Of a DNA stretch of 54,676 nucleotides, positions 1-54,676 are shown piece after piece. The stretch comes from Candidatus Parcubacteria bacterium (GTDB taxonomy: Bacteria; Patescibacteriota; Minisyncoccia; Phycocordibacterales; Zambryskibacteraceae). The notes beneath the pieces were generated by a model. The model was not told where the DNA came from. It was given only the letters and a program-made list of their open reading frames with translations, and searched no databases. The translations under genes and the position numbers were made by a program. The DNA lies in the NCBI GenBank assembly GCA_019661895.1, contig JAIFWO010000002.1, positions 1 through 54,676 of the forward strand, given 5' to 3'. The stretch's first letter is position 1, and every line of letters begins with the position of its first letter.

Positions 1-10
1 GGAGAGAGAT

Positions 11-1189
11 ATGAAGGTTAAGAAGGAGAGCCTTACGTGGATCGGTGCGGGGCTCTTTTTTGTATCTGGGGCGTTTGTGGCACTCCCATACGTGCTTCAA
101 AGCAGTTACAAGAGCCCTTCGGCCACAGCCACTTTAGCCTCCATTGAATTCCCGACTTCCACACCTGTCTTCGTCGCGGTACATATTGCGCCGCCAGTGG
201 GGCTGAAGGCCATCTATATGACGGCTTGCGTGGCGGCTACACCCTCTTGGCGCGAGCATCTGAAGGACATGATCAAGGAGAGCGAGCTCAATGCGGTCGT
301 GGTAGACATCAAGGACTACACTGGCACCATCTCGTTTGTCGACAAGGATCTCCAACCCGAGTCTCCCGGCGGATGCCGCGTCAAGGATATGCAAGAATTC
401 GTCGACGAACTCCATCAAGATAATATCTACGTCATCGGGCGCATCACGGTCTTCCAAGATCCCTTCTACGCCAAGACGCATCCGGACCTGGCGGTGAAGA
501 GTAAGGCTAGCGCAGGTGTGTGGAAGGATCATAAGGGTTTGGCCTTTATCGATGTCGGCGCCAAGCCGTACTGGGATTATGTGATCTCACTGGCACAGAC
601 TTCGTACGAACTTGGCTTCGACGAAATAAACTTCGATTATATCCGCTACCCCTCGGACGGCAATATGAAGGATACCGACTACACTTGGACAGTTGGCACC
701 TCGACTAAAGCCGAGATGGTCAAGAGCTTCTTCGAGTATCTCCACGACAATCTTAAGGATACAGGAGTAAAGACTTCTGCAGACCTCTTTGGCCTTGTCA
801 CGGTAGCCCAAGACGATCTGGGCATCGGTCAAGTGCTCGAGAACGCTCTGCCCAACTTCGACTACGTTGACCCCATGGTCTATCCTTCGCACTTTGCTCC
901 TGGCACCAATGGCTATAGAAATCCTGCTGATAATCCATACGAAATAATTAAATACTCGATGGCCGGAGGAGTAGCTAAGGAAGAGGCTCTCAATATTAAA
1001 CTTGGTATCGCTACCTCCACGCCTTCCAAACTGCGCCCTTGGATCCAAGACTTCGATCTCGGAGCCACCTACGATGCCGCCAAAGTCCGCGCCCAGATCC
1101 AAGCCACTTATGATGTCGGTCTTACCTCCTGGCTCTCATGGGACGCCTCGAACAAATATACTCCCGAAGCCTATTTAAAAGAGGAGTAA
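11..1189 (+). CDS. putative glycoside-hydrolase-like TIM-barrel protein (COG1306/DUF4015-like) with N-terminal membrane anchor or signal
   Basis: 392-aa ORF with GGAG at 1-4 upstream of the ATG at 11. N-terminal hydrophobic segment LTWIGAGLFFVSGAFVALPYV. Motifs NAVVVDIKD, GRITVFQD and EINFDYIRYP are typical of this family as I recall it. Confidence 0.6.
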   Translation: MKVKKESLTWIGAGLFFVSGAFVALPYVLQSSYKSPSATATLASIEFPTSTPVFVAVHIAPPVGLKAIYMTACVAATPSWREHLKDMIKESELNAVVVDIKDYTGTISFVDKDLQPESPGGCRVKDMQEFVDELHQDNIYVIGRITVFQDPFYAKTHPDLAVKSKASAGVWKDHKGLAFIDVGAKPYWDYVISLAQTSYELGFDEINFDYIRYPSDGNMKDTDYTWTVGTSTKAEMVKSFFEYLHDNLKDTGVKTSADLFGLVTVAQDDLGIGQVLENALPNFDYVDPMVYPSHFAPGTNGYRNPADNPYEIIKYSMAGGVAKEEALNIKLGIATSTPSKLRPWIQDFDLGATYDAAKVRAQIQATYDVGLTSWLSWDASNKYTPEAYLKEE

Positions 1190-1198
1190 TATCTATAT

Positions 1199-2005
1199 AT
1201 GACTCAGGAAACACCGCGGCCGCACCTTCATAGTGATTCTAACTATATACAGAGAGTGAAGGGCTTGCTTCATAGCCATGAAGAATTAGAGGTTTTACAT
1301 TTTGAATATTTAGAAGATACTCTGAAGTCATTAGGATTTGAAATAAATTTGGAAGAGTCGTATACAGGAGAGACTGTTGGAGATGTTATCCCGAAAATTA
1401 TTGATCAAGCATTCGAGCACATTACTACGCACCCTCCTAATAAAGAGGTTCTGGAAAAGATACTGCAGCTCTGGGATTATCTAGCTGAGAACGACACTTT
1501 GGAAAATGCTGACCTTATTTATGTATTTGGTGGTATAGGCGAAGCAGCTGTTAAAGAAGCACTTAAATTAAAAAATGAAGGGTATGCACCCAAAATATTA
1601 TTCAGTGGTAAGAAGGCCTCCTATATGGCAGACGTTGAAATAACTGAAGCAGAGAAATATGCTGAGATCGCGATAGAAGCTGGAATATCGAAAGAAGATA
1701 TTTTAATTGAAAATGAATCGGTTAATACACCAGAGAATATCGTTAACTCGGCAAAATTACTCCATTCGCTTAATTTCTTACCCAAGAAGGTTATTGCAGT
1801 AAGCTTGCCATATCATATGAAGAGAGCGGGCCTTAGCGATCAGGGTTTGATTGGGATTTTAGACTTATTCGACATCCTGGTCCCTCCGCTAAATACACTC
1901 GAGACACTTATTTTAAAGACAAGAATGGATGGACATATATCTGTTTTGAGTACATTAAATTGTATCTTGCACGTCGGGCAAAACACTTTTAATTTTGAGA
2001 TTTAA
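1199..2005 (+). CDS. YdcF/DUF218 family protein, probably frameshifted near 1843
   Basis: Motifs ADLIYVFGGIG, PKILFSGKK, ENESVNTPENI and VSLPYHMKRA match the DUF218 core. A second frame is open from 1843 to 1992 and gives a more family-like C-terminus (see findings). The gene is much more AT-rich than its neighbours. Confidence 0.6.
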   Translation: MTQETPRPHLHSDSNYIQRVKGLLHSHEELEVLHFEYLEDTLKSLGFEINLEESYTGETVGDVIPKIIDQAFEHITTHPPNKEVLEKILQLWDYLAENDTLENADLIYVFGGIGEAAVKEALKLKNEGYAPKILFSGKKASYMADVEITEAEKYAEIAIEAGISKEDILIENESVNTPENIVNSAKLLHSLNFLPKKVIAVSLPYHMKRAGLSDQGLIGILDLFDILVPPLNTLETLILKTRMDGHISVLSTLNCILHVGQNTFNFEI

Positions 2006-2041
2006 CCTTAGAAATAGCCCTAAAAATAAGGTGATTTTGAC

Positions 2042-2070
2042 TTGCAGAATGATAGATTTTGTGATATAAT
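2042..2070 (+). promoter_or_regulatory. sigma70-like promoter: -35 TTGCAG, 17-nt spacer, extended -10 TGATATAAT
   Basis: TTGCAG at 2042-2047, TG at 2062-2063, TATAAT at 2065-2070. It lies about 45 nt upstream of GTG 2116, which has GGAG at 2106-2109. Confidence 0.45.
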
Positions 2071-2115
2071 ACCGTCAGACTGAAGTTTAACAACTACCTC
2101 AGCGCGGAGAAAACT

Positions 2116-2952
2116 GTGAGCGATCCACATCGGGAAGCTATCTGGCAGCGCGAAGATGCACGACAGATCATGAATGAGGCACGCAGGCAGTTCGAAGCAC
2201 AGGCTCACGAGACAACTCTCGTTGGTAGGGCAACAGCATGGTCTTATCCGGCTAGCGCACACGTCGCACTCGCGAGCACTCATTACTCGCTCGTGAAGCG
2301 CTACATGTCACCAAAGTGGAAGGTCCCGCTTGCAGTTTGGCACACGCGGCGAGCAGTTGTGCACGCAAAGGCTGCTATCAGTATGGGCGGTCTTAACTTC
2401 GACCAAGTCGATGTTGTAACTAAGATTCTGTCGAAGGCACCAAGCTGGCTTGGCGGTGATAGGAAGGCGGCGCAGGATCTTCTCCTTGGCGCAATTGGTT
2501 ATGTGCCAGTCGCGGAACCGCAGGATGAGATGCTCGCGCATACTCGTGCCCTACTTCTTATCACCCTCGGAGAGATCGAGGAGAAGATGGGAGCAACGAA
2601 ACTCAACGTGGCCAAGCGGTATCTTGAAGCGATGTTCCAACGGAAGCTTGTATTTGGAGAATCCGATAAGCTCATGGCCATGCGTCAATGGGTACGGATT
2701 GCCGCGGCGTGCGGATTTTGGTTTTATGACCACCGCGCGGAGCTTGAAGTTGAGAACGAAGCTGCTGGAGGGTCTCGGCTGCTGGTCTCGGGCTTCATCG
2801 TTGCTCTCCTTCCCGAAGCTTACGCTCTGGCAGAAGAGTTGGCAGAGGATCAGGCAGAGAAAATACGTGCCGAGTGTCAAAAACGCGGGCTTGACCCTGA
2901 TAATCTGCTTCCGCAACTCATATATATGTGCGGCGAGTCGGCTCAACTGTAA
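2116..2952 (+). CDS. hypothetical protein (predicted all-helical, no recognised family)
   Basis: 278-aa ORF with a GTG start, preceded by GGAGA with a 6-nt spacing, and followed by a terminator. GC content is higher than in the preceding gene. Confidence 0.5.
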   Translation: MSDPHREAIWQREDARQIMNEARRQFEAQAHETTLVGRATAWSYPASAHVALASTHYSLVKRYMSPKWKVPLAVWHTRRAVVHAKAAISMGGLNFDQVDVVTKILSKAPSWLGGDRKAAQDLLLGAIGYVPVAEPQDEMLAHTRALLLITLGEIEEKMGATKLNVAKRYLEAMFQRKLVFGESDKLMAMRQWVRIAAACGFWFYDHRAELEVENEAAGGSRLLVSGFIVALLPEAYALAEELAEDQAEKIRAECQKRGLDPDNLLPQLIYMCGESAQL

Positions 2953-2956
2953 GTAT

Positions 2957-2985
2957 GGGCGCTCTCGAAAGAGGCGCCTTTTTGT
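2957..2985 (+). terminator. rho-independent terminator
   Basis: GGCGCTCTC-GAAA-GAGGCGCC hairpin with one bulged base and a GNRA loop, followed by TTTTTG. Confidence 0.6.
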
Positions 2986-3001
2986 TATATAATCACAACA
3001 A

Positions 3002-4783
3002 ATGTACAACCCGGAAAAGATCACTTACTTCGGCGAGACGGACTCGAGGAACAAGCGAGTGGCCTTCGGTATTAAGGCCAAGGACCGCTTGAAGCACGTC
3101 TATGTCATCGGTAAAACTGGCATGGGTAAGTCGACCTTGCTCGAGAATATGGCGGTGCAAGATATCAAGGGCAACGAAGGGATGGCCTTCATCGACCCGC
3201 ACGGCAAGACGGCCGAGCTCCTGCTTGAGTACGTCCCGCCCGAGCGCATCAAGGATGTGGTCTACTTCGCCCCCTTCGACATCGAGCATCCGATCTCCTT
3301 CAATGTCATGGAGGACGTCGGGCCTGATAAGCGCCACCTGGTAGTCAACGGCCTCATGAGCGCCTTCAAGAAGCTCTTCGGCGAGGAGAGCTTCTCGGAC
3401 CGCATGCAATACATTTTGCAAAATACTATCCTCGCTCTTCTCGAGTACCCAGAGTCGACCATGCTCGGCATTAACCGCATGCTCACCGACAAAGCTTATC
3501 GCGACAAAGTCATCGCCAACGTCACCGACTCGTCCGTTAAAACTTACTGGACCCAAGAGTTTGCCAACTACACCGAACGCTTCGCCGCTGAGGCTACCCC
3601 GGCTATCCAAAATAAGATCGGTCAATTTACCGCCAACCCTTTAGTACGTAACATCATTGGCCAGCCGAAATCCTCATTCGACTTCCGCAAACTCATGGAC
3701 GAGGGCAAGATCATGATCATTAACCTCTCCAAGGGCCGGGTCGGCGAGGCCAATGCCAACCTCCTGGGCTCGATGCTCATTACCAAGATCTATTTGGCCG
3801 CTATGAGCCGCGCCGATACCAATGAGGTCGAGCTCAACAAACTCCCCAACTTCTACCTCTACGTGGACGAGTTCCAATCCTTCGCCAATGAGTCCTTCGC
3901 CGACATTCTCTCAGAGGCTCGTAAATATAAATTGAATCTGACCGTGGCCCACCAGTACATCGAGCAGATGAGTGAGGAGGTGAGAGCCGCCGTCTTCGGC
4001 AACGTGGGTACCATGATCACCTTCCGGGTCGGGGCTTATGACGCCGAGGTCTTGGAGAAGGAGTTCGCGCCCGTCTTTACCATGGAAGATTTGGTGAACT
4101 TGGGCTCGTATCAGATTTATCTTAAGCTCATGATCGACGGCATCGGCTCACAGCCCTTCTCGGCTCGCACCTTGCCGCCAATTGCCAAGCCTGATATTTC
4201 TAATGTTTCGAATATTCTTGAGAGTTCTCGCACCGCCTTCGCCCGCCCACGCGACATGGTCGAGAAGATTATTGCTGAGTGGTATGAGGAGGGCAAACCG
4301 CCTGAGATTAGGCCGCCCAAGAAGCCCACTTCAGCGTACAAAGAAAGGCGCCCAGACGACAGGAGAAGTAACGATCATCAGACACGAAGCCGCAGTGAGG
4401 ATGATTATGAACTTAAGCAAGTTAAGCAAATAAGGCACGAGGTCGTGGCGAGCGATCAGAGAATCGCGCCCAAGGATGACTTCAAACCACTTAAGAGCAT
4501 TTCTCTAGAGAGGCTTAAGGAGAAGTCGAGTAACCAACGCCCTGCTTCGGAGAAGAACGTCAATGATCTACGAAGTGCGCTCTCCTCGATTGTTAAGAAC
4601 ACACCAGCACACACACCTGCGCCAGTAGTGGCTCCAAAGCCTGCTCCCGCCCCCGTGCCCGCACCAGTTACTCCACCGACCCCACCCAACCCTCCCCTTG
4701 CCAAGGGGAGGGAAGAAGGGAGAGGTGAACCAAAGGCTAAAGAAATTCCTCGCGAGGAACTTGAAAAGCTGTTAAGTTTATAG
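3002..4783 (+). CDS. TraD/VirD4-like (type IV coupling protein-like, FtsK/HerA superfamily) P-loop ATPase with a disordered Pro/Ala-rich tail
   Basis: Walker A GKTGMGKS, Walker B-like FYLYVDEFQSF and ARKYKLNLTVAHQ. The C-terminal ~170 aa are low complexity (PAPVVAPKPAPAPVPAPVTPPTPPNPP). TATAAT at 2988-2993 lies 8 nt upstream of the ATG. Confidence 0.7.
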   Translation: MYNPEKITYFGETDSRNKRVAFGIKAKDRLKHVYVIGKTGMGKSTLLENMAVQDIKGNEGMAFIDPHGKTAELLLEYVPPERIKDVVYFAPFDIEHPISFNVMEDVGPDKRHLVVNGLMSAFKKLFGEESFSDRMQYILQNTILALLEYPESTMLGINRMLTDKAYRDKVIANVTDSSVKTYWTQEFANYTERFAAEATPAIQNKIGQFTANPLVRNIIGQPKSSFDFRKLMDEGKIMIINLSKGRVGEANANLLGSMLITKIYLAAMSRADTNEVELNKLPNFYLYVDEFQSFANESFADILSEARKYKLNLTVAHQYIEQMSEEVRAAVFGNVGTMITFRVGAYDAEVLEKEFAPVFTMEDLVNLGSYQIYLKLMIDGIGSQPFSARTLPPIAKPDISNVSNILESSRTAFARPRDMVEKIIAEWYEEGKPPEIRPPKKPTSAYKERRPDDRRSNDHQTRSRSEDDYELKQVKQIRHEVVASDQRIAPKDDFKPLKSISLERLKEKSSNQRPASEKNVNDLRSALSSIVKNTPAHTPAPVVAPKPAPAPVPAPVTPPTPPNPPLAKGREEGRGEPKAKEIPREELEKLLSL

Positions 4784-4785
4784 TC

Positions 4786-5904
4786 GTGAAGAAGCGCATC
4801 CTTATCTTCTCAACCTCGTACTACCCATTTGTCGGCGGGGCGGAGGTGGCTGTCAAAGAGATCACCGACAGGCTCGGGGGCGAGTTTGATTTTGACCTTA
4901 TTGTCGCCAAACAGGATAAGAGCCTTTCAGACATCCAAGAGATCAATGCGGTCACAGTCTACCGAGTGGGGTGGGGAAGTCGGTTGCTCGATAAGCTGTG
5001 GGTGCCCCTTGGCGGGGCCAGGCTGGCTCTTAAACTCAAGAGGAGGCATGATTACGCAGCCTTCTGGTGCATCATGGCAAGCTATGCAGCCGGGGCAGCC
5101 TATATTGCCAATATATTTTCATGGCGGGAGGTGCCGATCATCCTGACCCTTCAAGAAGGCGATTCCGAAGAGCATCTGAGGTATCGCTGGCTCGGGCTCA
5201 TTAGCCTCTCGTGGTATCTGGCCCTTAGACGCACCAGAGTGCTCACGGCCATCAGCACGTATCTGCTCGAGAGGGGAGAGAAATTTGGATTCAAGGGCGT
5301 TTCAATATTGATTCCCAATGGAGTTAATTACAAGAAATTTGATGTGCCGAAAGCGGCGCGCGATGACGGCAAGGTCGTGCTCATCACCGCCTCTAGGCTG
5401 ACAAAGAAGAATGCCATAGATGATATCATCGAGGCCTTGGCGCACTTGCCAGACAATGTCGTTTTCAGGATCTTAGGTACTGGAGAGCTTGAAGAAGAGC
5501 TTAAGACGCAAGTGGCAGGGCTCAACCTCGAACGGCGCGTCGACTTCGCCGGCTATGTTGACCACAGTCAAATGCCCTACCACTTCAGCCGGGCTGATAT
5601 ATTTATTCGCCCATCTCTTTCGGAAGGGATGGGAAATTCGTTTATTGAGGCCATGGCCGCAGGACTGCCAGTGATCGCCACGAACGTTGGAGGTATCCCA
5701 GACTTTATAAAAGACGGAGAAACGGGACTCTTTGTAAATGTCCATGACCCTAAAGATATTGCCGAGAAGGTAAAGCGACTCATAGATGACGAAGCTTTGC
5801 GCCAGAAGCTTATCGAAAACGCGAAAGCTTTAGTAAAAGAAAAATATGACTGGAATTTGATCGCGGAAGACATGAAAAACCGAGTATTCAGGGTGCTTTT
5901 ATAG
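4786..5904 (+). CDS. glycosyltransferase family 4 (GT-B)
   Basis: GTG start giving VKKRILIFS. Contains YYPFVGGAE and the EX7E region EGMGNSFIEAMAAGLPVIATNVGGIPDFIKDGETGLFV. Confidence 0.8.
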   Translation: MKKRILIFSTSYYPFVGGAEVAVKEITDRLGGEFDFDLIVAKQDKSLSDIQEINAVTVYRVGWGSRLLDKLWVPLGGARLALKLKRRHDYAAFWCIMASYAAGAAYIANIFSWREVPIILTLQEGDSEEHLRYRWLGLISLSWYLALRRTRVLTAISTYLLERGEKFGFKGVSILIPNGVNYKKFDVPKAARDDGKVVLITASRLTKKNAIDDIIEALAHLPDNVVFRILGTGELEEELKTQVAGLNLERRVDFAGYVDHSQMPYHFSRADIFIRPSLSEGMGNSFIEAMAAGLPVIATNVGGIPDFIKDGETGLFVNVHDPKDIAEKVKRLIDDEALRQKLIENAKALVKEKYDWNLIAEDMKNRVFRVLL

Positions 5905-5907
5905 CTC

Positions 5908-5936
5908 TTGCTTCTATAGTTAAACTATGATATAAT
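5908..5936 (+). promoter_or_regulatory. sigma70-like promoter: -35 TTGCTT, 17-nt spacer, extended -10 TGATATAAT
   Basis: TTGCTT at 5908-5913, TG at 5928-5929, TATAAT at 5931-5936. It shares the 9-mer TGATATAAT with the promoter at 2062-2070. Confidence 0.45.
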
Positions 5937-6002
5937 GCGCCCGGTTCTAGTGGCAGTAGCACGTTGCTAGCAGGTTCCTTTAATTACACAGGAGTGTGTC
6001 TC

Positions 6003-6710
6003 ATGTTGGTTCGTGTCTCAATCGGTCGCTTGACCCCGATGGTCCGTGTTCCGGCTGGCGAAGTTGACGCGGGTGCTGTGGTCGGGATTTTGAATCCGAC
6101 TTCATATGCCAAGGGCAAGCGTCTCTTTCAGCCGCTTGGTGGTGCCGTTGAGTTGACCAAGGAAGGTGTTGACTTCCTCGCTGAAGAGTTCGGTGCGACG
6201 CAGTTCCACGTGAACAAGGAGGGCGGCACCGACGCCCGCTTCATCATTGATGATCCGCAGCTAGCGGGTGTCTTCGATTTCTTCCGCGAGGGCAAGGATG
6301 AGTTTTTCTCAATCGATCCGATGGAGGAGCTCGTGCAAGAACTGACTGGTAACGAGTTCCCGAAGAACGACTTCTTCGGTGAGATCCCTCCCGCTCTCGA
6401 TCTCGAAGCGGTCTCCGAATGCGAGCTCGAGTACCGCGGTACGATCATTCAGCCATTCTCCGACAAGAAAGGCTCATCGCCGCTCGCTGGCAAAGAGCCG
6501 TCGCGTCGGATGTTCCATGTCTTTGACCTGCTTCTACCGAGGCTGGAGACGTTCGAGGACATGCTCAAGTCGCCGGCGCTCTTGAAGCTTCATGAAGATG
6601 ACCTCGCGACGATCGATGGCGGACGTAAGCAGGGCAAGACGAAGAACGGCGACGCCATCGCCGACAACTTCATCTTTCCGGCCAGTCGAACGCCAATTGT
6701 TGCTCTCTAG
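6003..6710 (+). CDS. hypothetical protein, possibly a degenerate Nudix-like fold
   Basis: I prefer ATG 6003, with AGGAG at 5991-5995 (7-nt spacing), over the TTG at 5964 used in the ORF track. The segment PLGGAVELTKEGVDFLAEEFGA resembles a shortened Nudix box (GG..E......EExGU) but lacks the RE pair. Confidence 0.45.
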   Translation: MLVRVSIGRLTPMVRVPAGEVDAGAVVGILNPTSYAKGKRLFQPLGGAVELTKEGVDFLAEEFGATQFHVNKEGGTDARFIIDDPQLAGVFDFFREGKDEFFSIDPMEELVQELTGNEFPKNDFFGEIPPALDLEAVSECELEYRGTIIQPFSDKKGSSPLAGKEPSRRMFHVFDLLLPRLETFEDMLKSPALLKLHEDDLATIDGGRKQGKTKNGDAIADNFIFPASRTPIVAL

Positions 6711-6728
6711 CCGATGCGCCCTGTGTTA

Positions 6729-6764
6729 GCCGGTATCCCAAAAAGGGGTGCCGGCTTTTCTTTT
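6729..6764 (+). terminator. rho-independent terminator
   Basis: GCCGGTATCCC-AAAAA-GGGGTGCCGGC hairpin with two G-U pairs, followed by TTTTCTTTT. Confidence 0.6.
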
Positions 6765-6780
6765 GTGCTATATTTGGCCT

Positions 6781-7563
6781 ATGCAAAATCGATACGAGTT
6801 TATATTAGGGTTGGTGAAGGAGGCCGGATGGAAGCTGAAGGAATATACTGGGCAAAAGGTTGAGACAGATACTAAAAATAACAACCCGCTCGATCTGGTG
6901 ACGAAGGTGGATGTTGAAATCAGTGAGTTTCTAACTTCCCGAGTGAGAGAGGGTTTCCCGGGAGAAGTGGTTTACTCCGAGGAGGCGGCTGATGTCGATA
7001 TTTCTTCCGGTTCGTATTGGTCCATTGATCCAATTGATGGCACCACCAACTTCTCGAGAGGCATTCCGCATTACTCGGTGGTTATTGCGTATGTGGAGAA
7101 GGGAGTGCCAGCTGTCGGAGCTTTATATAATCCGGTGACCGATGAATTATATAGTTTTGAAAAGGGGAAGGGAGCCTACCTCAACGGCAAGCAAATCCAT
7201 GTATCAAATGTTACCGCACTCGACGAATCATATATGCTTCTGCGTGCCGGGCGTAACAAAGATTTGTGGGACTGGGGGACAACCTCGTACAAATTTATGC
7301 TCGAGCATGGGGTGAAGTGCGCCAATCTTGGCAGCTCGGGACTTGATATGTGCTACGTAGCCGCTGGCCGAGTAGAGGCAAACATTTATGGCACTCTTAC
7401 CACCATTGATATAGCCGCAGCTCTAGGCCTTGTCTGGGAAGCGGGAGGAATGATCGTAGGAAAGGGTGGACAAGAGGTTTCAGAAATCTCTAAGGAAAAG
7501 CAGCAAATTATTGGCGTAAATAATAGGACTACCCTACAAGCTCTCGAACCGATATTCCGCTAA
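6781..7563 (+). CDS. inositol monophosphatase family protein (SuhB-like)
   Basis: Motifs YSEE and WSIDPIDGTTNF, plus a C-terminal GSSGLDMCYVAAGR-type region. I chose ATG 6781 (MQNRYEF) because TGcTATATT at 6766-6774 sits 6 nt upstream. Confidence 0.8.
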   Translation: MQNRYEFILGLVKEAGWKLKEYTGQKVETDTKNNNPLDLVTKVDVEISEFLTSRVREGFPGEVVYSEEAADVDISSGSYWSIDPIDGTTNFSRGIPHYSVVIAYVEKGVPAVGALYNPVTDELYSFEKGKGAYLNGKQIHVSNVTALDESYMLLRAGRNKDLWDWGTTSYKFMLEHGVKCANLGSSGLDMCYVAAGRVEANIYGTLTTIDIAAALGLVWEAGGMIVGKGGQEVSEISKEKQQIIGVNNRTTLQALEPIFR

Positions 7564-8606
7564 GCGACTGCAAACTCCTTCTGTCTCTTCTTCTCCTCGT
7601 CTGAGCGTAAGGTGTCGCGCTTGCCTTTGTACTCCTGGATAAGGTGGAGAGGGATGGCCGTGTCGTCTAAGATGTGTCGCAGGATATGTTGCCAAAATGC
7701 GAGTCGCTCCTTCGTCAATTGATGAAGGTCTCCTTCAGTTTCAGCCAAGGATTCTTTGTAGAAGCGCATGAGGAAGCTAATTTTGTAAATACGCATGAGT
7801 CGCAGGTTCAAATAGTCTTCAGCACCTCGATTTTTCTTAATATATTCGCTTATGGCACGATCGAGGCCTGGGTTGTGGATGACCATGTAGTTTAAGAATC
7901 TGGCCCAGCCCTCGTACTTGTTGCCGAAGTGCATAGTACGAACTTCTGGAGCGCAGTCGAGCATGTAGAGGCGGTTGTCGCGAATGCGGAAGTTGTGCGG
8001 GACGAAATCGGTATGGGTAAGATAGTTACAATATTTGTCGATAAGCTGCTTGTGATTGTGCAAAAGGGTTTCGGCTTCGTCTAAAATTGTATTCCCCACT
8101 ACTTCTTTGGCGGCGGCAAATTCTCTGAAGTATTCTTGGGCGTAGAGGATAGGGAAAACTTTCTTCACGGTCCCGATATGCTCATAGGTCGTAGCATGGA
8201 AAGCTTCCTGTGCCTCGAAGGCTTTAAGTGCAATGAAGAATTGCTCCTCGAGAGTGTGGGCGACGAAGACTTTATCTTGTTCGATAAATTCAATGGCCCA
8301 CATAAGGTACCCTTGATCCTCCTTCCAGTAAATCTCCTGTGGGAAAAGGATGGAACCATTAGCAAAAGTGATTGATTGGAGTAGGTCTCGGGCGTGCTTT
8401 TCCTCACTAATACCGCGCTTGCCCTCAGGCATGTTGCTTATCTTTATGGCCACACGGAGGCCATCCTTAATTCGCCGGCCCATGAGGACGAGCTTCTGCT
8501 TCTGCATTAAAAAGCGCTCGCCGCTAATATGGGGCTGCTCCTCATCGAGTGTGAACCCATGCTTTGAAAGTAGGTTCTGAAGCTCAGGTAGTAGCGTTGC
8601 GTCCAT
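7560..8606 (-). CDS. protein-kinase-like fold phosphotransferase (APH/CotS-like)
   Basis: VAIKIS (beta3 Lys), catalytic-loop-like HTDFVPHN and a downstream MLD (DFG-equivalent Asp). It is convergent with the IMPase gene and overlaps its stop by 4 nt. Confidence 0.5.
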   Translation of the reverse strand: MDATLLPELQNLLSKHGFTLDEEQPHISGERFLMQKQKLVLMGRRIKDGLRVAIKISNMPEGKRGISEEKHARDLLQSITFANGSILFPQEIYWKEDQGYLMWAIEFIEQDKVFVAHTLEEQFFIALKAFEAQEAFHATTYEHIGTVKKVFPILYAQEYFREFAAAKEVVGNTILDEAETLLHNHKQLIDKYCNYLTHTDFVPHNFRIRDNRLYMLDCAPEVRTMHFGNKYEGWARFLNYMVIHNPGLDRAISEYIKKNRGAEDYLNLRLMRIYKISFLMRFYKESLAETEGDLHQLTKERLAFWQHILRHILDDTAIPLHLIQEYKGKRDTLRSDEEKKRQKEFAVA

Positions 8607-8646
8607 AATGCTTCTATCCTATAGTAGGGTCTAAACAGACGCAATT

Positions 8647-9615
8647 ATGGAAACAGTACTCGTTACGGGAGGGGCGGGCTTTATTGGATCAAATGTTTGC
8701 GAAGCTCTTCTGAAAAAGGGATACCGTGTGATATGTGTTGATAACTTTGATAGTGATCTCTACGATGGAAAAATTAAAGAAGGGTACATTGAGAAACTGA
8801 TAGCTAATCAAAACTTCGCGGTTTATAGGACCGATATCAGACATAAAGCTGAGCTGGAGGATGTTTTCAATAAGGAGAAGCCGGAATTGGTGGCTCATCT
8901 TGCCGCTCGAGCCAATGTCCGAAATGCAGTGAAGGATCCGTATCCATACATTTCTATTAATATTGAAGGTACGCTCAATGTGCTTGAGTGCTGCCGAGAC
9001 AATGCCGTCAAGAATCTAGTTATCGCCTCATCAGGTTCTGTCTATGGCAATGATCCGGTCGTGCCATGGGCCGAAGACCATCTCACAGGAGAGCCAGTCT
9101 CACCTTACGGAGCGTCGAAGCGGTCAGCCGAACTCCTTGCCTATACATATCATCGTAACTTCGATCTCAATATTACTTGCTTGCGTTACTTCAATGCTTA
9201 CGGAGAGAACAATCGACCAGATCTTGTGCCTTATATTTGGGGAAAGGCCATTTTAGACGAAGAAGAGATAGAGATCTCGGGAGATGGAAGTCGCGAGAGG
9301 GATTATACCTATGTAGGTGATGTGGTGAGGGGTACAGTTTTGGCGCTCGAGAAGCCCTTAGGGTTTGAAATAATTAATATTGGCAACTCCAATCCCACTT
9401 CACTCAAGGATTTGCTTGAAATATTTAAAAGAGTAAGTGGTATTGAGGTAAAGGTGAGGTCACGACCAAGTAACTCAGTTAGTATGGAAAAAACTTTTGC
9501 TGACATAACTAAAGCCAAGCGGCTTTTAGATTGGGAGCCCGAGGTTACTCTGGAGGAAGGGGTTCGACGTTTACTTACTTGGCTTCGCGACCACCGACTG
9601 GAAAAATCCGTTTAA
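8647..9615 (+). CDS. NAD-dependent nucleotide-sugar epimerase/dehydratase (extended SDR, GalE/UDP-GlcA 4-epimerase-like)
   Basis: TGGAGFIGS Rossmann motif and the YGASK catalytic Yxxx K. Confidence 0.8.
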   Translation: METVLVTGGAGFIGSNVCEALLKKGYRVICVDNFDSDLYDGKIKEGYIEKLIANQNFAVYRTDIRHKAELEDVFNKEKPELVAHLAARANVRNAVKDPYPYISINIEGTLNVLECCRDNAVKNLVIASSGSVYGNDPVVPWAEDHLTGEPVSPYGASKRSAELLAYTYHRNFDLNITCLRYFNAYGENNRPDLVPYIWGKAILDEEEIEISGDGSRERDYTYVGDVVRGTVLALEKPLGFEIINIGNSNPTSLKDLLEIFKRVSGIEVKVRSRPSNSVSMEKTFADITKAKRLLDWEPEVTLEEGVRRLLTWLRDHRLEKSV

Positions 9616-10722
9616 TTCCTTGAGATGATTTTCCCAAGAGAATTTAGTTTGTAGAAGCTTTTTGGCATTTTGCACCAACCTCTTTTCTAGGTCGGGATTA
9701 TCAAATAGTTTCGATATAGCATCAGCTAGGGCCTGATCATCGCCAGCGGGTACAAGTAGCCCAGTCTCGTCATCGTAAACCGCTTCATTGGTACCGGGGA
9801 TGTTGGTGGCGACCATCGGGATCTCGGCGGCAAAGCTGGTGAGCGCGGTATGAGGCAAGCCTTCATAGGTAGAATTCAAAACATAAACTTCCGAATTCTT
9901 GCGCCATTGCCACGTCTCAGCACGGGAGACGCGGCCCAGGAGCTGCACTTCCTTTTCCACACCCAATTCTTTAATAAGTTTTTGCAAGTTTTCCGTTTCT
10001 GGACCATCACCGGCGCATACAAACCTTACATCTGAGTATTTTTTCTTCAAAATGGCGACCGCGCGGATGATGCCGTCGATGCCTTTGAAGTTTACCAAGC
10101 GGGCCGTGGCCACGATTTGATGTTTCGTCAGTTTAGGTTCGAAGGGAAGGGTCTCGGTCTCGTCGGCGGCATTGTAGTTAGTGATGACGCGCTTATGGTC
10201 TAGCTTGTAGGCCTTTTGAATGGCCTTGCCCAAATATTCTGAGGGAGTAGTGACGACACTGGCTTGGCGCAAGACCCAACCCTGTGTTCGCATCATGAGG
10301 CGGATTCTCTGAGGCCCCTCTGGCTTCTCTAAAAACTCTTCAAGCCTCTTGTTCGTGAGCTTGTGTTGTGAGGCGCGCTCCCAAGCCTCATCGCCAACAA
10401 ACTTCAAAATAAAAGGCTTCCCACGAAGTTTGCTCGCTAAGGCCACTGGCAGTCCGGCAGCCATGGCGTTTTGTACATAAATGAGGTCGCAGTCTTTTGA
10501 TGCGTGCCATACGGCCCAAAAGTATTTAATGAGGCGTATGGGCAGGGGCCGACGCTTAGAGACAGGAATGAGGGTCGTGCCCGGGAAGGCCTCGCGGACG
10601 TCCGTATAGGCCACCACAGTGATCTGGTGATCCTTGTGGAGCCGTTCGCACAGCTCCTTGGTATAGGTGGCTGGACCGCCGATTTCTGGCGGGTAAATAG
10701 GGGTGGCGACAAGGATTTTCAT
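9571..10722 (-). CDS. glycosyltransferase family 4
   Basis: MKILVATPIYPPEIGGPA N-terminus and EGLPHTALTSFAAEIPMVATNIPGTNEAVYDDETGLLV. I prefer the start at 10722 over 10737 because a minus-strand TATACT (plus 10729-10734) lies 6 nt upstream. Confidence 0.8.
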   Translation of the reverse strand: MKILVATPIYPPEIGGPATYTKELCERLHKDHQITVVAYTDVREAFPGTTLIPVSKRRPLPIRLIKYFWAVWHASKDCDLIYVQNAMAAGLPVALASKLRGKPFILKFVGDEAWERASQHKLTNKRLEEFLEKPEGPQRIRLMMRTQGWVLRQASVVTTPSEYLGKAIQKAYKLDHKRVITNYNAADETETLPFEPKLTKHQIVATARLVNFKGIDGIIRAVAILKKKYSDVRFVCAGDGPETENLQKLIKELGVEKEVQLLGRVSRAETWQWRKNSEVYVLNSTYEGLPHTALTSFAAEIPMVATNIPGTNEAVYDDETGLLVPAGDDQALADAISKLFDNPDLEKRLVQNAKKLLQTKFSWENHLKELNGFFQSVVAKPSK

Positions 10723-10771
10723 AGCTCGAGTATACATTTATTTTGGCTTAGAATAAAGCTATACTAGGCCA
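10723..10771. promoter_or_regulatory. 49-bp divergent promoter region with a -10 hexamer 6 nt from each ATG
   Basis: The plus-strand TATACT at 10760-10765 precedes ATG 10772. The minus-strand TATACT (plus AGTATA at 10729-10734) precedes ATG 10722. Confidence 0.4.
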
Positions 10772-11781
10772 ATGGACTCCAGCGGACTCAAAGTGCTTAT
10801 GATCTCAAGCGACCGCAACATCTTGGTACCTGGAAGCGTGGTTAGGGGGAGGATGGAGGAATTCGGTGGCTTGGTCGAGGAGCTGCATATTGTTATCTTC
10901 TCGCTTCGCACTAAGGGGTTTGAGAGTGGGCAGATTGCTTCAAACGTTTGGGTTTATCCGACGAGCTCTCGCTCAAAATGGTTTTATATTCAAGACGCTT
11001 TTAGAATCGGTGGGCAAATAATTTCTAAAAACAATTTCCTAAAGTCGAGATCTCTACTTACGGTCCAAGATCCGTTTGAAGCAGGATTGGTAGGGGTATG
11101 GATAAAGAAGAAGTGGCATCTCCCGCTTGAGATACAGATGCATATCGACCCGATGTTTCTAGACGGGTATGACAGGCCTCTGGATGTTATCCGTAAGCAA
11201 ATCGCACGTCGAACCCTTGTGGCGGCGGACTCTCTAAGAGTAGTAGCCAAGTTTATTAAAGACAGAATTGAAAAAAGCCTTCCTCTGGTGAAAAAGTTTA
11301 TCTATGTATTGCCGGTCTACATAGACAAAGAGAAGGTAAAATCCTTCCAAGCCAGCTTCGACTTGCACGAGAGGTATGGATTGCGCTTCGTGGTCTTGAT
11401 GGTAGCCAGACTTACCCCTCAAAAGAATCTTCCATTAGCCCTTAGAGTTCTGAAAGCCGTACATGCCAGCTTCCCTGATACAGGTTTAGTTGTGATAGGG
11501 GCTGGGGTCGACGAGGAAAAACTAAAGAGTTTGGCAAAGAGACTTGGCATCGAAGCCCAGGTTGTTTTTGCCGGGTGGCAAGAAGATCTTGCCTCTTATT
11601 ACAAAACTAGCGATGTGTTCATGCAGACATCGAAGTTTGAATAATTGAAGACAAAAATTTAAGGACTAAGCTTGGCACTACACTCAAGGGGACTCTTCAA
11701 GTCCAAGTTTATGATAAGCAGGAGTATCTAGAGGCCTTGAAAAATAATTGGGAGAGAGTAGCTTCTGTTCCACATAAATGA
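10772..11781 (+). pseudogene. decayed GT4 glycosyltransferase (internal deletion removing the EX7E catalytic region, plus a frame change)
   Basis: The ORF stops at 11644 right after ...SDVFMQTSKFE, which is the first Glu of EX7E. A GT4-like C-terminus (IEDKNLRTKLG...YLEALKNNWERV) continues in another frame from 11644 to 11781. It ends in the TGA of an ATGA overlap with the next gene. Confidence 0.6.
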
Positions 11782-12434
11782 CTACTATAAATCCAAAGAT
11801 TGCTCGCCGCTTTGAGGCCGTGGCAAGATCAAAGACCTTCCATAATTTGATACAGATATTTTCCTTAGATCAAAAGGCGGTGCTTGATGTAGGTTGTACC
11901 TATGGAGAATTTCTCAAGCATTTTGGGAAAGAGAGCACAGGCATTACTATCATCTCTGAAGAAGTGGAAGTGGGCCACAAGCTCGGTCTTGATATTAGGC
12001 AAGCCAATATCGAGTATCCGGAGACGGTTAAGCTTGATCGTGCATACGATGTGATCTTCGCCAACAATATCTTCGAGCACATGCTCTCACCTCATACCTT
12101 CCTCCTTGAGATGAAGAAGTATGTGGCGCCTGGAGGTCTCCTTATCTTAGGAGTGCCGTGTGTTCCTAAAATAACGTGGCTTTTGCGTTTAAAAAAGTTC
12201 CGTGGCAGTTTGGCGAGCTTGCATATCAACTTCTTTACCCGAGACACTCTTATAAAGACGGTCGAATATGCTGGATGGTCAGTCAAAGAATGTCGAGGCT
12301 TTCACTTTAAAAACCGTTTTATTGACCGCTTTCTTGATCCCATTTATCCCCACTTCTATGTAGTGGCTACGATGACACCCAATTTCGCTTACTCTCCGAA
12401 GAGGGCCCGTGAAGTGGCGGGATACAATACATGA
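11778..12434 (+). CDS. class I SAM-dependent methyltransferase
   Basis: Motif I VLDVGCTYGEF and motif DVIFANNIFEHM. Confidence 0.7.
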   Translation: MTTINPKIARRFEAVARSKTFHNLIQIFSLDQKAVLDVGCTYGEFLKHFGKESTGITIISEEVEVGHKLGLDIRQANIEYPETVKLDRAYDVIFANNIFEHMLSPHTFLLEMKKYVAPGGLLILGVPCVPKITWLLRLKKFRGSLASLHINFFTRDTLIKTVEYAGWSVKECRGFHFKNRFIDRFLDPIYPHFYVVATMTPNFAYSPKRAREVAGYNT

Positions 12435-13495
12435 AGCCAAGAATACTCATCATTACGCAGAAGGTCGATAGGGAAGACAGCTTGCTTGGGTTCTTCCATT
12501 ATTGGATTGAAAATGTGGCCAAACAGGCAGATAAGGTGACCGTCATAGCTCTCGGCAAGGGTGTGTACTCCTTGCCGGCAAACGTCCAGGTATATTCCTT
12601 GGGCAAAGAGAGAGGTACACCTAAGTTTATGCAAGCGATCAAATTTTATATATACGCATTCCGCGCTCTTATGGAATGCGACGGCATCTTCGTGCATATG
12701 GTCCCTGAGTATGTCCGAGCGGTGTGGCCATTAAATGTTTTCTTCCGAAGGCCTGTCGCAATGTGGTACGCCCATATTCATGTCGGTCCGGCTGCCAGGT
12801 GGGCTATCGATCATGTGGATTATGTTTTGACAGCTTCGAAAGAGAGTTTCGAGTTTGATTCTAGCAAGGTTGTAGTAACTGGGCATGGGATTGACACAGA
12901 CCTCTTCAAACCAGACCCGCTTGTAAAAAAAGAGCCTTTGATCCTCACCATGTCACGAATCTCAAGAGTGAAGCGGCTCGATGTCTTCATTAAGGCCATT
13001 AAACTTCTTAAAGATCGCCATAAGGATATGCCGATTCGGGCACTTATTGCCGGAAGGTTAGCCCGTCCAGAAGACGCAGAGTATCAAAGGGAATTGAAGG
13101 CTCTCATTCATCTATATGGACTCGATGACGTCTTCGGTTGGTATCCAGAAATTACTAACAGCGAGATGCCAGCAATCTATAACAAGGCGGCTGTCTTTGT
13201 GCGAATGCAGGGAGGAGGGGGATTCGGCAAATCGGAGCTGGCTGCCATGTCTTGTGGTGTGCCTTCCGTCATCCCGACAGATGTTTATAAAAAGGATTTA
13301 GGAGAATTTGCCGAGAATACATACTTCAAGGAAGATGATGCCGAAGAGTTGGCTCTCCGTATTGAAGGGGTGCTCTCCTGGGACACGGATACAAAGAGTA
13401 GATATGCCAAGATCGCTCGTGGGATTGTCGTAGATAAGCACAATATAGAGAAGCTCGCTAAGGTAATTGTAAGTCTGCTGGCTAAAAAGCCATGA
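12431..13495 (+). CDS. glycosyltransferase (GT-B, GT4-like)
   Basis: MKPRILIITQK N-terminus. The C-terminal region GGGGFGKSELAAMSCGVPSVIPTD sits in the EX7E position. ATGA overlap with the upstream gene. Confidence 0.65.
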   Translation: MKPRILIITQKVDREDSLLGFFHYWIENVAKQADKVTVIALGKGVYSLPANVQVYSLGKERGTPKFMQAIKFYIYAFRALMECDGIFVHMVPEYVRAVWPLNVFFRRPVAMWYAHIHVGPAARWAIDHVDYVLTASKESFEFDSSKVVVTGHGIDTDLFKPDPLVKKEPLILTMSRISRVKRLDVFIKAIKLLKDRHKDMPIRALIAGRLARPEDAEYQRELKALIHLYGLDDVFGWYPEITNSEMPAIYNKAAVFVRMQGGGGFGKSELAAMSCGVPSVIPTDVYKKDLGEFAENTYFKEDDAEELALRIEGVLSWDTDTKSRYAKIARGIVVDKHNIEKLAKVIVSLLAKKP

Positions 13496-14754
13496 GGTAT
13501 TTGAAACTCGGCATCATGTTTCTCGTCGTTCTGCATGTAGCAAGTGTTTTTCTTATTGCTTTTAGGCATATCGATCCCTCCCCCGTCCAAGACTCTTTAG
13601 AGTACCGGCTGATCTCACAGAGTGTTGTGGCCAACAAATCCTTCTCAATTTATCCAGAGAGACCCGATCTGCTGCGAGGACCTTTGTATCCAATCTTCTT
13701 AGCTGCCACCTCGCTGCACTCCATCTACATCTCGATCTTTTTGCAGGCGCTCCTGCTTCTTGTCACGGCGTATTTACTGCTTAAAATATTGCTTCAGCTT
13801 GGAGTGAGCGAGCGGTACGCACTTTTGGCCATAATATTCTTCTTGGCAGAGCCTTACCAATGGCTCTACTCACTCCAGACGATGTCGGAAATTTTGGGGC
13901 AGTTTTTATTTACTCTCGTAGTCTTTCTTATGGTTCGAAGGAAGATTGGAGAGGAGATGAGCCCCAGAGAATTTGTTCTTGCCGGAGTAGTATTTGGTCT
14001 TTTGGTCTTGGCCAAACCCTCTGTGCTGATCTGGGCCTTGGCCCCCTTGGCTTGTATCTCGATCTCTAAAAATGGCTGGAAATGGAGAATGAAGAGCTTG
14101 GCAGCTTTCCTCCTAAGTCTGATTCTAGTAGTCTCGCCTTGGCTTGTAAGAAATTTTGTTCATACAGAAGAGTGGCTCTTGTCTTCGAGCCAGGCCGTTA
14201 ACAGCGTCATCGGCTTCGGTGCCACTGACGAGATCAGAGAGGCCAAGGCGGGAGAGGTGATATATGACTCGAAGGGCCGGGCAGGTATAGCCTTCAGATC
14301 CTTCTCAGTTGAAGGGTTTAAAGATATCTCGAATCTAAGCAAAGAGGTTGTAGAAAGGAGAGGGCTCTTAAATTTAATTGGTACGCAGCTCCGGTGGTCG
14401 CCGCGAGTCTGGTTTGGGCATGAGTATGCCAGATCATTTGCCATGCTTGGGCATAGAGTCTCTCCAGTCTTTGAAAGGGCAATAAACTTTATAGATAATT
14501 TTGTATGGACACTCGCAGCTCTCATGAGCGTCCTTGGGATATGGTCTCTCTACCGTCAAAGAAAGATTTCTTTAATGATTCTTCTTACCTTGCCACTTTT
14601 CCTAACGATCTTTATAAATCTCAATTTGTCTTATCCGAGGATGCTCGTGCCTTTGTATCCTGTAATAGTGATTGTTTCGATACTTGGTATAAATATGTTA
14701 TTGTCTTCATATTATGATCGGGTACGTATATCTCGCAGGGGCCTTCGTTCTTAA
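13492..14754 (+). CDS. GT-C fold polytopic membrane glycosyltransferase (ArnT/PMT, GT39/GT83-like)
   Basis: Roughly ten or more hydrophobic segments by eye. The first loop carries DSLEY and RGPLYP, which resemble the conserved acidic-loop motifs of ArnT/PMT enzymes. Confidence 0.55.
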   Translation: MRYLKLGIMFLVVLHVASVFLIAFRHIDPSPVQDSLEYRLISQSVVANKSFSIYPERPDLLRGPLYPIFLAATSLHSIYISIFLQALLLLVTAYLLLKILLQLGVSERYALLAIIFFLAEPYQWLYSLQTMSEILGQFLFTLVVFLMVRRKIGEEMSPREFVLAGVVFGLLVLAKPSVLIWALAPLACISISKNGWKWRMKSLAAFLLSLILVVSPWLVRNFVHTEEWLLSSSQAVNSVIGFGATDEIREAKAGEVIYDSKGRAGIAFRSFSVEGFKDISNLSKEVVERRGLLNLIGTQLRWSPRVWFGHEYARSFAMLGHRVSPVFERAINFIDNFVWTLAALMSVLGIWSLYRQRKISLMILLTLPLFLTIFINLNLSYPRMLVPLYPVIVIVSILGINMLLSSYYDRVRISRRGLRS

Positions 14755-15073
14755 TTCCTTAGGCACTGTCTTAGTCAAGATCCACTCGGCCAGGGGGTTT
14801 GTGCTTGAGGGAGGGCTGCTTTCTATCATTACCAAAAATATTTCTTTCATAGGCGCGCTTCTACTCTTCGCGCTCAACCTTATATGCTACTCCTTGGCCC
14901 TCTCACGCCTGCCTCTCTCTGTCGGATACCCAGTCATGACGGTGGCCAGCTTTGTGATTGTGAACGCCTTTTCGTACTTCTACTTCCGCGAGCATATTGG
15001 TCTCATCGAAGTACTTGGATACGCGTTGATCTTAGTGGGCATCACCCTCGTCATCTCCTTCGGCCGAGCCTAA
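14714..15073 (+). CDS. small 4-TM DMT/SMR-type protein, ArnE/ArnF-like polyprenyl-phosphate-sugar flippase candidate
   Basis: 119 aa with four hydrophobic helices. LPLSVGYPV and the C-terminal GYALILVGITLV match EamA/ArnE-type motifs. Confidence 0.55.
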   Translation: MIGYVYLAGAFVLNSLGTVLVKIHSARGFVLEGGLLSIITKNISFIGALLLFALNLICYSLALSRLPLSVGYPVMTVASFVIVNAFSYFYFREHIGLIEVLGYALILVGITLVISFGRA

Positions 15074-15528
15074 TGAAAAAACTTCTATTCGAGAATATCG
15101 ACATCTCGCAGCTTGCAGGTAAAACGGTCATTCTTGATATCGACGGCACTCTGGTGGAAGACGGAAGTTTAGAGTTAACTCCTGAAAGGGCAGAGAAATT
15201 GTCTGAGCTTGCTTCAAGAGCTTACGTCTTCCTGGCTACCAATAAGCCCTTGCCAGAGCGTAATCGTGACTTTGCCGCTTTAGTTGCCCTTCCACTCCTT
15301 ACAGGTCTACGCAAGCCAGATCCAAGAATTATTGACCGGATTCCAGAGGAGTATAAAAAGGACTTGGTGGTAATAGGGGACAAGGCCAGTATTGACGGCC
15401 GCTTAGCCAGGAATGTTGGGGCTAAGTTCATATACACTGCCCACATTTATAAGCCTGGAGACTCAGCTCTTACCTATTTGTTTTATTTCTTGGATAGCGT
15501 ATTCTCTGTGCTGTTGAGATGGATATAA
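15073..15528 (+). CDS. HAD-IIIA phosphatase (YqeG/PGP-phosphatase-like)
   Basis: The ATG sits in a TAATG overlap with the upstream stop. HAD motifs are present: ILDIDGTLV (motif I), LATNK (motif II), RKPDP (motif III Lys) and VIGDKASIDGRLA (motif IV). Confidence 0.7.
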   Translation: MKKLLFENIDISQLAGKTVILDIDGTLVEDGSLELTPERAEKLSELASRAYVFLATNKPLPERNRDFAALVALPLLTGLRKPDPRIIDRIPEEYKKDLVVIGDKASIDGRLARNVGAKFIYTAHIYKPGDSALTYLFYFLDSVFSVLLRWI

Positions 15529-16358
15529 AAGCCTATATCAAGCTTGCCCGTCCGCACCACTGGGTCAAGAATGTCCTCATTTTTTTGCCGGCCTTCTTTG
15601 CTGGGGTGATTTCTAATAGCCATATTTTCCTGAGTGTCTTGTACTCTTTTATAACCTTTTGCCTAGCGGCAAGTGCCGTCTACGCGGTAAATGACCTTCT
15701 TGACTTACACACCGACAAGGAGCACGAAATAAAGCGTTTAAGGCCCCTTGCCAGCGGTAGGATCAGCCCCAAAGAAGGGTTTGCCATAGCTCTTGGCCTG
15801 TTTGTAGTGGCAACACTCCTTGCCTATGCCCTCGTCCCCTCAACCTTGAAGCTGCTCTTGGTTTATGGAGCAATAAATATTTTGTACTCTTATTCGCTTA
15901 AGCACATTCCGGTAGTCGATCTTATTATCTTTACTGTGCTCTATCTCATTAGAATCATGGTTGGGGGTGAGGCGGCTGGAGTTCCTGTTTCAGAATGGCT
16001 CATCCTTTGTACCATCTTCCTCTCCCTCTTCCTAGTGGTGGCTAAGAGGTTCGCCGAGCTAGAGAGGCAAGGGAGGCGCCGTGTCCTCCAATTTTACTCG
16101 GCGAAGTTCTTGGAGACCTTACTCGTAATGAGCGCCACCCTCTCCATTATCTCGTTTGCGCTTTACACCATTATTGGGCACAGCGACAAGCTGCTTGTCT
16201 ATTCAAACTTGTTTGTGATTTTTGGAATCTCGAGATACTTCTTCCTGGTGTATTCCTCAAGTCATGCTGAGTCTCCTGAGAAGGCCCTCTTCCATGACTG
16301 GTGGCTCCTCTGCGGGGTTGTGGCTTGGGCGGGCTATCTTCTTTGGGTATTCTATTAA
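15519..16358 (+). CDS. UbiA-family prenyltransferase, decaprenyl-phosphate phosphoribosyltransferase-like
   Basis: The N-terminus ARPHHWVKNVLIFLPAFFAG and NDLLDLHTDKEH are typical of the Rv3806c-like branch of the UbiA family. The protein has 8-9 TM segments. Confidence 0.65.
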   Translation: MDIKAYIKLARPHHWVKNVLIFLPAFFAGVISNSHIFLSVLYSFITFCLAASAVYAVNDLLDLHTDKEHEIKRLRPLASGRISPKEGFAIALGLFVVATLLAYALVPSTLKLLLVYGAINILYSYSLKHIPVVDLIIFTVLYLIRIMVGGEAAGVPVSEWLILCTIFLSLFLVVAKRFAELERQGRRRVLQFYSAKFLETLLVMSATLSIISFALYTIIGHSDKLLVYSNLFVIFGISRYFFLVYSSSHAESPEKALFHDWWLLCGVVAWAGYLLWVFY

Positions 16359-16376
16359 CTTTAGTATAGTATCGGT

Positions 16377-17417
16377 ATGGCAAAGCGTGTATTAATAACA
16401 GGGGGGGCAGGCTTCTTGGGTATTAATCTGGCGCGGTATTACTTGGCCAAGGGCTACACAGTCAGGTCTTTAGACATTGTGACTTTTGATTATCCGGAGA
16501 GAGGCAATATAGAAGAGTACACAGGAGACATTAGAGATATAAAAGCGGTGGCTAAAGCTATGGAGGGGGTGGATGTCGTTGCCCATACCGCGGCCGCTCT
16601 ACCTCTATACAAGGAAGAGGACATCTTCTCGACTGATATAGATGGGACAAGAAATATTTTAGAAGCGGCCTTGGCGGTTAAAGTTCCGAGAGTGATTCAC
16701 ATCTCTTCTACCGCTGTCTATGGCATACCGGATCATCATCCGCTCTTTGAAACAGACAAGCTCGATGGTGTCGGCCCATATGGCAAGGCCAAGATCTTGG
16801 CAGAAGAGATGTGCGATGAATATAGAAAGAAGGGTATGTGCGTGCCAATTATCAGGCCCAAGTCCTTTATTGGACCAGAGCGGTTGGGCGGCTTCGCACT
16901 CTTTTATGACTGGGCTAAGGATGGGAAGAACTTCCCGATGATCGGATTCGGCCATAATCGCTACCAACTTCTCGATGTTGAAGATTTGTGCGAGGCAATC
17001 TACCTTGCCACTGAGCTGCCCTGCGATAAGGTCAATACCGTCTTCAATATCGGGGCAGAGGAGTTTACGACTATGAAGGAGGATTATCAGGCGGTCTTGG
17101 ATCGGGCAGGCTTTGGCAAGAGGATTGTCGGCTTCCCAGCTTGGCCGATGATTTGGACCTTGAGGGTATTAGAGTTTTTCCATCTCTCGCCCCTCTACAA
17201 ATGGGTCTACGAGACCGCTTCGAAAGACAGCTTCGTCTCGATCGATAAAGCCAAAAAGGTTTTGGGCTGGCAGCCGAAGTATTCAAATAAAGATGCCCTA
17301 GTGCGCAATTATGATTGGTACGTATCTCATTTGAACGAATTTGAGCATGCCTCAGGAGTCTCGCATCGGGTGCCATGGAAGCAGGGGATCCTCAAGTTCT
17401 TTAAATTATTCTTCTAA
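16377..17417 (+). CDS. NAD(P)-dependent epimerase/dehydratase (extended SDR)
   Basis: TGGAGFLGINL and the YGKAK catalytic pair. TATAGT at 16365-16370 lies 6 nt upstream of the ATG. Confidence 0.75.
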   Translation: MAKRVLITGGAGFLGINLARYYLAKGYTVRSLDIVTFDYPERGNIEEYTGDIRDIKAVAKAMEGVDVVAHTAAALPLYKEEDIFSTDIDGTRNILEAALAVKVPRVIHISSTAVYGIPDHHPLFETDKLDGVGPYGKAKILAEEMCDEYRKKGMCVPIIRPKSFIGPERLGGFALFYDWAKDGKNFPMIGFGHNRYQLLDVEDLCEAIYLATELPCDKVNTVFNIGAEEFTTMKEDYQAVLDRAGFGKRIVGFPAWPMIWTLRVLEFFHLSPLYKWVYETASKDSFVSIDKAKKVLGWQPKYSNKDALVRNYDWYVSHLNEFEHASGVSHRVPWKQGILKFFKLFF

Positions 17418-18529
17418 TGAAGAAGTTCTACTATATCGCCAATATCCGCATGCCGACCGAACGGGCGCATGGTATCCAGATCATGGAGATGTGCAAGGCC
17501 TTTAGCACTCTTGGCTTTGATCTTGAACTCATTGTGCCCAATAGGAAGACCGATATTACCGATGATCCTTTCGCTTATTACGATATCGACAAAACATTTG
17601 AGATAAAAAAGCTCTGGTGCCTCGATCTTGTGAAGTGGGGAAGAGTTGGATTTTGGATCCAGTCCCTGACTTTTGCCAAAAGTGTTTTGTGGTACGTCTT
17701 GGCAAAGGATGGAATATTTTATACTCGAGACGAGCCCATCGCATTCTTCCTAAGCGCATTTGGAAAGAGGATTACCTGGGAGGCCCATATGGGGCAGAAG
17801 AATTTGTTTGTCAGAACTCTTATCAAGTTGCATACGAAGATCGTGGTCATTACTGATGGTCTAAAGAATTTATACTCCTCGCTTGGTGTTCGGAAGGGAG
17901 AACTTATGGTAGCGCCTGACGGCGCAGACATAGATAGGTTCGATATTGATGTTACCCAGAATGAGGCGCGTAAACAGCTCAATTTGCCATTGAATAAGAA
18001 AATAGTTTTATACAAAGGGTCCCTCTCAACATGGAAGGGGCCAGGTACGTTGGCCCAAGCCGCTCGCTTTATACAAACGCAGGATGTGCTCGTTGTCTTT
18101 ATTGGTGGCAAACCTGAAGATGTCGAGGCGTTTAAAAAAGAGTTTAAAGATATTACGAACCTTCTCATCCTCGGTAACCGTCCAAGAAAGGAGACGCCAG
18201 TGTATCAAAAGGCGGCGGATGTCTTGGTGATACCCAATAGTGCCAAAGAGGATATCTCCAAGCTCTACACCTCTCCCATGAAGCTTTTTGGCTATATGGC
18301 TGGGGGAGTGCCAATAGTCTCGTCTGATCTGCCCTCCCTTCGAGAGGTGCTCAGCGAGTCAAGCGCCTATTTGTGTATCCCAGATGATCCCCAAAGTTTA
18401 GCTCAGACCATCGATAAAGTTTTCCAAGAGTATGCAAATGCAGAAATCAAAGCCAGGCGGGCCCTTGAGGAAGTCCGCAAATATTCCTGGAAAAATAGGG
18501 CAGAGCAGATTATTAATTTTATCGCATGA
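17417..18529 (+). CDS. glycosyltransferase family 4
   Basis: N-terminal RMPTERAHGIQIMEMCKAF and a C-terminal GT-B region ending in GGVPIVSSDLPSLREV. TAATG overlap with the upstream gene. Confidence 0.7.
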   Translation: MKKFYYIANIRMPTERAHGIQIMEMCKAFSTLGFDLELIVPNRKTDITDDPFAYYDIDKTFEIKKLWCLDLVKWGRVGFWIQSLTFAKSVLWYVLAKDGIFYTRDEPIAFFLSAFGKRITWEAHMGQKNLFVRTLIKLHTKIVVITDGLKNLYSSLGVRKGELMVAPDGADIDRFDIDVTQNEARKQLNLPLNKKIVLYKGSLSTWKGPGTLAQAARFIQTQDVLVVFIGGKPEDVEAFKKEFKDITNLLILGNRPRKETPVYQKAADVLVIPNSAKEDISKLYTSPMKLFGYMAGGVPIVSSDLPSLREVLSESSAYLCIPDDPQSLAQTIDKVFQEYANAEIKARRALEEVRKYSWKNRAEQIINFIA

Positions 18530-20262
18530 AGAGTCACGTGGATCATTTATTAGGATATATCCCCAATCTTTTTTCTGGAAAGATCCTTGATCTTGGTTCT
18601 GGTCGAGGGAACTTCCTCGTCGAGGTGGCCCGTCGAGGCGGGCTTGCCTTTGGAGTTGAGCCATACGATGAATATGTCAAAAAAAGTTTAGAGCTTGCCA
18701 GGTCAAAAAATGTGTCTATTGAAGTCAAAAAGGGTGTAGCCGAGAGCATACCCTTCCCAGATTCGCAGTTCAACTTCGTCAATATTTGTGAAGTTATTGA
18801 ACACGTCGAAGATCCCAAGAAACTTTTGGGCGAAGTTAATCGAGTGCTTGGGCCGGGCGGCTTAGCATATCTCTCGATACCCAATCGATATGGCTGGTAT
18901 GATCCACACTTCCATTTGTACGGTTTAAATTGGATACCACGGTTGTGGGCCTTCAAGGTGATAGGCTGGCTTAAGAAACATAAGGATTACTCGGGCAAGG
19001 CAGGCAGACAAAGTATTGTTGATATGCATTACTCTACTTTTTCCAAAACGTGTCAGCTTGTAGAAAATAAAGGTTTCGTAGTACAGGATATGAGAGTAAT
19101 AAAAATTCGGAAGCGCTTAAAGCACTTGGCGCCAATCTTCGTACTGGTATACCTTCCCTTGAGGAAATTTTATTTCAACTCCTTTCATCTCTTGCTCGAG
19201 AAGGCTGACAATAAAGTTATTTTACTCACTCATACTCTAAAGAAACAGTCTGGGTGGGGGCGTTATTCCGCGGAGGTGGCCGAACATCTAAAACAACGAC
19301 AGTTTGAAGTGAAAGTACTTGAGATTAATAGTTCTCTTGATCCTTTGAGATTTATCAGGAGCCTTTTCTTGGTAAGAAAACAGGTGCGAAAGTTTCAGCT
19401 TGTCCATGCACTTGATGGTTGGCCCTATGGGGCTTATGGATTCTTCGGTGTTCTTGGAACTGCTAAGAAGCTTTTTGTAAGCGGTATAGGTACTTATGCT
19501 GTGCCGCAAGGAAATTTTTTTAAGAAGTTTTTAATGCAGAAAGTATATCGAAGAGCAGCAGCTGTCTTTGCCATAAGTCGCTACACAAAAGATCAAATCA
19601 CAAAAAAAGTCCCTGGAGCAAAAACCAAAGTTGTTCATATGGGTCTCACTCGCTTGCCCGAAGTGACGAAAGAAGAGTGTGGTGAATTCTTAAAAAAGTT
19701 TGGCCTCGATGCACACACCACTCATATCCTAACTGTTGGAGAGATTAAGAATCGCAAAGGCCAATACGACACATTACAAGCCTTTAAAATATTGCATGAT
19801 GAGTACCCACAAGCAGTATATATCATGGTGGGTAAAAGCGAAGACAAGAAGTATCGAGAGAAGATTGATATGTTTATAAAAGATCATAATCTCGGAAATG
19901 CTGTGAAAATCATTACTCATATATCGAATGATAGGGAACTCGCCTATCTTTACTCTTCTGCACACGTTTTCGCTCTCAACTCAAGAAATGAAAGTGGACA
20001 CTTCGAGGGCTTTGGTTTAGTAATACTTGAAGCGGCTCAATTCGGAGTGCCGGCAGTAGGTAGCAGGAACTGCGGCATAGAAGATGCTATAGTCGACGGT
20101 GTTACTGGGTACTTGGTAAACCAGGGAGATATTAAAAGTATTCACGAGGCCTTCCTAAGGGCTCTCCAGTTACCTAAAGATAAGATCCAAGGATTTGCAG
20201 AAAGCTTTTCTTGGAATAGGACAGTCTCAGCCTATATTGATGAGTATAATAGTGTCATATGA
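18526..20262 (+). CDS. bifunctional fusion: class I SAM methyltransferase (N-terminal) plus GT4 glycosyltransferase (C-terminal)
   Basis: N-terminal ILDLGSGRGNF and ICEVIEHVEDP. C-terminal EGFGLVILEAAQFGVPAVGSRNCGIEDAIVDGVTGYLV. Confidence 0.7.
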   Translation: MKSHVDHLLGYIPNLFSGKILDLGSGRGNFLVEVARRGGLAFGVEPYDEYVKKSLELARSKNVSIEVKKGVAESIPFPDSQFNFVNICEVIEHVEDPKKLLGEVNRVLGPGGLAYLSIPNRYGWYDPHFHLYGLNWIPRLWAFKVIGWLKKHKDYSGKAGRQSIVDMHYSTFSKTCQLVENKGFVVQDMRVIKIRKRLKHLAPIFVLVYLPLRKFYFNSFHLLLEKADNKVILLTHTLKKQSGWGRYSAEVAEHLKQRQFEVKVLEINSSLDPLRFIRSLFLVRKQVRKFQLVHALDGWPYGAYGFFGVLGTAKKLFVSGIGTYAVPQGNFFKKFLMQKVYRRAAAVFAISRYTKDQITKKVPGAKTKVVHMGLTRLPEVTKEECGEFLKKFGLDAHTTHILTVGEIKNRKGQYDTLQAFKILHDEYPQAVYIMVGKSEDKKYREKIDMFIKDHNLGNAVKIITHISNDRELAYLYSSAHVFALNSRNESGHFEGFGLVILEAAQFGVPAVGSRNCGIEDAIVDGVTGYLVNQGDIKSIHEAFLRALQLPKDKIQGFAESFSWNRTVSAYIDEYNSVI

Positions 20263-20987
20263 AGTACTTCTTCTTTAAGCTAAGGCAGGATCTGGCCACC
20301 CTCTTTTCGTATCCGGAGACCTCTCTCAAGGAGCATCCGCGAGTTGACTACGATTACTACTGGCAAAAGCGGGGTAGGAAAGGGTCTGCGCATCTCTCGG
20401 CTTGGCAGAAGGAGCGTGCGGATATCCTGTGCAGCCAAGTCTCAGAAGGCGACACTGTGCTCGACATTGGATGCGGCGACGGTGCACTTCTTAAGTATGT
20501 GATGGATAAAAAGAAGATTCTGGGGATCGGAGTAGACATGAGCGAGCCGGTACTTGCCACGGCAAGGGAGTTAGGTATTGAGACGCATTTGGTCGACCTC
20601 CGTAATCTGGATGCAGTAAGAAGGCTTCCCCGTGCTGACTACGTCATTGGTTTCGAAATCCTTGAACATATCCCTGAGCCGGAAGAACTTATCCTGACTC
20701 TGGCAGCGAAGACTCGTAAGGGCATGCTCTACTCCTTCCCCAACACTGGCTACTATCTGCATCGCTTGCGCTTGCTCTTCGGGCGCTTCCCTCGTCAGTG
20801 GATCGTGCACCCGGCAGAGCATGTGCGTTACTGGACCCTCAAGGACTCACGATGGTGGGTCTCAAATCTTGGTTTGAAGCTTAAAGAAGTTATTACGTAC
20901 CAAGGTTTGCCAGGACTTAACAAGCTCATCCCATCGTGGTTTGCCCAGGGTCAGATCGTTTCCATTTCTATGGAAAAGCCACTATAG
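20259..20987 (+). CDS. class I SAM-dependent methyltransferase (MetW-like)
   Basis: VLDIGCGDGALL and GFEILEHIPEPEE. Confidence 0.7.
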   Translation: MKYFFFKLRQDLATLFSYPETSLKEHPRVDYDYYWQKRGRKGSAHLSAWQKERADILCSQVSEGDTVLDIGCGDGALLKYVMDKKKILGIGVDMSEPVLATARELGIETHLVDLRNLDAVRRLPRADYVIGFEILEHIPEPEELILTLAAKTRKGMLYSFPNTGYYLHRLRLLFGRFPRQWIVHPAEHVRYWTLKDSRWWVSNLGLKLKEVITYQGLPGLNKLIPSWFAQGQIVSISMEKPL

Positions 20988-20995
20988 TTAGGGGT

Positions 20996-21961
20996 ATGAA
21001 GCCAGGAGCGACCAAAGTAAGTGAGGAGCCGCTAAAAGAGGCCATCGAAGCCCTAAAAGGCCTAAGGAAAGACCTCTCCTCAATAGCTAAGGCAGGCACT
21101 CTTTTGCAGAAGCGTAAGGGCAAAATCATTATTACCGGAGTCGGGAAGTCGGCATTTATAGGCATGAAGATGGCAGCCACCTTCACGAGCCTTGGCGAGA
21201 CAGCAATCTTTTTGCACCCGGTCGAGGCCCTACATGGCGACTCGGGCCTAGTCGGCAAGGGAGACGTGCTTATTGCCCTATCGTTTTCTGGTGAGTCGTC
21301 GGAGGTGATACGAATCGTGAAATATATATCTAAGATATTTTCAATCCAGGTGATCTCTGTTACAGGCGGGATGCATTCCAAGCTTGCCAAACTCTCGAAC
21401 GTAGTTATTCCAATTAACATTCGCAGAGAGGGATCTCCTTTGAATCTTGCACCAATGGCCTCGACGACCGCCTCGCTTGTGGTGGGTGATATGCTCGCCG
21501 CTCAATTGGTTGGCAACAAGCCATTTACTAAAAATCACTTCAGCAGATTCCATCCTGGCGGCTCGCTTGGGCTCTCGCTCATAACAGTTGAAGAAATAAT
21601 GGAAAGAGGATCGGACCTGCCATTAGTACCAGAAGGCGTCGAATTGTCCAGAGCTATAGATGCGGTGAGTAAAAGGGGAAGGGGAGTCGTGGGGGTAATG
21701 GCAAAGAACAAAACTCTTGTCGGCATCCTTACTGACGGAGATATTCGACGATTTGTGCTGAAGCACTCAACGATTCGTGGCGCTAGAGTCGGGCAAGCCA
21801 TGACCAAAAATCCTAAAGTTATAGGAAAGCAGGATAGTTTGTACGCCGCGCTCGAGCTAATGGAGCAATGGAAGATCACCAACCTCTTTGTCGTCGATAA
21901 AAGACTCATGCCAATCGGACTTGTCCATATGCACGATATCGTTGAGCACACCTTGCGATAA
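20996..21961 (+). CDS. kpsF: arabinose-5-phosphate isomerase (KpsF/GutQ family, SIS plus tandem CBS domains)
   Basis: SIS motifs GVGKSAFIG and SFSGESSE, followed by two CBS-like repeats at the C-terminus. I chose ATG 20996 because TATAGT at 20983-20988 lies 7 nt upstream. Confidence 0.8.
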   Translation: MKPGATKVSEEPLKEAIEALKGLRKDLSSIAKAGTLLQKRKGKIIITGVGKSAFIGMKMAATFTSLGETAIFLHPVEALHGDSGLVGKGDVLIALSFSGESSEVIRIVKYISKIFSIQVISVTGGMHSKLAKLSNVVIPINIRREGSPLNLAPMASTTASLVVGDMLAAQLVGNKPFTKNHFSRFHPGGSLGLSLITVEEIMERGSDLPLVPEGVELSRAIDAVSKRGRGVVGVMAKNKTLVGILTDGDIRRFVLKHSTIRGARVGQAMTKNPKVIGKQDSLYAALELMEQWKITNLFVVDKRLMPIGLVHMHDIVEHTLR

Positions 21962-23430
21962 TGAGCCAATTTACAACAAAAGACTTTCCATACAGGCTCG
22001 ATCTTTTAAGAAAGATTAACAGCTTGAAAATAAATGGATCCCCTTTGGCGAGTCGAAGGGTTTTCTCTGACTATAATGTTTGGATTTTCTTCCAAAATAA
22101 GATGTTTTACCAGGATATAAAACACTTTTGCGAGAGAGGGATTGCTTCAACTTTAAAGCCAGGGTTACGTGTTAGGGTCCAGGCAGCAGGCCTCATGTGC
22201 CTTGCTCTTCTCGTCTCAACGGCAGCCATGTTGAAGCTCCTCATACTTAAGGTGCCGGTACTCATATACGCCATTGATCGAGTAAGTTCCCAGTTTTCTA
22301 AAAGTGATGCCCGACTCGATCCGGTATATGAAGCAGTTTTTAAAAAGGACTTAAAATTTGTCGAAGGTTTCCACACTGTTCTTGATAAAAGATTTCTAGA
22401 AAATCTGTTTAAGCGGAGCCGAGTAGCTTTGTATATAAAGGCGATTGATGCTTTATTTCCAGCCGCTCGGATGCTCGGCAAAACATTAGCGGTCGAGGAG
22501 GTCGTGTGGCATCGATCTGATTTAAGCATCTTTTCTTCCGAAGAGGAGATTTTTGTTCAAAAAATTGTAAGCAAATATCTTTCTCAAATTCCTCTTGTTG
22601 AATTCCGTGTTCGCGCGTTGGCGTATATCTTGAAGCGTTCCAAACTCTCTACCATCCTTGCCATTGATAACACGCGCGATTATTGGGAGCTTGTCTTGGG
22701 AGCGCAACTGGCCGCCGTGCCTGTCTGTGCCTTCCAGCATGGCCACTATACCAAGTATCATGTAGGTTGGTTAAATAAAGGAGGTGAGTTCACTGGAACA
22801 ATTGTCCGTCCGAGCCGTCTGTATGTGTGGAGCAACTTCTGGAAGAGCGAGCTCATAAGGCTTGGGACATATTGGAGTCCCGAAGAAATTTTTGTCGGCG
22901 GAGCTAAGGAGAAGATGGCAGCACCTCTCCCCAAGAACTCTTCGGAAGGGTTTATTACGGTTGTCGTGCCGTATGAAGTAGATAGCAATAAGGTCGAGGT
23001 TAAGCAATATATAGATGCGCTTCTCAATTGTCCAAAGGTAAGGGTAGTCTTTAAGGCTCGAGGAGATATGTCCATCGACTCTCAGCTTGAGGCCTCGCTC
23101 TTGTCACGACAGTATCATGAGAGATTCTCCTTTACGGAAGACACCAAAAAGGCTATTAAACAGGGAGACATCTTTGCTGGGACGTATTCGACGCTTCTCT
23201 ACGACATGATCATGTTTGAGAAGCCAATCCTCTATTTTAAAACCTCTTCGGACTTCGGTGAAGGGCTTGTCATAAACGGCCTGGCCGAAGGTATAGAGTT
23301 GTCAGAAGTTACCCAGCAGAGGCTCGAGTCCATTGCTCAGACAGACGCAGCCACTCTTATCAAGCGGAAGGAGCGTCTTTATAGCCCGCTCGAGATGATC
23401 ATGGCTGGGAGTGTTATGGATGCAATTTAG
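21961..23430 (+). CDS. hypothetical protein, weakly TagB/TagF-like (polyol-phosphate transferase-like GT-B)
   Basis: FQHGHYTKYH and the C-terminal GDIFAGTYSTLLYDMIMFEKPILYF resemble the HG and TDYSS..fD....kPiiyf motifs of CDP-glycerol glycerophosphotransferases. The resemblance is motif-level only. Confidence 0.35.
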   Translation: MSQFTTKDFPYRLDLLRKINSLKINGSPLASRRVFSDYNVWIFFQNKMFYQDIKHFCERGIASTLKPGLRVRVQAAGLMCLALLVSTAAMLKLLILKVPVLIYAIDRVSSQFSKSDARLDPVYEAVFKKDLKFVEGFHTVLDKRFLENLFKRSRVALYIKAIDALFPAARMLGKTLAVEEVVWHRSDLSIFSSEEEIFVQKIVSKYLSQIPLVEFRVRALAYILKRSKLSTILAIDNTRDYWELVLGAQLAAVPVCAFQHGHYTKYHVGWLNKGGEFTGTIVRPSRLYVWSNFWKSELIRLGTYWSPEEIFVGGAKEKMAAPLPKNSSEGFITVVVPYEVDSNKVEVKQYIDALLNCPKVRVVFKARGDMSIDSQLEASLLSRQYHERFSFTEDTKKAIKQGDIFAGTYSTLLYDMIMFEKPILYFKTSSDFGEGLVINGLAEGIELSEVTQQRLESIAQTDAATLIKRKERLYSPLEMIMAGSVMDAI

Positions 23431-23460
23431 CAGGAGTTGACTTATAATTACCACAACGAT

Positions 23461-24339
23461 ATGCACTCTCTCCTCGATAACGTCACCAAAGCAGATATTG
23501 TCGTCGATCCGTATCCGTATTTGCTTGTACGAAACGTACTCCCAAGGGAATTTGCAGATTATCTCTTAGAGCATTTTCCAAGTATCGAGGAGATGAGTAA
23601 GGGGGCGAGCGGGGCAAAGGGCTTGTCCGTCTCAAACTATCCGGAAAATAAAAAGTTTTGCATGTACGGCAAGGAGGTCGTCGATAGCGACTCAATCGAC
23701 CTCCAGATTCGGGAATTCTTTGCGGAGCATGCTTCGGTTGAATTTTTCAAAAAGATCACCGCCCTCTTCGAGGAGCATATTAAGGTTGACTCCCCAAAGG
23801 CATACGAATATATACAATCCATCAACGAAGATGGTGTGGGATTTATTCATGAGTCTGGTTCGGAGTCGAAGAAACTGATCATAGATGGAGGGCTCTGCAT
23901 TGATACTCCGGCCAAGACCCCGGATCTTAACCCTGGTGTCCATCTCGATAATCCGAAGAAGATTTGCGGAGCACTTCTCTACCTCAAGCACCCAGAAGAT
24001 CGTGCCCCTGGCGGAGAGTTCAATGTCTACGGGACTCCTAAGGCTAAGGTCGAGATCGATCCAAAGATGATGGTAAAGAGCGAATATATGCCGCTCTTCA
24101 AACAATCTCTAGCCAAATCCATAGGCTATGAGCACAATACGCTTTTGGTCTTCTTGAACTCGTCGCGTGCTTTCCACGGCGTGGTGCCGCGATACTATGC
24201 AGAGCACTTCCGCTATACGATGAACTTGGCCTTCAATGCCAATAGGCCTGTGCACAACTTTTCCAAGTACGAGGAATCGTTTATATCTAAAAAGCTACGA
24301 GCGGGAAAGTTCTATTTTAAAAAGATTACGGGCCGTTAA
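23461..24339 (+). CDS. 2OG-Fe(II) oxygenase superfamily protein (prolyl-4-hydroxylase-like)
   Basis: HLD (HxD) followed by GALLYLKHPEDRAPGGEFNVY, with a distal AFHGV. The ORF track starts at TTG 23437, but that TTG is part of a TTGACTTATAAT promoter-like element (TATAAT at 23443-23448), so I prefer ATG 23461. Confidence 0.6.
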   Translation: MHSLLDNVTKADIVVDPYPYLLVRNVLPREFADYLLEHFPSIEEMSKGASGAKGLSVSNYPENKKFCMYGKEVVDSDSIDLQIREFFAEHASVEFFKKITALFEEHIKVDSPKAYEYIQSINEDGVGFIHESGSESKKLIIDGGLCIDTPAKTPDLNPGVHLDNPKKICGALLYLKHPEDRAPGGEFNVYGTPKAKVEIDPKMMVKSEYMPLFKQSLAKSIGYEHNTLLVFLNSSRAFHGVVPRYYAEHFRYTMNLAFNANRPVHNFSKYEESFISKKLRAGKFYFKKITGR

Positions 24340-24340
24340 G

Positions 24341-25585
24341 CTATATTCGTAGAGTGAGGAAAAATGCCAGGCACACAGCGATAGCTTTGCCTACGACCTT
24401 GCCGACGATTACTCCCCATAGACCAAAGAGTGCAAATCCTCCTAAGAGGCAAACGATCTTGGCGATATTGCCGAAAATATTTAGAGCATATTTTTCTTTG
24501 ATTTTTACATTGGCATCGAGGAGGGCTAATGGTAGAGCGGCTGAGAAGATGAGAATTAGCGAATAGACTTGAGAGAGTTTTATAGAGGTCAAGTATTGCG
24601 GGAACAGCGCTTTGAATATAAAGGGGGAGAGGAAAATATATGCTACAGACATGATCAAACCAAAGAGAAAGACTTTCATAGATTTTTGCCAGAGTGAACT
24701 CACGATCGTGTCTTTGTCGCCTTGTGAGAACTTGGGTGTGGCGAGAAGGCCAATATTTTTTATAAATCCGGCGAGTTGCTCTGGGATGGCTTGGGCAAAG
24801 TTGTATACTGCAAGCGGACCAGCGCCGAGGGCATGGAAGACGAGAATATTATCGAGCTGGTCGGTAAAAATGGAAATACTATTGACGACGCTTGTGTGAA
24901 CGGCTAAGCGCGGTGTGTGGACGTCGGTGGCGGTGTTTGGCCTCTGGGTTCTTAATACGTATACAAACATAGATACCACGGTGCATGTATGCAAAATAAA
25001 ATAAGAAGCAATAATCCATACAGGATCTTTGGTTATAAGCAGAGTAGCAAAGAGCCCAAGGGCTATGATGAGCTGTCGAAGGAGTCTCAAAAGACTTCCC
25101 GAGCGAAAGTCGCTCCGACCATTTAAGAAGGCATTATATAACTCTCCACTATCTATGATAGGGAAGAACACTCCAATGAGGATAAGCCCGATTCCGAGAG
25201 TTTCATTTCCGTGTGCAAAATAGTACCAACTCCCAAGGATACACGTGAAGCATATAAGTATGTTCCATTTTAAATTAAGCCAAAATGATCTCAGAAGCTC
25301 TCCCTCGAAGCCCTTTGCCACTGCCCTGGTGATGGCGACAGGAAGCCCAGACAAGGTAAGGGCACCGACAATCCCCATGAGAGAGAGTACGTATTTATAC
25401 GTTCCATACGTCTCGGCTGGGAGGAGGTTTGCAAAGGCAATAGATAATAAGAGCCCGATCAACGCTGAACCAAATTGAGCACCGCTTAGCCAAAAACCCC
25501 CACGAGCCAAATAGACCATGTCGGTCTTGAAAAAGCCCTCGCTTCGGCGCAGGAGCTTGTATAGTTTGCTTTTGATGGCTTCCAT
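24341..25585 (-). CDS. Wzx-like oligosaccharide/polysaccharide flippase (MOP superfamily)
   Basis: 414 aa with about 12 hydrophobic segments and a basic N-terminus typical of polysaccharide biosynthesis flippases. It is the only minus-strand gene in this part of the locus. Confidence 0.6.
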   Translation of the reverse strand: MEAIKSKLYKLLRRSEGFFKTDMVYLARGGFWLSGAQFGSALIGLLLSIAFANLLPAETYGTYKYVLSLMGIVGALTLSGLPVAITRAVAKGFEGELLRSFWLNLKWNILICFTCILGSWYYFAHGNETLGIGLILIGVFFPIIDSGELYNAFLNGRSDFRSGSLLRLLRQLIIALGLFATLLITKDPVWIIASYFILHTCTVVSMFVYVLRTQRPNTATDVHTPRLAVHTSVVNSISIFTDQLDNILVFHALGAGPLAVYNFAQAIPEQLAGFIKNIGLLATPKFSQGDKDTIVSSLWQKSMKVFLFGLIMSVAYIFLSPFIFKALFPQYLTSIKLSQVYSLILIFSAALPLALLDANVKIKEKYALNIFGNIAKIVCLLGGFALFGLWGVIVGKVVGKAIAVCLAFFLTLRI

Positions 25586-25607
25586 AAGTTTATGCTACCA
25601 TAACACG

Positions 25608-27764
25608 ATGAACACCATACTTCGTCGCATTATCTTGGCTGGGCTCTTCGTTGTGCCTTTTATTCCTTTCTTCGTCTCGAGTTCTTTGTTCTTCCCGTTC
25701 ATTACCACTAAGGCCTTTCTTTGGCGGGCCGTTGTGGAAATAGTCTTTGGAGCCTGGGTTGTCTTGGCTTTGGCCAGCCCTGAGTACAGACCGAGAGGCT
25801 CAAAACTCCTCTGGTCTCTATTAATATTTATCGCCATCATCGGGCTGGCTGATCTCTTCGGAGCGGCCCCGGCAAAGAGCTTCTGGTCCAACTTCGAGCG
25901 TATGGAAGGATTTGTCTCTCTCCTTCATCTCGGAGCCTTCTTCGTGGTTATCGGGTCGGTGTTTCGAGAGAGGGAATGGAGGTGGTGGTGGAATACATCA
26001 CTCATAGCCTCGGTTTTGATGGTCTTCTACTGTGCCTTTCAACTCCTGGGCTCGGTGCAGATCCACCAGAGCGGGACACGTGTTGATGGCACCTTCGGCA
26101 ATGCCGCATACTTGGCGGTATACATGCTCATCCATATATTTATTGCCCTCATTTACTTCATAAGAACAGAGAGGGGCAACTTCTTGCGGTGGGTATACGG
26201 TGCTCTCTTGGTCGGTCAGGTAGTCATCCTCTACTATACTGCCACCCGCGGTGCTATCCTCGGACTTCTCGGCGGACTGCTTCTTGTCGCTCTTCTCAAT
26301 ATTACAAACAGGGAAAGTGCGCGAATCCGCAAGGCGAGTATCGTGGTGATTGTTGGTTTTGTCATCTTGATTCTGGGATTCTTCTCCATTCGTCATACCT
26401 CGTTTGTGCAAAAGAGCCCAGTCCTCTCGAGATTTGCCTCTATCTCCTCGGCGGAATTGAAGACCGAGGGCCGCTCGTTCATTTGGCCGATGGCCATAGA
26501 GGGGATCAAGGAGAGGCCGCTTCTCGGCTGGGGGCAAGAAAACTTCAATTATGTCTTCGACGAACATTACTCTCCGAAGATGTTTCGTCTTGAGCCTTGG
26601 TTTGATCGTGCCCACAACATCTTCCTCGATTGGGGAGTGGCTGGAGGCCTGTTGGGGCTCCTCAGTTACTTGGCGCTTTACGCCTTCTTCCTCTGGTCTG
26701 TTTGGAAGGACGCGTCCCTTACTCGCCTTGAACGCTCGCTTCTGACCGGACTGATGGCGGCGTACTTCTTCCACAACTTCTTCGTCTTCGACAATCTTGG
26801 CAGCTACATCCTCTTTGCGGCGCTCTTGGCCTACATGCACTCTCGTATCGGCAGAGCAAGCGTTCTGGCCAGGACAGTCACGCAGACGACCGTAAATATC
26901 GCCATGCTTCCGGTGGCTCTGCTTACTATCCTCGCTCTTTACTTCGTCAATGGTAAGCCTCTCACGGCCAATGCTGACCTTATTAAGGGCCTCCAGGCCT
27001 CGCAGGGAGGCGCGGCAGGCACCTCTGTGGCTATGAACTATCTTGAGTCGGCTTACAAGGGCTCGCGTCTTGGCAGACCGGAGACGGTGGAGTGGGTCGC
27101 CAACAGCGCCAGAAATATCCTAAGCTCAGATATTACTACCGAGGAAAAGAATAAATACTTCGAATTTGCCAAAAAGGCGGTGGTAGGCCAAGCCACCGAA
27201 CTTCCGACCGATGCGCGCTATCAGTTGATCACGGGCTCCTTCCTCTCGAGCACCGGTTACCCGGATGACGCTTTGGCCTACCTCACACGCGCACAAAAGC
27301 TTATGCCCGGCAAGCAGCAAGTGTATTTCGAACTTGCTAACGCTCTTATCGCCAAACAAGATTACAAAGGGGCGCTTGTCTATCTCAAACAAGCTTATGA
27401 GATGGCGCCAGAGTACACCGAGGCACAGGTGATCTACCTTACGGGAGCGATCTATGCCGGAGAGAATGCTCTAGCCACCAGTCTTATCAAAGATCTCCCG
27501 GCAGATACCATCGCCAAGGACGATCGAGTGGCCAACGCCCTCTTCTCGACCGGCAAGTACGCTGATCTCGTCGCTATTCTGAAGCAGCGATTAAATTTGG
27601 AACCTGGGAACGCCCAAGTCTACGCCTCGCTCGCGTTGGCTTACGCCAAGGCCGGAGACAGAGCCAGCGCTATTGCCACTCTAGAAAATCTGGAAACAAA
27701 AAATCTCGTGCCGAAAGATCAAGTCGAAGGATACATCAAAGACATCAAGTCAGGAAATTTCTAA
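25608..27764 (+). CDS. O-antigen ligase-like (Wzy_C domain) membrane protein fused to C-terminal TPR repeats
   Basis: I chose ATG 25608 (MNTILRRIILAG). The polytopic N-terminal part carries GRSFIWPMAIEGIKERPLLGWG and RAHNIFLDWGVAGGLLG (Wzy_C-type). The C-terminal ~250 aa contain TPR-like repeats (ALAYLTRAQKLMPGKQQVYFELANALIAKQDYKGALVYLKQAYEMAPEY). Confidence 0.75.
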   Translation: MNTILRRIILAGLFVVPFIPFFVSSSLFFPFITTKAFLWRAVVEIVFGAWVVLALASPEYRPRGSKLLWSLLIFIAIIGLADLFGAAPAKSFWSNFERMEGFVSLLHLGAFFVVIGSVFREREWRWWWNTSLIASVLMVFYCAFQLLGSVQIHQSGTRVDGTFGNAAYLAVYMLIHIFIALIYFIRTERGNFLRWVYGALLVGQVVILYYTATRGAILGLLGGLLLVALLNITNRESARIRKASIVVIVGFVILILGFFSIRHTSFVQKSPVLSRFASISSAELKTEGRSFIWPMAIEGIKERPLLGWGQENFNYVFDEHYSPKMFRLEPWFDRAHNIFLDWGVAGGLLGLLSYLALYAFFLWSVWKDASLTRLERSLLTGLMAAYFFHNFFVFDNLGSYILFAALLAYMHSRIGRASVLARTVTQTTVNIAMLPVALLTILALYFVNGKPLTANADLIKGLQASQGGAAGTSVAMNYLESAYKGSRLGRPETVEWVANSARNILSSDITTEEKNKYFEFAKKAVVGQATELPTDARYQLITGSFLSSTGYPDDALAYLTRAQKLMPGKQQVYFELANALIAKQDYKGALVYLKQAYEMAPEYTEAQVIYLTGAIYAGENALATSLIKDLPADTIAKDDRVANALFSTGKYADLVAILKQRLNLEPGNAQVYASLALAYAKAGDRASAIATLENLETKNLVPKDQVEGYIKDIKSGNF

Positions 27765-27781
27765 AAGATTTTAGAAATTTC
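27754..27781 (+). terminator. AT-rich hairpin overlapping the stop codon (possible terminator)
   Basis: Perfect inverted repeat GAAATTTCTAAAA-GA-TTTTAGAAATTTC. Confidence 0.35.
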
Positions 27782-27820
27782 TCTAAGAAAGTTATCCCCA
27801 CATTAAACGTTTGTACTATT

Positions 27821-27925
27821 GTACGTGTCGTCTACACGTACGATAATAAATACAAGTCGCGCGTAGGAAATATTTGCAAAAATATTTCCCGCGACGTTAC
27901 AAGTAATCGACGTTGGGCAACCAAC
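27821..27925 (+). promoter_or_regulatory. structured leader/intergenic RNA: three hairpins, two capped by GCAA tetraloops
   Basis: Hairpin 1 is GTACGTGT-CGTCT-ACACGTAC at 27821-27841. Hairpin 2 at 27856-27895 is GTCGCG(CGTA bulge)GGAAATATTT-GCAA-AAATATTTCC-CGCGAC. Hairpin 3 is GTTGG-GCAA-CCAAC at 27912-27925. A possible promoter is TTGTAC at 27819-27824, a 17-nt spacer, and GATAAT at 27842-27847. Confidence 0.4.
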
Positions 27926-27935
27926 TGTTAAAACA

Positions 27936-28007
27936 ATGGCAGCAAAAAAGCGAAAGGCAGCAAAGAAGACCACTAAGAAGAAGTCTTCAAAGAAGAAGCG
28001 AGCATAA
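27936..28007 (+). CDS. 23-aa lysine-rich micro-protein (MAAKKRKAAKKTTKKKSSKKKRA)
   Basis: An ATG-to-TAA ORF too short for the ORF track. It has its own strong terminator 15 nt downstream and structured RNA upstream. No Shine-Dalgarno sequence is visible. Confidence 0.4.
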   Translation: MAAKKRKAAKKTTKKKSSKKKRA

Positions 28008-28021
28008 CTCGCTAGCCTGAG

Positions 28022-28052
28022 AAAAACGCTCCCGCAAGAGCGTTTTTCTTTT
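28022..28052 (+). terminator. rho-independent terminator
   Basis: AAAAACGCTC-CCGCAA-GAGCGTTTTT hairpin followed by a T-tract (TTTTTCTTTT). Confidence 0.65.
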
Positions 28053-28071
28053 GCAAAAAATGTGTTAAAAT

Positions 28072-30552
28072 ATGGCTCTAATGGCGTCTTTGAAGACCAT
28101 TTTCGGTAGTTCTGAGGGCCGGACTATCAAGTCTTGGCAACCTTTTGTCGATAAGATCAACTTCCTTGAATCAGATTTTGAGAAGCTCTCTGCCGAGGGG
28201 CTTCGAGTTAAGACTGGCGAATTTAAAAGCCGCTTAACAAACGGCGAGAGCCTGGATGATCTCTTGCCAGAAGCTTATGCCGCTGTGCGCGAGGCGGCCA
28301 AGCGCACGCTCGGCCAAAGACATTTCGATGTGCAGCTCCTCGGGGGTATCGCTTTGCACAAAGGCGGCATCGCCGAGATGAAGACCGGAGAGGGGAAGAC
28401 CTTGGTCGCGACCTTGCCTGCGTATCTCAACTCACTTACCGGTAAGGGCGTGCACGTGGTCACCGTCAACGATTATCTCTCAAGACGCGACGCGGTTTGG
28501 ATGGGACAAGTCTATGCGTATCTCGGTCTCTCGGTGGGAGTGCTCAATACGCAAGAGTCCTTCCTCTACGACCTAAAGCACACCCAGGAAAATGAAGATA
28601 CTATAAGAGACGTCACGGGCTCCTTCCACGTGGTGCATGAGTTCCTGCGTCCGGCTTCGAAGCGCGAGGCCTATCACGCCGATATCACCTATGGGACGAA
28701 CAATGAATTCGGCTTCGACTACCTGCGAGACAATCTCCTTTACGACAAGCATCAGCTTGCCCAGCGCGACTTCCACTATGCTATTGTCGACGAAATAGAT
28801 TCCATCCTTATCGACGAAGCTCGTACGCCGCTTATCATTTCCGCCAACACTTCGGAAGCCAGCGACTTGTACGTCCAATTCGCGAAGATCGTCAGAGAGT
28901 TAAACCAGGAAGAAGACTATACCGTCGATGAGAAGTATCACTCCATAGCTCTGACCCAAGCGGGCATCAGCAAGGCAGAGAGACTTTTAGGCATAGACAA
29001 TATTTATACCGAAGGCGGCGTGCGGTACGTGCATCATTTAGAGACAGCCATCCGAGCTAAGGCCTTGTATCACGACGACAAGGAATACGTGGTCAAGGAC
29101 AATGAGATCATCATCGTCGACGAGTTTACCGGCCGTATGCAGCCAGGGAGACGCTGGTCAGAGGGATTGCACCAAGCCATCGAGGCTAAGGAGGGGGTGC
29201 GGATCAAGGAAGAGTCACGAACCTTCGCCTCCATTACCTTCCAGAACTATTTCAGGATGTATGAGAAGCTTTCTGGCTGTACTGGTACGGCGCTTACCTC
29301 TAAGGAAGAGTTCTATAAGGTGTACGGGCTTGAGACGTATGTCATCCCCACAGCTAAGCCTGTGGCCCGCCTCGATCACAACGACCTTATCTTCCAGACT
29401 CAGAGCGGCAAGATGAAAGCGGTGTCGAAGAAGGTCAAAGAGCTAAACGCCAAGGGCCAGCCGGTGCTTATCGGTACGGTCTCGATCGAACACAACGAAC
29501 TTCTCTCCACATATCTTAAATCCGAAGGGATAAGGCATGAGATGCTAAATGCCAAGAACCACGAGCGCGAGGGAGAGATCATCGCCCAAGCGGGCAAAAG
29601 GGGAGCGGTGACCATCGCCACCAACATGGCTGGTCGCGGCGTCGACATCAAACTCGGCGGTAATCCTGGCAGCGCAGAGTTGTATGAGGAGATCAAATCC
29701 TTGGGCGGGCTCTTCGTCTTGGGTACCGAGCGGCATGACGCCAGGCGCATCGACAATCAGCTTCGGGGCCGCTCAGGCAGACAGGGAGATCCCGGGGAGA
29801 CCCAGTTCTTCGTCTCGCTTGAGGACTCGCTTATGAGGATCTTTGCTACAGACACCATCAAGAAGATGATGGGCCGCTTCAACATTCCGGAAGATGAGCC
29901 GATCGAAAATGGCCTCATCACTTCGTCTCTCGAGAAGGCTCAAGAAAAGATAGAGGGCTTCAACTTCGATGCCCGCAAGCACGTTTTGGAATTTGACGAT
30001 GTCCTAAACTATCAGCGCACTATCATCTACAGTCGGCGCAAGGCGATCCTTAATGGTGGGCGCGAGGAAGTGGAGAGTTATATGAATGAGGCGGCCGCTT
30101 TTCTACCAGACGACATGCGCGGAAGGTTCCTGGAAAAGTTTGCCAGCTTCTTTGCCAAACCAGAATCCCTTGAGTCCATGCGAAGGGTCGTCCTCCAGAC
30201 CCATGACCAATTCTGGGTTGATCACTTGGAGACCATGGAGTACTTGAGAAGCTCGGTCAATTTGCGCGCTTATGGCCAAAGAGATCCTTTGGTCGAATAC
30301 AAGAAGGAGGGCCTGCGCTTCTTTAAGGAGATGGAAACTGGAATCGCTCGGCAAATCGCAGAGTTCGTCATAGCCCTTGATCCCAATGTAGAGTTCAACG
30401 CCCCACGGGCCTCTATTGAGAAGGTGGCCGAGAGCGTGGCTGACATCCGCAGCACGCTAGCCAATCCCGAAGGGAAAAATATTGGCAGGAATGATCCATG
30501 TTGGTGCGGAAGCGGCAAGAAGTATAAAAAGTGTCACGGGGCCAACTTATAA
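28072..30552 (+). CDS. secA: preprotein translocase ATPase SecA
   Basis: Walker A motif MKTGEGKTLVATLPAY, DEAD-like VDEIDSILIDEARTPLIIS and TNMAGRGVDIKLGG. The C-terminal zinc-binding motif CWCGSGKKYKKCHG is present. The true start may be the second ATG at 28081 (MASLKTIFGS), 9 nt after TGtTAAAAT at 28063-28071. Confidence 0.95.
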   Translation: MALMASLKTIFGSSEGRTIKSWQPFVDKINFLESDFEKLSAEGLRVKTGEFKSRLTNGESLDDLLPEAYAAVREAAKRTLGQRHFDVQLLGGIALHKGGIAEMKTGEGKTLVATLPAYLNSLTGKGVHVVTVNDYLSRRDAVWMGQVYAYLGLSVGVLNTQESFLYDLKHTQENEDTIRDVTGSFHVVHEFLRPASKREAYHADITYGTNNEFGFDYLRDNLLYDKHQLAQRDFHYAIVDEIDSILIDEARTPLIISANTSEASDLYVQFAKIVRELNQEEDYTVDEKYHSIALTQAGISKAERLLGIDNIYTEGGVRYVHHLETAIRAKALYHDDKEYVVKDNEIIIVDEFTGRMQPGRRWSEGLHQAIEAKEGVRIKEESRTFASITFQNYFRMYEKLSGCTGTALTSKEEFYKVYGLETYVIPTAKPVARLDHNDLIFQTQSGKMKAVSKKVKELNAKGQPVLIGTVSIEHNELLSTYLKSEGIRHEMLNAKNHEREGEIIAQAGKRGAVTIATNMAGRGVDIKLGGNPGSAELYEEIKSLGGLFVLGTERHDARRIDNQLRGRSGRQGDPGETQFFVSLEDSLMRIFATDTIKKMMGRFNIPEDEPIENGLITSSLEKAQEKIEGFNFDARKHVLEFDDVLNYQRTIIYSRRKAILNGGREEVESYMNEAAAFLPDDMRGRFLEKFASFFAKPESLESMRRVVLQTHDQFWVDHLETMEYLRSSVNLRAYGQRDPLVEYKKEGLRFFKEMETGIARQIAEFVIALDPNVEFNAPRASIEKVAESVADIRSTLANPEGKNIGRNDPCWCGSGKKYKKCHGANL

Positions 30553-31082
30553 TGTTTCAATTTATCCAAGATTGGGTACTCTCTGCTGGTGCGTGGGGTG
30601 CGCTAGGATTTTTCGTCGGGGCGCTTCTTGAGGAGGTGGCCTTCCCGTTTCCGTCGCCGCTTCTGCTTATTGGGGTGGCCTTCTTCTTCGGCAAGCCCCT
30701 TTCGATCCTTGTCGTGCTAAGAATGCTTTGGTCGGTCATACTGCCGATTGTTGTCGGAGCTACTGCAGGGTCGCTCGTCATCTATGGCATTGCCTACACT
30801 GGGGGGAAGGTGGCCATCATGCGCTTTGGTAAGAGGCTTGGCTTTACCTGGGAAGATGTGGAGAAGCTCCGAGAGAGGCTCTCTGCGAGAAAGTCTGATG
30901 AGCTGGTGCTCTTCCTCTCAAGGTGTCTGCCCTTTACCCCGACAACGCTCATTACCGTGATCGCAGGGACGATGCGGATGAATGTCTGGCTCTACACGCT
31001 TCTTACCTTCTCCGGCATATTTGTGCGGGTTACCTTGCTCTTCATCGGGGCACTGGTCTTTGGTCACACGATCTTCAAGTAG
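30552..31082 (+). CDS. DedA/VTT (SNARE-associated) family membrane protein
   Basis: ATG in a TAATG overlap with the secA stop. The protein has 4-5 TM segments and a FLSRCLPFTPTTLITVIAGTMRM re-entrant-loop-like motif. Confidence 0.6.
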   Translation: MFQFIQDWVLSAGAWGALGFFVGALLEEVAFPFPSPLLLIGVAFFFGKPLSILVVLRMLWSVILPIVVGATAGSLVIYGIAYTGGKVAIMRFGKRLGFTWEDVEKLRERLSARKSDELVLFLSRCLPFTPTTLITVIAGTMRMNVWLYTLLTFSGIFVRVTLLFIGALVFGHTIFK

Positions 31083-31120
31083 GGCTTCCTTTATCTCTCC
31101 ACTTGACTATAATTGAAATT

Positions 31121-31495
31121 ATGAAGAAAAATACTTTAGTCTGGGGCATTGCGGGGCTCGCGGTCATAATACTTATAGGATGGCTTATCGTGACTCCTGG
31201 TAAGGGCGGGAAGCTCGATGCCTTTGCCACTTGCCTTAAGGACCAGGGAGCCAAGTTCTATGGCGCCTTCTGGTGCCCGCACTGCCAGGCTCAAAAGGCG
31301 CTCTTTGGCCGTTCGGCGAAGCTCTTGCCATATATAGAGTGCTCCACTCCCAACGGAAATTCTCAAAATCAAGTCTGTAACGATGCCAAGATCGAAAGCT
31401 ATCCAACCTGGGAATTCTCCGACGCCACAAGGCTTACTGGCGAGCAGACCCTAGCTGAGCTCTCTTCTAAGACTTCCTGCGTTCTTCCAGAGTAA
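31121..31495 (+). CDS. membrane-anchored thioredoxin-like thiol-disulfide oxidoreductase (CPHC), of the type usually fused to or paired with VKOR
   Basis: One N-terminal TM (LVWGIAGLAVIILIGWLIV). FYGAFWCPHCQAQKALFG, YIEC...C and ESYPTW match the VKOR-associated Trx-like domain. TATAAT at 31108-31113 lies 7 nt upstream of the ATG. Confidence 0.7.
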   Translation: MKKNTLVWGIAGLAVIILIGWLIVTPGKGGKLDAFATCLKDQGAKFYGAFWCPHCQAQKALFGRSAKLLPYIECSTPNGNSQNQVCNDAKIESYPTWEFSDATRLTGEQTLAELSSKTSCVLPE

Positions 31496-31496
31496 T

Positions 31497-32036
31497 ATGA
31501 CCCACTTTATCGAAGTATTGATCCCATATGGAGTGCTTCTATCACACTTTCTTCTTGGGTATATCCTCCTTGCGTATATATTTAGAGCTTCATGGGGAAG
31601 AGGGACAGTAGACTTTATAGGTAAGAGGGCAATCATATTGTCGTTTCTCGTCACGCTTCTGACCATATTCGGCAGCCTCTTCTATTCTGGAGTGCTGGGA
31701 TTTGCTCCCTGTGAGCTCTGCTGGTGGCAGAGAGTCTTTCTATATCCTCAGGTAGTACTCTTCCTAACGGCGCTCAAGAATAAAGATAAGAAAGTTTTTA
31801 GTTATTCGGTACGTCTTACCATACTCGCACTTGTCGTAGCTCTGTATCAGGTATATACCCTCTATGGCGGGACTTCCTTCCTTGCCTGCACCTCTCTGGG
31901 TGGCGCTTGCACGAAACTGTATGTAAACGCTTTCGGCTACATCAGTATCCCTGTCATGAGCCTGACGACATCTGTGTACTTACTCATACTCGCATTCTTC
32001 TCAAAAAAATATGACCAAAACAATCGCAACGCATAA
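31497..32036 (+). CDS. DsbB/BdbC family disulfide bond formation protein
   Basis: PCELCWWQRVFLYP closely matches the BdbC motif PCELCWYQRILMYP. The second cysteine pair is ACTSLGGAC, followed by FGYISIPV. Confidence 0.8.
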   Translation: MTHFIEVLIPYGVLLSHFLLGYILLAYIFRASWGRGTVDFIGKRAIILSFLVTLLTIFGSLFYSGVLGFAPCELCWWQRVFLYPQVVLFLTALKNKDKKVFSYSVRLTILALVVALYQVYTLYGGTSFLACTSLGGACTKLYVNAFGYISIPVMSLTTSVYLLILAFFSKKYDQNNRNA

Positions 32037-32886
32037 TGGCATGTTCCATACGGATGATATCTTTGCCGTTGCGACCCTCCTGAATATATATCCAGATGCT
32101 GAAGTGATTCGCACTCGAGATGCGGAGAAAATCAAAGCCGCAGACGTGGTTGTGGATGTCGGGTTTGAATATGATCCGATCAAAGAGCGCTTTGATCATC
32201 ACCAACCGGGCGGGGCGGGGATGAGGCCCAACGGAATAGCTTATGCCTCCTTTGGCCTGGTCTGGAAGGAATACGGAGAGCGCCTAGCGGGCGTTGAGGG
32301 CAAAACTTTGATAGAGGAGAAGCTTGTTATGCCGATTGATGCACCAGATAACGGCATTGCAACGTATACTCCAATCTTTGAAGGGGTGCGCCCGTATACA
32401 ATCCATGATTTCTTCTACTCCTTCATTGGTGATTATGCTGGTGGAGAAGAGTATCTTTATAAAACCTTCATAGAGTGTGTTAAGGTGGCTAAAGGATTAC
32501 TGGAAAGAGAGATTAAAAAAGCGCAAGAAAGAGTAGAGAGTATGAAGGTTGTAAGGGAGATCTATGATAATAGCCCAAACAAAGCAATTATCGTGCTCGA
32601 GAAGGCTCTACCTTGGGAGGCGGTACTTACTCCCATCTTTGATACCCGCTTTGTAGTTTATCCGAGGAGGGAAGGCAATTGGGGGGCGAAGGCCGTCCCA
32701 GCTCTTGTTAACGGATTTGAACGAAAAGTATACTTCCCAGAAAGTTGGGCTGGTAAAATGGACGAGGAACTTAAAGATGTCAGCGGAGTCGAGGGCGCAG
32801 TGTTTTGTCATAGAGGCAAATTCTTAGCGGTAGCTAACTCAAAGGAGGCTGCCATTGAGCTTGCCGAAAAGGCCTTAAATGCGTAA
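32011..32886 (+). CDS. MYG1/UPF0160 family metal-dependent hydrolase
   Basis: IATHNGMFHTDDIFAVATL and FDHHQ motifs. The start overlaps the DsbB-like gene by 26 nt. Confidence 0.8.
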   Translation: MTKTIATHNGMFHTDDIFAVATLLNIYPDAEVIRTRDAEKIKAADVVVDVGFEYDPIKERFDHHQPGGAGMRPNGIAYASFGLVWKEYGERLAGVEGKTLIEEKLVMPIDAPDNGIATYTPIFEGVRPYTIHDFFYSFIGDYAGGEEYLYKTFIECVKVAKGLLEREIKKAQERVESMKVVREIYDNSPNKAIIVLEKALPWEAVLTPIFDTRFVVYPRREGNWGAKAVPALVNGFERKVYFPESWAGKMDEELKDVSGVEGAVFCHRGKFLAVANSKEAAIELAEKALNA

Positions 32887-32895
32887 GGTTAGGGC

Positions 32896-33858
32896 ATGTT
32901 CGTAGATGAAATAACACTACACCTAAAGGCCGGCAGGGGAGGAGACGGCGTCGTGCGCTGGCGGCATGAGAAGAGCAAGGAATACAGCGGACCATCCGGC
33001 GGCAACGGCGGCAAGGGTGGAGATGTGTATGCGGTGGCCGTTAAGGACCTTGGCATCCTCTCTCAATACCGGCAGGAAAAGGTCTTCGCCGCTAGCAATG
33101 GAGCGGACGGAATGAAGGACTCCAAGCAAGGAGAGTCAGGGGAGTCGATCGAAATGAGATTACCCGTAGGCTCGATAATAAAAAATCTCACTACCGGGCA
33201 CACATTCGAACTTCTAAATGAGGGTGATCGGATCAAGCTTTTGTCTGGCGGCCGCGGCGGACTGGGCAATGAGTTTTTCAAATCTTCTGTGAATATTCGC
33301 CCGGAGGAGCGGACGCTCGGTGAGGAGGGGGAGGAAGCCGATTTCTTCATCGAGCTTGAGCTGGTGGTCGACTTCTCTTTAGTCGGGCTGCCGAATGCCG
33401 GTAAGTCGAGTCTCTTAAACGCCTTGACCCATGCGAATTCAAAGGTTGGTGCCTTCGCTTTCACCACGCTTGAGCCGCACCTCGGTGATCTATATGGAGT
33501 CATCCTTGGGGATATTCCGGGACTTATCGAAGGGGCCTCGGAGGGTAAGGGCCTTGGTGATAAATTCTTGAGGCATATTAAGCGCACTAAGGCTATCCTC
33601 CATCTTATTTCTTCAGAAGAGGAGGATCCTGTCGGAGCTTATAAAATTGTTCGCAAGGAGATCGGGCTCTATAATAAAGATATCCTTCTAAAGCCCGAGA
33701 TCATTATCCTGACAAAGGTGGATCTGATCGCGCCTGAGATCATGGCAAACAAACTTGAAACCCTTCGATCTCTGTCCAAAGATGTCATCCCCGTATCAAT
33801 AATCGATGACGCGCTTATAAAAGATCTCAAAGATTTCATCACCAACTTCCGTTCATGA
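32896..33858 (+). CDS. obg: GTPase Obg/CgtA
   Basis: MFVDEITLHLKAGRGGDGVVRWRHEK Gly-rich Obg fold. G1 is GLPNAGKSSL, G3 is DIPGLIEGA and G4 is TKVD. Confidence 0.95.
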   Translation: MFVDEITLHLKAGRGGDGVVRWRHEKSKEYSGPSGGNGGKGGDVYAVAVKDLGILSQYRQEKVFAASNGADGMKDSKQGESGESIEMRLPVGSIIKNLTTGHTFELLNEGDRIKLLSGGRGGLGNEFFKSSVNIRPEERTLGEEGEEADFFIELELVVDFSLVGLPNAGKSSLLNALTHANSKVGAFAFTTLEPHLGDLYGVILGDIPGLIEGASEGKGLGDKFLRHIKRTKAILHLISSEEEDPVGAYKIVRKEIGLYNKDILLKPEIIILTKVDLIAPEIMANKLETLRSLSKDVIPVSIIDDALIKDLKDFITNFRS

Positions 33859-35246
33859 CAGAATACGTACCAACTATCGGCCTTGAGATCCATGCCGAGC
33901 TTCGCACAAAGACGAAGATGTTTTGTAACTCCAAAAACGATACCGACGAGGCACGCCCCAATGTAAATATCTGTCCGGTATGCCTGGGCTACCCGGGAAC
34001 GCTGCCTGTGATAAACAGGGAAGCGGTGAAGCATGTCTTGCGCTTCGGCGTCTCTGTCGGTGGGACGCTCGCTGACTATACCGAGTTTGACCGTAAGAAC
34101 TACTTTTACCCCGATATTCCTAAGGGTTATCAGATCAGTCAATACAAGTTCCCTTTAGTTGCAGGCGGAGAGCTCAAGGGAGTGAAGCTTACCCGGGTGC
34201 ATCTTGAGGAGGATACCGCCAAGTCTTCGCATGAGGTACTCGAGCACAGTCTCGTCGACTTTAACCGAGCAGGAGTGCCGCTTATGGAACTTGTGACCGA
34301 GCCGGTCATGCATAGTGCGGAGGAGGCCGCCAACTTCGCCCGCGAACTGCAACTGTTGCTTGTCTACCTCGGTGCAAGTACCGCCAATATGGAGAAGGGC
34401 GAAATGCGCGTTGAAGCCAACATCTCGGTGAGCAAAGACATTGATACGCTTGGTACTAAAGTGGAAGTAAAGAACCTGAATTCTTTTAAGGCAGTAGAAA
34501 AGGCTATACGATTCGAAATCGCACGACATGCAGAATTATTGGAGAGAGGGGAGAGCGTCGTCCAAGAGACTCGAGGGTGGGATGAACATGCTGAAAAGAC
34601 CTTTTCTCAAAGAGCGAAGGAGAACTCGCACGACTATCGTTACTTCCCGGATCCCGATCTGCCAAAGCTCTTTGTAAGTGAGATATCAGAATTCTCAGAG
34701 GGAGCCCTAAAAAATACTTTACCCGAGCTGCCCTGGGAGAGGAGAGACCGCTATGTGAAGGATCTCGGCATCAAGCCAGAAGATGCGGAGATCTTCATCA
34801 GGAATATCGAGCTTGGGAAATACTTCGAAGAAACTGCAAACGTACTTGAAAATAAGACTTTGAATCAAACGGCCTCTAATTACATAACCTCAGATCTAAA
34901 GACCCCTATTCCTCCAGAGGCTTTGGCAGAAATTATACGCATGACAAGCGATGGAACACTTTCCTCTCGCGGAGCAAAAGATATCTTAAAGATAATACAA
35001 TCTGATGGAGGAGACCCGAGAACTATCGCAAATGAAAAAGGCCTCGTACAAAAAAGTGATATGGCAGAATTAGAAAAGATCGTTCAAGAACTTATCTTGG
35101 AGAACAGCGCAGCTGTCGGCGAGTACAAATCTGGCAAAGAAGCCTCCCTCCAATTTCTGATCGGTCAGGGGATGAAGAAGACAAAAGGCAGCGCCAATCC
35201 CAGTGTCTTAAAAGAAATTTTTATTCGTCTTCTTCGTGCCGGATGA
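33855..35246 (+). CDS. gatB: Asp-tRNA(Asn)/Glu-tRNA(Gln) amidotransferase subunit B
   Basis: PTIGLEIHAEL, CPVCLGYPGTLPV, YFYPDIPKGYQISQ, HLEEDTAKS and a C-terminal YqeY-like tail. Confidence 0.95.
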   Translation: MTEYVPTIGLEIHAELRTKTKMFCNSKNDTDEARPNVNICPVCLGYPGTLPVINREAVKHVLRFGVSVGGTLADYTEFDRKNYFYPDIPKGYQISQYKFPLVAGGELKGVKLTRVHLEEDTAKSSHEVLEHSLVDFNRAGVPLMELVTEPVMHSAEEAANFARELQLLLVYLGASTANMEKGEMRVEANISVSKDIDTLGTKVEVKNLNSFKAVEKAIRFEIARHAELLERGESVVQETRGWDEHAEKTFSQRAKENSHDYRYFPDPDLPKLFVSEISEFSEGALKNTLPELPWERRDRYVKDLGIKPEDAEIFIRNIELGKYFEETANVLENKTLNQTASNYITSDLKTPIPPEALAEIIRMTSDGTLSSRGAKDILKIIQSDGGDPRTIANEKGLVQKSDMAELEKIVQELILENSAAVGEYKSGKEASLQFLIGQGMKKTKGSANPSVLKEIFIRLLRAG

Positions 35247-35463
35247 GGAGCTTCTTCATCTTGCTCTCTGCGTTGCTCTTGCTTGTACCGCCCTCGATGT
35301 CCTCGATAACCTTCTCAAGAGCGGAGAGTTTGTAAACGCGGTAATTATTCATTGGGTGCCTGTTAGCTCGAAACTTGCCTGACTTGTCCCAATTGCGCAA
35401 AGTAAGAGGAGTAACTCCAAGGATCTCCGCTGCCTCCTTTATTGAAAAATATACTTCTTTCAT
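35221..35463 (-). CDS. small MerR/excisionase-type (HTH_17-like) DNA-binding protein
   Basis: I prefer the start at MKEVYF (35463). SIKEAAEILGVTPLTLRNWDKSGKF is a typical HTH_17/MerR N-terminal helix-turn-helix. The 3' end overlaps gatB by 26 nt in convergent orientation. Confidence 0.65.
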   Translation of the reverse strand: MKEVYFSIKEAAEILGVTPLTLRNWDKSGKFRANRHPMNNYRVYKLSALEKVIEDIEGGTSKSNAESKMKKLLIRHEEDE

Positions 35464-35703
35464 ACTATTAGTTACATAAACATTACTAATCCTATACATA
35501 CAAATTTACTACTTATTGCAATTTCTATCAAGGTTTATGTGTTGATAACTTATTTCGAGCTAATTTTAACAAATTAATTTATTTTGTAAAAAATTTTTAA
35601 GCTGGCAACATAGAAATTTTTAAAATTTAATCTAAATTTGCACTTGAGCTATCCCCAGATTTTTCATAGGACATTTTACTGCCGAGATTTATAATTTACA
35701 TTG
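35464..35703. promoter_or_regulatory. 240-bp very AT-rich divergent control region
   Basis: It lies between two divergently transcribed HTH genes. TATAAT at 35690-35695 sits 8 nt upstream of ATG 35704. It contains repeated AAATTTTTAA-type tracts and imperfect dyads (TTTTAACAAATTAATTTATTTTGTAAAA). Confidence 0.45.
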
Positions 35704-36468
35704 ATGAATAAAGATCTTTTCCTCGAAGGTGTTGAATACATCTCGGCTGGCCAAGCTGCAAAAAAAATTGGATACGCAAGTGACTACGTCGGCCAACTTT
35801 GCCGAGATGGAAAAGTCCCTGGTAAATTAATTGGTCGTACATGGTACGTAGATTTTTCTTCCCTTCTTAATCACAAGATAAGTAGTTCTACGCGAAAGAA
35901 AAAATCAGCAGTAGCAACAGAAATTAACGATGGAACTTCTTTCGTCGCTGTCCCAACCGAAGTAAAATCAGAAGAAAATCTCCCTAGAAAATTAAAAGAA
36001 AGCACTCCTGTAGAAGCAAAAATTTCAGCTATATCTCGTCAGGCCGAGCCGAGATATACACCGCTAAAGATCAAAATTCCTCCGCCAAGAGCTTTTGTCA
36101 TCACCAAGAAGCCCTCACGAGCATTCAAAATCATAAAAGTTTCGATAGGCACTTTCCTTTTCCTGATGCTTGCCGTTAGCACCCTTTCCATGGGGCTTGA
36201 GGGTAGTCCCAATCCTCTCAAACTCGCGACTGCCCTCTTCTCAGAAACTAATACTGCCGCAGTGGGGCAGGGCCAGGGCATTGTGGTGGTTCCAGACTCA
36301 GCTGATCACAATGCACTTGTGTCGCGGATACAAAACTTTTTCTCTGATGATGTCACTATCGCCTTCGACGAAGATGCTGATACGGGAGTGATCACTCCGG
36401 TATTCCATGAGGGAGACGATAGCGAACATTACGCATTCGTCATGGTACCTATCAAGAAAGCACAATGA
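35704..36468 (+). CDS. membrane-tethered HTH protein (N-terminal HTH_17-like domain, one TM, ~90-aa extracytoplasmic domain)
   Basis: ISAGQAAKKIGYASDYVGQLCRDGKVPGKLIGRTWYV is the HTH segment and IIKVSIGTFLFLMLAVSTLSMGL is the TM segment. The stop overlaps the giant-gene start (ATGA at 36465-36468). Confidence 0.6.
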   Translation: MNKDLFLEGVEYISAGQAAKKIGYASDYVGQLCRDGKVPGKLIGRTWYVDFSSLLNHKISSSTRKKKSAVATEINDGTSFVAVPTEVKSEENLPRKLKESTPVEAKISAISRQAEPRYTPLKIKIPPPRAFVITKKPSRAFKIIKVSIGTFLFLMLAVSTLSMGLEGSPNPLKLATALFSETNTAAVGQGQGIVVVPDSADHNALVSRIQNFFSDDVTIAFDEDADTGVITPVFHEGDDSEHYAFVMVPIKKAQ

Positions 36469-39400
36469 GTTTCAAGCGCCTTTCCATCTCAGTGTTGCTC
36501 TTGTCGGTGATCTTCTCACCGCTTAGCCTCTTTGCGCAGGAGATGTCTTCAGGTGGCTACGCTATACAAAGTGATAGCGTAAACTTCGCAGGAGGAAAAA
36601 GCTCCTCAGCTTCCTACAATGTCGAAGATACTGCCGGCGAGATTGCCACCGGCCCTTCAGCAAGCGCGAGCTACAGTTTGAAAGATGCTGGATACCAAAG
36701 CACGACTGGTCCAGTGACGACTCCAGACACTTCGGCGCCGTCGACTCCCGCCAATGTGAATGCTACGGCGGTGTCCTCGGCCAGTATTGAAGTTACCTGG
36801 GACGCTTCGACAGACAATGTCGGGGTGGACAGCTATCGCATATACCGAGACGCGGTGCTCGTTGCCGATGTGGCCATCTTCCCAAGAGATTTTGTCGATA
36901 CTGGCCTAACCCCAGACACCCTCTACGCATATAACGTCTCGGCGGTCGATGCCGCCGGAAATGAGTCAGCTCTCTCGGTATCAGCAAGCGCCCAGACGCT
37001 GGCTCTACCGGTTTCTGTCACGCCGGGATCCTCCCCCGGTTCTTCGTCAGGCCGTACTTTGCAGTTGACCAACTTCATCATAGTGCCGAGTGATACGAGC
37101 GCTCTGGTCTCCTTTACCACCTCAGTGCCTGTGACGACCAAAATAGAGTGGACCGCGTCCGGAGTGGTGCGCAGTGTTCTCAGCAATGAATTGAAGACCG
37201 AACACCACCTTACTCTTAACTCGCTCGTACCGGCGACCGGATACAATGTGCGCATTATTGTCACGACAGCGCTCGGAGTACAGACAACCTTTGAGGGTAT
37301 TGGATTCAGGACGCTCACGGTGGTAAACGTCGTCAGCCCGCTAAACGTCACAAACTTATCCGCTACTCATACAGAGAACGACATCGAGCTTGCCTGGTCC
37401 TTGCCGAAGGATCCTTCGATCGTGGGAGTGCGTCTGGTGCGCTCAACAAGTTTCTATCCGACGTCGCCGGATGACGGGAAAATAATTTTCGAAGACTTTA
37501 ATGGCGGCAAGGCTCTAAACTTCTCCGATACAGACGTGGTGGTGGGAAAGACTTATTACTACGCGATCTTTACCAAAGACATCTCGGGCAACTTTTCCTC
37601 TGGGGTGGTGGCGCATGCGAGCATCCCGCTTCCAGGAGAGCCGGTCGCTACGACCACTCCGCTCGACAATCTGCCTGAAGCCGCTAACGTCGATCCGGCC
37701 ATTGCCGCCCTCGTCACGAAAGACTTCCTCTTTATCCAAGATGGAGACAGCTTGCCTGTATCCGGTGACACGGTCACTATAAACGGCAACAAGAATTTGA
37801 CGGTCGCGCTCAAGTATTACCACCTGCCGGAGGTCTTGAAGACCGTGGCAGTGACTCTGGTGGGATGGGAGAACGGAAGTCCAAAATCCTTCACTTTCCT
37901 TTTGCGCGCCAATCGCGACAAGACTCGTTATGAGGCAACTATCGGTGCTCTGGTGGTGGGAACGTATGGCTTGAAGATCACCGTCATCGACTTCAAGAAT
38001 CAAGGCTTGAAAAAGATCGCCGGCACGCTCGTCGCGGGTGAGAACCTAGAGGCAGCTGCGCAAGAGATTTCTGGTAAGGACATAATGGTAGTCCTCGGCG
38101 TCGCTCTCCTCATATTGTTGGCGGTCTTCGGCAACTGGTTACGCAAATACTTCCTTAGGCGCCGCCGATTTGCTCGGGCGGTCATGCCGGTATTGTTTGC
38201 GGTGTTCCTCTCCGGGATCTTGGCTGCCTCTGTCTTGGCCCAGACATTTAATGCCAGCTTCAATCCTGAAATAAATTATCAAGGAAGGCTCACTGATACG
38301 AGCAATACTCCAGTCGCTGACGATTCGTACAATATGCGCTTCAAGCTCTACACCACTTCGACTGGGGGAGCGCCAATTTGGACTGAGACGGATTCTCTAA
38401 GCGATACGGTGACAGTTTCCTCAGGACTCTTCTCGCTTATGCTCGGTTCGACGACCGCGCTCTCGGGGGTGGACTTCAATCAGACTTTATACCTTTCGGT
38501 AGAGATCGGCGGTACCTCGACTGTACCTGTGTGGGATGGAGAGATGAGCCCAAGAAAGGTGCTTGGCGCGGTGCCTGCGGCATTTGTCTCAGACACACTC
38601 GACGGCCTTGATTCGACGCAGTTTGTCAGAAGCGACGCTACCTCGACCATTGCTTCCTCGTCCTCACAAACACTCCTAACTATCAATCAGACTGGTACAG
38701 GAAACCTTTTGGATATTCAGAAGTCCGGTGTCTCTCAACTTACGGTCGGTGGAACTGGGATAATCTTCACCAACTCCACCGGTACCTCTGCTACCACCAC
38801 TAATCTCTTCGCTACCACCGCCTCCACCACCAACTTCTTCGGAGCTGGACTTAGTACATGTAATAGTGCCGGTAATGCTCTGACCTACAACGGGGCGGGG
38901 AAGTTTGGCTGTGGATCTTTCACTACTGCGGCCTCTTCCACGCTTCTAGCAGACAACAATACCTTCAGCGGTGCTAACACCTTCTCACAAACTATCACTG
39001 GTTCCATCTCCGGTAACGCCGGCAGTGCCACCGTTCTCCAAAATGCTCGTACCATTAACGGCACCTCCTTCAACGGTACGGCCAACATCACGATCATGGC
39101 GGCTTCGTCCACTTTACTCGCAGACAATAATACCTGGACGGGAGGAAATATCTTTGGTAATGCCACAACGACAAATGCCACCACGACCTCTCTGTTTACC
39201 ACAAACGGCACTCTCACAAATCTTTTGTATACGACGGCTAACGGTGGAGCTATTACCTCGACTGGTCTTGGAAGCTTCGCCAATCTTTTTGCCTCTGGAT
39301 CAACGACGCTCCAAAACTTCACTGGTCTTAATTCAACGACGACCAATGCTACGACCACATCGATCTTTAGTGCTATTGCTTCTTCGACCAATCTTTTCTC

Positions 39401-42400
39401 GGCGGCGGCAAGGTTGGGTGCGCTGACCTTGGGAAATATTATAGGCACCACGCAGTGTCTCCATGTTGATACTAACGGAGTAGTCTCTGGTACTGGAGTG
39501 GAGTGCGGTAGCGGTTCTGGCTCCGTCACCTCAGTCTCGAACGTAGATGGTACACTCACCATTTCTCCCACCACTGGAGCAGTCGTTGCCTCACTTAATC
39601 TCGGCACAGGGAATGTCTGGACAGCCGCTTCGACCACCTTTGTAAACGGCGTCACTCTCGGTCGCTCGACTACTACTAACGCCACCACAACAAACTTTTT
39701 TGCCACTACTGCATCCACTACCAACCTCTCAGTCGCTAATACTATTCAAGGATCGGTCTCGGGTAATGCCGGTACGGCAACAGCTCTTCAAAATGCACGT
39801 ACTATTAACGGTACCTCCTTCGACGGCACGGCCAACATCACGATCACGGCGGCTTCGTCTACTCTTCTGGGAGATACTAATACATGGACTGGGGACAATG
39901 TCTTCGGCAACGCCTCCTCTACTAACTTCTTTGCCACTACGGCAAGTTCCACCAATCTCTTCTCCACTGCTCTGACCACCGGCCTCATCACTTCCGGTCT
40001 TGTGAATGGCCAAACAATCTCAAGCGCCGCCAACTTTACCGGCACCCTTACCACCTCGGGTCTCGGCACGTTTGGCAATCTCCTCACTACAGGCTCCTCG
40101 ACGCTCCAAAACTTTACGGCTCTTAACTCCACCTCTACAAATGCGACAACGACGTCATTATTTGCTTCTACGGCTTCTTCAACAAATCTCTTTAGCTCCA
40201 GCGGCAACATCGGTCTTCTAACCATAGGCAACTCCACCTCATCTAACGCTACTTCCACCAATTTCTTTGCCACTACAGCAAGTTCAACGAATCTCTTCTC
40301 AACAAGTTTAAATACAGGCCTTATCACCTCCGGTAACGTTAACGGCCAGACCGTAAGCTCTGCGGCTAACTTCACGGGAACTGTTACCGCCACGGGGGGC
40401 CTCACCACGCTCTCCAATCTCTTGCTTGCTGGCTCGACAACGCTTCAGAATCTGACCTTCGTTAATGCCACTGGTAGTGCTGCTACGACCACGAATTTGT
40501 TTGCTACCAGTTTGACGGCAGGAACGCTCAAGACCACGAGCACTGCTACTATCGGCGGGAGTCTCTTTATCAGTACAGTGCTCAACTGTAATTCCTCATC
40601 ACAATCTCTCCAAACAGACGGGTCTGGTATTGTGTCTTGCGGAACTATAACCGGAGGCGGTGCATCCGTTGGTGGCGGCTGGGCCTCGCTCGCTCCAAAT
40701 ATCGTGAGACTCTCGACGACCACCGATCTTGTCGGTGTCGGCACAACCAGTCCATATGCCAAAGTCTCGATTAACTCTGGCGCCCAAGCTACGACCACCT
40801 TGGCGCTTGTGCCGGTCTCTGGTCAGACGGCTAATATCATAGATATATACGACATCTCCAGTAACCTCTCGAGCGTCTTTACCTCTGGGGGACGATTGGG
40901 CATCGGCTCGACTTCGCCATCATCAATGCTTACTGTCGGCGGGGAAGCATATATAGACGGTGATCTCACCGTCTCTGGAGCGAGCGGTTTACAAAACTTT
41001 ACGGCTCTTAACTCCACCTCGACCTCCGCCACCACTACCAACCTCTTCGCCACTACAGCCTCTACCACGAACTTCTTCGGGGCCGGACTTAGTACTTGCT
41101 CAAGCGCTGGGAACGCCTTGACATATAATGGATCAGGGAAGTTCGGATGCTCGACCATTACCGCGGCTTCCACCACTCTTCTTGTAGACAATAACGCCTT
41201 TACCGGAGCCAATACTTTTGTTGGAGTGACGATTACCCGTTCCACTACCACTCAAGCTACCACTACAAACTTCTTCTCAACTACAGCTTCAAGTACGAAC
41301 CTCTTTAGTACGAACGGCAACATTGGCCTTCTCACTATAGGCAACTCCACCTCATCCAACGCCACTTCCACTAACTTCTTTGCTACTACCGCAAGTTCCA
41401 CTAATCTCTTCTCCACCACTCTTACCACTGGCCTTATCACTTCTGGGCTTATCAATGGCCAAACAATCTCTTCCGCCGCCAACTTCACCGGCTCACTTAC
41501 GGCTTCAGGCTTAGGTACATTTGGTAATCTCTTAACTTCAGGATCTTCTACTTTCCAGAACTTCACTTTCGTTAATGCTACTGGCACCTCGGCTACCACC
41601 ACCAATCTCTTTACCACCACAGCTTCCACTACCAACTTCTTCGGAGCCGGGCTTAGTACATGTAATAGTGCAGGCAATGCTCTTACTTACTCTGGAGGCA
41701 AGTTTGCTTGCTCGAGCGTTACCGCCGCCTCCTCTACGCTCCTCGCAGACAACAACACCTTCACAGGAGCAAACATCTTCAACAACATCACTCGCTCCAC
41801 CACTACTTCCGCTACTACTACCTCGCTCTTCTCTACTACCGCATCATCTACCAATGTCTTCTCCACCAATGGCAATATTGGCCTCTTAACCATAGGCAAC
41901 TCCACCTCATCTAACGCTACTTCCACTAACTTCTTTAGTACTACAGCAAGTTCCACCAACCTCTTCTCCACTGCTCTCACCACTGGTCTCATTACCTCAG
42001 GCAACGTGAACGGCCAGACGATCTCTTCCGCAGCTAACTTCACTGGTACTCTCACTGCTTCTGGCTTAGGAACATTTGGCAATCTTCTCTCCTCTGGTTC
42101 TTCCACCTTCCAAAACATCACCTTCTTGAATTCAACGAGTACCAACGCCACCACGACTTCTCTCTTCACTGCCACCGCCTCCACCACCAACCTCTATGTG
42201 GCCACGGGAGCAGGCTGTCTCCAGGTAGATTCGGCCGGCAAGGTCTTCTCCATTGGCTCTGCTTGTGGTACAGGAAGCGGCTCTGTGACCTCCGTCTCAG
42301 ATAATGGAGGAGGTACGCTCACTATTTCTCCTACCACTGGAGTGGTGTCCGCTTCTATTAATTTGGGCAATTCAAACGTCTGGACGGCCGCTTCCACAAC

Positions 42401-45400
42401 GTTTGTGAATGGAGTGACTTTGGGCCGCTCGACCACTACCAACGCGACTACTACCTCTCTCTTCTCCACTACAGCCTCGAGTACAAATCTTTTTAGTACG
42501 AATGGTAACATCGGTATCCTGACCATAGGTAATGCAACTTCTTCTAACTCATTCTCAAGTACCGCCTCAAGTACTAACCTCTTCTCCACCAATGCCAGCT
42601 TGGGACAGGTAACACTTGCTAACGCCACCTCGACCACTCTCTTCTCCACCGTTGCCTCCTCTACCGATCTCTTCTCTACCGCTCTCACCACTGGCCTCAT
42701 CACTTCCGGCAACATTAACGGCCAGACTATCTCTTCCGCAGCCAACTTCACCGGTACTCTTACTGCTTCTGGCTTAGGAACCTTTGGCAACCTCTTGTCT
42801 TCGGGATCATCCACTTTACAGAACTTCACCTTCGTTAATGCTACTGGCACCTCGGCTACGACCACGAATTTCTTTGCCACTACGGCTTCATCAACAAACT
42901 TGTTCGCGGCTGCCTCTCAGTTAGGATCCGTCACAATCAATAGTATTACCGGCTCCACTCAATGTTTGCGCGTCGACTCGACCGGCAAGATATCCGGCAC
43001 CGGATCAGATTGTTCAACGGCGGGCAGTAGCGGCTCGGTCAATCTTGGTAATCAAGGCCAGGTGCCTTATTACAGCGCCAATGCCACCACGACTCTCTCA
43101 GCCACCTCTACGATATTTATCGCTACCAATGAGAATGTCGGTATAGGCGACACCAATCCGCAAAACAAATTGAGCGTGAATGGAAGCGTGGCCATTACGG
43201 CGGGCAATACCTATAAGTACGACGGCATCAATATCGCCGCTGGAGAAAAGACCTTGAAGAATTACTTCTTCGGCAATGCCGGGAATATAAGCGCCTTGGG
43301 TAGTGACAACGTCGGGGTAGGCGATCTCGCTCTCTTTACCATCGCTGGAGTCTCGGCTGGAGCCTCTTCGAAGAATACGGCCGTGGGCTCGTGTGCTCTC
43401 TGTAATCTTGGCTCTTCGGGAGTTTCCTCGGCCAACACGGCTCTTGGATACCATGCTGGTGCTGGGGTATTGGCTGCCGGTGCCGACGACAACACGGCTG
43501 TAGGAAACCTGACTATCACCGACTCGGTTGGATCACGTAACACCGCCCTCGGATCCGAAGCGCTCTCTCTATTATATGGAAACGGCGGGAGTGCCAATGT
43601 GAAGAATAATACCGCAGTCGGCTTCCAGGCCCTCTCGACCGGGTCTAACTCGATAGCGTCCTCGACGGCTCTTGGTTATATGGCTGGATTCGCAAGCACT
43701 GGATCAGATGATCTCTTCCTTGGCGCTCAGGCAGATGCACTTTCGGGTGGGCTTACTAACGTCACGGCCATCGGTGCCATGGCCAAAGCTGGCAGCTCGA
43801 ACTCATTTATTCTTGGAGGGACAGGAAGCTATGCTGTGAACGTGGGTATCGGCCTTACCACTCCCTCGGCGCGCCTTACCGTAAAAGGTACAAGCGGTCA
43901 GACCAATGATCTTGTGCAAGTAGCCTCGTCGACCGGTACCGCCCTCTTTACCATAGACAGCGTTGGCAATATTACCGCGAGCGGACTTGCTACATTCTCA
44001 GATCTTACTACGACCGGTGTGGCCACATTGCCGAGTATCCTCTTCACCAACGCCACCGGCACCTCGGCTACCACGACTAACTTCTTCTCCACTACCGCCT
44101 CCACCACCAACTTCTTCGGAGCCGGGCTCTCTACTTGTAGCAGTGCCGGCAATGCTCTGACCTACAACGGGGCAGGGAGGTTTGCTTGCGGATCTATTAC
44201 CACTGCGGCTTCTTCAACCCTCCTTGCAGACAACAATACTTGGACAGGTTCCAACATCTGGACAGCCGCTTCTTCAACATTCGTCAACGGAGTGACTCTT
44301 GGTCGCTCCACCACTACTTCAGCTACCACCACCTCTCTCTTCTCCACCACTGCCTCCTCAACCAATCTCTTCTTCACCACCGCTTCCGGAGGCAACCTTA
44401 CCTCATCGGGTATTGGTACCTTTGCCAACCTTCTCTCCAATGGATCATCGACTCTCCAAAACTTCACCTTCGTTAACGCTACCGGCACCTCGGCAACAAC
44501 GACTAACATCTTTGCTACGACCGCCTCCTCTACTAATCTTTTTGCCACCACAGAAAACATCGGCTTCTCACTCATTGGCCGTTCTACTACTACGGCAGCT
44601 ACTACGACTAATCTCTTCTCCACTACCGCCTCAAGTACAAATCTCTTCTCCACCGCTCTGACCACTGGTCTCATTACCTCCGGCAACGTGAATGGCCAAA
44701 CAATTTCTTCCGCTGCCAACTTTACGGGTACTCTAACTGCGACTGGTGGTTTAACCACGCTCTCGAATCTTCAGGTAAACGGGTCTTCGACGCTCCAAAA
44801 CTTCACTGGTCTTAATTCAACGACGACGAATGCGACGTCTACAAGCCTCTTTACCACCACAGCCTCTACCACCAACTTCTTCGGGGCTGGACTTAGTACT
44901 TGCTCAAGCGCTGGGAACGCCCTAACTTACGATGGTGCAGGGAAGTTTGCCTGTGGATCTATTACCACAGCAGCTTCCTCCACTCTCTTAGTTGATAACA
45001 ATGCCTTCACTGGTCTCAATACATTTACGGATTTGAAGTTAGTCACTCGCTCCACTACTACGGCCGCAACAACTACGAATATCTTTAGTACCACCGCTTC
45101 AAGCACCAACTTCTTTAGTACGAATGGAAATATCGGTCTATTAACAATAGGTAATTCCACTTCTTCAAATTCTACTTCTACTAATTTCTTCTCCACTACA
45201 GCAAGTTCGACGAATCTTTTTGCCACCATTCTTAATACTGGAAATATCACATCGACTGGCCTCATTACCGCAGCTAATCTCTTGGCTACAGGTTCATCTA
45301 CTCTCCAGAACTTCACAGGTCTTAATTCAACGACGACGAATGCTACATCTACCAATCTCTTCGCCACTACGGCTTCCACCACCAACTTCTTCGGCGCTGG

Positions 45401-48400
45401 GCTCTCAAGCTGTTCAGGCGCTACCAACGCTCTAACCTACAACGGGGCAGGGAGGTTTGCTTGCGGCTCTATTACCACCGCCGCTTCTTCAACACTTTTG
45501 GCAGACAATAATGCCTTCTCGGGTAACAATTCCTTTGCCAATCTCTTGGTGAATGGCTCTTCCACTTTGCAGAACTTCACCTTTATAAATGCTACTGGTA
45601 CTTCGGCTACGACCACTAATCTCTTCTCTACCACAGCAAGTTCAACAAATCTTTTCTACACTACAGCTTCTGGTGGTAACGAAACACTTTCTGGATTACT
45701 CACCGCTTCAAACATTCGAGCCAACGGCTCCACCACTCTCCAGAACTTCACGGGAGTTAACGCTACTACCTCAGGAGCCACAACAACTAACGCATTTGCA
45801 ACCACTGCTTCCTCAACTAACCTCTTTAGTACGAACGGCAATATCGGACTTCTTACAGTAGGCAATTCAACATCTTCCAACGCCACTTCCACTAACTTCT
45901 TTAGCACTACGGCAAGTTCCACTAATCTCTTCTCCACCACTCTTACCACTGGCCTTATCACTTCTGGGCTTATCAATGGCCAAACAATCTCTTCCGCCGC
46001 CAACTTCACCGGCTCACTTACGGCTTCAGGCTTGGGAACATTTGGGAATCTTCTCTCCAATGGCTCGTCTACACTTCAAAACTTCACCTTTATAAACGCC
46101 ACTGGCACTTCTGCTACCTCAACGAACTTCTTTGCAACCACCGCTTCAAGTACAAATCTCTTTGCCACAAACGAAAACATTGGCTTCTCACTCATTGGCC
46201 GTTCTACTACTACCGCTGCCACTACCACCTCTCTATTCGCTACCACTGCCTCTACTACCAGCTTCTTCGGGGCTGGTCTATCTACCTGTTCTGGTGCTAC
46301 TAATGCCTTGACCTACGATGGAGCGGGGAAGTTTGCTTGCGGTTCGATTACCACCGCCGCTTCTTCTACACTTCTGGCGGACAATAATACCTTCACCGGA
46401 GCAAATATCTTCAATAACATCACCCGCTCTACCACCACTTCAGCTACCACCACCAATCTCTTTAGTACCACTGCTTCAAGCACCAATCTCTTTAGTACTA
46501 ATGGAAATATCGGTCTGTTAACAATAGGAAATTCAACGAGTACTAACGCCACTACGACAAATACATTCTCCACTACAGCTTCCTCAACCAACCTCTTCTC
46601 AACAAGTTTAAATACTGGCTTGATCACTTCTGGGCTTATCAATGGCCAAACAATCTCTTCCGCCGCCAACTTTACGGGTACACTTACCACTTCAGGTCTC
46701 GGCACGTTCGGCAACCTTCTCTCCAATGGATCATCAACTTTCCAAAATATCACCTTCGTTAATGCTACTGGTACCTCGGCTACGACCACTAATCTGTTTG
46801 CGACGACGGCTTCTACCACCAACTTCTTCGGAGCCGGACTTAGTACATGTAATAGTGCATCGAACGCATTGATATACGATGGAGCGGGGAAGTTTGGCTG
46901 TAACACAATCTCTGGTACCGCCGCCTCCTCCACCCTCCTCGCAGACAACAACACCTTCACCGGAGCAAACATCTTCAACAACATCACTCGCTCCACTACT
47001 ACTAATGCCACCACTACTACCATCTTCTCTGGTACTGCCTCTTCCACCAACTTGTTCTCTACTAATGCTAACCTCGGTCTCGTCACAATAGGCAACTCCA
47101 CCTCATCTAACGCCACTACCACCAACCTCTTCTCTACCACAGCAAGTTCAACCAATCTCTTCTTCACCACCGCTTCCGGAGGCAGCCTTACCTCATCGGG
47201 TATTGGTACCTTTGCCAACCTTCTCTCCACAGGCTCTTCCACTCTCCAAAACTTTACAGGTCTTAATTCCACTACCACCAACGCTACTACCACTACTATC
47301 TTTGCTACCACGGCTTCGAGTACCAATCTCTTCGCTACGAATGCCAACCTCGGTCTCGTCACTCTTGGTAGATCTACTACCAGCGATGCAACAACCACCA
47401 ACCTCTTCGCCACCACAGCTTCTACCACTAACTTCTTCGGGGGAGGACTATCAACATGCACCGGCTCAAATGTGCTTCAGTGGAGCGCTGGCAAATTCTC
47501 ATGTGCTGCATCCGCTAGCTCGGCTTCCTCAACCCTCCTCGTAGATAATAACGCCTTTACCGGAGCCAATACCTTTGTGGGAGTGACGATTACTCGTTCT
47601 ACCACCACTTCTGCCACTACTACCTCGCTTTTCAGTACCACGGCTTCTTCTACAAATCTCTTCTCCACCAATGGCAATATCGGACTTCTTACAATAGGCA
47701 ACTCAACTTCTTCTAACTCCACCTCCACCAACCTCTTTGCCACTACCGCAAGTTCGACCAACCTCTTTTCTACGGCTCTGACCACAGGCCTTGTCACTTC
47801 CGGTCTTGTGAATGGCCAAACAATCTCAAGCGCCGCCAACTTCACTGGCACCCTCACTGCCACTGCCGGCTTGACCACTCTTTCAAATCTTTTGGTAACA
47901 GCCTCTTCTACTGTTGGTAACGGCACTCAAGCCGGAGGATTGACTATCAATGGCCAAGCCACTACTACCAATCTTTTAGTGACTGGGTCATCGACACTCC
48001 AAAACTTTAGTTTTGTGAATGCTACTGGTACTTCTGCAACAACAACGAACTTCTTTAGCACCACAGCTTCCTCGACCAATCTCTTCTCGACCTCACTTAA
48101 CACTGGTTTAATTACTTCCGGCAACGTGAATGGCCAAACCATAAGTTCTGCTGCCAACTTCACCGGGACTCTTACTGCGACTGGTGGCCTGACCACTTTG
48201 TCCAATCTTTTCCTCTCTGGCTCAACCACTCTCCAGAACTTCACTGGTATAAATTCCACTACCACCAATGCCACGACTACCTCACTTGCTATTAGAAGTA
48301 TTACTGGTTCGACGCAGTGTTTGCATGTAGATACCAATGGTTTGGTTACCGGCACAGGCAGCGATTGCGGAGCAAGCAGCGCCTCAACCGACAAATTCGC

Positions 48401-51400
48401 CACTTCGACCACGCAAAACTTCACCATCACGCCTAACTCAGCAGTGGCCCTTGTCATTGGCCGCAATGCTACCACCACGAGATCGTTGTTGGAAGTAAAT
48501 GGCACCACCACCGCCACTAACTTCGTGGCCACTTCGACGACAGCCTTTAGTACCTTCGCAGGCAATGTTGGTATTGGCACAACCTCTCCTTACAGGACAC
48601 TCTCAGTAAATGGATTTATTAATACTGACGGAACAACTGGTGGTTATCAGATAGACGGCGTGACCGCTCTGCAAGCTAGTTCGACAAATTTCGGGACATT
48701 CATCGGTCTTGGGGCAGGAACTTCCACCAGCGCTACAGGTTTCCGCAACACCTACGGAGGATATTGGGCTGGACAAGGAGAGGTAAATGGCGATGATAAC
48801 GCCAGCTTCGGCTACCGGGCGCTTGCTATAGGCAGCGGTAGTACCAACTCTGCCTTCGGCTCGTTCGCCTTGGAGAACAGCAGTGGCAATACCAACTCGG
48901 CATTAGGATATGCCGCTTTGCAAGCGAACACAGGAGGAATAAGCAACACTGCCGTAGGCGCCCAAGCTCTCACCGCCAACCTGAACGGATCAGAGAGTGT
49001 GGCAGTGGGCTATCAGTCTCTCGCGCTCTTCACCGGCACCGATCCCAATACCGCGCTAGGTACTTGGTCGCTCAATAAGACGACCAGCGGCGGGGGAAAT
49101 ACAGCCACAGGATATACTTCCTTGTTCAACAACACCACCGGATTTTCAAATACCGCCATAGGTCAGGATGCCCTTAACGCGGTTACCACCGGTTCTTTGA
49201 ACACGGCGGTTGGTCGAAATGCTGACTCGAAGAATCGCACCGGCACCGCCAATACAACACTCGGCTACAATGCCTTACTTGGAGTAACAGCCAACTCTCA
49301 CTCTTCATCCACAGCTGTCGGATACGGGGCGGGGTCTGCCGTGACCACCGGCAATGGCAATACCCTTCTCGGCTACAAGGTTGGAGATAACATCACGACC
49401 GGGAGTAACAACATTGTCATCGGCTACGACATCGACTCACCAACAGCCTCCAACTCGAACACTCTCAACATTGGCAACCTCCTCTTCGGTACTGTACTTG
49501 ATGGAACGGGAACCACCATATCAAGCGGCAATATAGGCATCGCCTCTTCCACTCCGTGGGGCAGGCTCTCGGTCGAGATGGATACCATCGATCCTGCCTT
49601 CGTAATTGCTAACCAAGGCTCTTCGACGCCTTCCTTATATGTAGGTGGGGTAAACCAAAATGGCTTCGTGGGCTTCGGTACCACCACCACTCCTTCGCTG
49701 GCTCGCATTATTATCGATAATACCATCGGCTCTGATGCTGGATCGGGTATTGCCGTGGCCGGAGAGCACCAGATCTACACCTTCAACCCTTCGACGACGA
49801 ATACAGTCCAAGTTGGTAACCGCACGATTGTGCAGAACTCTCCTGTCGGTGCTACGGCCACCAACACTGCCGTTGGTACACTCATTCGCATGATAGATAA
49901 TAGTGGTATCTCAAACTTGGTCCGTGGGCTTGAGGTAGTGGCGAGCGCTGGTAATACCACCTTCGGAGTCAATACTGGCATCCGTGGTTCTGGGCACACC
50001 TTCGGCGTTCAAGGTATTACCACCGGGCTAGCTGGCGGCACCTCAACACCGGCTGCCATCTATGGTGAGAACTCTGGTACGACTCAGGGAGATATCTTGC
50101 GCCTCTATACTTCTACTATGACCACGGCGACCTCGGTGGCGAGCTTCTACCAAGAGATCTCAACCTTTACCGGCACTGGCCTGACTATGAACTTCGGCAA
50201 GGGTGGAGGAACATTCACGGGTAAGTTCGTGGACTTTAAGGTCAATGATAATACTCGCTTCAAGGTCGAGTATGGTGGTACCACGACGATTGGTCAATTG
50301 AGTCAAACCACCACTCAAGCTGGTATCCAAATTGGATACGGAGGACTTTGTGTTGATAACGATGGAGCATGTACCGCTACTACCACTGGCCGCGTCACCG
50401 CGCGTGAGTATATCACCGCCGGTGCCGACCTCGCGGAAGCTTACTACTCATCGGAGTCTCTCACTCCGGGAGATATCGTGTTTACTAAGGGTAAGTTCTA
50501 CGTTGGCAAGGCCTCCTCCTCGACCGATCCGGTCATTGGAGTGGTCTCGACTAGGCCCGGCATGACACTCGGCACGGGCGAGGTGAAGTTCTCAAGCTTA
50601 AACGAATATCCAATTGGTCTCTCGGGCCGCGTGCCAGTCAGGCTCTCCACGGAGAATGGAGTGATAAATGTCGGAGACAAGATCGCCCTCTCGAGCATTG
50701 CTGGCGTGGGTATGAAGTATGATCCGACCAAGCCGGGCACTATCATCGGTATCGCCCTTGAGGCCTTCGACGGTACTGATGCACTCTCCGAGGGAACGGT
50801 GGAGGTGAAGACTCAAAAAGTTTCCTCAGGTTCCACATGCACGACGACGGAAAGTTCCGGCGACAAGCAGGCCTGGGGCGGTGGAGACAGCGAGGGCACT
50901 ACGACGCACACCACTAGTACCGGGACAGAGACAAGCTGTACGCAAAATGAGGTCACCCTCATTCCCGATGCCGGGACAGCCGAGTCGAGCACGACCAATG
51001 CGGGCATGACGGTCAAGGTAGGTAGCGCGCTGGTCTTCCTCGGTATCGAACGCCCGACCCTTACAGCTAGCCAGGGCTCAATGACTCTGGCACAAGGGGA
51101 TTATAGTCTCGAGAATCACAGCATCTTAAACGTAAAGAGTATCGCCAGCGCCAACGGTAAGTGGTCAATAAACGAGGATGGGGAATTGGTCGTGGAATCC
51201 ATCCGCGCTAAACGAGCCAACTTCTCGGACAGTGTGGAAGTCGGTACCAAGGAGATGCCGACGGGCCTCACGCTCTACGACTCTGCCACCGGCGCACCGT
51301 ATTGCTTGAGTATGAACAATGGTGCGATCTCTTCGGCCCCTGGACTATGTAAGGCCGCCGCTCCGACAGCCAGTTTGACTCAAACTACTATCATTAGCTC

Positions 51401-51701
51401 CACTACCACTCCTACATCAACCACATCATCAAGCACGCCAATAGTCTCTACGACCAGCACAAGTACCGCCACTACGACGAGCCATACCACAAGTACTGCT
51501 TCAAGCACGCCAAACACTACTTCGACCCCGACGCTCTCGACCACGTCGGAGGTCGGGGAGCCGACCGGAAGCGTCGGCTCCAGTACTCCTGCGACCACCA
51601 CGAGCACTAGCACGCCGAGCCTCACCGAGTCTACCAACTCCACAGCTTCATCCTCTCCTCTAACTACTGAAACTTCATCGTCCACGCCACCGACGACGTG
51701 A
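36465..51701 (+). CDS. giant (5078 aa) secreted/surface fibre-adhesin-like protein: signal peptide, FN3 domains, internal TM hairpin, tail-fibre-like repeat array, YadA-head-like tracts and a mucin-like tail
   Basis: A single uninterrupted 15,237-nt ORF. The signal peptide is MSFKRLSISVLLLSVIFSPLSLFA. One FN3 domain reads PSTPANVNATAVSSASIEVTWDASTDNVGVDSYRIYRD...YAYNVSAVDAAGNES. The INYQGRLTD... domain, NARTINGTSF(N/D)GTANITI motifs and NTA(V/L)G repeats are described in the findings. Confidence 0.85.
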   Translation: MSFKRLSISVLLLSVIFSPLSLFAQEMSSGGYAIQSDSVNFAGGKSSSASYNVEDTAGEIATGPSASASYSLKDAGYQSTTGPVTTPDTSAPSTPANVNATAVSSASIEVTWDASTDNVGVDSYRIYRDAVLVADVAIFPRDFVDTGLTPDTLYAYNVSAVDAAGNESALSVSASAQTLALPVSVTPGSSPGSSSGRTLQLTNFIIVPSDTSALVSFTTSVPVTTKIEWTASGVVRSVLSNELKTEHHLTLNSLVPATGYNVRIIVTTALGVQTTFEGIGFRTLTVVNVVSPLNVTNLSATHTENDIELAWSLPKDPSIVGVRLVRSTSFYPTSPDDGKIIFEDFNGGKALNFSDTDVVVGKTYYYAIFTKDISGNFSSGVVAHASIPLPGEPVATTTPLDNLPEAANVDPAIAALVTKDFLFIQDGDSLPVSGDTVTINGNKNLTVALKYYHLPEVLKTVAVTLVGWENGSPKSFTFLLRANRDKTRYEATIGALVVGTYGLKITVIDFKNQGLKKIAGTLVAGENLEAAAQEISGKDIMVVLGVALLILLAVFGNWLRKYFLRRRRFARAVMPVLFAVFLSGILAASVLAQTFNASFNPEINYQGRLTDTSNTPVADDSYNMRFKLYTTSTGGAPIWTETDSLSDTVTVSSGLFSLMLGSTTALSGVDFNQTLYLSVEIGGTSTVPVWDGEMSPRKVLGAVPAAFVSDTLDGLDSTQFVRSDATSTIASSSSQTLLTINQTGTGNLLDIQKSGVSQLTVGGTGIIFTNSTGTSATTTNLFATTASTTNFFGAGLSTCNSAGNALTYNGAGKFGCGSFTTAASSTLLADNNTFSGANTFSQTITGSISGNAGSATVLQNARTINGTSFNGTANITIMAASSTLLADNNTWTGGNIFGNATTTNATTTSLFTTNGTLTNLLYTTANGGAITSTGLGSFANLFASGSTTLQNFTGLNSTTTNATTTSIFSAIASSTNLFSAAARLGALTLGNIIGTTQCLHVDTNGVVSGTGVECGSGSGSVTSVSNVDGTLTISPTTGAVVASLNLGTGNVWTAASTTFVNGVTLGRSTTTNATTTNFFATTASTTNLSVANTIQGSVSGNAGTATALQNARTINGTSFDGTANITITAASSTLLGDTNTWTGDNVFGNASSTNFFATTASSTNLFSTALTTGLITSGLVNGQTISSAANFTGTLTTSGLGTFGNLLTTGSSTLQNFTALNSTSTNATTTSLFASTASSTNLFSSSGNIGLLTIGNSTSSNATSTNFFATTASSTNLFSTSLNTGLITSGNVNGQTVSSAANFTGTVTATGGLTTLSNLLLAGSTTLQNLTFVNATGSAATTTNLFATSLTAGTLKTTSTATIGGSLFISTVLNCNSSSQSLQTDGSGIVSCGTITGGGASVGGGWASLAPNIVRLSTTTDLVGVGTTSPYAKVSINSGAQATTTLALVPVSGQTANIIDIYDISSNLSSVFTSGGRLGIGSTSPSSMLTVGGEAYIDGDLTVSGASGLQNFTALNSTSTSATTTNLFATTASTTNFFGAGLSTCSSAGNALTYNGSGKFGCSTITAASTTLLVDNNAFTGANTFVGVTITRSTTTQATTTNFFSTTASSTNLFSTNGNIGLLTIGNSTSSNATSTNFFATTASSTNLFSTTLTTGLITSGLINGQTISSAANFTGSLTASGLGTFGNLLTSGSSTFQNFTFVNATGTSATTTNLFTTTASTTNFFGAGLSTCNSAGNALTYSGGKFACSSVTAASSTLLADNNTFTGANIFNNITRSTTTSATTTSLFSTTASSTNVFSTNGNIGLLTIGNSTSSNATSTNFFSTTASSTNLFSTALTTGLITSGNVNGQTISSAANFTGTLTASGLGTFGNLLSSGSSTFQNITFLNSTSTNATTTSLFTATASTTNLYVATGAGCLQVDSAGKVFSIGSACGTGSGSVTSVSDNGGGTLTISPTTGVVSASINLGNSNVWTAASTTFVNGVTLGRSTTTNATTTSLFSTTASSTNLFSTNGNIGILTIGNATSSNSFSSTASSTNLFSTNASLGQVTLANATSTTLFSTVASSTDLFSTALTTGLITSGNINGQTISSAANFTGTLTASGLGTFGNLLSSGSSTLQNFTFVNATGTSATTTNFFATTASSTNLFAAASQLGSVTINSITGSTQCLRVDSTGKISGTGSDCSTAGSSGSVNLGNQGQVPYYSANATTTLSATSTIFIATNENVGIGDTNPQNKLSVNGSVAITAGNTYKYDGINIAAGEKTLKNYFFGNAGNISALGSDNVGVGDLALFTIAGVSAGASSKNTAVGSCALCNLGSSGVSSANTALGYHAGAGVLAAGADDNTAVGNLTITDSVGSRNTALGSEALSLLYGNGGSANVKNNTAVGFQALSTGSNSIASSTALGYMAGFASTGSDDLFLGAQADALSGGLTNVTAIGAMAKAGSSNSFILGGTGSYAVNVGIGLTTPSARLTVKGTSGQTNDLVQVASSTGTALFTIDSVGNITASGLATFSDLTTTGVATLPSILFTNATGTSATTTNFFSTTASTTNFFGAGLSTCSSAGNALTYNGAGRFACGSITTAASSTLLADNNTWTGSNIWTAASSTFVNGVTLGRSTTTSATTTSLFSTTASSTNLFFTTASGGNLTSSGIGTFANLLSNGSSTLQNFTFVNATGTSATTTNIFATTASSTNLFATTENIGFSLIGRSTTTAATTTNLFSTTASSTNLFSTALTTGLITSGNVNGQTISSAANFTGTLTATGGLTTLSNLQVNGSSTLQNFTGLNSTTTNATSTSLFTTTASTTNFFGAGLSTCSSAGNALTYDGAGKFACGSITTAASSTLLVDNNAFTGLNTFTDLKLVTRSTTTAATTTNIFSTTASSTNFFSTNGNIGLLTIGNSTSSNSTSTNFFSTTASSTNLFATILNTGNITSTGLITAANLLATGSSTLQNFTGLNSTTTNATSTNLFATTASTTNFFGAGLSSCSGATNALTYNGAGRFACGSITTAASSTLLADNNAFSGNNSFANLLVNGSSTLQNFTFINATGTSATTTNLFSTTASSTNLFYTTASGGNETLSGLLTASNIRANGSTTLQNFTGVNATTSGATTTNAFATTASSTNLFSTNGNIGLLTVGNSTSSNATSTNFFSTTASSTNLFSTTLTTGLITSGLINGQTISSAANFTGSLTASGLGTFGNLLSNGSSTLQNFTFINATGTSATSTNFFATTASSTNLFATNENIGFSLIGRSTTTAATTTSLFATTASTTSFFGAGLSTCSGATNALTYDGAGKFACGSITTAASSTLLADNNTFTGANIFNNITRSTTTSATTTNLFSTTASSTNLFSTNGNIGLLTIGNSTSTNATTTNTFSTTASSTNLFSTSLNTGLITSGLINGQTISSAANFTGTLTTSGLGTFGNLLSNGSSTFQNITFVNATGTSATTTNLFATTASTTNFFGAGLSTCNSASNALIYDGAGKFGCNTISGTAASSTLLADNNTFTGANIFNNITRSTTTNATTTTIFSGTASSTNLFSTNANLGLVTIGNSTSSNATTTNLFSTTASSTNLFFTTASGGSLTSSGIGTFANLLSTGSSTLQNFTGLNSTTTNATTTTIFATTASSTNLFATNANLGLVTLGRSTTSDATTTNLFATTASTTNFFGGGLSTCTGSNVLQWSAGKFSCAASASSASSTLLVDNNAFTGANTFVGVTITRSTTTSATTTSLFSTTASSTNLFSTNGNIGLLTIGNSTSSNSTSTNLFATTASSTNLFSTALTTGLVTSGLVNGQTISSAANFTGTLTATAGLTTLSNLLVTASSTVGNGTQAGGLTINGQATTTNLLVTGSSTLQNFSFVNATGTSATTTNFFSTTASSTNLFSTSLNTGLITSGNVNGQTISSAANFTGTLTATGGLTTLSNLFLSGSTTLQNFTGINSTTTNATTTSLAIRSITGSTQCLHVDTNGLVTGTGSDCGASSASTDKFATSTTQNFTITPNSAVALVIGRNATTTRSLLEVNGTTTATNFVATSTTAFSTFAGNVGIGTTSPYRTLSVNGFINTDGTTGGYQIDGVTALQASSTNFGTFIGLGAGTSTSATGFRNTYGGYWAGQGEVNGDDNASFGYRALAIGSGSTNSAFGSFALENSSGNTNSALGYAALQANTGGISNTAVGAQALTANLNGSESVAVGYQSLALFTGTDPNTALGTWSLNKTTSGGGNTATGYTSLFNNTTGFSNTAIGQDALNAVTTGSLNTAVGRNADSKNRTGTANTTLGYNALLGVTANSHSSSTAVGYGAGSAVTTGNGNTLLGYKVGDNITTGSNNIVIGYDIDSPTASNSNTLNIGNLLFGTVLDGTGTTISSGNIGIASSTPWGRLSVEMDTIDPAFVIANQGSSTPSLYVGGVNQNGFVGFGTTTTPSLARIIIDNTIGSDAGSGIAVAGEHQIYTFNPSTTNTVQVGNRTIVQNSPVGATATNTAVGTLIRMIDNSGISNLVRGLEVVASAGNTTFGVNTGIRGSGHTFGVQGITTGLAGGTSTPAAIYGENSGTTQGDILRLYTSTMTTATSVASFYQEISTFTGTGLTMNFGKGGGTFTGKFVDFKVNDNTRFKVEYGGTTTIGQLSQTTTQAGIQIGYGGLCVDNDGACTATTTGRVTAREYITAGADLAEAYYSSESLTPGDIVFTKGKFYVGKASSSTDPVIGVVSTRPGMTLGTGEVKFSSLNEYPIGLSGRVPVRLSTENGVINVGDKIALSSIAGVGMKYDPTKPGTIIGIALEAFDGTDALSEGTVEVKTQKVSSGSTCTTTESSGDKQAWGGGDSEGTTTHTTSTGTETSCTQNEVTLIPDAGTAESSTTNAGMTVKVGSALVFLGIERPTLTASQGSMTLAQGDYSLENHSILNVKSIASANGKWSINEDGELVVESIRAKRANFSDSVEVGTKEMPTGLTLYDSATGAPYCLSMNNGAISSAPGLCKAAAPTASLTQTTIISSTTTPTSTTSSSTPIVSTTSTSTATTTSHTTSTASSTPNTTSTPTLSTTSEVGEPTGSVGSSTPATTTSTSTPSLTESTNSTASSSPLTTETSSSTPPTT
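41391..41512 (+). repeat. 122-bp perfect direct repeat, copy 1
   Basis: Identical by eye to 45912-46033 (gcaagttccactaatctcttctccaccactcttaccactgg...cggcttcaggctt). Confidence 0.8.
45912..46033 (+). repeat. 122-bp perfect direct repeat, copy 2
   Basis: Identical by eye to 41391-41512, 4.5 kb upstream in the same ORF and the same frame. Confidence 0.8.
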
Positions 51702-51714
51702 TAATTATTAATAT

Positions 51715-54676
51715 ATGAAAACATTACTTAAAAAAACATTTCGCCAGCTTCTCGTCGTCGTGCTCATGGTCGCGTCCTCTCTCTCCGTCCTCCCGGCAGA
51801 TGTTTTTGCAGCTAATGTGCAGATCCGCCAGGAAATAAATATTACCGATGCGTATCTCGGCTCGGCCTCAGGCGCATATGCTACCTCCTCAGAGATTATC
51901 CAAATTGATCCGACGAAATATACCAGTGCGACGTACTACTTCGAAGTGGTGGCCTCGAGCACTACTGCCGTGAGTTCAAATATTTATCTGAAGAATGCCA
52001 CCTCTTCACAGACAGTGGCCACCATCAACTTCTCGAACTCCAATACGTACACACGCTACCGCTCCACGGCCTTCACGGCGCCAAGCGTGGCTACCGAATA
52101 CAAGGTGGTGGTGGGCAACGAAGCGGTGCAGAAGGGTGTCATTGCCTCGCGCGTGATTATCTTGCAAAGTGCTGCCTCAATTACTAATACCGAAACGCAG
52201 ATCGAGATAGGTTCCGCTACTACCTCGGCTTCCAACACCACCACTCTTCCGCTTCAGAGTCCAAAGTATTGGTCCTACAATTCTTCCAAGTGGGATGGTT
52301 CGCCAACCTTTTATGTCGAGGCAACGTATAAAGATAATCCCGTTGCCTCTTCCACCATCTACAGCGTCTCGGCTACTGCTACTCCGACATTCTACACCTA
52401 CATTGGCTCTGTGGGAGTCGGTTATGTCGTGGGAGAAGCGTGGGGAGGTGGCGGAGGCGGAGATGGCGTATCGAGTGCCGCTACCATCGGAGGTGGAGGT
52501 GGTGCCGGAGGAACGTATGCCAGATCCACTACTAGTGCAATCACCGCCGGAAGTACCAACATCATCGGGGTCGGCCGTGGGGGAGCGGAAGGTCTGGCGG
52601 CGGCCGCTACCGCCAGTAGCACCGTGACGATGGCGAGTGGGGTGCTTGTCCGAGGACAAGGGGGTGAGGGGGCGACAAGTAATGCTGGAGGCGTAGCCAG
52701 TACAGCCTCCTCTATTGGAAGTGTTCTAAATGCTGGGGGAAGTGGAGGAGCTGGTGATGATACGGGAGATACTGGAGGAGCCGGCGGAGGTGCGGGCGGG
52801 CCTGATGGAGCTGGTGTGACTCCTGCTAACGCAACGAACGGCGTGCCTGTCGGTGGAGGGGCTGGAAATAACTCCCTAGGAGGCGCGGGCGGAGCCGCAG
52901 GCACGGGGGCCGATGACGTTTGCGATACGGAAAATGGAAAGGCGGGTGCAAATAATGTCTTGGGAGGCGGAGGCGGAGGAGGTGGGGACGGCGACACGTC
53001 TAGCATCTGTACGGGAGGTGCCGGAGGCCGACCAGGCGGAGGCGGAGGCGGTTCGGACGAGGGCACGGGCACTAGCTTGGTAGAAATCGGCGGGCCAGGC
53101 CAAGTGAAGATCACGGAATATGTAGGCATGGTCGGCATCGCCTTGGAAGAAGATAATGGCAGCTTCGGCTCGTGGACCTTCAAACAGCAAATTATCACTG
53201 GTGGTAAAACCTCGACCACTACTGAGCGCATACGTTCGTCAGCCTTCACTCCGACCAATGGGAGGCATTATCGCATCACTGCTTCTACCACAAACGCCAC
53301 CGCCTCCTACGATATCTACAACGCCAAGATTGTGGTGGATCAGGGTCCCACAAGCTTCACCGCTCTCAACGCTACCGGCGCTACAAAAAATTGGTGGGGC
53401 GTCTCGGTCAACTCCACCAACGGCGATGTCTACGCGGCTGTTCAGAGTGGCGACATCTATAAGCAAACCGCTGGCTCTGGCAGCTTTAACGCGTTGAATG
53501 CCACCGGCGCTACAAAAAGTTGGTGGGGTGTCTCGGTCAACTCCACCAACGGCGATGTCTACGCGTCTGTTTCGAATGGCGACATCTATAAGCAAACCGC
53601 TGGCTCTGGCAGCTTTAACGCGTTGAATGCCACCGGCGCTACAAAAAGTTGGAGGGGTGTCTCCGTCAACTCCACCAACGGCGATGTCTACGCAACTGTC
53701 TTTGGTGGCGACATCTACAAGCAGACGGCTGGGACAGGCAACTTCACCGCTCTCAACGCTACCGGCGCTACAAAAAGTTGGTGGGGTGTCTCGGTCAACT
53801 CCACCAACGGCGATGTCTACGCGGCTGTTCAGAATGGCGACATCTACAAGCAGACGGCTGGGACCGCCCTCACCCTCCTCGAACCTCAGTATCTTCTTTC
53901 AAATACTAAATTAGCCACTGGTACAGGACTGCAAAATTATCTTGGGTACTGGGATTCAACAGAGTGGGCAGGGGTAAGTAATACATACTTACACCAAATG
54001 GATGCAAGTGCTTCCTCAGCCTCGGCCGCAGGCATTTACACTACCGCCAATGCGCTAGTGGTGGGTTCGACAGTAACGAGTCCAAACAATTCCGCCACCT
54101 CTTCGTCCATGACCATGCCGGCGACAGGGAACTTGGATGTGAAGGCCACCACCAACAACAACGATGTCTACGCCAACCGTATCTTGGCCCAAGTAGCAAT
54201 CCTTACGAACGATGTCACGAGCGCGACGGTGACACCGGGAGATACTCTTAACTCTTTGGCTTGGACGAATCCGTCAGATGCAAGTTTGAGCAAAGTCATG
54301 GTACTCGCTTCTACTTCCGCCATCACCTTTACCCCCGTTAATGGCACTACGTATTCAACAAGCACTCTTAGTGGTGCCTCGCGTGTAGCCTGTTATGGTC
54401 TGCAAGCTTCCTGTACCGACACGAGTCTAAGTAATGGTACCGCCTATCATTACAAAATATTTACTTTAAGCAGTAACGGCTACTGGTCTACGCCTGGCGT
54501 CACACCCACCGGTTCCCCAGCCACGCCTGTGGCGTCAGCCTCCACCGCTCTCTCAGACACCACCGATCCTAGTAACGCTACTCTCGCTCCTAGCGCCTCA
54601 GCTACCATGGGAGGAGCCTTCACCTTCCAGACTACCACTGGTACGGATGTGGTGACGGCTGCCGTGGTTGGACTCG
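51715..54676 (+). CDS. secreted glycine-rich/propeller-repeat/FN3-like surface protein (3' end beyond the window, absent from the supplied ORF track)
   Basis: My hand translation from ATG 51715 is open to the last base of the window. The signal peptide is MKTLLKKTFRQLLVVVLMVASSLSVLPADVFA. There are six poly-Gly runs, four 43-aa repeats and a C-terminal FN3-like segment (LAWTNPSDASLSKVMVL...GTAYHYKIFTLSSNGYWS). Confidence 0.8.
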   Translation, partial: MKTLLKKTFRQLLVVVLMVASSLSVLPADVFAANVQIRQEINITDAYLGSASGAYATSSEIIQIDPTKYTSATYYFEVVASSTTAVSSNIYLKNATSSQTVATINFSNSNTYTRYRSTAFTAPSVATEYKVVVGNEAVQKGVIASRVIILQSAASITNTETQIEIGSATTSASNTTTLPLQSPKYWSYNSSKWDGSPTFYVEATYKDNPVASSTIYSVSATATPTFYTYIGSVGVGYVVGEAWGGGGGGDGVSSAATIGGGGGAGGTYARSTTSAITAGSTNIIGVGRGGAEGLAAAATASSTVTMASGVLVRGQGGEGATSNAGGVASTASSIGSVLNAGGSGGAGDDTGDTGGAGGGAGGPDGAGVTPANATNGVPVGGGAGNNSLGGAGGAAGTGADDVCDTENGKAGANNVLGGGGGGGGDGDTSSICTGGAGGRPGGGGGGSDEGTGTSLVEIGGPGQVKITEYVGMVGIALEEDNGSFGSWTFKQQIITGGKTSTTTERIRSSAFTPTNGRHYRITASTTNATASYDIYNAKIVVDQGPTSFTALNATGATKNWWGVSVNSTNGDVYAAVQSGDIYKQTAGSGSFNALNATGATKSWWGVSVNSTNGDVYASVSNGDIYKQTAGSGSFNALNATGATKSWRGVSVNSTNGDVYATVFGGDIYKQTAGTGNFTALNATGATKSWWGVSVNSTNGDVYAAVQNGDIYKQTAGTALTLLEPQYLLSNTKLATGTGLQNYLGYWDSTEWAGVSNTYLHQMDASASSASAAGIYTTANALVVGSTVTSPNNSATSSSMTMPATGNLDVKATTNNNDVYANRILAQVAILTNDVTSATVTPGDTLNSLAWTNPSDASLSKVMVLASTSAITFTPVNGTTYSTSTLSGASRVACYGLQASCTDTSLSNGTAYHYKIFTLSSNGYWSTPGVTPTGSPATPVASASTALSDTTDPSNATLAPSASATMGGAFTFQTTTGTDVVTAAVVGL
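53353..53868 (+). repeat. 4 x 129-bp in-frame tandem repeats (43-aa units)
   Basis: The units start at 53353, 53482, 53611 and 53740. The consensus is (S/N)F(T/N)ALNATGATK(N/S)WWGVSVNSTNGDVYAxVxxGDIYKQTAGxG. Confidence 0.85.

Follow-up and report, generated by a model that had tools for sequence, protein, structure and literature searches.

A Patescibacteria locus encoding a probable three-component pentofuranose glycosylation system with an auxiliary epimerase

Five genes packed end to end in a glycan-assembly locus of an uncultured, ultra-small Candidatus Parcubacteria bacterium raise the question of which sugar donor they might build together and where it would be used. They lie at 13492-17417 of the 54,676-nucleotide stretch of DNA analysed here (the window), all present on the + strand with overlapping or abutting ends, as the preliminary description had them. 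Their products are, in order, a GT-C glycosyltransferase (420 aa, 13492..14754), an SMR/ArnE-ArnF-like 4-TM protein (119 aa, 14714..15073), a soluble HAD-IIIA phosphatase of the YqeG/PGP-phosphatase-like type (151 aa, 15073..15528), a UbiA-fold enzyme (279 aa, 15519..16358) and a soluble extended SDR (346 aa, 16377..17417). Reading the junctions straight from the nucleotide sequence, the upstream GT4 gene overlaps the GT-C gene by 4 nt (ATGA, 13492-13495), the GT-C and SMR genes overlap by 41 nt (ATG 14714, TAA 14752-14754), the SMR and HAD genes by 1 nt (TAATG, at 15073) and the HAD and UbiA genes by 10 nt (ATG 15519, TAA 15526-15528); an 18-nt gap separates the UbiA and SDR genes, and a TAATG at 17417 joins the latter to a downstream GT4 gene. 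For the HAD gene we prefer the start at 15073 (151 aa) and reject the mechanical ORF position 14884, because the alignment to homologues (147-158 aa) begins at residue 1-6.

We consider it probable (roughly 0.8) that these genes encode the Patescibacteria version of a 'three-component' extracytoplasmic pentofuranose glycosylation system, together with an auxiliary epimerase. Such systems for pentofuranose side chains were described by Kelly, Duong, Nothof, Lowary and Whitfield (PNAS 2024; PMC11127046), with ORF15-ORF14-(ORF13)-ORF12 of Citrobacter youngae O1/O2 as the prototype; each pairs a polyprenyl-phosphoribose synthase and HAD phosphatase with a small flippase and a GT-C, and the authors called them widespread. 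The core of the preliminary description, in which a PRPP-derived polyprenyl-P-pentose is made with a HAD phosphatase and a lone SDR, moved by a flippase and used by a GT-C, was supported by all of the tests that we ran.

In the first step, the UbiA-fold enzyme would move ribose-5-phosphate from PRPP onto polyprenyl phosphate at the cytoplasmic face, and homology together with active-site conservation leads us to predict that it is a polyprenyl-phosphate 5-phosphoribosyltransferase (PPPRS) forming polyprenyl-P-ribose-5-P. It matches Rv3806c of M. tuberculosis (PDB 8j8j/8j8k) with E=1e-39 and 35.7% identity over 266 aligned residues. Taking residue roles from PMC10994848, 10 of the 12 PRPP/Mg-binding residues of Rv3806c are identical (R22, K28, Y70, N73, D77, K87, R90, Y138, K143 and Y157) and the other two are conservatively changed (Q135->N, K208->R). 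The 5'-phosphate and ribose contacts, which are not conserved in true prenyltransferases (PMC10994848), are kept here. The top NCBIfam matches are three decaprenyl-phosphate phosphoribosyltransferase models (194, 188 and 153 bits), all under their equivalog cut-offs (194 vs 234 bits), and the HAD-UbiA fusion model PRK08238 scores 190 bits, whereas quinone, haem or chlorophyll prenyltransferase models reach at most 60 bits. On these scores, the 8j8j match and the conserved residues, the protein groups with Rv3806c as had been proposed, and not with quinone or haem prenyltransferases. That it is instead an ordinary aromatic or lipid prenyltransferase, the five genes being mere neighbours within a glycan locus, would accord with its generic UbiA match in Pfam and the phosphoribosyltransferase scores below curated cut-offs, but is very improbable given the Rv3806c-specific phosphoribose- and 5'-phosphate-binding residues, true prenyltransferase models that score three times lower, and a phosphatase fusion and constant GT-C/SMR/SDR linkage that would be senseless for quinone or haem synthesis.

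The stand-alone HAD-IIIA phosphatase would next take off the 5'-phosphate of polyprenyl-P-ribose-5-P to leave polyprenyl-P-ribofuranose, a prediction drawn from gene fusion and co-occurrence. It matches TIGR01662 (HAD-IIIA, 40 bits) and YqeG (35 bits); motif I, DxDxT, is present as ILDIDGT, and reading of the sequence gives DIDGT (I), LATNKP (II), RKPDP (III) and GDKASID (IV). Two Patescibacteria relatives with confirmed domains (P0019 of locus L012, and P0036) carry a HAD domain fused N-terminally to the UbiA enzyme, and five more matches may, from their length of 415-446 aa, be fusions of the same kind. There is precedent in ORF15: when its HAD 'PRP' domain carries the D18A mutation, farnesyl-P-Rib-5-P accumulates (PMC11127046). 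The difference in subfamily, however, counts against this assignment, the window protein being of the IIIA, PGP-phosphatase-like type and the characterised PRP domain of the PF12710 type.

The UbiA, SDR and HAD genes recur together at seven independent Patescibacteria loci (L001, L006, L008, L010, L012 and L013, with L021 identified by Pfam and synteny), and their clustering is therefore not due to chance; the gene association is thus kept in relatives, though the order changes. Identities to the window proteins are 39-51% for UbiA and 68-75% for the SDR, whilst HAD homologues occur in all seven loci, six at 32-40% and that of L021 by Pfam only. SMR homologues, 37-43% identical, are found in the module of four of the seven (L001, L008, L010 and L012), and GT-C relatives or PMT_2 proteins adjoin it in L008, L012, L013, L021 and Halostagnicola.

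The 4-TM protein is predicted to be the flippase for polyprenyl-P-pentose, and probably acts as a homodimer. It has four hydrophobic segments, matches Pfam Multi_Drug_Res (Small Multidrug Resistance) at 28.9 bits against a cut-off of 23.7, and has ArnF as its top NCBIfam match (E=4.9e-7, under cut-off). Its identity to SMR proteins encoded in pentofuranose loci is 32% for Rhizobium CCGE531 and 26% for E. coli O99.

Once flipped, the donor would be used outside the cell by the GT-C, which we predict to spend lipid-linked pentofuranose at the membrane's outer face. This protein has about 10 TM helices, a small outside loop region and a D34-x-x-E37-Y38 motif directly after TM1; D34, Y38, R62, P64, Y66 and P67 are conserved in at least 90% of the family. 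Pfam PMT_2 gives a sub-threshold match (18.8 bits, E=0.002). An AF2 model built from a 62-sequence alignment (pLDDT 96, pTM 0.93) was compared with the PDB using Foldseek, and the top 24 matches were all GT-C-superfamily membrane enzymes: ArnT (5ezm) had the best E-value (1.7e-4), accompanied by PglB, STT3, ALG9, Pmt1/2, AftB, AftD, PimE and one GPI-transamidase chain. No significant fold match in the PDB fell outside the GT-C superfamily, so the earlier assignment to GT-C, and not to unrelated families, holds. A relative with 36% identity, P0252, lies within the UbiA-HAD-SDR-GT-C operon of L021. The protein is not a GT136 member, no sequence relationship being detectable (hhalign probability 2.8% against an E. 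coli ORF12-like protein); this and the sub-threshold PMT_2 match count against the overall reading.

The acceptor would be the glycan of the surrounding locus, which could be a wall polysaccharide or protein-linked. A GT4 gene (12431..13495, +; Glycos_transf_1, 69 bits) is translationally coupled to the GT-C gene, and downstream, coupled to the SDR gene, Pfam identifies a GT4, a methyltransferase-GT4 fusion and a MetW-like methyltransferase (17417..20987, +). Further along are a Wzx-type flippase (24341-25585, -; Polysacc_synt, 72 bits) and a Wzy_C/O-antigen-ligase-like protein with TPR repeats (25518-27764, +; Wzy_C, 79 bits), both syntenic with L006 at 41-43% identity; Wzy_C-TPR genes also adjoin the module in L010/L011. 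The Wzx and Wzy_C proteins are likely the export and polymerisation/ligation machinery for the acceptor glycan. Neither an initiating phosphoglycosyltransferase nor a PRPP synthetase was found among the scanned window ORFs, which weighs against the reading. The nearby kpsF reported previously is a real gene (20996-21961; TIGR00393, 249 bits against a cut-off of 204), but its link to the module is unproven and it occurs in only one other examined locus, L006. The very large surface proteins said to sit beside the module reduce to one 5078-aa ORF (36465-51701) that is 19 kb away, with the housekeeping genes secA, obg and gatB in between.

The identity of the transferred sugar turns on the SDR, which we predict to be a redox-neutral epimerase of polyprenyl-P-ribofuranose. 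Acting before the flippase, it would use bound NAD to epimerise the ribose by transient oxidation then reduction, probably whilst membrane-held through an amphipathic C-terminal tail, PWKQGILKFFKLFF (hydrophobic moment 0.50). It matches Pfam Epimerase at 130 bits, with an NAD-type Rossmann fold, an S-Y-K triad and the motifs TGGAGFLG, invariant D33, SSTAVYG and YGKAK; there was no Pfam match to adh_short, and it is therefore not of the DprE2 type. No DprE1-type protein (FAD_binding_4/ALO) was found among the Pfam-scanned window ORFs, which took in all but a few of those of at least 150 aa, nor in the related Patescibacteria loci. The optional single SDR epimerase ORF13 gives undecaprenyl-P-xylofuranose without DprE1, and in C. 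youngae O2 it alone turns a Ribf side chain into Xylf (PMC11127046). Compared with the ORF13-like epimerase of E. coli O99, used in place of ORF13 itself, the window SDR is 31% identical (149 bits), far above its score against any PDB SDR (at most 83 bits); both share the subfamily-specific motifs RPxxxxGPxRLG and NRYQ(L/M)xDVxD, and the E. coli O99 locus is a syntenic UbiA-SMR-SDR-GT-C. By homology with ORF13, the product is most likely the C3 epimer, polyprenyl-P-xylofuranose. The idea of an SDR acting alone thus stands, although the preliminary description had not considered this product.

It is unlikely that the donor remains polyprenyl-P-ribofuranose, with the SDR acting elsewhere on a backbone nucleotide sugar or another lipid-linked intermediate. 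C. youngae O1 does operate without an epimerase (PMC11127046), NDP-sugars are the usual substrates of extended SDRs, and a role beyond the module is possible because very similar (75%-identical) SDRs stand alone, far from any UbiA gene, on one Anaerolineae and one Margulisbacteria contig. Nevertheless, whilst other neighbours vary, the SDR gene keeps its place next to or close to the PPPRS gene across all the seven Patescibacteria loci, lying no more than 110 nt away in six (from the HAD-UbiA fusion gene in L012) and after an intervening HAD gene in L021; it also adjoins the UbiA gene in a spirochaete and Streptomyces, and among haloarchaea it is divergently adjacent, about 500 nt off, in Halostagnicola. 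The closest relative of inferred function is the ORF13-like epimerase, the tail is membrane-seeking, and the window has another SDR, of the ordinary NDP-sugar kind, at 8647-9615.

A somewhat better, if still doubtful, case can be made for the same pathway ending in polyprenyl-P-D-arabinofuranose, with the SDR as a single-enzyme 2'-epimerase working without DprE1/DprE2 and the GT-C as an arabinofuranosyltransferase. Regiospecificity could differ because the SDR falls in a distinct, tightly conserved clade that is distant from the ORF13-like protein and has an extra C-terminal tail. The arabinofuranosyltransferase AftB gives one of the best superpositions on the GT-C (TM 0.54, rmsd 7.3), but the likeness is no better than that to ALG9 or STT3; kpsF, encoding an arabinose-5-P isomerase, fits the theme here and in L006, without a mechanistic link. 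Against this, a single-SDR 2'-epimerase for polyprenyl-P-pentose has no known example, and the survey of Kelly et al. found DprE1/E2 homologues wherever an Araf-containing glycan came with a genome, and a homologue of ORF13 for each Xylf glycan (PMC11127046).

Comparison with known systems places the module as follows. It shares its first step, through a homologous enzyme, with the mycobacterial decaprenyl-P-arabinose pathway (Rv3806c, Rv3807c, DprE1/DprE2, Rv3789 and Emb/Aft GT-Cs), where a lipid-linked pentofuranose is likewise built inside the cell and spent by a GT-C outside. In the window, however, the phosphatase is a HAD and not PAP2, the scanned ORFs contain neither the FAD oxidase DprE1 nor the classical SDR DprE2, the flippase candidate is SMR/ArnEF-like and not GtrA-like, the GT-C is related to Emb/Aft in fold but not in sequence, and the product is likely not arabinose. 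D-Araf modification of group IV pilins by TfpW in Pseudomonas (para)aeruginosa similarly combines a PPPRS-derived lipid-linked pentofuranose, a GT-C and a surface structure, but has DprE1/E2 homologues and a pilin acceptor; neither a pilin gene nor DprE1 was seen among the scanned window ORFs. In rhizobial Nod-factor arabinosylation by noeC(N)HOP, NoeC is the PPPRS and NoeN the proposed 5'-phosphatase (PMC5080398), roles that the window module is also predicted to fill, whereas NoeH/NoeO are DprE1/E2-like and the acceptor is a lipo-chitooligosaccharide. The ArnT/ArnE-ArnF system for L-Ara4N on lipid A resembles the module in its polyprenyl-P-sugar donor, SMR-like flippase and GT-C, and supplies the best matches to the latter two in NCBIfam (ArnF) and Foldseek (ArnT); its donor nevertheless derives from a UDP-sugar through the GT2 enzyme ArnC, where the window module would start from PRPP and use a UbiA-fold enzyme, and its flippase is a heterodimer pair as opposed to a single gene.

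The closest parallel is C. youngae, and here the preliminary description overstated the novelty of the pathway, since a HAD in place of PAP2, the lack of DprE1 and a lone SDR are the published O1/O2 architecture (PMC11127046). The same authors had also already noted that other taxa have PRP and PPPRS as split genes, transporters of the SMR type and a diversity of 'hypothetical' GT-Cs (PMC11127046). The two modules differ in several respects: the window HAD is a separate gene of another subfamily, its 420-aa GT-C is a minimal PMT_2/ArnT-like enzyme without a CBM and outside GT136, its SDR comes from a separate and strongly conserved clade that has an amphipathic tail, and the module sits in a monoderm-type Patescibacteria that carries a Wzx/Wzy_C locus, as opposed to a Gram-negative with an ABC-transporter O-antigen. 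Both nevertheless combine an Rv3806c-like PPPRS with a HAD enzyme to remove the 5'-phosphate, a small flippase resembling EmrE/ArnEF, a post-export GT-C and a single GalE-like SDR epimerase in place of DprE1/E2, set inside a polysaccharide locus, and the module is a further instance of the system described in Citrobacter in 2024 and not a new pathway.

The five genes at 13492-17417 form a real and well-supported module, and we agree with the preliminary description on its function: a polyprenyl-phosphate 5-phosphoribosyltransferase (PPPRS) would make a lipid-linked phosphopentose, which would then be dephosphorylated, epimerised, flipped and finally transferred by a GT-C enzyme. We put the probability of this general scheme at about 0.8. 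All five genes lie on the forward strand, in the order GT-C membrane protein (420 aa, 13492-14754), 4-TM SMR-like protein (119 aa, 14714-15073), HAD hydrolase (151 aa, 15073-15528), UbiA-fold protein (279 aa, 15519-16358) and extended SDR (346 aa, 16377-17417). The HAD gene starts at 15073 rather than at the mechanical ORF start of 14884, with homologues aligning from residue 1-6. The junctions read, in gene order, ATGA, a 41-nt overlap, TAATG, a 10-nt overlap, an 18-nt gap and TAATG into the following gene, and since they overlap or abut, calling the genes translationally coupled is fair. The closest relatives of all the proteins come from Patescibacteria (CPR) metagenome bins.

The UbiA-fold enzyme is assigned by strong homology. 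It aligns with the solved M. tuberculosis PPPRS, Rv3806c, at E=1e-39 (35.7% identity over 266 residues) and is 40% identical to the UbiA portion of the E. coli O99 counterpart of ORF15, the HAD-PPPRS protein of the Citrobacter youngae O1/O2 prototype. The Rv3806c residues that contact the Mg2+, ribose, 5'-phosphate and pyrophosphate of PRPP have been defined structurally (PMC10994848); R22, K28, Y70, N73, D77, K87, R90, Y138, K143 and Y157 are identical in the window enzyme, and the two replacements, Q135 by N and K208 by R, are conservative. In the window numbering the PRPP contacts are R11, K17, Y55, K72, R75, Y123, K128 and Y142, and the catalytic residues of the Rv3806c/ORF15 type (N-D-x-x-D-x-x-x-D and the loop IV R/E) are N58, D59, D62, D66, R177 and E180. 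Ordinary UbiA prenyltransferases do not conserve the phosphoribose contacts (PMC10994848), which makes these contacts diagnostic in the window enzyme. On this protein the NCBIfam phosphoribosyltransferase models score 153-194 bits, all under their curated equivalog cut-offs, compared with at most 60 bits for the quinone, haem and chlorophyll prenyltransferase models, so the protein does not side with the quinone or haem enzymes and its earlier identification as a PPPRS is upheld. Judged on its sequence, the enzyme is a phosphoribosyltransferase and not a prenyltransferase, and its strong homology and conserved active site suggest that it would catalyse the first step, from PRPP and polyprenyl phosphate to polyprenyl-P-ribose-5-P. 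Relatives of this gene outside CPR (L002-L005) have no SDR, HAD or GT-C gene nearby, so not every PPPRS-like gene belongs to such a module. In two of these loci, from an uncultured bacterium and an Ignavibacteria genome (L002 and L004, 6321-10885), the context is a different one, and an Rv3806c-like gene of 36-37% identity lies between methylmalonyl-CoA mutase and DUF362/EamA.

The HAD protein would take off the 5'-phosphate, a role suggested by gene fusion, co-occurrence and precedent. It is HAD-IIIA/YqeG/PGP-phosphatase-like with all four HAD motifs intact, and its gene adjoins, and is translationally coupled to, that of the PPPRS. Elsewhere in CPR a HAD domain of the same kind is fused to the UbiA N-terminus in two domain-confirmed homologues (P0019, at L012 8001-9299, and P0036), and five further CPR matches of 415-446 aa were taken as such fusions from their length only; fusion of this kind is direct genomic evidence of the two enzymes acting together. 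The window HAD belongs to a different subfamily from the characterised phosphoribose phosphatase (PRP) domain, which is of the PF12710 type, and it is a PF12710-type HAD that is fused to the PPPRS in E. coli O99 (L020 5214-6662) and Rhizobium (L014 14489-15931). In the haloarchaeon Halostagnicola the SDR-PPPRS pair is accompanied by a GT-C annotated as "DolP-mannose mannosyltransferase", and a PHP phosphoesterase stands in the place of the HAD. Since the two HAD subfamilies are fused to a PPPRS in different lineages, these patterns indicate that two HAD lineages were recruited independently as the 5'-phosphatase, with a PHP enzyme apparently recruited in haloarchaea.

The SDR carries TGGAGFLG, SSTAVYG and YGKAK motifs together with an invariant acidic residue, D33, which predicts an enzyme of the NAD rather than the NADP type. 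We take SSTAVYG to be GalE-like, as opposed to the STDEVYG of dehydratases. TGxxGxxG and YxxxK motifs and a gene beside that of the PPPRS would be expected of an ORF13-type SDR, ORF13 being the SDR of the Citrobacter prototype, and these are present. Its C-terminal tail, HRVPWKQGILKFFKLFF (17320-17417, residues about 329-346), has a hydrophobic moment of 0.50; it is among the three most amphipathic 14-residue windows of the protein and, of these, is alone in being clearly positive in mean hydrophobicity. The tail is kept in CPR, Chloroflexi, haloarchaeal, Streptomyces and Rhizobium homologues, but the E. coli O99 ORF13-like protein lacks it. Being amphipathic, it may anchor this soluble enzyme at the membrane surface, where it would act on a lipid-linked sugar.

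The SDR is also under striking constraint. The best 120 of its homologues, which come from at least six phyla (CPR, Chloroflexi, Margulisbacteria, Spirochaetes, Elusimicrobia and Actinobacteria), share a mean pairwise identity of 76% with 112 of 346 columns invariant, compared with 38% mean identity among the 120 best UbiA homologues. Across the CPR loci, identity to the window protein is 68-75% for the SDR, 39-51% for UbiA, 32-40% for the HAD and 37-43% for the SMR protein. SDRs that are 75% identical also occur alone, with no UbiA gene within 7 kb, on Anaerolineae and Margulisbacteria contigs (L017 7001-8041 and L018 7001-8038), and these lone copies are the chief finding at odds with an SDR role confined to the module.

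To consider which pentose is made, we used the E. coli O99 SDR as a proxy for ORF13. With a published 48-nt lambda-Red arm as the query, six E. coli genomes, one of them O99:H6, were found to hold a syntenic UbiA-SMR-SDR-GT-C locus, in which the order is HAD-UbiA (482 aa), SMR, SDR (326 aa) and a DUF7024 GT-C. The start of this SDR, MRHIITGGSG, agrees with the ORF13 forward cloning primer except at one base, apparently an error of text extraction; the reverse primer gave no match in the sequence search. The window and E. coli SDRs align end to end (31% identity, 149 bits, E=2e-45), while their best PDB SDR scores are at most 83 and 64 bits, respectively, and they have in common two motifs beyond the generic SDR signature, RPxxxxGPxRLG and NRYQ(L/M)xDVxD. 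This comparison places both, on sequence grounds, in what appears to be one PPPRS-associated SDR subfamily. In C. youngae O2 a single cytoplasmic GalE-like SDR, ORF13, sets a xylofuranose (Xylf) rather than a ribofuranose (Ribf) side chain, and in the survey by Kelly et al. Xylf glycans go with ORF13 homologues and arabinofuranose (Araf) glycans with DprE1/E2 homologues (PMC11127046). We found no statement in the E. coli O99 O-antigen literature that names any pentose added by that locus.

Within the general scheme, homology to the ORF13-like subfamily suggests that the SDR would carry out an NAD-dependent epimerisation at the membrane surface, with Xylf the most likely product and, roughly, about twice as likely as Araf. 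An identity of 31% would be compatible with inversion at either C3 or C2 and cannot fix which. It may be that the clade, whose members occur in CPR, Chloroflexi, Margulisbacteria, spirochaetes, actinobacteria and haloarchaea, is no orthologue of the Xylf-forming ORF13 but a 2'-epimerase that acts as a single protein independently of DprE1, or a 2',3'-epimerase with lyxofuranose as its product; we consider this unlikely. If it were true, D-arabinofuranose, or a pentofuranose never seen in glycans, would be a common surface sugar of ultra-small episymbiotic bacteria and archaea. Two further identities for the SDR were rejected: it has no match to the classical-SDR family (adh_short) and so is not a classical SDR like DprE2, and its HpnA score of 113 bits falls short of the cut-off of 368. 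In a Rhizobium sp. CCGE531 plasmid (L014 7989-15931), two SDRs, 35% and 28% identical to that of the window, occur with a GMC oxidoreductase, an SMR gene, a 127-aa orphan and a 658-aa membrane protein; this system, listed as 'elaborate' by Kelly et al. (PMC11127046), may make more than one pentose epimer.

Returning to the preferred scheme, with Xylf as the most likely pentose, the donor would next be flipped by the 4-TM protein, probably as a homodimer. This protein scores above the Pfam Multi_Drug_Res (SMR) cut-off, has ArnF as its top NCBIfam match and has homologues in the SMR genes at the E. coli O99 and Rhizobium CCGE531 loci. ArnF is a subunit of the undecaprenyl-P-L-Ara4N flippase. The protein is, by analogy with all such systems, a candidate donor flippase. 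Genes for LPG_synthase_TM proteins, which are like the MprF flippase domain, adjoin the PPPRS-SDR pair in Halostagnicola (L015 4865-6507), Streptomyces (L016 13792-14943) and one CPR locus (L013 4607-5593), and these may be alternative flippases for a lipid-linked pentose.

Transfer of the pentose onto an exported glycan would fall to the GT-C protein, as suggested by its fold and linkage. Its Pfam PMT_2 score is 18.8 bits against a gathering cut-off of 26.1, which several relatives exceed. A word-indexed homologue search gave 9 weak matches only, and an exhaustive search uncovered a small family of 24 proteins at E<=1e-30. An AlphaFold2 model from a 10-sequence alignment (pLDDT 62) was superseded by one from 62 sequences, with a pLDDT of 96 and a pTM of 0.93. 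When this model was searched with Foldseek, all three matches at E<=0.001, and all of the best 24, were membrane enzymes of the GT-C superfamily (ArnT, PglB, STT3, ALG9, Pmt1/2, AftB, AftD, PimE and one GPI-transamidase chain), with ArnT the best; the matches at probability 1.00 were to enzymes of this superfamily. The fold in the model and these matches bear out the earlier assignment of the protein as a GT-C. Directly after TM1 there is a D-x-x-E-Y motif (D34, E37, Y38) in which D34 and Y38 are at least 90% conserved, and it occupies the same position as D31/E34/Y35 of ORF12, the residues mutated in the Citrobacter GT-C (PMC11127046). Membership of GT136, the ORF12 family, found no support from BLAST (no match) or hhalign (probability 2.8%), and Pfam detected neither DUF7024 nor EpsG in the window protein.

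The association of these genes is conserved in relatives, although their order is not. UbiA, SDR and HAD genes occur together in seven independent Patescibacteria loci (L001, L006/7, L008/9, L010/11, L012, L013 and L021), joined by an SMR gene in four of the seven (L001, L008, L010 and L012) and usually with a PMT_2/GT-C-like protein near by. Since gene order varies among the seven, selection would seem to act on the association rather than one operon having simply been inherited. A GT-C homologue of 36% identity led independently to one locus, L021, which has the order UbiA-HAD-SDR-GT-C; in another, L008, an unannotated 547-aa neighbour is remotely related to the GT-C family of the window (93% probability in hhalign). 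Beyond CPR, the SDR-PPPRS pair is present in a spirochaete, Streptomyces and haloarchaeal megaplasmids.

The module sits within a larger co-directional glycan locus that includes several GT4 glycosyltransferases, three methyltransferase domains, kpsF, a Wzx-type flippase on the opposite strand and a Wzy_C/O-antigen-ligase-like protein with TPR repeats, and the acceptor of the pentose is probably the product of this locus. One GT4 gene (10772-11644) stops at position 103 of 172 of its Glycos_transf_1 domain, and a 130-nt gap comes next; the gene seems to be truncated, either as a pseudogene or through a sequencing frameshift. Directly upstream of the locus, 3002-4783 encodes a TraG/TrwB/VirD4-like coupling-protein ATPase homologue (weak Pfam matches).

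The nearby kpsF had been offered as a source of arabinose-5-P. The gene is genuine, its product being a SIS+CBS arabinose-5-P isomerase, and its presence is unexpected given that the lineage is thought to lack LPS/Kdo. The link to the pathway fares less well, as kpsF accompanies the module only in L006 among the other loci, and we do not endorse a route from arabinose-5-P into the pathway, none being supported. The region 20259-23430 is syntenic with 2757-5891 of L006, the closest relative (kpsF 50%, a 489-aa protein 35% and a MetW-like methyltransferase 46% identity). The 489-aa protein has no match in Pfam, NCBIfam or PDB, and the next ORF, of 300 aa (23437-24339), is also an orphan. With no family or structure match and only one syntenic locus, kpsF and the two orphans were left out of the module. 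Nor do genes for very large surface proteins sit beside it, as had been stated: the 5078-aa ORF at 36465-51701, in which an fn3 domain near the N-terminus is the one recognisable domain, has secA, obg, gatB and further housekeeping genes between it and the locus. The stretch that holds this ORF is strongly negative in GC skew (between -0.30 and -0.37 at 40-48 kb).

Patescibacteria are organisms with tiny genomes that live attached to host cells, and their surface chemistry is almost entirely uncharacterised. The recurrence of the module in seven independent loci suggests that decoration of a surface glycan with a rare furanose pentose is important for the envelope or for host contact. Our literature search found no paper on a PPPRS pathway in CPR and no follow-up on GT136 or polyprenyl-P-Xylf epimerases; Patescibacteria and archaea are not mentioned by Kelly et al. 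(PMC11127046). These data carry the system described in 2024 into a new major lineage and, by way of the SDR-PPPRS pair, into haloarchaea, and their value lies in Patescibacteria surface biology, in that haloarchaeal pair and in the unusually conserved SDR clade.

Compared with the mycobacterial DPA pathway, the window has a HAD-IIIA phosphatase in place of the PAP2 enzyme (Rv3807c) and an SMR-type small membrane protein in place of the GtrA-like Rv3789, and the two-step 2'-epimerase DprE1 + DprE2 was not found in the scanned ORFs. Neither DprE1 (FAD_binding_4/ALO) nor adh_short proteins were detected among the window ORFs scanned or in the seven related CPR loci, and it is to this extent that the absence of DprE1 holds. 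The features that the preliminary description singled out, namely a HAD replacing PAP2, no DprE1 and a lone SDR, are not new, since the same architecture has been published (PMC11127046). There, ORF15 is a HAD "PRP" domain fused to an Rv3806c-like PPPRS that converts PRPP to farnesyl-P-ribofuranose, ORF14 is an ArnEF/EmrE-like small transporter and candidate flippase, and ORF12, the founding member of GT136, is a GT-C whose addition of the pentofuranose follows export; other systems listed there, from Gram-negatives, Gram-positives and a phage, include split PRP/PPPRS genes, SMR-type transporters and "hypothetical" GT-Cs (PMC11127046). Like these three-component systems, the window has a PPPRS with an adjoining HAD, a small SMR transporter and a GT-C. 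It differs from C. youngae in that its phosphatase is a separate gene of the HAD-IIIA/PGP-phosphatase-like kind rather than a PRP domain fused in ORF15, its GT-C, at 420 aa a minimal PMT_2/ArnT-like protein, has no link in sequence to GT136, and its SDR belongs to a strikingly constrained clade with a C-terminal tail. We regard the module not as a new pathway but as a well-supported member of the three-component kind that was described in 2024, here found in a new phylum and with certain parts swapped.

What the first reader, a model, noticed from the sequence alone, without database searches (positions are those of the whole stretch)
36465..51701. 15.2-kb single-ORF composite fibre (5078 aa) mixing FN3, tail-fibre-like and trimeric-autotransporter-head-like elements
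This one ORF occupies 28% of the window. In order, it contains:
- a signal peptide
- a triplicated S-x-x-Y strand motif (SGGYAIQSDS..SSASYNVEDT..SASASYSLKD)
- three FN3-like domains and an Ig-like region
- a TM hairpin
- an INYQGRLTD...LFSLMLG...YLSVEIGG domain that I recognise from tail-fibre-domain proteins
- two NARTINGTSF(N/D)GTANITI motifs (39042-39095 and 39792-39845), which to my memory resemble phage tail-fibre repeats
- about 3000 aa of T/S/N repeats
- two NTA(V/L)G beta-helix-like tracts
- a conserved C-terminal module
- a mucin-like tail
No cell-wall sorting signal, autotransporter barrel or T9SS/T1SS C-terminal signal is recognisable, so the mode of anchoring and export is open. 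For a small-genome, possibly episymbiotic organism, this is a prime candidate for a host-attachment or predation fibre.
Basis: partly seen in the sequence, partly recalled or inferred. Interest (0 to 1): 0.85.

Follow-up and report, generated by a model that had tools for sequence, protein, structure and literature searches.

The report
Giant membrane-anchored phage-like surface fibre
One 15-kb gene of an ultra-small Patescibacteria (CPR) bacterium encodes a very long surface filament resembling a phage tail fibre, fused to its own membrane-anchor protein. It is a large member of a widespread but undescribed family that these bacteria probably use to hold on to other cells.

Summary
It is not a one-off.

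**What it is.** It is a natural fusion of two genes that are adjacent and separate in most Paceibacteria/Parcubacteria relatives:
- a secreted protein of about 560 aa with FN3 domains and a C-terminal membrane helix;
- a fibre gene with its own signal peptide.

In the window, that former signal peptide is the second helix of the "TM hairpin". This largely answers the anchoring and export question: Sec export plus a membrane hairpin or FN3 partner.

**The fibre.** It has a conserved 125-aa β-sandwich N-domain, a 3260-aa almost uncharged Thr/Ser/Asn-rich modular shaft with 18 Cys-pair loops, and a distal β-helix resembling phage tail fibres. Its C-terminal domain starts at D4655 and resembles the self-cleaving chaperone of phage phi29 gp12. 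An orthologue carries the alternative S74 chaperone instead.

**Closest known kind.** Bdellovibrio "MAT" adhesive fibres and phage tail fibres.

**How common.**
- 507 species genomes encode the N-domain.
- The FN3 gene is adjacent or fused in 69 of the 80 loci examined, and fused in 13.
- Relatives reach 4801 aa.

Host attachment is plausible but inferred. Verdict: a new variant of a known kind, of moderate to high interest.

The parts
35701..36468 (+). Upstream partner gene (255 aa): HTH_17-like N-terminus, one TM helix, and a C-terminal ectodomain of about 80 aa. Its stop overlaps the giant ORF's start (ATGA).
   Evidence: sequence, 4-nt overlap. The Pfam HTH_17 hit is sub-threshold but recurs in 6 of 10 homologues. 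A homologue lies upstream of the fibre in 58 of 80 species loci, and directly upstream where the FN3 gene is missing.
36465..36536 (+). N-terminal Sec signal peptide (aa 1-24, MSFKRLSISVLLLSVIFSPLSLFA|QE).
   Evidence: Hydropathy scan. Basic n-region and small residues at the predicted cleavage site, read from the sequence.
36543..36695 (+). Three S-x-x-Y β-strand-like motifs (aa 27-77).
   Evidence: Conserved in the consensus of 37 family members.
36720..37640 (+). Three FN3-like domains (about aa 86-175, 195-287, 290-392).
   Evidence: Pfam fn3 at aa 93-169, E 3e-11. PDB hits. The family profile aligns with tandem FN3 structures over positions 88-317. The third domain rests on sequence pattern only.
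37662..38063 (+). Conserved β-rich (Ig-like?) membrane-proximal ectodomain (aa 400-533).
   Evidence: Highly conserved block in alignment A5. The fold was not tested.
38082..38243 (+). TM hairpin: TM1 (aa 540-560) is the C-terminal anchor of the ancestral FN3 protein. A basic loop RKYFLRRRRFAR follows. TM2 (aa 572-593) is the ancestral signal peptide of the fibre, with a signal-peptidase-like site ...SVLA|QT.
   Evidence: Hydropathy. Stand-alone homologues end just after TM1. The separate fibre gene of L002 starts with a signal peptide followed by AFNASFNPEINYQG. Junctions of 11 other fused loci keep small residues at -1 and -3 before the N-domain.
38250..38624 (+). Fibre N-domain (aa 596-720, NASFNPEINYQGRLTD...): a β-sandwich that defines the family. 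It is the presumed cell-proximal docking domain.
   Evidence: AF2 pLDDT above 90 over about 100 residues. No significant PDB or viral structural neighbour. 19,978 representatives at E up to 1e-3. 507 species-genome loci.
38685..48464 (+). Shaft (aa 741-4000) built from shuffled short modules: STLQNFT..ATTTNLFxTTASSTNLF; Cys-loop GAGLSTC..ALTYNGAGKFxC (9 copies); NGQTISSAANFTG (10 copies); TQCLHVDTNG..C (3 copies). Only 3.2% of residues are charged.
   Evidence: The same modules occur in orthologue L002 and in P0296.
38997..39164 (+). Phage tail-fibre-like repeat 1 (contains NARTINGTSFNGTANITI).
   Evidence: PHROG 1833, E 3e-5. tblastn hits in 215 phage records, including gp37-like fibres.
39747..39914 (+). 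Phage tail-fibre-like repeat 2 (contains NARTINGTSFDGTANITI).
   Evidence: Direct repeat D13, 77% DNA identity to repeat 1. Motif position.
43032..44054 (+). Internal β-helix-like NTxxG tract 1 (aa 2190-2530), flanked by MAT-type capping loops NVGIGDTNPQNKL and NVGIGLTTPSARL.
   Evidence: motif positions. Capping-loop consensus and the Bdellovibrio examples.
48522..49664 (+). Distal β-helix (aa 4020-4400): capping loop NVGIGTTSPYRTL, NTxxG tract 2, and closing loop NIGIASSTPWGRL.
   Evidence: PHROG 4636 (tail spike), E 9e-18. Phage tail-fibre hits at 35-45% identity, E down to 1e-23.
49665..50426 (+). Pre-chaperone distal module (aa 4401-4654). If the chaperone is cleaved off, this is the presumed mature tip.
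   Evidence: Conserved in relatives. AF2 monomer confidence is low. No PDB hit.
50427..51374 (+). C-terminal phi29-gp12-like (Peptidase_G2-type) intramolecular chaperone. It starts at the D4655-L-A-E motif. The core is aa 4655-4790, followed by a Cys-containing linker and a second conserved domain running to aa 4970.
   Evidence: Pfam PF11962 on homologues P0011 (25 bits, at the cut-off) and P0001. Profile versus PDB hits 3gqh from its residue 1. hhalign E 4.5e-5, with D4655 aligned to gp12 D692. AF2 pLDDT 73-90 from exactly D4655, and Foldseek top hits 3suc and 3gqh. The D-[LIV]-A-E motif is kept in about 52 of 55 relatives.
51387..51698 (+). Mucin-like Ser/Thr/Pro tail (aa 4975-5078).
   Evidence: 68% Ser/Thr and 10% Pro.

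Best explanation
The ORF encodes a Sec-exported, membrane-tethered, probably homotrimeric surface fibre of a Paceibacteria (CPR) bacterium. It belongs to the phage-tail-fibre-like "MAT" kind of adhesin and is fused to the FN3 membrane protein that serves as its dock in relatives.

**Shown:**
- The N-terminal 595 aa correspond to a protein that is separate in most relatives: signal peptide, three S-x-x-Y strands, FN3 domains and a C-terminal TM helix.
- The rest corresponds to the gene that follows it in those relatives.
- The second helix of the hairpin is that gene's former signal peptide.

**Inferred topology.** Both large parts lie outside the cell, with the short basic loop inside.

**Inferred mechanism:**
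1. The chain is threaded out by the Sec system.
2. The 18 Cys pairs form disulphide loops. A DsbB gene sits in the conserved neighbourhood.
3. Three chains are registered from the C-terminus by the gp12-like chaperone domain, which may then cut itself off at A4654|D4655. That would expose the distal β-helix and tip module.
4. Signal peptidase may cut after TM2. The fibre would then be held non-covalently through its N-domain by the FN3/TM protein, and perhaps by the upstream HTH-TM protein. If TM2 is not cut, the fibre stays covalently tethered.

**Inferred function.** A shaft of about 4000 aa would give a fibre roughly 150-220 nm long, comparable to the cell's own diameter. Its variable tip would bind a surface glycan or protein on a host or partner cell.
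For: **Fusion and anchor:**
- Most N-terminal homologues are stand-alone proteins of 555-580 aa that end after TM1.
- In L001 and L002 the FN3 gene and the fibre gene are adjacent. In L002 they overlap by 4 nt.
- The fibre in L002 has its own signal peptide followed by AFNASFNPEINYQG.
- Of 80 species loci, 56 have a separate FN3 gene upstream and 13 have it fused.
- L009 is collinear with the window over 800 aa at 49% identity.
- Fused junctions keep a signal-peptidase-like site.
- A similar FnIII-plus-TM protein, PamR, is proposed to anchor a CPR pilus.

**Native cellular gene:**
- The synteny Wzy_C/TPR-SecA-DsbB-MYG1-Obg-GatB is conserved.
- Codon usage is native to the window.

**Trimeric, phage-fibre or MAT kind:**
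- Orthologue L002 ends in Peptidase_S74 and hits Bd2133, PDB 8ond.
- The relatives' profile hits Bd2439, PDB 8ol4.
- Five to six capping loops fit the MAT consensus.
- Phage tail-fibre similarity is seen.
- The position and size of the N-domain match the MAT description.

**Chaperone:**
- Searches support the gp12-like domain.
- gp12 is a homotrimer whose chaperone domain is absent from the mature virion (PMC9863714; PMC4690869).

**Lifestyle.** All cultivated Patescibacteria are episymbionts (abstract of PMC12206443).
Against: - **No direct evidence of function.** Nothing shows surface location, trimer formation, processing or binding.
- **Chaperone evidence is individually weak.**
  - The window itself gets no Pfam G2 hit.
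  - hhalign probability is 69% over 69 columns.
  - Foldseek E is about 2e-3 on a model with mean pLDDT 49.
- **ATP dependence.** As I recall Xiang et al. 2009 (from memory, not checked here), gp12 self-cleavage needs ATP. ATP would be lacking outside the cell.
- **C-terminal extras.** A 100-aa mucin-like tail and a further conserved domain lie downstream of the putative cleavage site. That is odd for a part that is discarded.
- **MAT similarity is indirect.** The window's own β-helix segments give no PDB sequence hits. The MAT hits come from relatives.
- **N-domain homology untested.** Homology to the Bdellovibrio MAT N-domain could not be tested.
- **Anchor not universal.** 11 of 80 loci lack an FN3 gene.
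- **Tip uninformative.** The tip has no recognisable lectin fold.
Confidence: 0.6

Rival explanations
1. It is a structural envelope component, such as a spacer, coat or S-layer-like fibre, or a glycocalyx scaffold. On this view it is not a host-specific adhesin. The uncharged Ser/Thr-rich shaft and mucin-like tail would carry glycans made by the adjacent glycosylation cluster.
For: - The locus sits at a conserved chromosomal position next to housekeeping genes.
- It lies directly downstream of a 27-kb glycan-synthesis cluster that includes a Wzy_C/TPR protein.
- The cassette is near-universal in the class, with 507 species loci.
Against: - C-terminal modules are mosaic among relatives: S74 type, G2 type and different tips. 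That pattern is typical of receptor-binding fibres.
- N-x-S/T sequons are not enriched: 117 observed against 127±8 expected.
- The closest characterised relatives are adhesins or receptor-binding proteins.
Confidence: 0.2
2. It is an enzymatic tailspike-like fibre. The distal β-helix would degrade a host surface polymer, as phi29 gp12 digests wall teichoic acid, to open the way for feeding. This is compatible with the adhesion reading.
For: - PHROG 4636 (tail spike), E 9e-18.
- The gp12-type chaperone.
- gp12 appendages recognise and digest wall teichoic acid (PMC9863714).
Against: - No catalytic domain or motif was found by Pfam, NCBIfam or PDB sequence search.
- Similarity to gp12 is confined to the chaperone domain.
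- The phage matches of the β-helix are to proteins annotated as fibres.
Confidence: 0.1
3. It is an assembly or annotation artefact. Either two genes were joined by a sequencing error, or the repeat array was collapsed or expanded by mis-assembly.
For: - One 122-nt exact in-frame repeat pair, 4521 nt apart.
- Fibre genes often sit at contig ends in relatives.
- The window's contig was not found in public collections, so there was no independent copy.
Against: - The same fusion occurs in 13 of 80 independent species genomes and in 7 of the 147 family proteins checked.
- In unfused relatives the two genes lie in different frames, so one lost stop would not fuse them.
- Other repeats are only 60-87% identical.
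- There is no stop in 15.2 kb.
Confidence: 0.05
4. It is a prophage or phage-derived tail-fibre gene, not a cellular surface protein.
For: Phage-like modules occur throughout.
Against: - No other phage genes lie in the 54-kb window.
- It carries Sec signal peptides and a membrane anchor.
- The position next to gatB, obg and secA is conserved across species.
- Codon usage is native.
Confidence: 0.03

Closest known systems
Bdellovibrio bacteriovorus MAT (mosaic adhesive trimer) fibres, Caulton et al. 2024 (PMC10769870)
   Same: - A signal peptide is followed directly by a conserved β-rich N-domain of about 130 aa, with no structural homologue in the PDB.
- The shaft is β-helical, with capping loops of the same consensus (NVGIGTTSP..L).
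- C-termini are mosaic, with or without an S74 chaperone.
- Relatives of the window hit the Bd2439 and Bd2133 structures.
- The proposed role is binding another cell's surface.
   Different: - The organism is a CPR lineage, presumably monoderm, and none is in their list. Their longest protein is 1915 aa.
- The window protein is 3-5 times longer.
- Its shaft is an almost uncharged Thr/Ser/Asn-rich repeat with Cys loops.
- Its chaperone is of the gp12/G2 type.
- It is fused to, or encoded next to, an FN3/TM protein. The MAT surface dock is unknown.
- Homology of the two N-domains was not tested.
Phage phi29 gp12 pre-neck appendage (tailspike) with a Peptidase_G2 intramolecular chaperone (PDB 3suc, 3gqh)
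   Same: - The C-terminal domain begins with D-x-A-E at the position of gp12's S691|D692 cleavage site.
- The fold is β-rich and is the top Foldseek match.
- It follows a β-helix.
   Different: - Sequence similarity covers only about 70 residues.
- The window adds a further domain and a mucin-like tail.
- It folds outside the cell.
- No similarity to gp12's enzymatic β-helix was found.
Phage long tail fibres and S74-chaperone fibres (T4 gp37-like, T5 pb1, K1F endosialidase)
   Same: - The NARTINGTSFDGTANITI-type repeat and the NTxxG β-helix match phage fibre proteins.
- Orthologue L002 carries Peptidase_S74.
   Different: - It is a cellular, Sec-exported, membrane-anchored protein.
- The window lacks the S74 domain and its S-D-x-x-x-K motif.
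PamR of the CPR Pam pilus, Troman et al. 2026 (bioRxiv 10.64898/2026.03.03.709456)
   Same: - It is a secreted protein with tandem FnIII domains, a C-terminal TM helix and an extra N-terminal β-strand.
- It is proposed to tether an extracellular filament to the membrane.
- A tail-fibre-like gene co-localises with that operon.
   Different: - It comes from a different CPR class (Saccharimonadia/Microgenomatia).
- The filament there is a donor-strand-exchange pilus, not a trimeric fibre.
- Sequence homology to the window's FN3 part was not tested.
Trimeric autotransporter adhesins (YadA family)
   Same: There is a superficial likeness between the NTA(V/L)G repeats and YadA-head repeats. Some relatives are auto-named "trimeric autotransporter adhesin" by JGI.
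   Different: - There is no β-barrel anchor.
- There are no YadA or Hep_Hag Pfam hits.
- The organism is presumed to lack an outer membrane (my knowledge of CPR envelopes, not tested).

Membership tests
MAT fibre superfamily (Caulton 2024) | A signal peptide immediately followed by a conserved β-rich N-domain of about 130 aa | tested here: met
   The (internal) signal peptide ends at about aa 593. The 125-aa domain at aa 596-720 is a β-sandwich with pLDDT above 90. In unfused relatives it follows the N-terminal signal peptide.
MAT fibre superfamily (Caulton 2024) | The N-domain is homologous to that of the Bdellovibrio MATs | not testable with these tools
   No Bdellovibrio N-domain sequence or model was available. 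Like theirs, the window's domain has no significant PDB neighbour. That is consistent with homology but is not a test of it.
MAT fibre superfamily (Caulton 2024) | Capping-loop motif V-G-G/N-π-x-x-P-x-x-x-L on β-helix segments | tested here: met
   Five regex matches (LGIGSTSPSSML 1478, VGIGDTNPQNKL 2225, VGIGLTTPSARL 2460, VGIGTTSPYRTL 4035, IGIASSTPWGRL 4357), plus VGVGTTSPYAKV at 1424. Compare the Bdellovibrio loops NVGIGATSPSAKLQ and others.
MAT fibre superfamily (Caulton 2024) | Sequence similarity to solved MAT fibres | tested here: inconclusive
   The relatives' profile hits 8ol4 (Bd2439) at E 1e-4. Orthologue L002 hits 8ond (Bd2133) at E 0.002. The window's own segments give no PDB hits.
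MAT fibre superfamily (Caulton 2024) | Intertwined homotrimer | not testable with these tools
   Only monomer AF2 was available. Low pLDDT in the pre-chaperone region is what an obligate trimer would give, but it proves nothing.
Peptidase_G2 / phi29 gp12 intramolecular chaperone (PF11962) | Pfam model at or above the gathering score | tested here: not met
   The window's C-terminus gives no hit even at E up to 10. Homologues: P0011 at 25.0 bits (equal to the cut-off) and P0001 at 16.9 bits.
Peptidase_G2 / phi29 gp12 intramolecular chaperone (PF11962) | D-x-A-E motif at the position of gp12's S691|D692 cleavage site | tested here: met
   hhalign E 4.5e-5 aligns D4655 with gp12 D692. D, A and E are invariant in A1. 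D-[LIV]-A-E is present in about 52 of 55 relatives. The profile matches 3gqh from its residue 1.
Peptidase_G2 / phi29 gp12 intramolecular chaperone (PF11962) | Fold of the gp12 C-terminal fragment | tested here: inconclusive
   The top two Foldseek PDB hits are 3suc and 3gqh (E about 2e-3, TM 0.49 on the target, 158 of 163 columns). The model's mean pLDDT is only 49, rising to 73-90 in this domain.
Peptidase_G2 / phi29 gp12 intramolecular chaperone (PF11962) | Self-cleavage and release after trimer assembly | not testable with these tools
   This needs expression of aa 4400-5078 and of D4655/E4658 mutants.
Peptidase_S74 intramolecular chaperone (PF13884) | Pfam hit and an S-D-x-x-x-K catalytic motif near the C-terminus | tested here: not met
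   No Pfam hit and no motif. It is present in orthologue L002 and in 29 of the 147 family proteins checked.
Trimeric autotransporter adhesin (YadA-like) | C-terminal YadA β-barrel anchor and YadA-head/Hep_Hag repeats | tested here: not met
   No such Pfam hits at E up to 10. The C-terminus is a Ser/Thr/Pro tail.
Phage tail-fibre repeat (Pfam Phage_fiber_2, PF03406) | Pfam hit on the NARTINGTSF..ANITI units | tested here: not met
   No Pfam hit. The resemblance is nevertheless real: PHROG 1833 at E 3e-5 and 215 phage records at 50-75% identity.
Fibronectin type III domain | Pfam fn3 above the gathering score | tested here: met
   43.7 bits against a cut-off of 25, at aa 93-169. A second domain is shown by the family profile.
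Sortase-anchored (LPXTG) surface protein | C-terminal LPXTG, a hydrophobic stretch and a basic tail | tested here: not met
   The only LP.[TSA][GAN] matches are at aa 403 and 430. There is no C-terminal hydrophobic segment.
PamR-like FnIII membrane anchor of CPR filaments | Secreted, tandem FnIII domains, a C-terminal TM helix, and extra N-terminal β-strand(s) | tested here: inconclusive
   The architecture matches. Sequence or structural homology to PamR was not tested because no sequence was at hand.

The most novel reading that the evidence does not exclude
The fused ORF would be a "Rosetta stone" for a question left open for MAT-type fibres: what holds their invariant N-domain on the cell.

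On this reading, the FN3/TM protein is the dedicated membrane dock of the fibre, possibly together with the HTH-TM protein encoded just upstream. The three conserved S-x-x-Y strands at the anchor's N-terminus might engage the N-domains of the trimer by strand complementation, as proposed for PamR. The HTH-TM protein would link fibre status outside the cell to gene expression inside.

The three-gene cassette would then be the main host-contact apparatus of Paceibacteria. Its swappable tips and chaperones would encode host range.
Probability: 0.3. Interest if true: 0.75.

Novelty: new variant of a known kind. Interest (0 to 1): 0.55.

Why it matters
Paceibacteria/Parcubacteria are the most diverse class of the CPR. 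Their hosts, and the way they attach to them, are largely unknown.

This locus shows a conserved three-gene cassette: an HTH-TM protein, an FN3-TM protein and a fibre.
- 507 species genomes encode the fibre's N-domain.
- In the 80 best loci, the FN3 gene is adjacent or fused in 69 and the HTH-TM gene is upstream in 58.
- The fibres run from 1300 to about 4800 aa, resemble phage tail fibres, and carry interchangeable C-terminal chaperone and tip modules.

In public records these proteins are named only "hypothetical" or "tail fiber domain-containing".

The recurrent fusion with the FN3 membrane protein gives a concrete, testable candidate for the fibre's anchor. That component is still unidentified for the related Bdellovibrio MAT adhesins.

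The variable tips could be used to predict or probe host specificity. The uncharged Thr/Ser/Asn-rich shaft with regular disulphide loops is an unusual fibre material whose structure is not known.

Tried and rejected
- **Trimeric-autotransporter reading.** Rejected: no YadA-type Pfam hits even at lax thresholds.
- **S74 chaperone in the window.** Absent.
- **N-glycosylation of the shaft.** Sequons are not enriched: 117 observed against 127±8 expected.
- **Prophage origin.** Rejected on context and synteny.
- **Source contig.** Exact look-up of the window's GatB and Obg found no record.
- **PDB sequence searches.** The C-terminal 1078 aa, the distal β-helix and a 1210-aa shaft segment gave nothing.
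- **NCBIfam.** Only an FN3-containing exoglucanase model was hit.
- **Fold of the N-domain.** Only generic Ig-like matches in the PDB (best E about 0.1). Only weak matches to small uncharacterised phage proteins in BFVD (E 2e-3 or weaker).
- **AF2 of aa 4350-4654 as a monomer.** Uninformative, with pLDDT of 30-40.
- **First genome scan with a diverse alignment.** It failed for lack of a conserved stretch and was repeated with closer sequences.
- **Length bias in the search for homologous proteins.** It lists only hits up to about 1.75 times the query length, so it hid the giant relatives. The exhaustive search was needed to see them.
- **Internal start for the fibre part.** There is no evident ribosome-binding site before the only nearby ATG, M574.
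- **Literature.** Searches for a prior description of these CPR fibres found none in the open-access library. That is not proof of absence.
Full report
**1. The observation**

The ORF at 36465..51701 (+) is real. It starts with ATG and runs 5078 codons without a stop.

A hydropathy scan finds exactly three hydrophobic segments:
- the N-terminal signal peptide, aa 5-25;

*FN3 region.* Pfam finds one strong FN3 domain at aa 93-169, E 3e-11. PDB sequence hits agree. A profile of 37 family members aligns with tandem FN3 structures over positions 88-317, which confirms a second domain. The third FN3 and the "Ig-like" block at aa 400-533 are conserved, but their folds were not tested.

*Motifs and composition.*
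- The central 3260 aa (741-4000) is 18-26% Thr, 14-18% Ser and 7-13% Asn, with only 103 charged residues.
- Cysteines come as 18 pairs. Fourteen of them, all in the fibre's shaft, are spaced 15-17 residues apart.
- The last 103 aa are 68% Ser/Thr.

*Contiguity.*
- At the DNA level the repeat families are only 60-87% identical, and every spacing is a multiple of three.
- The longest exact repeat is a single 122-nt pair 4521 nt apart.
- A collapsed or chimeric assembly is therefore unlikely, though repeat number at that one point cannot be guaranteed without reads.
- Codon usage equals that of the window's housekeeping genes.

**2. It is a fusion of two conserved neighbouring genes**

A search with aa 1-760 returned mostly stand-alone proteins of 555-580 aa from Parcubacteria, Paceibacterota and Zambryskibacteria. 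They cover only the first 570 or so residues and end just after TM1 with a short basic tail.

Two such genes were located on their contigs (L001 and L002). The gene order matches the window:
- Wzy_C/TPR, SecA, (VTT), DsbB or thioredoxin, MYG1, Obg, GatB;
- a small MerR-like gene on the other strand;
- a small ORF;
- the FN3 gene;
- a large gene.

In L002 that large gene is separate and 2106 aa long, and it overlaps the FN3 gene by 4 nt. It begins with its own signal peptide followed by AFNASFNPEINYQGRLVD. It carries the same shaft modules as the window and ends in Peptidase_S74.

The window's TM2 (RRRRFARAVMPVLFAVFLSGILAASVLAQ|TFNASFNPEINYQG) is therefore the fibre's former signal peptide.

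*Is the fusion an error?* The evidence says no.
- A scan of species-representative genomes with the N-domain found 507 loci, and the best 80 are all Patescibacteria.
- Of those 80 loci, 56 have a separate FN3-family gene directly upstream, 13 have it fused in one ORF, and 11 lack it.
- One fused relative, Parcubacteria bacterium C7867-005, is collinear with the window over 800 aa at 49% identity.
- Fused junctions retain small residues at positions -1 and -3 just before the N-domain, that is, a signal-peptidase-like site.

**3. A third partner**

The 255-aa ORF at 35701-36468 overlaps the giant ORF's start (ATGA). It has three parts:
- an N-terminus that gives a recurrent but sub-threshold HTH_17 match;
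- one TM helix;
- a small conserved ectodomain.

Homologues lie upstream of the fibre in 58 of 80 loci. In eight of the eleven loci that lack the FN3 gene, this gene precedes the fibre, directly in six and one ORF further upstream in L035 and L038. It is sometimes present in two tandem copies. The unit is thus a cassette: [HTH-TM]-[FN3-TM]-[fibre].

**4. Anatomy of the fibre**

- **N-domain (aa 596-720).** AF2 predicts a confident β-sandwich, with pLDDT above 90. It has no significant neighbour among solved structures or predicted viral structures.
- **Shaft.** It is a patchwork of short modules used in varying order. These include two units that match T4-like gp37 and other phage tail fibres, and an internal NTxxG β-helix tract.
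- **Capping loops.** Five to six loops fit the motif defined for Bdellovibrio MAT fibres.
- **Distal β-helix (aa 4020-4400).** It matches a PHROG tail-spike family at E 9e-18. It also matches tail fibres of pelagiphages, roseophages and cyanophages at 35-45% identity.

**5. The C-terminal module**

An alignment of about 20 Paceibacterota homologues shows an invariant D-x-A-E at D4655-E4658. The motif is kept in about 52 of 55 relatives.

Four lines point to the intramolecular chaperone of phage phi29 gp12:
- Pfam Peptidase_G2 hits the homologues P0011 (at the cut-off) and P0001, but not the window itself.
- The family profile matches PDB 3gqh from its first residue, E 0.3.
- hhalign against gp12 gives E 4.5e-5 and probability 69%. 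It places D4655 on gp12 D692, the residue after the S691|D692 self-cleavage site.
- AF2 is poor overall (mean pLDDT 49), but confidence jumps to 73-90 exactly from D4655. Foldseek then ranks 3suc and 3gqh first, E about 2e-3.

gp12 is a homotrimer whose chaperone domain is absent from the mature virion (PMC9863714; PMC4690869).

Among relatives with the same N-domain, 46 carry this G2-type module and 29 carry S74. The two chaperone types are therefore alternative cassettes on one fibre family.

**6. Family size and length**

An exhaustive HMMER search with aa 585-760 found:
- 19,978 representatives at E up to 1e-3;
- 4,511 at E up to 1e-10;
- 485 at E up to 1e-30.

I checked 147 family proteins: the new hits among the best 150 plus three cluster members. 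Twenty are 3000 aa or longer, the longest being 4801 and 4746 aa, and seven are fused to the FN3 module. Their source names are only "hypothetical protein".

The window's ORF is the longest seen. Its fibre part, about 4485 aa, is within the family range.

The Thr/Ser/Asn-rich "STNLF" shaft is lineage-specific. The window has 38 such motifs, P0296 has 16 and the L002 orthologue has 6. The other giants have none or only a few.

**7. How it most likely works**

*Shown:* the gene architecture, the topology signals, the family relationships and the conserved cassette.

*Inferred:*
1. Sec export places both ectodomains outside, with the basic loop inside.
2. The Cys pairs form disulphide loops. DsbB lies in the conserved neighbourhood.
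3. Trimerisation is nucleated by the C-terminal chaperone, possibly with self-cleavage at A4654|D4655.
4. Signal peptidase may cut after TM2. That would leave the fibre held by its N-domain on the FN3/TM protein, and perhaps on the HTH-TM protein.
5. The distal β-helix and tip would bind a surface structure on a partner cell.

*Length estimate.* Bd2133 residues 662-1031 span 142 Å, about 0.04 nm per residue. T4 long-fibre proteins give about 0.055 nm per residue (my knowledge). About 4060 residues would then make a fibre of roughly 150-220 nm.

*Caveats.*
- Each chaperone line is weak on its own.
- gp12 cleavage is ATP-dependent as I recall, and ATP would be lacking outside the cell.
- A conserved domain and a mucin-like tail lie after the putative cleavage site.
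- The MAT links come through relatives, not through the window's own segments.
- No experiment bears on function.

**8. Comparison with what is known**

The closest kind is the Bdellovibrio MAT adhesin family (PMC10769870). These are trimeric fibres that resemble phage tail fibres. They have an invariant N-domain after the signal peptide, capping loops, and S74 or other tips. Their cell-surface dock is explicitly unknown. That paper's list of MAT-like proteins in other lineages has no CPR member and a maximum length of 1915 aa.

A 2026 preprint on CPR Pam pili proposes that an FnIII-plus-TM protein, PamR, tethers a filament to the membrane. It also notes a tail-fibre-like gene nearby. This is an independent precedent for the anchor role proposed here.

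I found no paper describing this Paceibacteria cassette.

**9. Verdict**

- The TAA-like label is wrong.
- Anchoring and export are largely explained.
- The protein is an unusually long, fused member of a very large family, not a singular oddity.

Novelty: a new variant of a known kind. Interest: 0.55.

The most novel reading not excluded is that the fusion identifies the membrane dock of MAT-type fibres (probability about 0.3).

Noticed in passing
window 35701-36468 (+): A 255-aa ORF is translationally coupled to the giant ORF (ATGA overlap). It has an HTH_17-like N-terminus, one TM helix and a conserved C-terminal ectodomain (FFSDDVTIAFDEDADTGVITPVF..YAFVMVP). It is conserved upstream of the fibre in 58 of 80 species loci and sometimes duplicated in tandem. 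It could be a transmembrane regulator or a second dock.
   Followed up: partly
window 35221-35499 (-): A 92-aa MerR/HTH_17-like ORF lies on the opposite strand between gatB and the cassette. The same small gene sits at this position in L001 and L002, and a homologue occurs in 31 of 80 loci.
   Followed up: partly
window 1-27764: A large surface-glycan cluster. It contains seven GT4 glycosyltransferases, two epimerase/dehydratases, several methyltransferases, a UbiA prenyltransferase, a Polysacc_synt flippase, a DUF4015 glycosyl hydrolase and a Wzy_C+TPR protein (25518-27764). The Wzy_C+TPR gene keeps its place upstream of secA in relatives. Wzy_C enzymes include protein O-glycosylating enzymes (my knowledge), so the Ser/Thr-rich fibre could be a substrate. 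This was not tested.
   Followed up: partly
window 51715-54676 (+), runs off the window end: A second large secreted protein of at least 987 aa starts 14 nt after the giant ORF. It has a signal peptide, a Gly-rich low-complexity region, four 42-aa repeats (FNALNATGATKSWWGVSVNSTNGDVYA..; weak SSL_N/β-propeller-blade hit) and an FN3-like end. No homologue was found in the 80 related loci.
   Followed up: partly
window 3002-4783 (+): A 593-aa ORF gives weak hits to type IV secretion coupling proteins (TrwB_AAD_bind E 3e-6, T4SS-DNA_transf E 8e-6). It sits inside the glycan cluster.
   Followed up: no
window 41391-41512 and 45912-46033: The only long exact DNA repeat in the ORF is 122 nt, with copies 4521 nt apart and in frame. 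It suggests recent duplication or gene conversion between shaft units, and it is the one spot where short-read assembly could misjoin.
   Followed up: partly
window 40000-48000: GC skew is strongly negative (-0.13 to -0.37) along the shaft-coding region. Long "shadow" ORFs appear on the minus strand, for example 46313-47461 at 382 aa. Both are most simply by-products of the Thr/Ser/Ala/Leu codon bias (ACC, ACT, TCC, GCC, CTC), not separate genes.
   Followed up: partly
window 50835-51374 (aa 4791-4970); loci L007, L045, L047, L058, L079: The last conserved domain before the mucin-like tail (..VVESIRAKRANFSDSVEVG..TGLTLYDSATGAPYCL..) also occurs at the extreme C-terminus of relatives, downstream of either chaperone type: S74 in L007, L047 and L058, G2 in L045. 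Its role is unknown.
   Followed up: no
loci L003-L082: Many fibre genes of this family end at contig ends in public MAGs, so they commonly break short-read assemblies. Public protein sets therefore under-represent their true lengths.
   Followed up: partly

What the first reader, a model, noticed from the sequence alone, without database searches (positions are those of the whole stretch)
38085..38240. Internal TM hairpin whose second helix looks like a complete signal peptide: two secreted modules fused in one ORF
At about aa 541-592 the sequence reads IMVVLGVALLILLAVFGNWL-RKYFLRRRRFARAV-MPVLFAVFLSGILAASVLA|QT. This is a TM helix, then a strongly basic loop, then a segment with full signal-peptide anatomy: an n-region RRRRFARAV, an h-region, and V-L-A before the predicted cut. 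The true N-terminal signal also ends in ...SLFA|QE. An in-frame ATG sits at 38184, at the start of the second hydrophobic segment. There are three options. The first is a hairpin anchor with both the 540-aa FN3 module and the 4480-aa fibre outside the cell. The second is signal-peptidase cleavage releasing the fibre from a membrane-anchored FN3 stub. The third is internal initiation giving a separate secreted fibre. Each is an unusual way to build or anchor a giant adhesin.
Basis: partly seen in the sequence, partly recalled or inferred. Interest (0 to 1): 0.7.

Follow-up and report, generated by a model that had tools for sequence, protein, structure and literature searches.

The report
Anchor and fibre genes fused
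A 5,078-residue surface protein of an uncultured ultrasmall (Patescibacteria) bacterium joins two genes that are separate neighbours in most relatives, a membrane-anchored base and a secreted giant fibre, and the fibre's own export signal survives in the middle of the protein, where it probably still directs cleavage into two pieces.

Summary
Window ORF 36465..51701 has only three strongly hydrophobic segments: the N-terminal signal peptide, TM1 (aa 540-559), and a signal-peptide-like TM2 (aa 574-592, VLA|QT). TM1 and TM2 are separated by a +7 Arg-rich loop.

Comparative data explain the feature. In syntenic loci of related Paceibacteria, gene A (signal peptide, FN3 domains, C-terminal TM anchor, basic tail, stop) is directly followed by gene B (signal peptide ending AxA, an Ig-like 'INYQGRL' domain, then a tail-fibre-like giant fibre). 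The two genes are usually 4-nt overlapped (ATGA).

The window carries an in-frame A::B fusion. So do 9 of 46 species-representative genomes and at least 35 protein-cluster representatives. On crude trees fused and split forms interleave, with at least 7-10 transitions.

Across 41 non-redundant fused junctions the hydrophobic core has diverged almost completely. Position -1 is still Ala in 39 of 41, and -3 is always a residue the (-3,-1) rule allows (A/V/S/T/L). Every measured loop is net positive.

Most likely reading: a hairpin-inserted polyprotein cut by signal peptidase I after Ala592. An uncleaved hairpin anchor is the main rival. Internal initiation at ATG 38184 is unlikely to be the main route.

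Cleavage is inferred, not shown. The window's own junction comes from a single contig.

The parts
35701..36468 (+). Upstream gene X (255 aa): N-terminal helix-turn-helix-like segment, one TM helix, C-terminal ectodomain. Its stop overlaps the start of the giant ORF by 4 nt (ATGA). Operon context only.
   Evidence: An unannotated 265-277 aa gene sits at the same position in L001 and L003. No Pfam or NCBIfam hit.
36465..36536 (+). N-terminal Sec-type signal peptide of module A (aa 1-24, MSFKRLSISVLLLSVIFSPLSLFA|QE).
   Evidence: A|Q(E/S/A)xMSS is conserved in the stand-alone A proteins.
36537..38081 (+). Module A ectodomain (aa 25-539): PamT-like N-terminal stretch, FN3 domain(s), and a conserved membrane-proximal domain ending in 'IDFKNQGLKK'.
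   Evidence: Pfam fn3 at aa 93-169, E 3.4e-11. NCBIfam PamT at aa 8-84, 28 bits, far below the cut-off. 38-52% identity over 559 aa to 22 stand-alone 540-580 aa A proteins.
38082..38141 (+). TM1 (aa 540-559): the stop-transfer membrane anchor of module A.
   Evidence: KD19 = 2.52. Corresponds to the C-terminal TM helix of stand-alone A proteins.
38142..38183 (+). Cytoplasmic loop (aa 560-573, RKYFLRRRRFARAV, net +7). It corresponds to A's basic tail and also serves as the n-region for the following signal sequence. Contains CGA at 38166-38168, one substitution from TGA.
   Evidence: Loops of all 14 measured fused junctions are net +3 to +7.
38184..38240 (+). TM2, the retained signal peptide of module B (aa 574-592, MPVLFAVFLSGILAASVLA). 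Starts with the in-frame ATG at 38184. Predicted signal peptidase I site is V590-L591-A592 | Q593.
   Evidence: KD19 = 2.41. Aligns with the N-terminal leaders of stand-alone B proteins. The -1/-3 positions are conserved in 41 fused junctions. AF2 predicts one helix over aa 563-591.
38241..38564 (+). Start of mature module B: flexible QTFNASFNPE linker (aa 593-602), then an Ig-like beta-sandwich N-domain (aa 603-700, 'INYQGRLT...EMSPRK..GAVPAAF').
   Evidence: AF2 pLDDT above 93 for the domain. Foldseek against the PDB gave only generic beta-sandwich matches, none with E <= 0.001. Conserved in more than 200 proteins.
38565..51701 (+). Remainder of module B: Thr/Ser/Gly/Ala/Asn-rich fibre with about 10 repeat modules and 18 Cys pairs, most spaced 16-17 residues apart. 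Contains tail-fibre- and tail-spike-like stretches. Stop codon TGA at 51699-51701.
   Evidence: No Pfam family at E <= 0.01 in the C-terminal third and only one spurious hit elsewhere.

Best explanation
The hairpin is the seam of a gene fusion. In most related Paceibacteria the locus holds two adjacent, translationally coupled genes. Gene A encodes a type I membrane protein: signal peptide, FN3 ectodomain, C-terminal TM anchor and basic cytoplasmic tail. Gene B encodes a secreted tail-fibre-like giant protein: signal peptide, Ig-like N-domain and a long fibre. In this window the stop and start between them are gone, and both are read as one 5078-aa precursor. Proposed mechanism, inferred from Sec/signal-peptidase biology: the N-terminal signal peptide starts export of the 515-aa A ectodomain. 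TM1 (aa 540-559) stops transfer. The +7 loop (aa 560-573) stays in the cytoplasm. B's retained signal sequence (aa 574-592) re-engages the translocon with N-in/C-out orientation and starts export of the 4486-aa fibre. Signal peptidase I then cuts after Ala592. This would give the same two products as the split genes, except that B's signal peptide stays attached to A as a second membrane helix. Shown here: the fusion, its orthology to split gene pairs, its recurrence and persistence, the charge bias of the loop, and conservation of the cleavage motif. Inferred: the topology, the cleavage itself, and that A acts as the membrane base for fibre B.
For: (1) Synteny. In L001 and L003 the order Wzy_C - SecA - ... 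- Obg - GatB - (MerR) - X - A - B matches the window, with A (560-579 aa) and B (2106 aa in L003) as separate genes overlapping by ATGA. (2) In 46 split loci the distance from A's stop to B's start is -23 to +15 nt in 43, with mode -4. (3) Fused forms are real and common. They occur in 9 of 46 GTDB species-representative loci, in further metagenome loci, and in at least 35 representatives of 50%-identity clusters up to 7725 aa. All fused loci have uninterrupted ORFs from A's own signal peptide to the locus end. (4) Fused and split states interleave on NJ trees. Fitch parsimony gives a minimum of 7 changes for 59 sequences and 10 for 86 sequences. There is also a large all-fused clade, which shows the fused state is stable. 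(5) In-frame split loci exist with stop + 1 codon + ATG (L053, L054), one point mutation from a fusion. In the window CGA at 38166 is one transition from TGA. (6) Cleavage motif. In 14 fused junctions the h-region pairwise identity is 12% and -2 is 12%, yet -1 is Ala in 14 of 14. In 41 non-redundant fused junctions -1 is A in 39 and S in 2, and -3 is A/V/S/T/L in all. The site lies 4-5 residues before the first strand in 37 of 41. This matches 209 N-terminal B leaders. (7) The positive-inside rule holds: all 14 measured loops are net +3 to +7. In the junctions where both helices were delimited correctly, TM2 is less hydrophobic than TM1, as expected for a signal peptide compared with an anchor. 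(8) AF2 predicts a helix to aa 591, then a disordered stretch at aa 592-602, then a confident beta-sandwich. The site is therefore at an accessible helix end. (9) B has 18 Cys pairs and a DsbB gene lies nearby, consistent with an extracytoplasmic location.
Against: No experiment or dedicated predictor (SignalP, DeepTMHMM) was available, so cleavage is inferred only from motif conservation. Part of that conservation could reflect shared ancestry or a structural role of the residues at the domain boundary. The window's own junction is known from a single contig (singleton cluster). The closest relatives found are about 57-66% identical, so a point error or a strain variant (TGA read as CGA) cannot be excluded for this genome. 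The trees are crude NJ trees on about 270 residues, so the number and direction of fusion and fission events are approximate. Topology alone does not distinguish cleaved from uncleaved.
Confidence: 0.6

Rival explanations
1. Same gene fusion and same hairpin topology, but TM2 is not cleaved. The hairpin would then be a permanent double anchor holding both the FN3 module and the 4486-aa fibre on the outer face as one polypeptide. By extension, B's leader in split species would be an uncleaved signal anchor.
For: Joining A's cytoplasmic C-terminus to B's cytoplasmic N-terminus needs no change in topology, so fusion and fission would be neutral whether or not cleavage occurs. In the window TM2 is nearly as hydrophobic as TM1 (KD19 2.41 against 2.52) and has no proline in its c-region. 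A covalent anchor would explain how a giant fibre stays on a cell without an obvious cell-wall sorting signal.
Against: The strict conservation of Ala at -1 and a small or aliphatic residue at -3, next to fully diverged h-regions, is not expected for a plain TM helix. In most fused relatives the h-region is short and is followed by a G/S/P break and a polar c-region.
Confidence: 0.22
2. The fibre is made mainly as a separate protein by internal translation initiation at ATG 38184. It would use MPVLFAVFLSGILAASVLA as an ordinary N-terminal signal peptide, and the fused read-through product would be minor.
For: An in-frame ATG sits exactly at the start of TM2. The closest fused relative, P0112/L004, also has Met there (...HLRSRK-MATLLL...). 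Genes in this window generally lack strong Shine-Dalgarno sites, so the absence of one upstream of 38184 is not evidence against initiation.
Against: There is no stop codon for A, so every ribosome translating A reads on into B. A leader starting at M574 would have no K/R in its n-region, whereas all 46 split-locus leaders listed have a basic residue there. 9 of the 14 measured fused junctions have no Met in the loop or at the start of TM2, so the architecture does not depend on internal initiation.
Confidence: 0.06
3. For this particular contig the fusion is an artefact or a non-functional variant. A sequencing or assembly error, or a rare strain allele, would have converted the stop codon of gene A (for example TGA to CGA at 38166-38168), and the real organism would have two genes.
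For: The window protein is a singleton seen on one contig. One substitution would restore a stop followed by a 15-nt in-frame spacer and ATG, an arrangement seen in split relatives (in-frame gaps of 0-15 nt).
Against: The 15.2-kb ORF is otherwise uninterrupted. Fused ORFs with the same anatomy occur in dozens of independent assemblies and lineages. The hypothetical stand-alone B leader would be the only one without a basic n-region, which suggests the junction has adapted to being internal.
Confidence: 0.1

Closest known systems
[quoted passage not shown] The paper itself is not held, so the details below are from my own knowledge.
   Same: A single bacterial ORF encodes two envelope proteins that are separate adjacent genes in other bacteria. 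The second protein's signal sequence is retained internally after TM helices of the first. Processing at that internal signal gives two polypeptides.
   Different: FbcH is a respiratory complex, not a surface fibre. Its processing was shown experimentally, whereas here it is inferred. Here the fused and split states alternate repeatedly within one lineage, and the downstream product is a 4486-aa extracellular fibre.
Viral envelope polyproteins processed by host signal peptidase, such as flavivirus C-prM-E-NS1, alphavirus E2-6K-E1 and bunyavirus Gn-Gc (textbook knowledge; one search returned only an orthobunyavirus review).
   Same: A TM anchor of the upstream protein is followed directly by an internal signal sequence for the downstream protein. 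This forms a hairpin with a short cytoplasmic loop, and cleavage occurs on the far side of the membrane after a small-x-small motif.
   Different: Those systems use the eukaryotic ER and the signal peptidase complex. They are obligate polyproteins, not alternatives to a two-gene arrangement.
CPR Pam pilus system: PamR anchor, PamT tip pilin and an associated 'tail fibre-like protein' (bioRxiv 10.64898/2026.03.03.709456).
   Same: It is found in Patescibacteria. PamR is a signal-peptide protein with two FN3 domains and a C-terminal TM helix, proposed to tether an extracellular filament to the membrane, which resembles module A. A tail-fibre-like gene co-localises with pam operons. Module A's N-terminus gives a weak match to the PamT model.
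   Different: The PamT match is 28 bits against a cut-off of 240 and covers only aa 8-84. No Pam pilin or chaperone hit was obtained for the four proteins scanned against NCBIfam. That paper does not describe a fused anchor-fibre precursor or an internal signal peptide.
Phage tail-fibre and tail-spike proteins, and bacterial tail-fibre-like proteins with a Peptidase_S74 intramolecular chaperone domain.
   Same: Module B matches PHROG tail-fibre and tail-spike families (phrog_1833 E 1.3e-10; phrog_4636 E 7.6e-21). The orthologous B protein in L003 carries PF13884 Peptidase_S74.
   Different: The window's B has no PF13884 hit. It is chromosomal, Sec-exported and paired with a membrane anchor gene.

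Membership tests
Sec-type signal peptide cleaved by signal peptidase I (here internal) | Positively charged n-region directly before the hydrophobic core | tested here: met
   RKYFLRRRRFAR (net +7) precedes the core. From M574 onward there is no basic residue, so the n-region exists only in the fused reading.
Sec-type signal peptide cleaved by signal peptidase I (here internal) | Hydrophobic h-region followed by a short c-region with small or aliphatic residues at -3 and -1 | tested here: met
   PVLFAVFLSGIL, then AASVLA with V590 at -3 and A592 at -1. The same rule holds in 41 of 41 fused junctions and in 209 N-terminal leaders.
Sec-type signal peptide cleaved by signal peptidase I (here internal) | Homology to a bona fide N-terminal signal peptide of orthologues | tested here: met
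   Stand-alone B proteins start with leaders ending AxA before the same FN(A/P)..INYQG(K/R)L motif, for example L003 MKKLFAKFTVILILTTLVVGGLPISTQA|AFNASFNPEINYQGRL.
Sec-type signal peptide cleaved by signal peptidase I (here internal) | Demonstrated cleavage, or a positive call by SignalP/DeepTMHMM | not testable with these tools
Stand-alone 'A' family: FN3 membrane-anchor proteins of Paceibacteria | Signal peptide, FN3, the conserved 'DFLFIQ..LKTIAVTL..DFKNQGLKK' domain, then TM and a basic segment | tested here: met
   38-52% identity over aa 1-559 to 22 family members, with 53 invariant columns. TM1 and the basic loop align with their TM and tail.
Stand-alone 'A' family: FN3 membrane-anchor proteins of Paceibacteria | Stop codon shortly after the basic tail | tested here: not met
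   There is no stop between 38142 and 51698. This is the fusion.
'B' family: tail-fibre-like proteins with the INYQG(K/R)L N-domain | Conserved Ig-like N-domain directly after the leader | tested here: met
   E down to 1e-60 and beyond against more than 100 proteins. AF2 beta-sandwich with pLDDT above 93.
CPR Pam pilus components (PamT/PamR) | Score at or above the NCBIfam cut-off for NF058579 (PamT, 240 bits) | tested here: not met
   28.4 bits, covering aa 8-84 only. The resemblance to PamR is architectural only.
CPR Pam pilus components (PamT/PamR) | Neighbouring donor-strand pilins and TM-anchored chaperones (PamA/B/C/D) | tested here: inconclusive
   Pfam scans of the window's ORFs did not reveal them. 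Only four proteins were scanned against NCBIfam. No structure-based test was done.
FbcH-type bacterial polyprotein with an internal signal peptide | The two halves are separate adjacent genes in relatives | tested here: met
   37 of 46 species-representative loci are split.
FbcH-type bacterial polyprotein with an internal signal peptide | The precursor is processed into two polypeptides | not testable with these tools
   Inferred only from the conserved -3/-1 motif.
Peptidase_S74 (PF13884) tail-fibre proteins | C-terminal intramolecular chaperone domain detected | tested here: not met
   No hit in the window protein at E <= 0.1. It is present in the L003 orthologue.

The most novel reading that the evidence does not exclude
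In Paceibacteria, signal peptidase I acts as a polyprotein-processing enzyme for a surface appendage. A membrane base and a giant tail-fibre-like fibre are made either from two coupled genes or from one precursor whose internal signal peptide is cut, and lineages have switched between the two forms many times. In the fused form the spent signal peptide stays on the base as a second membrane helix. The fibre then emerges from the same translocon as its anchor, which would enforce 1:1, co-localised assembly. This would be a natural bacterial counterpart of viral envelope polyproteins, and a Rosetta-stone indication that A is the docking base of fibre B.
Probability: 0.45. Interest if true: 0.65.

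Novelty: new variant of a known kind. Interest (0 to 1): 0.55.

Why it matters
Internal signal peptides that turn one bacterial ORF into two exported proteins are very rare. FbcH is the classic case. Here the arrangement occurs naturally, many times over, next to the equivalent two-gene arrangement. That gives a ready-made comparative system for three questions: how Sec and signal peptidase handle TM-plus-signal hairpins, how gene fusion and fission of exported proteins is tolerated, and how ultrasmall episymbiotic bacteria anchor giant fibres without a cell-wall sorting signal. The recurrent fusion also predicts a physical partnership between the FN3 anchor and the fibre, which is a testable lead on an uncharacterised and widespread Patescibacteria surface structure. 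In practice, annotation pipelines and predictors that look for signal peptides only at N-termini will misread these giant proteins.

Tried and rejected
1. Shine-Dalgarno analysis upstream of ATG 38184 was uninformative. Anti-SD duplex energy was -2.5 kcal/mol, against a mean of -1.5 for the window's genes and -2.4 for other ATGs inside the ORF. This genome's genes mostly lack SD sites.

2. A metagenome scan for close relatives found nothing closer than about 66% identity. The window-specific peptide pattern FGNWLRKY recovered no close relative. The window's own junction could therefore not be confirmed independently, and the cluster look-up shows a singleton.

3. The first homologue search returned only proteins of 628 aa or fewer and so hid the full-length fused forms. 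The exhaustive representative search corrected this.

4. Foldseek of the B N-domain against the PDB gave only generic Ig-like matches, none at E <= 0.001. PDB sequence searches of the C-terminal 699 aa found nothing.

5. Pfam and NCBIfam gave no family for B or for gene X. Peptidase_S74 is not detected in the window's B.

6. Tandem Repeats Finder found no DNA-level repeats in the 15-kb gene.

7. N-x-S/T sequons in B are not enriched over composition: 136 observed against 146 +/- 9 in shuffles. The idea of a sequon-driven link to the upstream glycosylation cluster was dropped.

8. No cell-wall or exosortase-type sorting motif (LPXTG, PEP-CTERM) lies before TM1, and there is no lipobox Cys in TM2 (sequence inspection).

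9. No signal peptidase gene was detected among the window ORFs scanned.

10. The FbcH paper and a follow-up could not be read. Other literature searches found no description of this arrangement.

11. A second AF2 run on the whole junction was not made, because the tool returns no PAE or contacts and so could not test A-B docking.
Full report
**1. The observation.** ORF 36465..51701 (+) encodes 5078 aa. A 19-residue hydropathy scan of the whole protein passes 1.6 at only three places: aa 6-24, 540-558 and 573-591. The region reads IMVVLGVALLILLAVFGNWL (aa 540-559, nt 38082-38141), then RKYFLRRRRFARAV (aa 560-573, nt 38142-38183, net +7), then MPVLFAVFLSGILAASVLA (aa 574-592, nt 38184-38240), then QTFNASFNPEINYQGRL. 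The in-frame ATG at 38184 is there. Pfam finds FN3 at aa 93-169.

**2. Source and context.** The window is a cellular chromosome fragment. It carries SecA (28072-30552), GatB (33855-35246), Obg, DsbB, many glycosyltransferases and a Wzy_C/TPR protein. All relatives are Patescibacteria (Paceibacterota/Parcubacteria). The window is the entire contig on which its protein is recorded.

**3. What the seam is.** A homologue search with aa 400-760 returned two kinds of proteins.
- Proteins of about 560-580 aa have their own signal peptide, FN3 domains, the '...DFKNQGLKK...' domain, one TM helix, a Lys/Arg cluster and then a stop. I call these 'A'.
- The other proteins start with a classical leader ending AxA, directly before '(A)FNxxINYQG(K/R)LT...'. 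I call these 'B'.

Contigs carrying A proteins show the same gene order as the window: Wzy_C, SecA..., Obg, GatB, (MerR), X, A, B. There A and B are separate genes whose stop and start overlap as ATGA. B is a 2106-aa Peptidase_S74 protein in L003.

A pattern scan of one genome per GTDB species gave 46 loci, and A is always directly followed by B. In 37 of them the genes are split. In 9 (L004, L030, L031, L034-L037, L040, L041) they form one ORF with TM1, a basic loop and TM2, as in the window. Metagenome loci add further fused cases (L050, L055, L056, L063, L079). They also add split cases in the same frame, separated by only a stop and one codon: L053 '...EERG*IMKTKK' and L054 '...QQEK*SMTYTR'.

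In the 46 distinct split junctions, B's ATG lies between -23 and +15 nt of the end of A's stop in 43 cases, with mode -4.

The first search tool returned nothing longer than 628 aa, so I ran the exhaustive representative search. It recovers the window protein (P0111) and at least 35 further representatives of 50%-identity clusters, 639-7725 aa long. In each, one alignment (or two or three stretches in those with long loops) spans both the A and B sides of the junction. All fused loci have open reading frames running from A's own signal peptide to the end of the available DNA. The fusion is therefore a genuine, common architecture and not a gene-calling artefact.

**4. Evolution.** I built NJ trees from A's last 137 residues plus B's first 135. 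Fused and split forms interleave on these trees. Fitch parsimony needs at least 7 changes for 59 sequences and 10 for 86 sequences, with a split root.

The window pairs with the split locus L057. The closest fused relative is P0112/L004 (57% identity; ...FVFVHLRSRK-MATLLLSMFVVISFAFTVRVNA|ATWNASFNPH...). It pairs with the split loci L013 and L015. P0113 pairs with the split locus L003. A large clade is entirely fused, so the fused state persists over long times.

These trees are crude. The exact counts and the direction of change (fusion versus fission) are provisional.

For the window itself, CGA at 38166-38168 is one transition from TGA. Reverting it would give A ending '...RKYFLRRR*', a 15-nt in-frame spacer and then ATG. 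Split relatives show this kind of layout, with in-frame gaps of 0-15 nt. This is a plausible route to the fusion but is not demonstrated.

**5. How it most likely works.** Topology follows from established Sec biology and the positive-inside rule.
- The first signal peptide exports the A ectodomain.
- TM1 stops transfer.
- The Arg-rich loop stays inside the cell. All 14 measured loops are net +3 to +7.
- TM2 inserts N-in/C-out and restarts translocation of the fibre.

The fibre is extracytoplasmic in character. It is 66% T/S/G/A/N, about 3% charged, and has 18 Cys pairs, most spaced 16-17 residues apart. A DsbB gene lies nearby.

The key question is whether TM2 is cut. In 14 diverged fused junctions the 21 residues upstream of -3 share only 12% pairwise identity, and -2 shares 12%. 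Yet -1 is Ala in 14 of 14, and -3 is A, V, S or T in every case. In the enlarged set of 41 non-redundant fused junctions:
- -1 is Ala in 39 and Ser in 2.
- -3 is A in 25, V in 7, S in 3, T in 3 and L in 3.
- The site lies 4-5 residues before the first beta-strand in 37 of 41.

This is indistinguishable from 209 N-terminal leaders of stand-alone B proteins. In the window's clade the site moves with the end of the hydrophobic segment (VLA|QTFNAS..., TQA|AFNAS..., ATA|ATWNAS...) rather than staying at a fixed distance from the domain. That is the behaviour expected of a cleavage site.

In the junctions where both helices were delimited correctly, TM2 is less hydrophobic than TM1 (mean KD about 1.6-2.8 against 2.3-3.6) and usually carries a G/S/P break. 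AlphaFold2 places a helix up to aa 591, a disordered stretch at aa 592-602, and then a confident Ig-like sandwich at aa 603-700.

I therefore favour cleavage by signal peptidase I after Ala592. It would yield A (aa 25-592, now with two membrane helices) and the free fibre B (aa 593-5078), the same products as in species with split genes.

**6. Rivals.**
- An uncleaved hairpin anchor fits the topology equally well. It would explain retention of the fibre on the cell, but not the conserved -3/-1 motif.
- Internal initiation at ATG 38184 cannot be excluded for this genome. P0112 also has Met at this point, and SD sites are generally absent. However, A has no stop, so read-through into B is unavoidable. 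A leader beginning at M574 would be the only one without a basic n-region. Nine of the 14 measured fused junctions have no Met in the loop or at the start of TM2.
- An error or rare allele in this single contig remains possible. The same anatomy in dozens of independent assemblies makes the biological conclusion independent of it.

**7. What the two modules are.** Module A resembles, in architecture only, the FN3-plus-C-terminal-TM anchor PamR of the recently described CPR Pam pilus. Its N-terminus gives a weak PamT match of 28 bits against a cut-off of 240. Membership is not supported.

Module B is tail-fibre-like, with PHROG tail-fibre and tail-spike matches. Its N-domain is a generic Ig-like sandwich without a significant PDB neighbour.

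Tight translational coupling and repeated fusion suggest that A and B act together, with A as the membrane base of the fibre. This is an inference of the Rosetta-stone type.

**8. Comparison and novelty.** The nearest bacterial precedent is the B. japonicum FbcH cytochrome b/c1 precursor with an internal signal peptide. This rests on my own knowledge; the reference was seen but the paper is not held. The nearest mechanistic analogues are viral envelope polyproteins cut by signal peptidase.

I found no description of an anchor-fibre precursor of this kind in Patescibacteria. I rate it a new variant of a known kind. The mechanism class is known. Its use for a giant surface fibre, and its repeated interconversion with a two-gene form, is new.

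Interest is 0.55. The finding is solid and surprising to secretion and CPR specialists, but the central biochemical step, cleavage, is still inferred.

Noticed in passing
window 35701..36468 (+): The gene directly upstream (255 aa) has an N-terminal helix-turn-helix-like segment, one TM helix (about aa 150-172) and a C-terminal ectodomain. Its stop overlaps the giant ORF's ATG (ATGA). An unannotated 265-277 aa gene sits at the same place in L001 and L003. It could be a membrane-tethered regulator of the fibre operon. It has no Pfam or NCBIfam family.
   Followed up: partly
window 38565..51698 (+), with DsbB at 31497..32036: The fibre has 36 cysteines arranged as 18 pairs, most spaced 16-17 residues apart and recurring with about 10 repeat modules. 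A DsbB gene lies 5 kb upstream and is also present in the syntenic locus L001. This suggests disulfide-stapled loops along the fibre.
   Followed up: partly
window 51715..54676 (+): Another large secreted protein starts 14 nt after the giant ORF, with leader MKTLLKKTFRQLLVVVLMVASSLSVLPADVFA|AN. It runs off the end of the contig after at least 987 aa. The minus-strand 'ORFs' here are Pro-rich shadows of it. Pfam gave only a marginal SSL_N match.
   Followed up: partly
window 1..27764: The upstream half of the contig is a surface-glycan gene cluster. It contains several GT4 glycosyltransferases, two epimerase/dehydratases, methyltransferases, a Polysacc_synt flippase, UbiA, and a 748-aa Wzy_C (O-antigen ligase family) plus TPR protein. 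That last protein stays next to SecA in the syntenic loci L001 and L003. Whether the Ser/Thr-rich fibre is glycosylated is open. N-x-S/T sequons are not enriched.
   Followed up: partly
L053 and L054 (metagenome loci), junction about 100 nt upstream of nt 3430: These are split A/B pairs in the same reading frame, separated only by a stop and one codon ('...EERG*IMKTKK', '...QQEK*SMTYTR'). A single substitution would create a fusion like the window's.
   Followed up: yes
window 36486..36716 (aa 8-84 of the giant ORF): The N-terminus of module A, with its repeated S-x-S-Y-x-hydrophobic-x-D units (SSGGYAIQSDSVNFAGG / SSSASYNVEDTAGE / ASASYSLKDAG), weakly matches NCBIfam NF058579 'CPR-type pilus protein PamT' (E 1e-6, 28 bits). 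This hints at a link to donor-strand pilus systems of CPR bacteria.
   Followed up: partly
window 3002..4783 (+): A 593-aa protein gives weak matches to TrwB/VirD4-type coupling proteins and HerA-like ATPases (E about 1e-5 to 1e-6). It is isolated among glycan-synthesis genes.
   Followed up: no
window 36465..51701: The protein has about 10 recognisable repeat modules, yet Tandem Repeats Finder finds no DNA repeat (period up to 500, score 200 or more). The repeats are long-period or have diverged at the nucleotide level, which may be why a 15-kb repetitive gene assembled intact.
   Followed up: partly
method note: The word-indexed homologue search returned no protein longer than 628 aa and missed the window's own 5078-aa protein. 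It therefore showed almost only split or truncated forms. The exhaustive representative search revealed dozens of full-length fused proteins. Prevalence estimates from the first tool alone would have been misleading.
   Followed up: yes

Follow-up and report, generated by a model that had tools for sequence, protein, structure and literature searches.

How the ultra-small cells of CPR/Patescibacteria recognize and hold their hosts is, to our knowledge, largely unknown beyond type IV pili, and the end of one contig from a Candidatus Parcubacteria bacterium raises this question anew. In the window analysed here, a stretch of 54,676 nucleotides that comprises the entire contig, a giant gene encoding 5078 aa (36465–51701, + strand) is followed by a region whose main gene was missing from the ORF track, and it has to be asked whether that gene is real, whether it belongs to the chromosome or to a phage, and what its product may do. 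The reading favoured here, and held to be reasonably probable, is that of a 3'-truncated CPR-chromosomal gene for a protein of several domains that is exported by Sec and resembles a fibre or adhesin, and in which a jelly-roll with a glycine-rich insert (D2+Gly) is of the type seen at phage tips. What the present analysis establishes is that the gene is real, how its domains are laid out, to which fold class they belong, and that the family is spread over CPR chromosomes and phage-like elements.

On the + strand, a coding sequence opens at ATG 51715 and continues to 54675 through 987 codons without a stop; its 5' end is intact, but at the 3' end it runs off the contig and is thereby truncated, leaving base 54676 over after the last codon. 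An independent translation bore out the earlier note, which had read the frame as open over at least 987 codons to the window end: in a six-frame count across 51715–54676, this frame has 0 in-frame stops versus 22–74 in the other five. The ATG is the first after an in-frame TAA (51709–51711) two codons before it, and begins 13 nt after the stop of the giant gene (TGA 51699–51701), as had been reported. The absence of the ORF from the track was rightly ascribed to the want of a stop within the window, because the ORF lister skips frames that run off the ends, a habit by which a gene some 3 kb long went unlisted. The frames that were listed in this region are indeed off-frame shadows, as homologue conservation backs the + frame alone; the minus-strand frame 52422–53258 is a proline-rich reverse reading of glycine codons.

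The ORF is a genuine gene, because about 100 homologues of its protein are retrieved by word search, with identity up to 71%. Exhaustive HMMER searching extends the family to 619 cluster representatives at E<=1e-3, 149 of them at E<=1e-30. It had been conceivable that the frame was open by chance or had no function, as a pseudogene or through the composition of glycine-rich, GGN-rich DNA, and such DNA does open other strands and frames here, up to 281 codons. However, an open run of 987 codons, protein-level conservation of all non-Gly domains in hundreds of homologues, and confident AF2 models speak against this reading, which is effectively refuted by the homologue counts and the conservation and whose residual probability is negligible. 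The closest homologue, P0002 (1647 aa), is collinear with the protein over aa 5–985 and runs on for ~570 residues past the point equivalent to the contig end; its length suggests that ~600 residues are absent from the C-terminus of the present protein. Single-sequence searches of PDB sequences and of NCBIfam with the protein found nothing, and searches of the literature on PF21722/Gly_rich_2 and on CPR glycine-rich surface proteins turned up no account of the family. Several hundred sequence clusters are without annotation, and the family is uncharacterised, though not fundamentally new.

Residues 1–32 (51715–51810, + strand) make up a putative Sec signal peptide with an n-h-c layout by inspection, reading MKTLLKKTFRQ, then LLVVVLMVASSLSVL, then PADVFA, with predicted cleavage between VFA and AN. 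Its n-region is positively charged (K2, K6, K7, R10), its h-region is hydrophobic (L11–L26), and small residues occupy positions -1 and -3 in V-F-A before AN. The earlier proposal of a leader ending in ADVFA before AN is therefore plausible by inspection; AF2 places a helix at residues 2–23, and equivalent hydrophobic leaders are present in homologues. From the sequence, the protein would be exported, cleaved behind the leader and located at the surface. The whole protein has only four Cys, of which Cys403 and Cys432 are invariant among homologues, and this fits an extracytoplasmic protein.

Behind the leader, three jelly-rolls form the framework of the protein, and the full-length AF2 model reaches pLDDT >85 for aa 33–545 and 720–830. 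D1 (aa 33–153; 51811–52173, + strand) is a jelly-roll beta-sandwich, all-beta in AF2 with pLDDT about 90–97, and has no match in Pfam. D2 is a TNF-like jelly-roll in two halves. D2a (aa 155–242; 52177–52440, + strand) consists of high-pLDDT AF2 strands, carries the motif TETQIEIGSATT..PKYW, nearly invariant in homologues, and aligns to the phage protein L009, whose domain is uninterrupted. D2b (aa 463–545; 53101–53349, + strand) consists of AF2 strands and ends in RxRSxxFTP..YR..YNAKIVVDQ, which matches the end of D1. D3 (aa 720–830; 53872–54204, + strand; LLEPQYLL...NNDVYANRILAQV) is a jelly-roll at pLDDT about 95, shares 48% identity with the C-terminal domain of L009, and is weakly linked by hhalign to D1 (66%) and D2 (70%). 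D1 and D3 are both without a Pfam model.

Between the two halves of D2 lies a polyglycine-rich 'brush', an insert of the Gly_rich_2 type (aa 243–462; 52441–53100, + strand), in which 80 of 221 residues are Gly (36%), arranged in 12 Gly runs. The Pfam model PF21722 (Gly_rich_2) does not match the full-length protein; against the slice aa 225–480 it scores 16.9 bits (E 0.0065; cut-off 24.3) over profile positions 6–223 of 226. In collinear homologues it rises above the cut-off (P0002, 37.2 bits; P0043, 43.7 bits), and a precomputed match exists in about half of the 100 homologues. Column conservation is 8–9 of 10 within the Gly runs versus 2–4 of 10 in the loops between them. In AF2, the insert has a pLDDT of about 90 and DSSP assigns it hardly any helix or strand, a picture compatible with a polyglycine-II/PPII lattice; confident strands are placed before it (aa 159–243) and after it (aa 463–543); the separate D2+Gly model has a pLDDT of 88 and a pTM of 0.83. 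The IMG/VR phage proteins L009 and L011 carry D1 and a D2 without interruption (D3 too in L009, whose sequence was read to its end), so that the Gly region is an insertion within a single TNF-like jelly-roll, as alignment and model both show.

The domain list of the earlier note was essentially right and is refined here as to the poly-Gly domain, the number of jelly-rolls and the FN3 unit; the surface location that the note named is putative. Two related beta-sandwich segments had been described. Their kinship is upheld by hhalign, which links D1 and D2 (95%, E 2.7e-8); BLASTP gives no alignment between the two segments, profile-profile comparison alone linking them, and the jelly-rolls number three rather than two. 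The idea that the poly-Gly region is flanked by two separate sandwiches does not hold, as the first of those segments is the upstream D1 and the flanks are the halves of D2.

Further along, four tandem repeats of 43 aa (aa 546–718; 53350–53868, + strand) resemble beta-propeller blades and fill the variable slot of the family. The count given earlier is matched by TRF (129-nt period, 3.8 copies, 89% matches, 53374–53861) and by a motif search, which finds four copies at a spacing of exactly 43 aa. P0002 carries six copies versus four here, and copies so alike (89%) may have been collapsed in the assembly. AF2 confidence is <50 in this region. In isolation, the repeats match SSL_N (PF20067; 40.2 bits, cut-off 18.9) and, in four stretches, DUF7395 (PF24127; 31.5 bits, cut-off 27). 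An enzymatic role suggested by the name SSL_N was considered and rejected, since the blade motif alone matches and nothing catalytic was found. The FN3-like unit (aa 834–930; 54214–54504, + strand) is a weak assignment: its resemblance to the giant protein, noticed earlier, stands in BLASTP (32% identity to giant-protein aa 299–395, E 4e-5), but Pfam fn3 (PF00041) scores 15.5 bits (E 0.021; profile positions 16–80 of 84), below its 25-bit cut-off, and AF2 pLDDT is <50. The sequence ends in a linker rich in Ser, Thr and Pro, behind which another domain begins that is cut by the contig end (54505–54675, + strand). No anchor, be it a sortase motif, a TM segment or an S-layer-homology domain, is visible in the part of the protein present here, which stops short of the C-terminus.

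The giant gene is a probable partner of the ORF and probably co-transcribed with it; the 13-nt gap between them holds no promoter-like or terminator-like site. Both proteins bear putative Sec-type leaders. At aa ~4513–4610, the giant protein is 48% identical over 99 aa (E 2e-21) to the S74-containing protein that precedes P0002; Peptidase_S74 or other known domains were not found in its own last 600 aa. The same order recurs elsewhere, as a large fibre-type gene lies directly upstream of the homologue in six of eight chromosomal or phage-like contexts (immediately upstream, and often overlapping, at L001/L002, L003, L005, L025 and L026), and in a seventh the second gene upstream encodes 870+ aa. 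P0025, flanked by FtsK and alanine racemase, lacks a large gene upstream. Behind P0002 come TPR, MurJ, LepA and CysRS genes, with no phage genes. The window itself is chromosomal by its genes for SecA, GatB, glycosyltransferases and a Wzy-like protein, and its GatB is 70–76% identical to proteins of Parcubacteria, Patescibacteria and Minisyncoccia MAGs. PHROGs, run on the gene at 35701–36468, the giant gene and the ORF, returned nothing recognizably phage-like, a weak repeat match being the sole result.

CPR chromosomes and phage-like contigs alike carry relatives of the protein, in most cases with a large fibre gene just before them. The homologues on phage-like contigs are 51–54% identical over 80–85% of the query; they follow collagen-like genes and fibre genes of 1100–1830 aa, some with Peptidase_S74, and have HNH, YopX, GP3_package, Acb2/Tad1, RNA ligase and SLT genes nearby. 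In IMG/VR, 16 viral contigs encode relatives when scanned with the D1-D2a alignment, and these members start directly at an IRQE motif, without a leader. PHROGs gave one weak tape-measure match among the homologues' neighbours, upstream of a relative; because it was so nearly uninformative, the viral nature of these contigs rests mainly on the IMG/VR classification and on the gene content of other loci. A profile scan of genome contigs added at least two loci, in Saccharibacteria and WWE3. Across the family, column identity is about 0.6 in the N-terminal block versus 0.38 in the downstream domains; the D1-D2(Gly)-D3 block, about 50% identical between phage and cellular copies, is also found inside giant proteins. 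The tail-fibre-tip or ALK-type module and the relatives in phage-like elements had both escaped the earlier note.

For the favoured reading, the following course of events is conceivable, in which export with cleavage, the oligomeric state, the binding of a ligand and the partnership with the giant protein are what we infer. After export and cleavage of the leader, the jelly-rolls would come together, probably into a trimer in the manner of TNF-like domains, and the conserved glycine runs would pack into a rigid lattice of the polyglycine-II type. Both the variable inter-run loops and the likewise variable accessory domains (the four blade repeats and the FN3-like unit) would then contact a ligand on another cell, which by analogy makes the protein probably an adhesin. 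It may work with the giant protein, sitting on it or acting beside it, as do the gp37 shaft and gp38 tip adhesin of phages.

The phage-like homologues after collagen-like and fibre genes, the relatives on viral contigs and the fold shared with phage fibre tips would all suit a different origin, in which the ORF is the tail-fibre or receptor-binding gene of a prophage, or of its remnant, at the contig end and encodes a virion component. This is improbable. A phage tail module accompanies the homologues and not the present ORF; the first 35 kb of the window are chromosomal, and in the last three genes, between 35.7 kb and the contig end, PHROGs recognizes nothing phage-like. Moreover, the giant protein and its neighbour carry putative Sec-type leaders that the virion-type members of IMG/VR lack, the collinear P0002 is followed by cellular genes, and P0025 lies between two of them.

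Even for an exported chromosomal protein, attachment to another cell is one of several conceivable roles. In phage fibres, the conserved N-terminal end is usually the anchoring end, and a conserved N-terminal block with variable C-terminal parts could equally be a docking module. The D1-D2(Gly)-D3 block might thus dock on the cell's own envelope or on the giant protein and serve as a structural component, or as a decoy that blocks the receptor of related phage fibres (superinfection exclusion), rather than as an adhesin. That phage and cellular copies resemble each other in exactly this block, and that it recurs within giant proteins, would agree with such a role, which is nevertheless unlikely: variation is found in the loops that join the Gly runs, as would suit a specificity determinant, and the glycine-rich module is the receptor-binding end in characterised relatives (PMC9608196, PMC13243795). 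A bolder extension of the adhesin reading, which must be called doubtful, is that CPR took over a whole phage receptor-binding apparatus, giant shaft and TNF-like/polyglycine tip together, and added Sec leaders to make a host-attachment organelle of their own. If this were true, gene exchange between the chromosomes of CPR and the phages of CPR would be continuing, and one module would set the specificity of episymbiont for host and of phage for CPR alike.

A Sec-exported (predicted) protein with a recognition module of the phage-fibre/ALK kind, adjoining a giant fibre-like protein, is a candidate for host attachment by CPR. The sharing of sequence at about 50% identity makes the family useful for linking CPR phages to their hosts, and for studying how viruses and cells exchange binding modules.

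Comparison with known structures suggests that D2 and its Gly insert are the same type of module as phage tail-fibre tips and the TG domain of ALK. In a Foldseek search of 350,542 PDB chains with D2+Gly, the Pam3 fibre ranked first (E 3.7e-4), followed by Bxb1 tail-tip chains Qa and Qb at ranks 2–3, ALK TG-domain entries at ranks 4–8 and beyond, and then TNF ligands and CBM6; with TM-scores of 0.2–0.48 and RMSDs of 8–16 A, these matches support the fold class alone and no close structural match. In BFVD, 74 matches at E<=1e-3 were mostly phage proteins named 'glycine-rich domain-containing', minor tail or tail fibre. Jelly-rolls of ~130 residues matching D1 or D3 are found in TNF-like lectins (Photorhabdus PLTL and the N-terminal domain of Burkholderia BC2L-C, both glycan-binding trimers) and in CBM6/CBM36, at E 3e-3 to 0.1 and TM about 0.5, without sequence similarity, and the match may reflect the common jelly-roll fold alone.

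A bacterial precedent for the glycine-rich domain is RemZ (PDB 8GL8), a T9SS substrate of Flavobacterium johnsoniae, which shares the start motif (V)EAWGGGGGG...GGGGGGGAYA and is the best PDB sequence match of the family profile (E 4.5e-4). Gly_rich_2 (PF21722) domains are therefore already present in secreted bacterial surface proteins, although RemZ is T9SS-secreted, belongs to Bacteroidota and is without D1 and D3. In the TG supradomain of ALK/LTK, a Gly-rich polyglycine-II lattice is likewise inserted in a TNF-like sandwich, for ligand binding, and ALK accounts for at least ten of the top 25 D2+Gly matches; these are weak (E 0.06–1, TM about 0.2), with no sequence similarity detected, and ALK is a metazoan receptor kinase.

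The nearest likeness is to Pam3 gp24 (PDB 7YPX/7YFW), in which a TNF-like jelly-roll emits a glycine-rich domain of ~12 Gly-rich motifs to form a receptor-recognition tip, described as resembling S16 gp38 and C. elegans ALK (PMC9608196). Its GGGGxGG runs are conserved and its distal loops variable; it is the best Foldseek match for both models (TM-score 0.27–0.48), with a weak sequence match in profile search (E 0.2). However, gp24 has 250–290 aa, no signal peptide, an N-terminal helical baseplate anchor and the module at its C-terminal tip, and needs the chaperone gp25, whereas the present protein has an N-terminal module, is putatively secreted, has two further jelly-rolls in a length of 987 aa or more, and is encoded on a bacterial chromosome. 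The bundles of Bxb1 and Pam3 are PPII bundles (PMC13243192), and brush domains are regarded as antireceptors (PMC13243795). S16 gp38 and the Bxb1 tail tip (PDB 9D93) also use a glycine-rich lattice as the receptor-binding element, but are virion proteins without leaders; gp38 has a beta-helix instead of a TNF-like domain, falls outside the Foldseek top 50, and bears the module at its C-terminal distal tip rather than N-terminally, just after a leader. In T-even phages, a large fibre gene is followed by an adhesin gene, and the order of the giant gene and the ORF parallels this arrangement.

The plus-strand frame that opens at ATG 51715 is a real gene. Its 987 codons can be translated to the end of the contig (51715-54676) with 0 stops, as the earlier note had read from the sequence alone, against 22-74 stops in the other five frames over the same interval in a six-frame count. 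An in-frame TAA lies two codons 5' of the ATG, and the TGA of the giant gene, the preceding plus-strand ORF (36465-51701, 5078 aa), occupies 51699-51701, leaving 13 nt between the two. As had been suspected, the frame is missing from the ORF track because ORFs running off an end are not listed; with 54676 as the longest contig recorded for the protein's own cluster, the window is the entire contig, and the 3' end of the gene lies beyond its limit. The minus-strand ORF at 52422-53258, earlier taken for an off-frame shadow, is a proline-rich reverse reading of glycine codons. About 100 homologues with identity up to 71% were retrieved by word-indexed search, full-length relatives being typically about 850-865 aa and others up to 1.2-1.7 kb. 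Moreover, when aa 33-545 were used in an exhaustive HMMER search of 1.84 billion cluster representatives, 619 proteins were matched at E<=1e-3, of which 409 reached E<=1e-10 and 149 reached E<=1e-30, none of them with an informative name. A chance ORF is excluded.

The domain anatomy of the protein is based on two homologue alignments (A1, A2) and AF2 models. At the N-terminus, a putative Sec-type leader (aa 1-32) was recognized by inspection, with K2/K6/K7/R10 in the n-region, an h-region at L11-L26 and the end VFA|AN, an organisation that fits the signal peptide proposed earlier. The leader is followed by an all-beta jelly-roll, D1 (aa 33-153), and by a second jelly-roll, D2 (aa 155-242 and 463-545), which is split by a Gly-rich insert (aa 243-462; 80 Gly in 221 residues, 12 Gly runs) with invariant Cys403/Cys432. 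Beyond these lie four exact 43-aa units (aa 546-718), a third conserved jelly-roll, D3 (aa 720-830), a weak FN3-like unit (aa 834-930) and, after aa 930, a Ser/Thr-rich linker with the first part of a further domain. Two segments flanking the poly-Gly domain had been called related, and profile-profile comparison joins D1 to D2 at 95% (E 2.7e-8) over exactly those segments; D3 is linked more weakly to both (66-70%). The repeats were likewise recovered by TRF (129-nt period, 3.8 copies, 89% matches), and the isolated repeat region scores 31.5 bits with DUF7395 and 40.2 bits with SSL_N in Pfam. For the FN3-like unit, a resemblance to the third FN3 of the giant protein is seen by BLASTP (against its aa 299-395, E 4e-5), but the Pfam fn3 score of 15.5 bits falls below the 25-bit cut-off.

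Across the family, the three jelly-rolls D1, D2 and D3 and the Gly insert are conserved, and variation is found in all regions beyond D3 and in the slot that separates D2 from D3, which in other members is occupied by a 170-aa sandwich or by full propeller domains (SdiA-regulated or SGL, for example). P0002 (1647 aa), the nearest homologue, aligns collinearly with aa 5-985 (45% identity) and has about 570 residues more past the equivalent point, which suggests that the window protein is probably about 1500-1650 aa long. P0002 carries six copies of the 43-aa repeat versus four here, and the 129-nt copies at 53374-53861 are 89% identical, so that the difference may stem from repeats collapsed in the metagenome assembly or from genuine variation in copy number.

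In the full-length AF2 model, pLDDT exceeds 85 at aa 33-545 and 720-830 and drops below 50 in the repeats and in the FN3-like unit; modelled separately, aa 150-550 reach pLDDT 88 and pTM 0.83. In this second model, confidence is high over the Gly region although almost no DSSP helix or strand is assigned there, as would be expected of a polyglycine-II lattice, a prediction drawn from confidence and DSSP rather than from angles. When the D2 plus Gly module was compared with the PDB by Foldseek, the cyanophage Pam3 fibre ranked first (E 3.7e-4), followed by the mycobacteriophage Bxb1 tail-tip chains Qa and Qb at ranks 2-3 (about 4e-3), entries of the ALK TNF-like/glycine-rich domain at ranks 4-8 and further down (E 0.06-1) and, below them, TNF-family ligands, CBM6 and the TNF-like lectin PLTL. 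Because TM-scores are low (0.2-0.48), the class of fold is supported by these models but a close match is not. The full-length model gave additional matches over about 130 residues to TNF-like lectins (PLTL, BC2L-C-Nt) and CBM36/CBM6, which, as modelled, must be due to D1 or D3, since D2 plus Gly alone gives weaker ones. In BFVD, 74 matches were found at E<=1e-3, most of them phage 'glycine-rich domain-containing', minor tail and tail fibre proteins, along with giant-virus collagen-like proteins. By sequence, the family profile matches the T9SS substrate RemZ at the start motif EAWGGGGGG...GGGGGGAYA (E 4.5e-4) and, weakly, the Pam3 fibre. The Gly slice covers nearly the whole Pfam Gly_rich_2 profile at 16.9 bits (cut-off 24.3), and collinear homologues pass the cut-off.

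On sequence comparison, the Gly-rich domain is an insertion in D2. Two IMG/VR phage proteins, L009 (548 aa) and L011 (1831 aa), begin directly at the IRQE motif and have neither leader nor Gly-rich insert. The full sequence of L009 consists of D1, an uninterrupted D2 and D3, matching aa 37-205 at 44% identity (E 2e-33) and aa 711-831 at 48% (E 2e-24); the first 201 residues translated from L011 comprise D1 and the same uninterrupted D2 junction.

Genes for SecA, GatB, several glycosyltransferases, a Wzy-like/TPR protein and a sugar epimerase lie in the window, and its GatB shares 70-76% identity with proteins from MAGs of Parcubacteria, Patescibacteria and Minisyncoccia, which together indicate a CPR chromosome fragment. 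A 593-aa protein (3002-4783, plus strand) with weak matches to TrwB/VirD4-type coupling proteins of type IV secretion adjoins the glycosyltransferase and O-antigen-ligase-like (Wzy and TPR) cluster at about 4.8-27.8 kb. As no promoter-like or terminator-like site was found between the giant gene and the query ORF, the two are likely co-transcribed. The giant gene start is overlapped by 4 nt by a TTG-started plus-strand ORF (35701-36468, 255 aa), whose N-terminus has an excisionase/MerR-type helix-turn-helix look and precedes a single hydrophobic segment; neither Pfam nor PHROG gave a match for it, and a promoter-like site, AGGACA-16-TATAAT, lies just 5' of it at 35668-35695. Of the signal-like sites quoted earlier for the giant protein, SLFA|QE belongs to a Sec-like leader, but SVLA|QT is internal, since the hydrophobic stretches around aa 539-561 and 582-590 lie inside the protein. 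Three FN3-like units occur at aa 93-169, about 209-271 and 299-395. Within the giant gene, at 40000-48000, GC skew falls as low as -0.37, a strongly negative value that probably reflects the gene's Thr/Ser/Ala-rich repeats and not replication. A 99-aa segment of the giant protein (aa ~4513-4610) is shared with the S74-containing protein upstream of P0002 (48% identity, E 2e-21), and no Peptidase_S74 domain is detectable in the giant protein.

Family members occur in chromosomes and on phage-like contigs. Chromosomal contexts include the window; the P0002 locus (L005), with the S74-containing protein upstream and TPR, MurJ, LepA and CysRS downstream; a 254-kb contig with CTP synthase and a sigma factor (L004); a locus between FtsK and alanine racemase in which the large upstream gene is absent (L024); and, among the matches listed, Saccharibacteria and WWE3 MAGs. 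The phage-like contexts (L001/L002, L003, L025, L026) typically run from a collagen-like 250-aa gene through a 1100-1830-aa fibre gene, in some cases with Peptidase_S74, to an 860-aa family member and small ORFs, with HNH, YopX, GP3_package, Acb2/Tad1, RNA ligase, RecA or SLT genes nearby; relatives are also found on 16 IMG/VR contigs. Hydrophobic N-termini are kept in the phage-like 860-aa members and in the upstream fibre genes of L001 and L003, and such leaders or anchors are unusual for virion proteins; the IMG/VR class of 550 aa has none. In the homologue P0013 (1069 aa), leader and D1 are separated by an additional domain of about 380 aa. The D1-D2 block is internal in several giant proteins (2000-4500 aa) and multi-copy in some, such as P0296, and thus behaves as a mobile module, judging by these arrangements.

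The best-supported reading is that of an exported, fibre- or adhesin-like protein whose D2 plus Gly module is predicted to be of the phage fibre-tip/ALK type. The ligand of the protein probably sits on another cell, and the protein may work with the upstream giant protein as a tip adhesin works with a fibre shaft. The main uncertainty for a binding role is polarity: conserved ends usually dock and variable ends bind, and because the conserved block is N-terminal here, a docking or decoy role for it is a serious alternative. The leaders, and the cellular surroundings of both the window and P0002, make a prophage origin less likely for the window copy. The chief interest of the family lies in its sharing between cells and phages and its relevance to CPR host attachment.

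Pam3 gp24 is built from an N-terminal helix, a TNF-like domain and a glycine-rich domain that has 12 Gly-rich motifs; its conserved stem and hypervariable distal tip have been proposed to bind the host receptor, and the protein is similar to S16 gp38 and C. elegans ALK (PMC9608196). PPII-helix bundles like those of S16 gp38 and ALK are present in Bxb1 gp33/gp29 and the Pam3 fibre (PMC13243192), and 'polyglycine-rich' or 'brush' domains are considered antireceptors (PMC13243795). The present family is like the Pam3/S16 description in that Gly runs are conserved and loops variable. Earlier work had already established glycine-rich brush/Gly_rich_2 domains and TNF-like plus glycine-rich modules, and that they occur in secreted bacterial proteins (RemZ); what is new is an uncharacterised family architecture, D1, D2 with a Gly insert, a variable slot and D3, in CPR bacteria and their phages.
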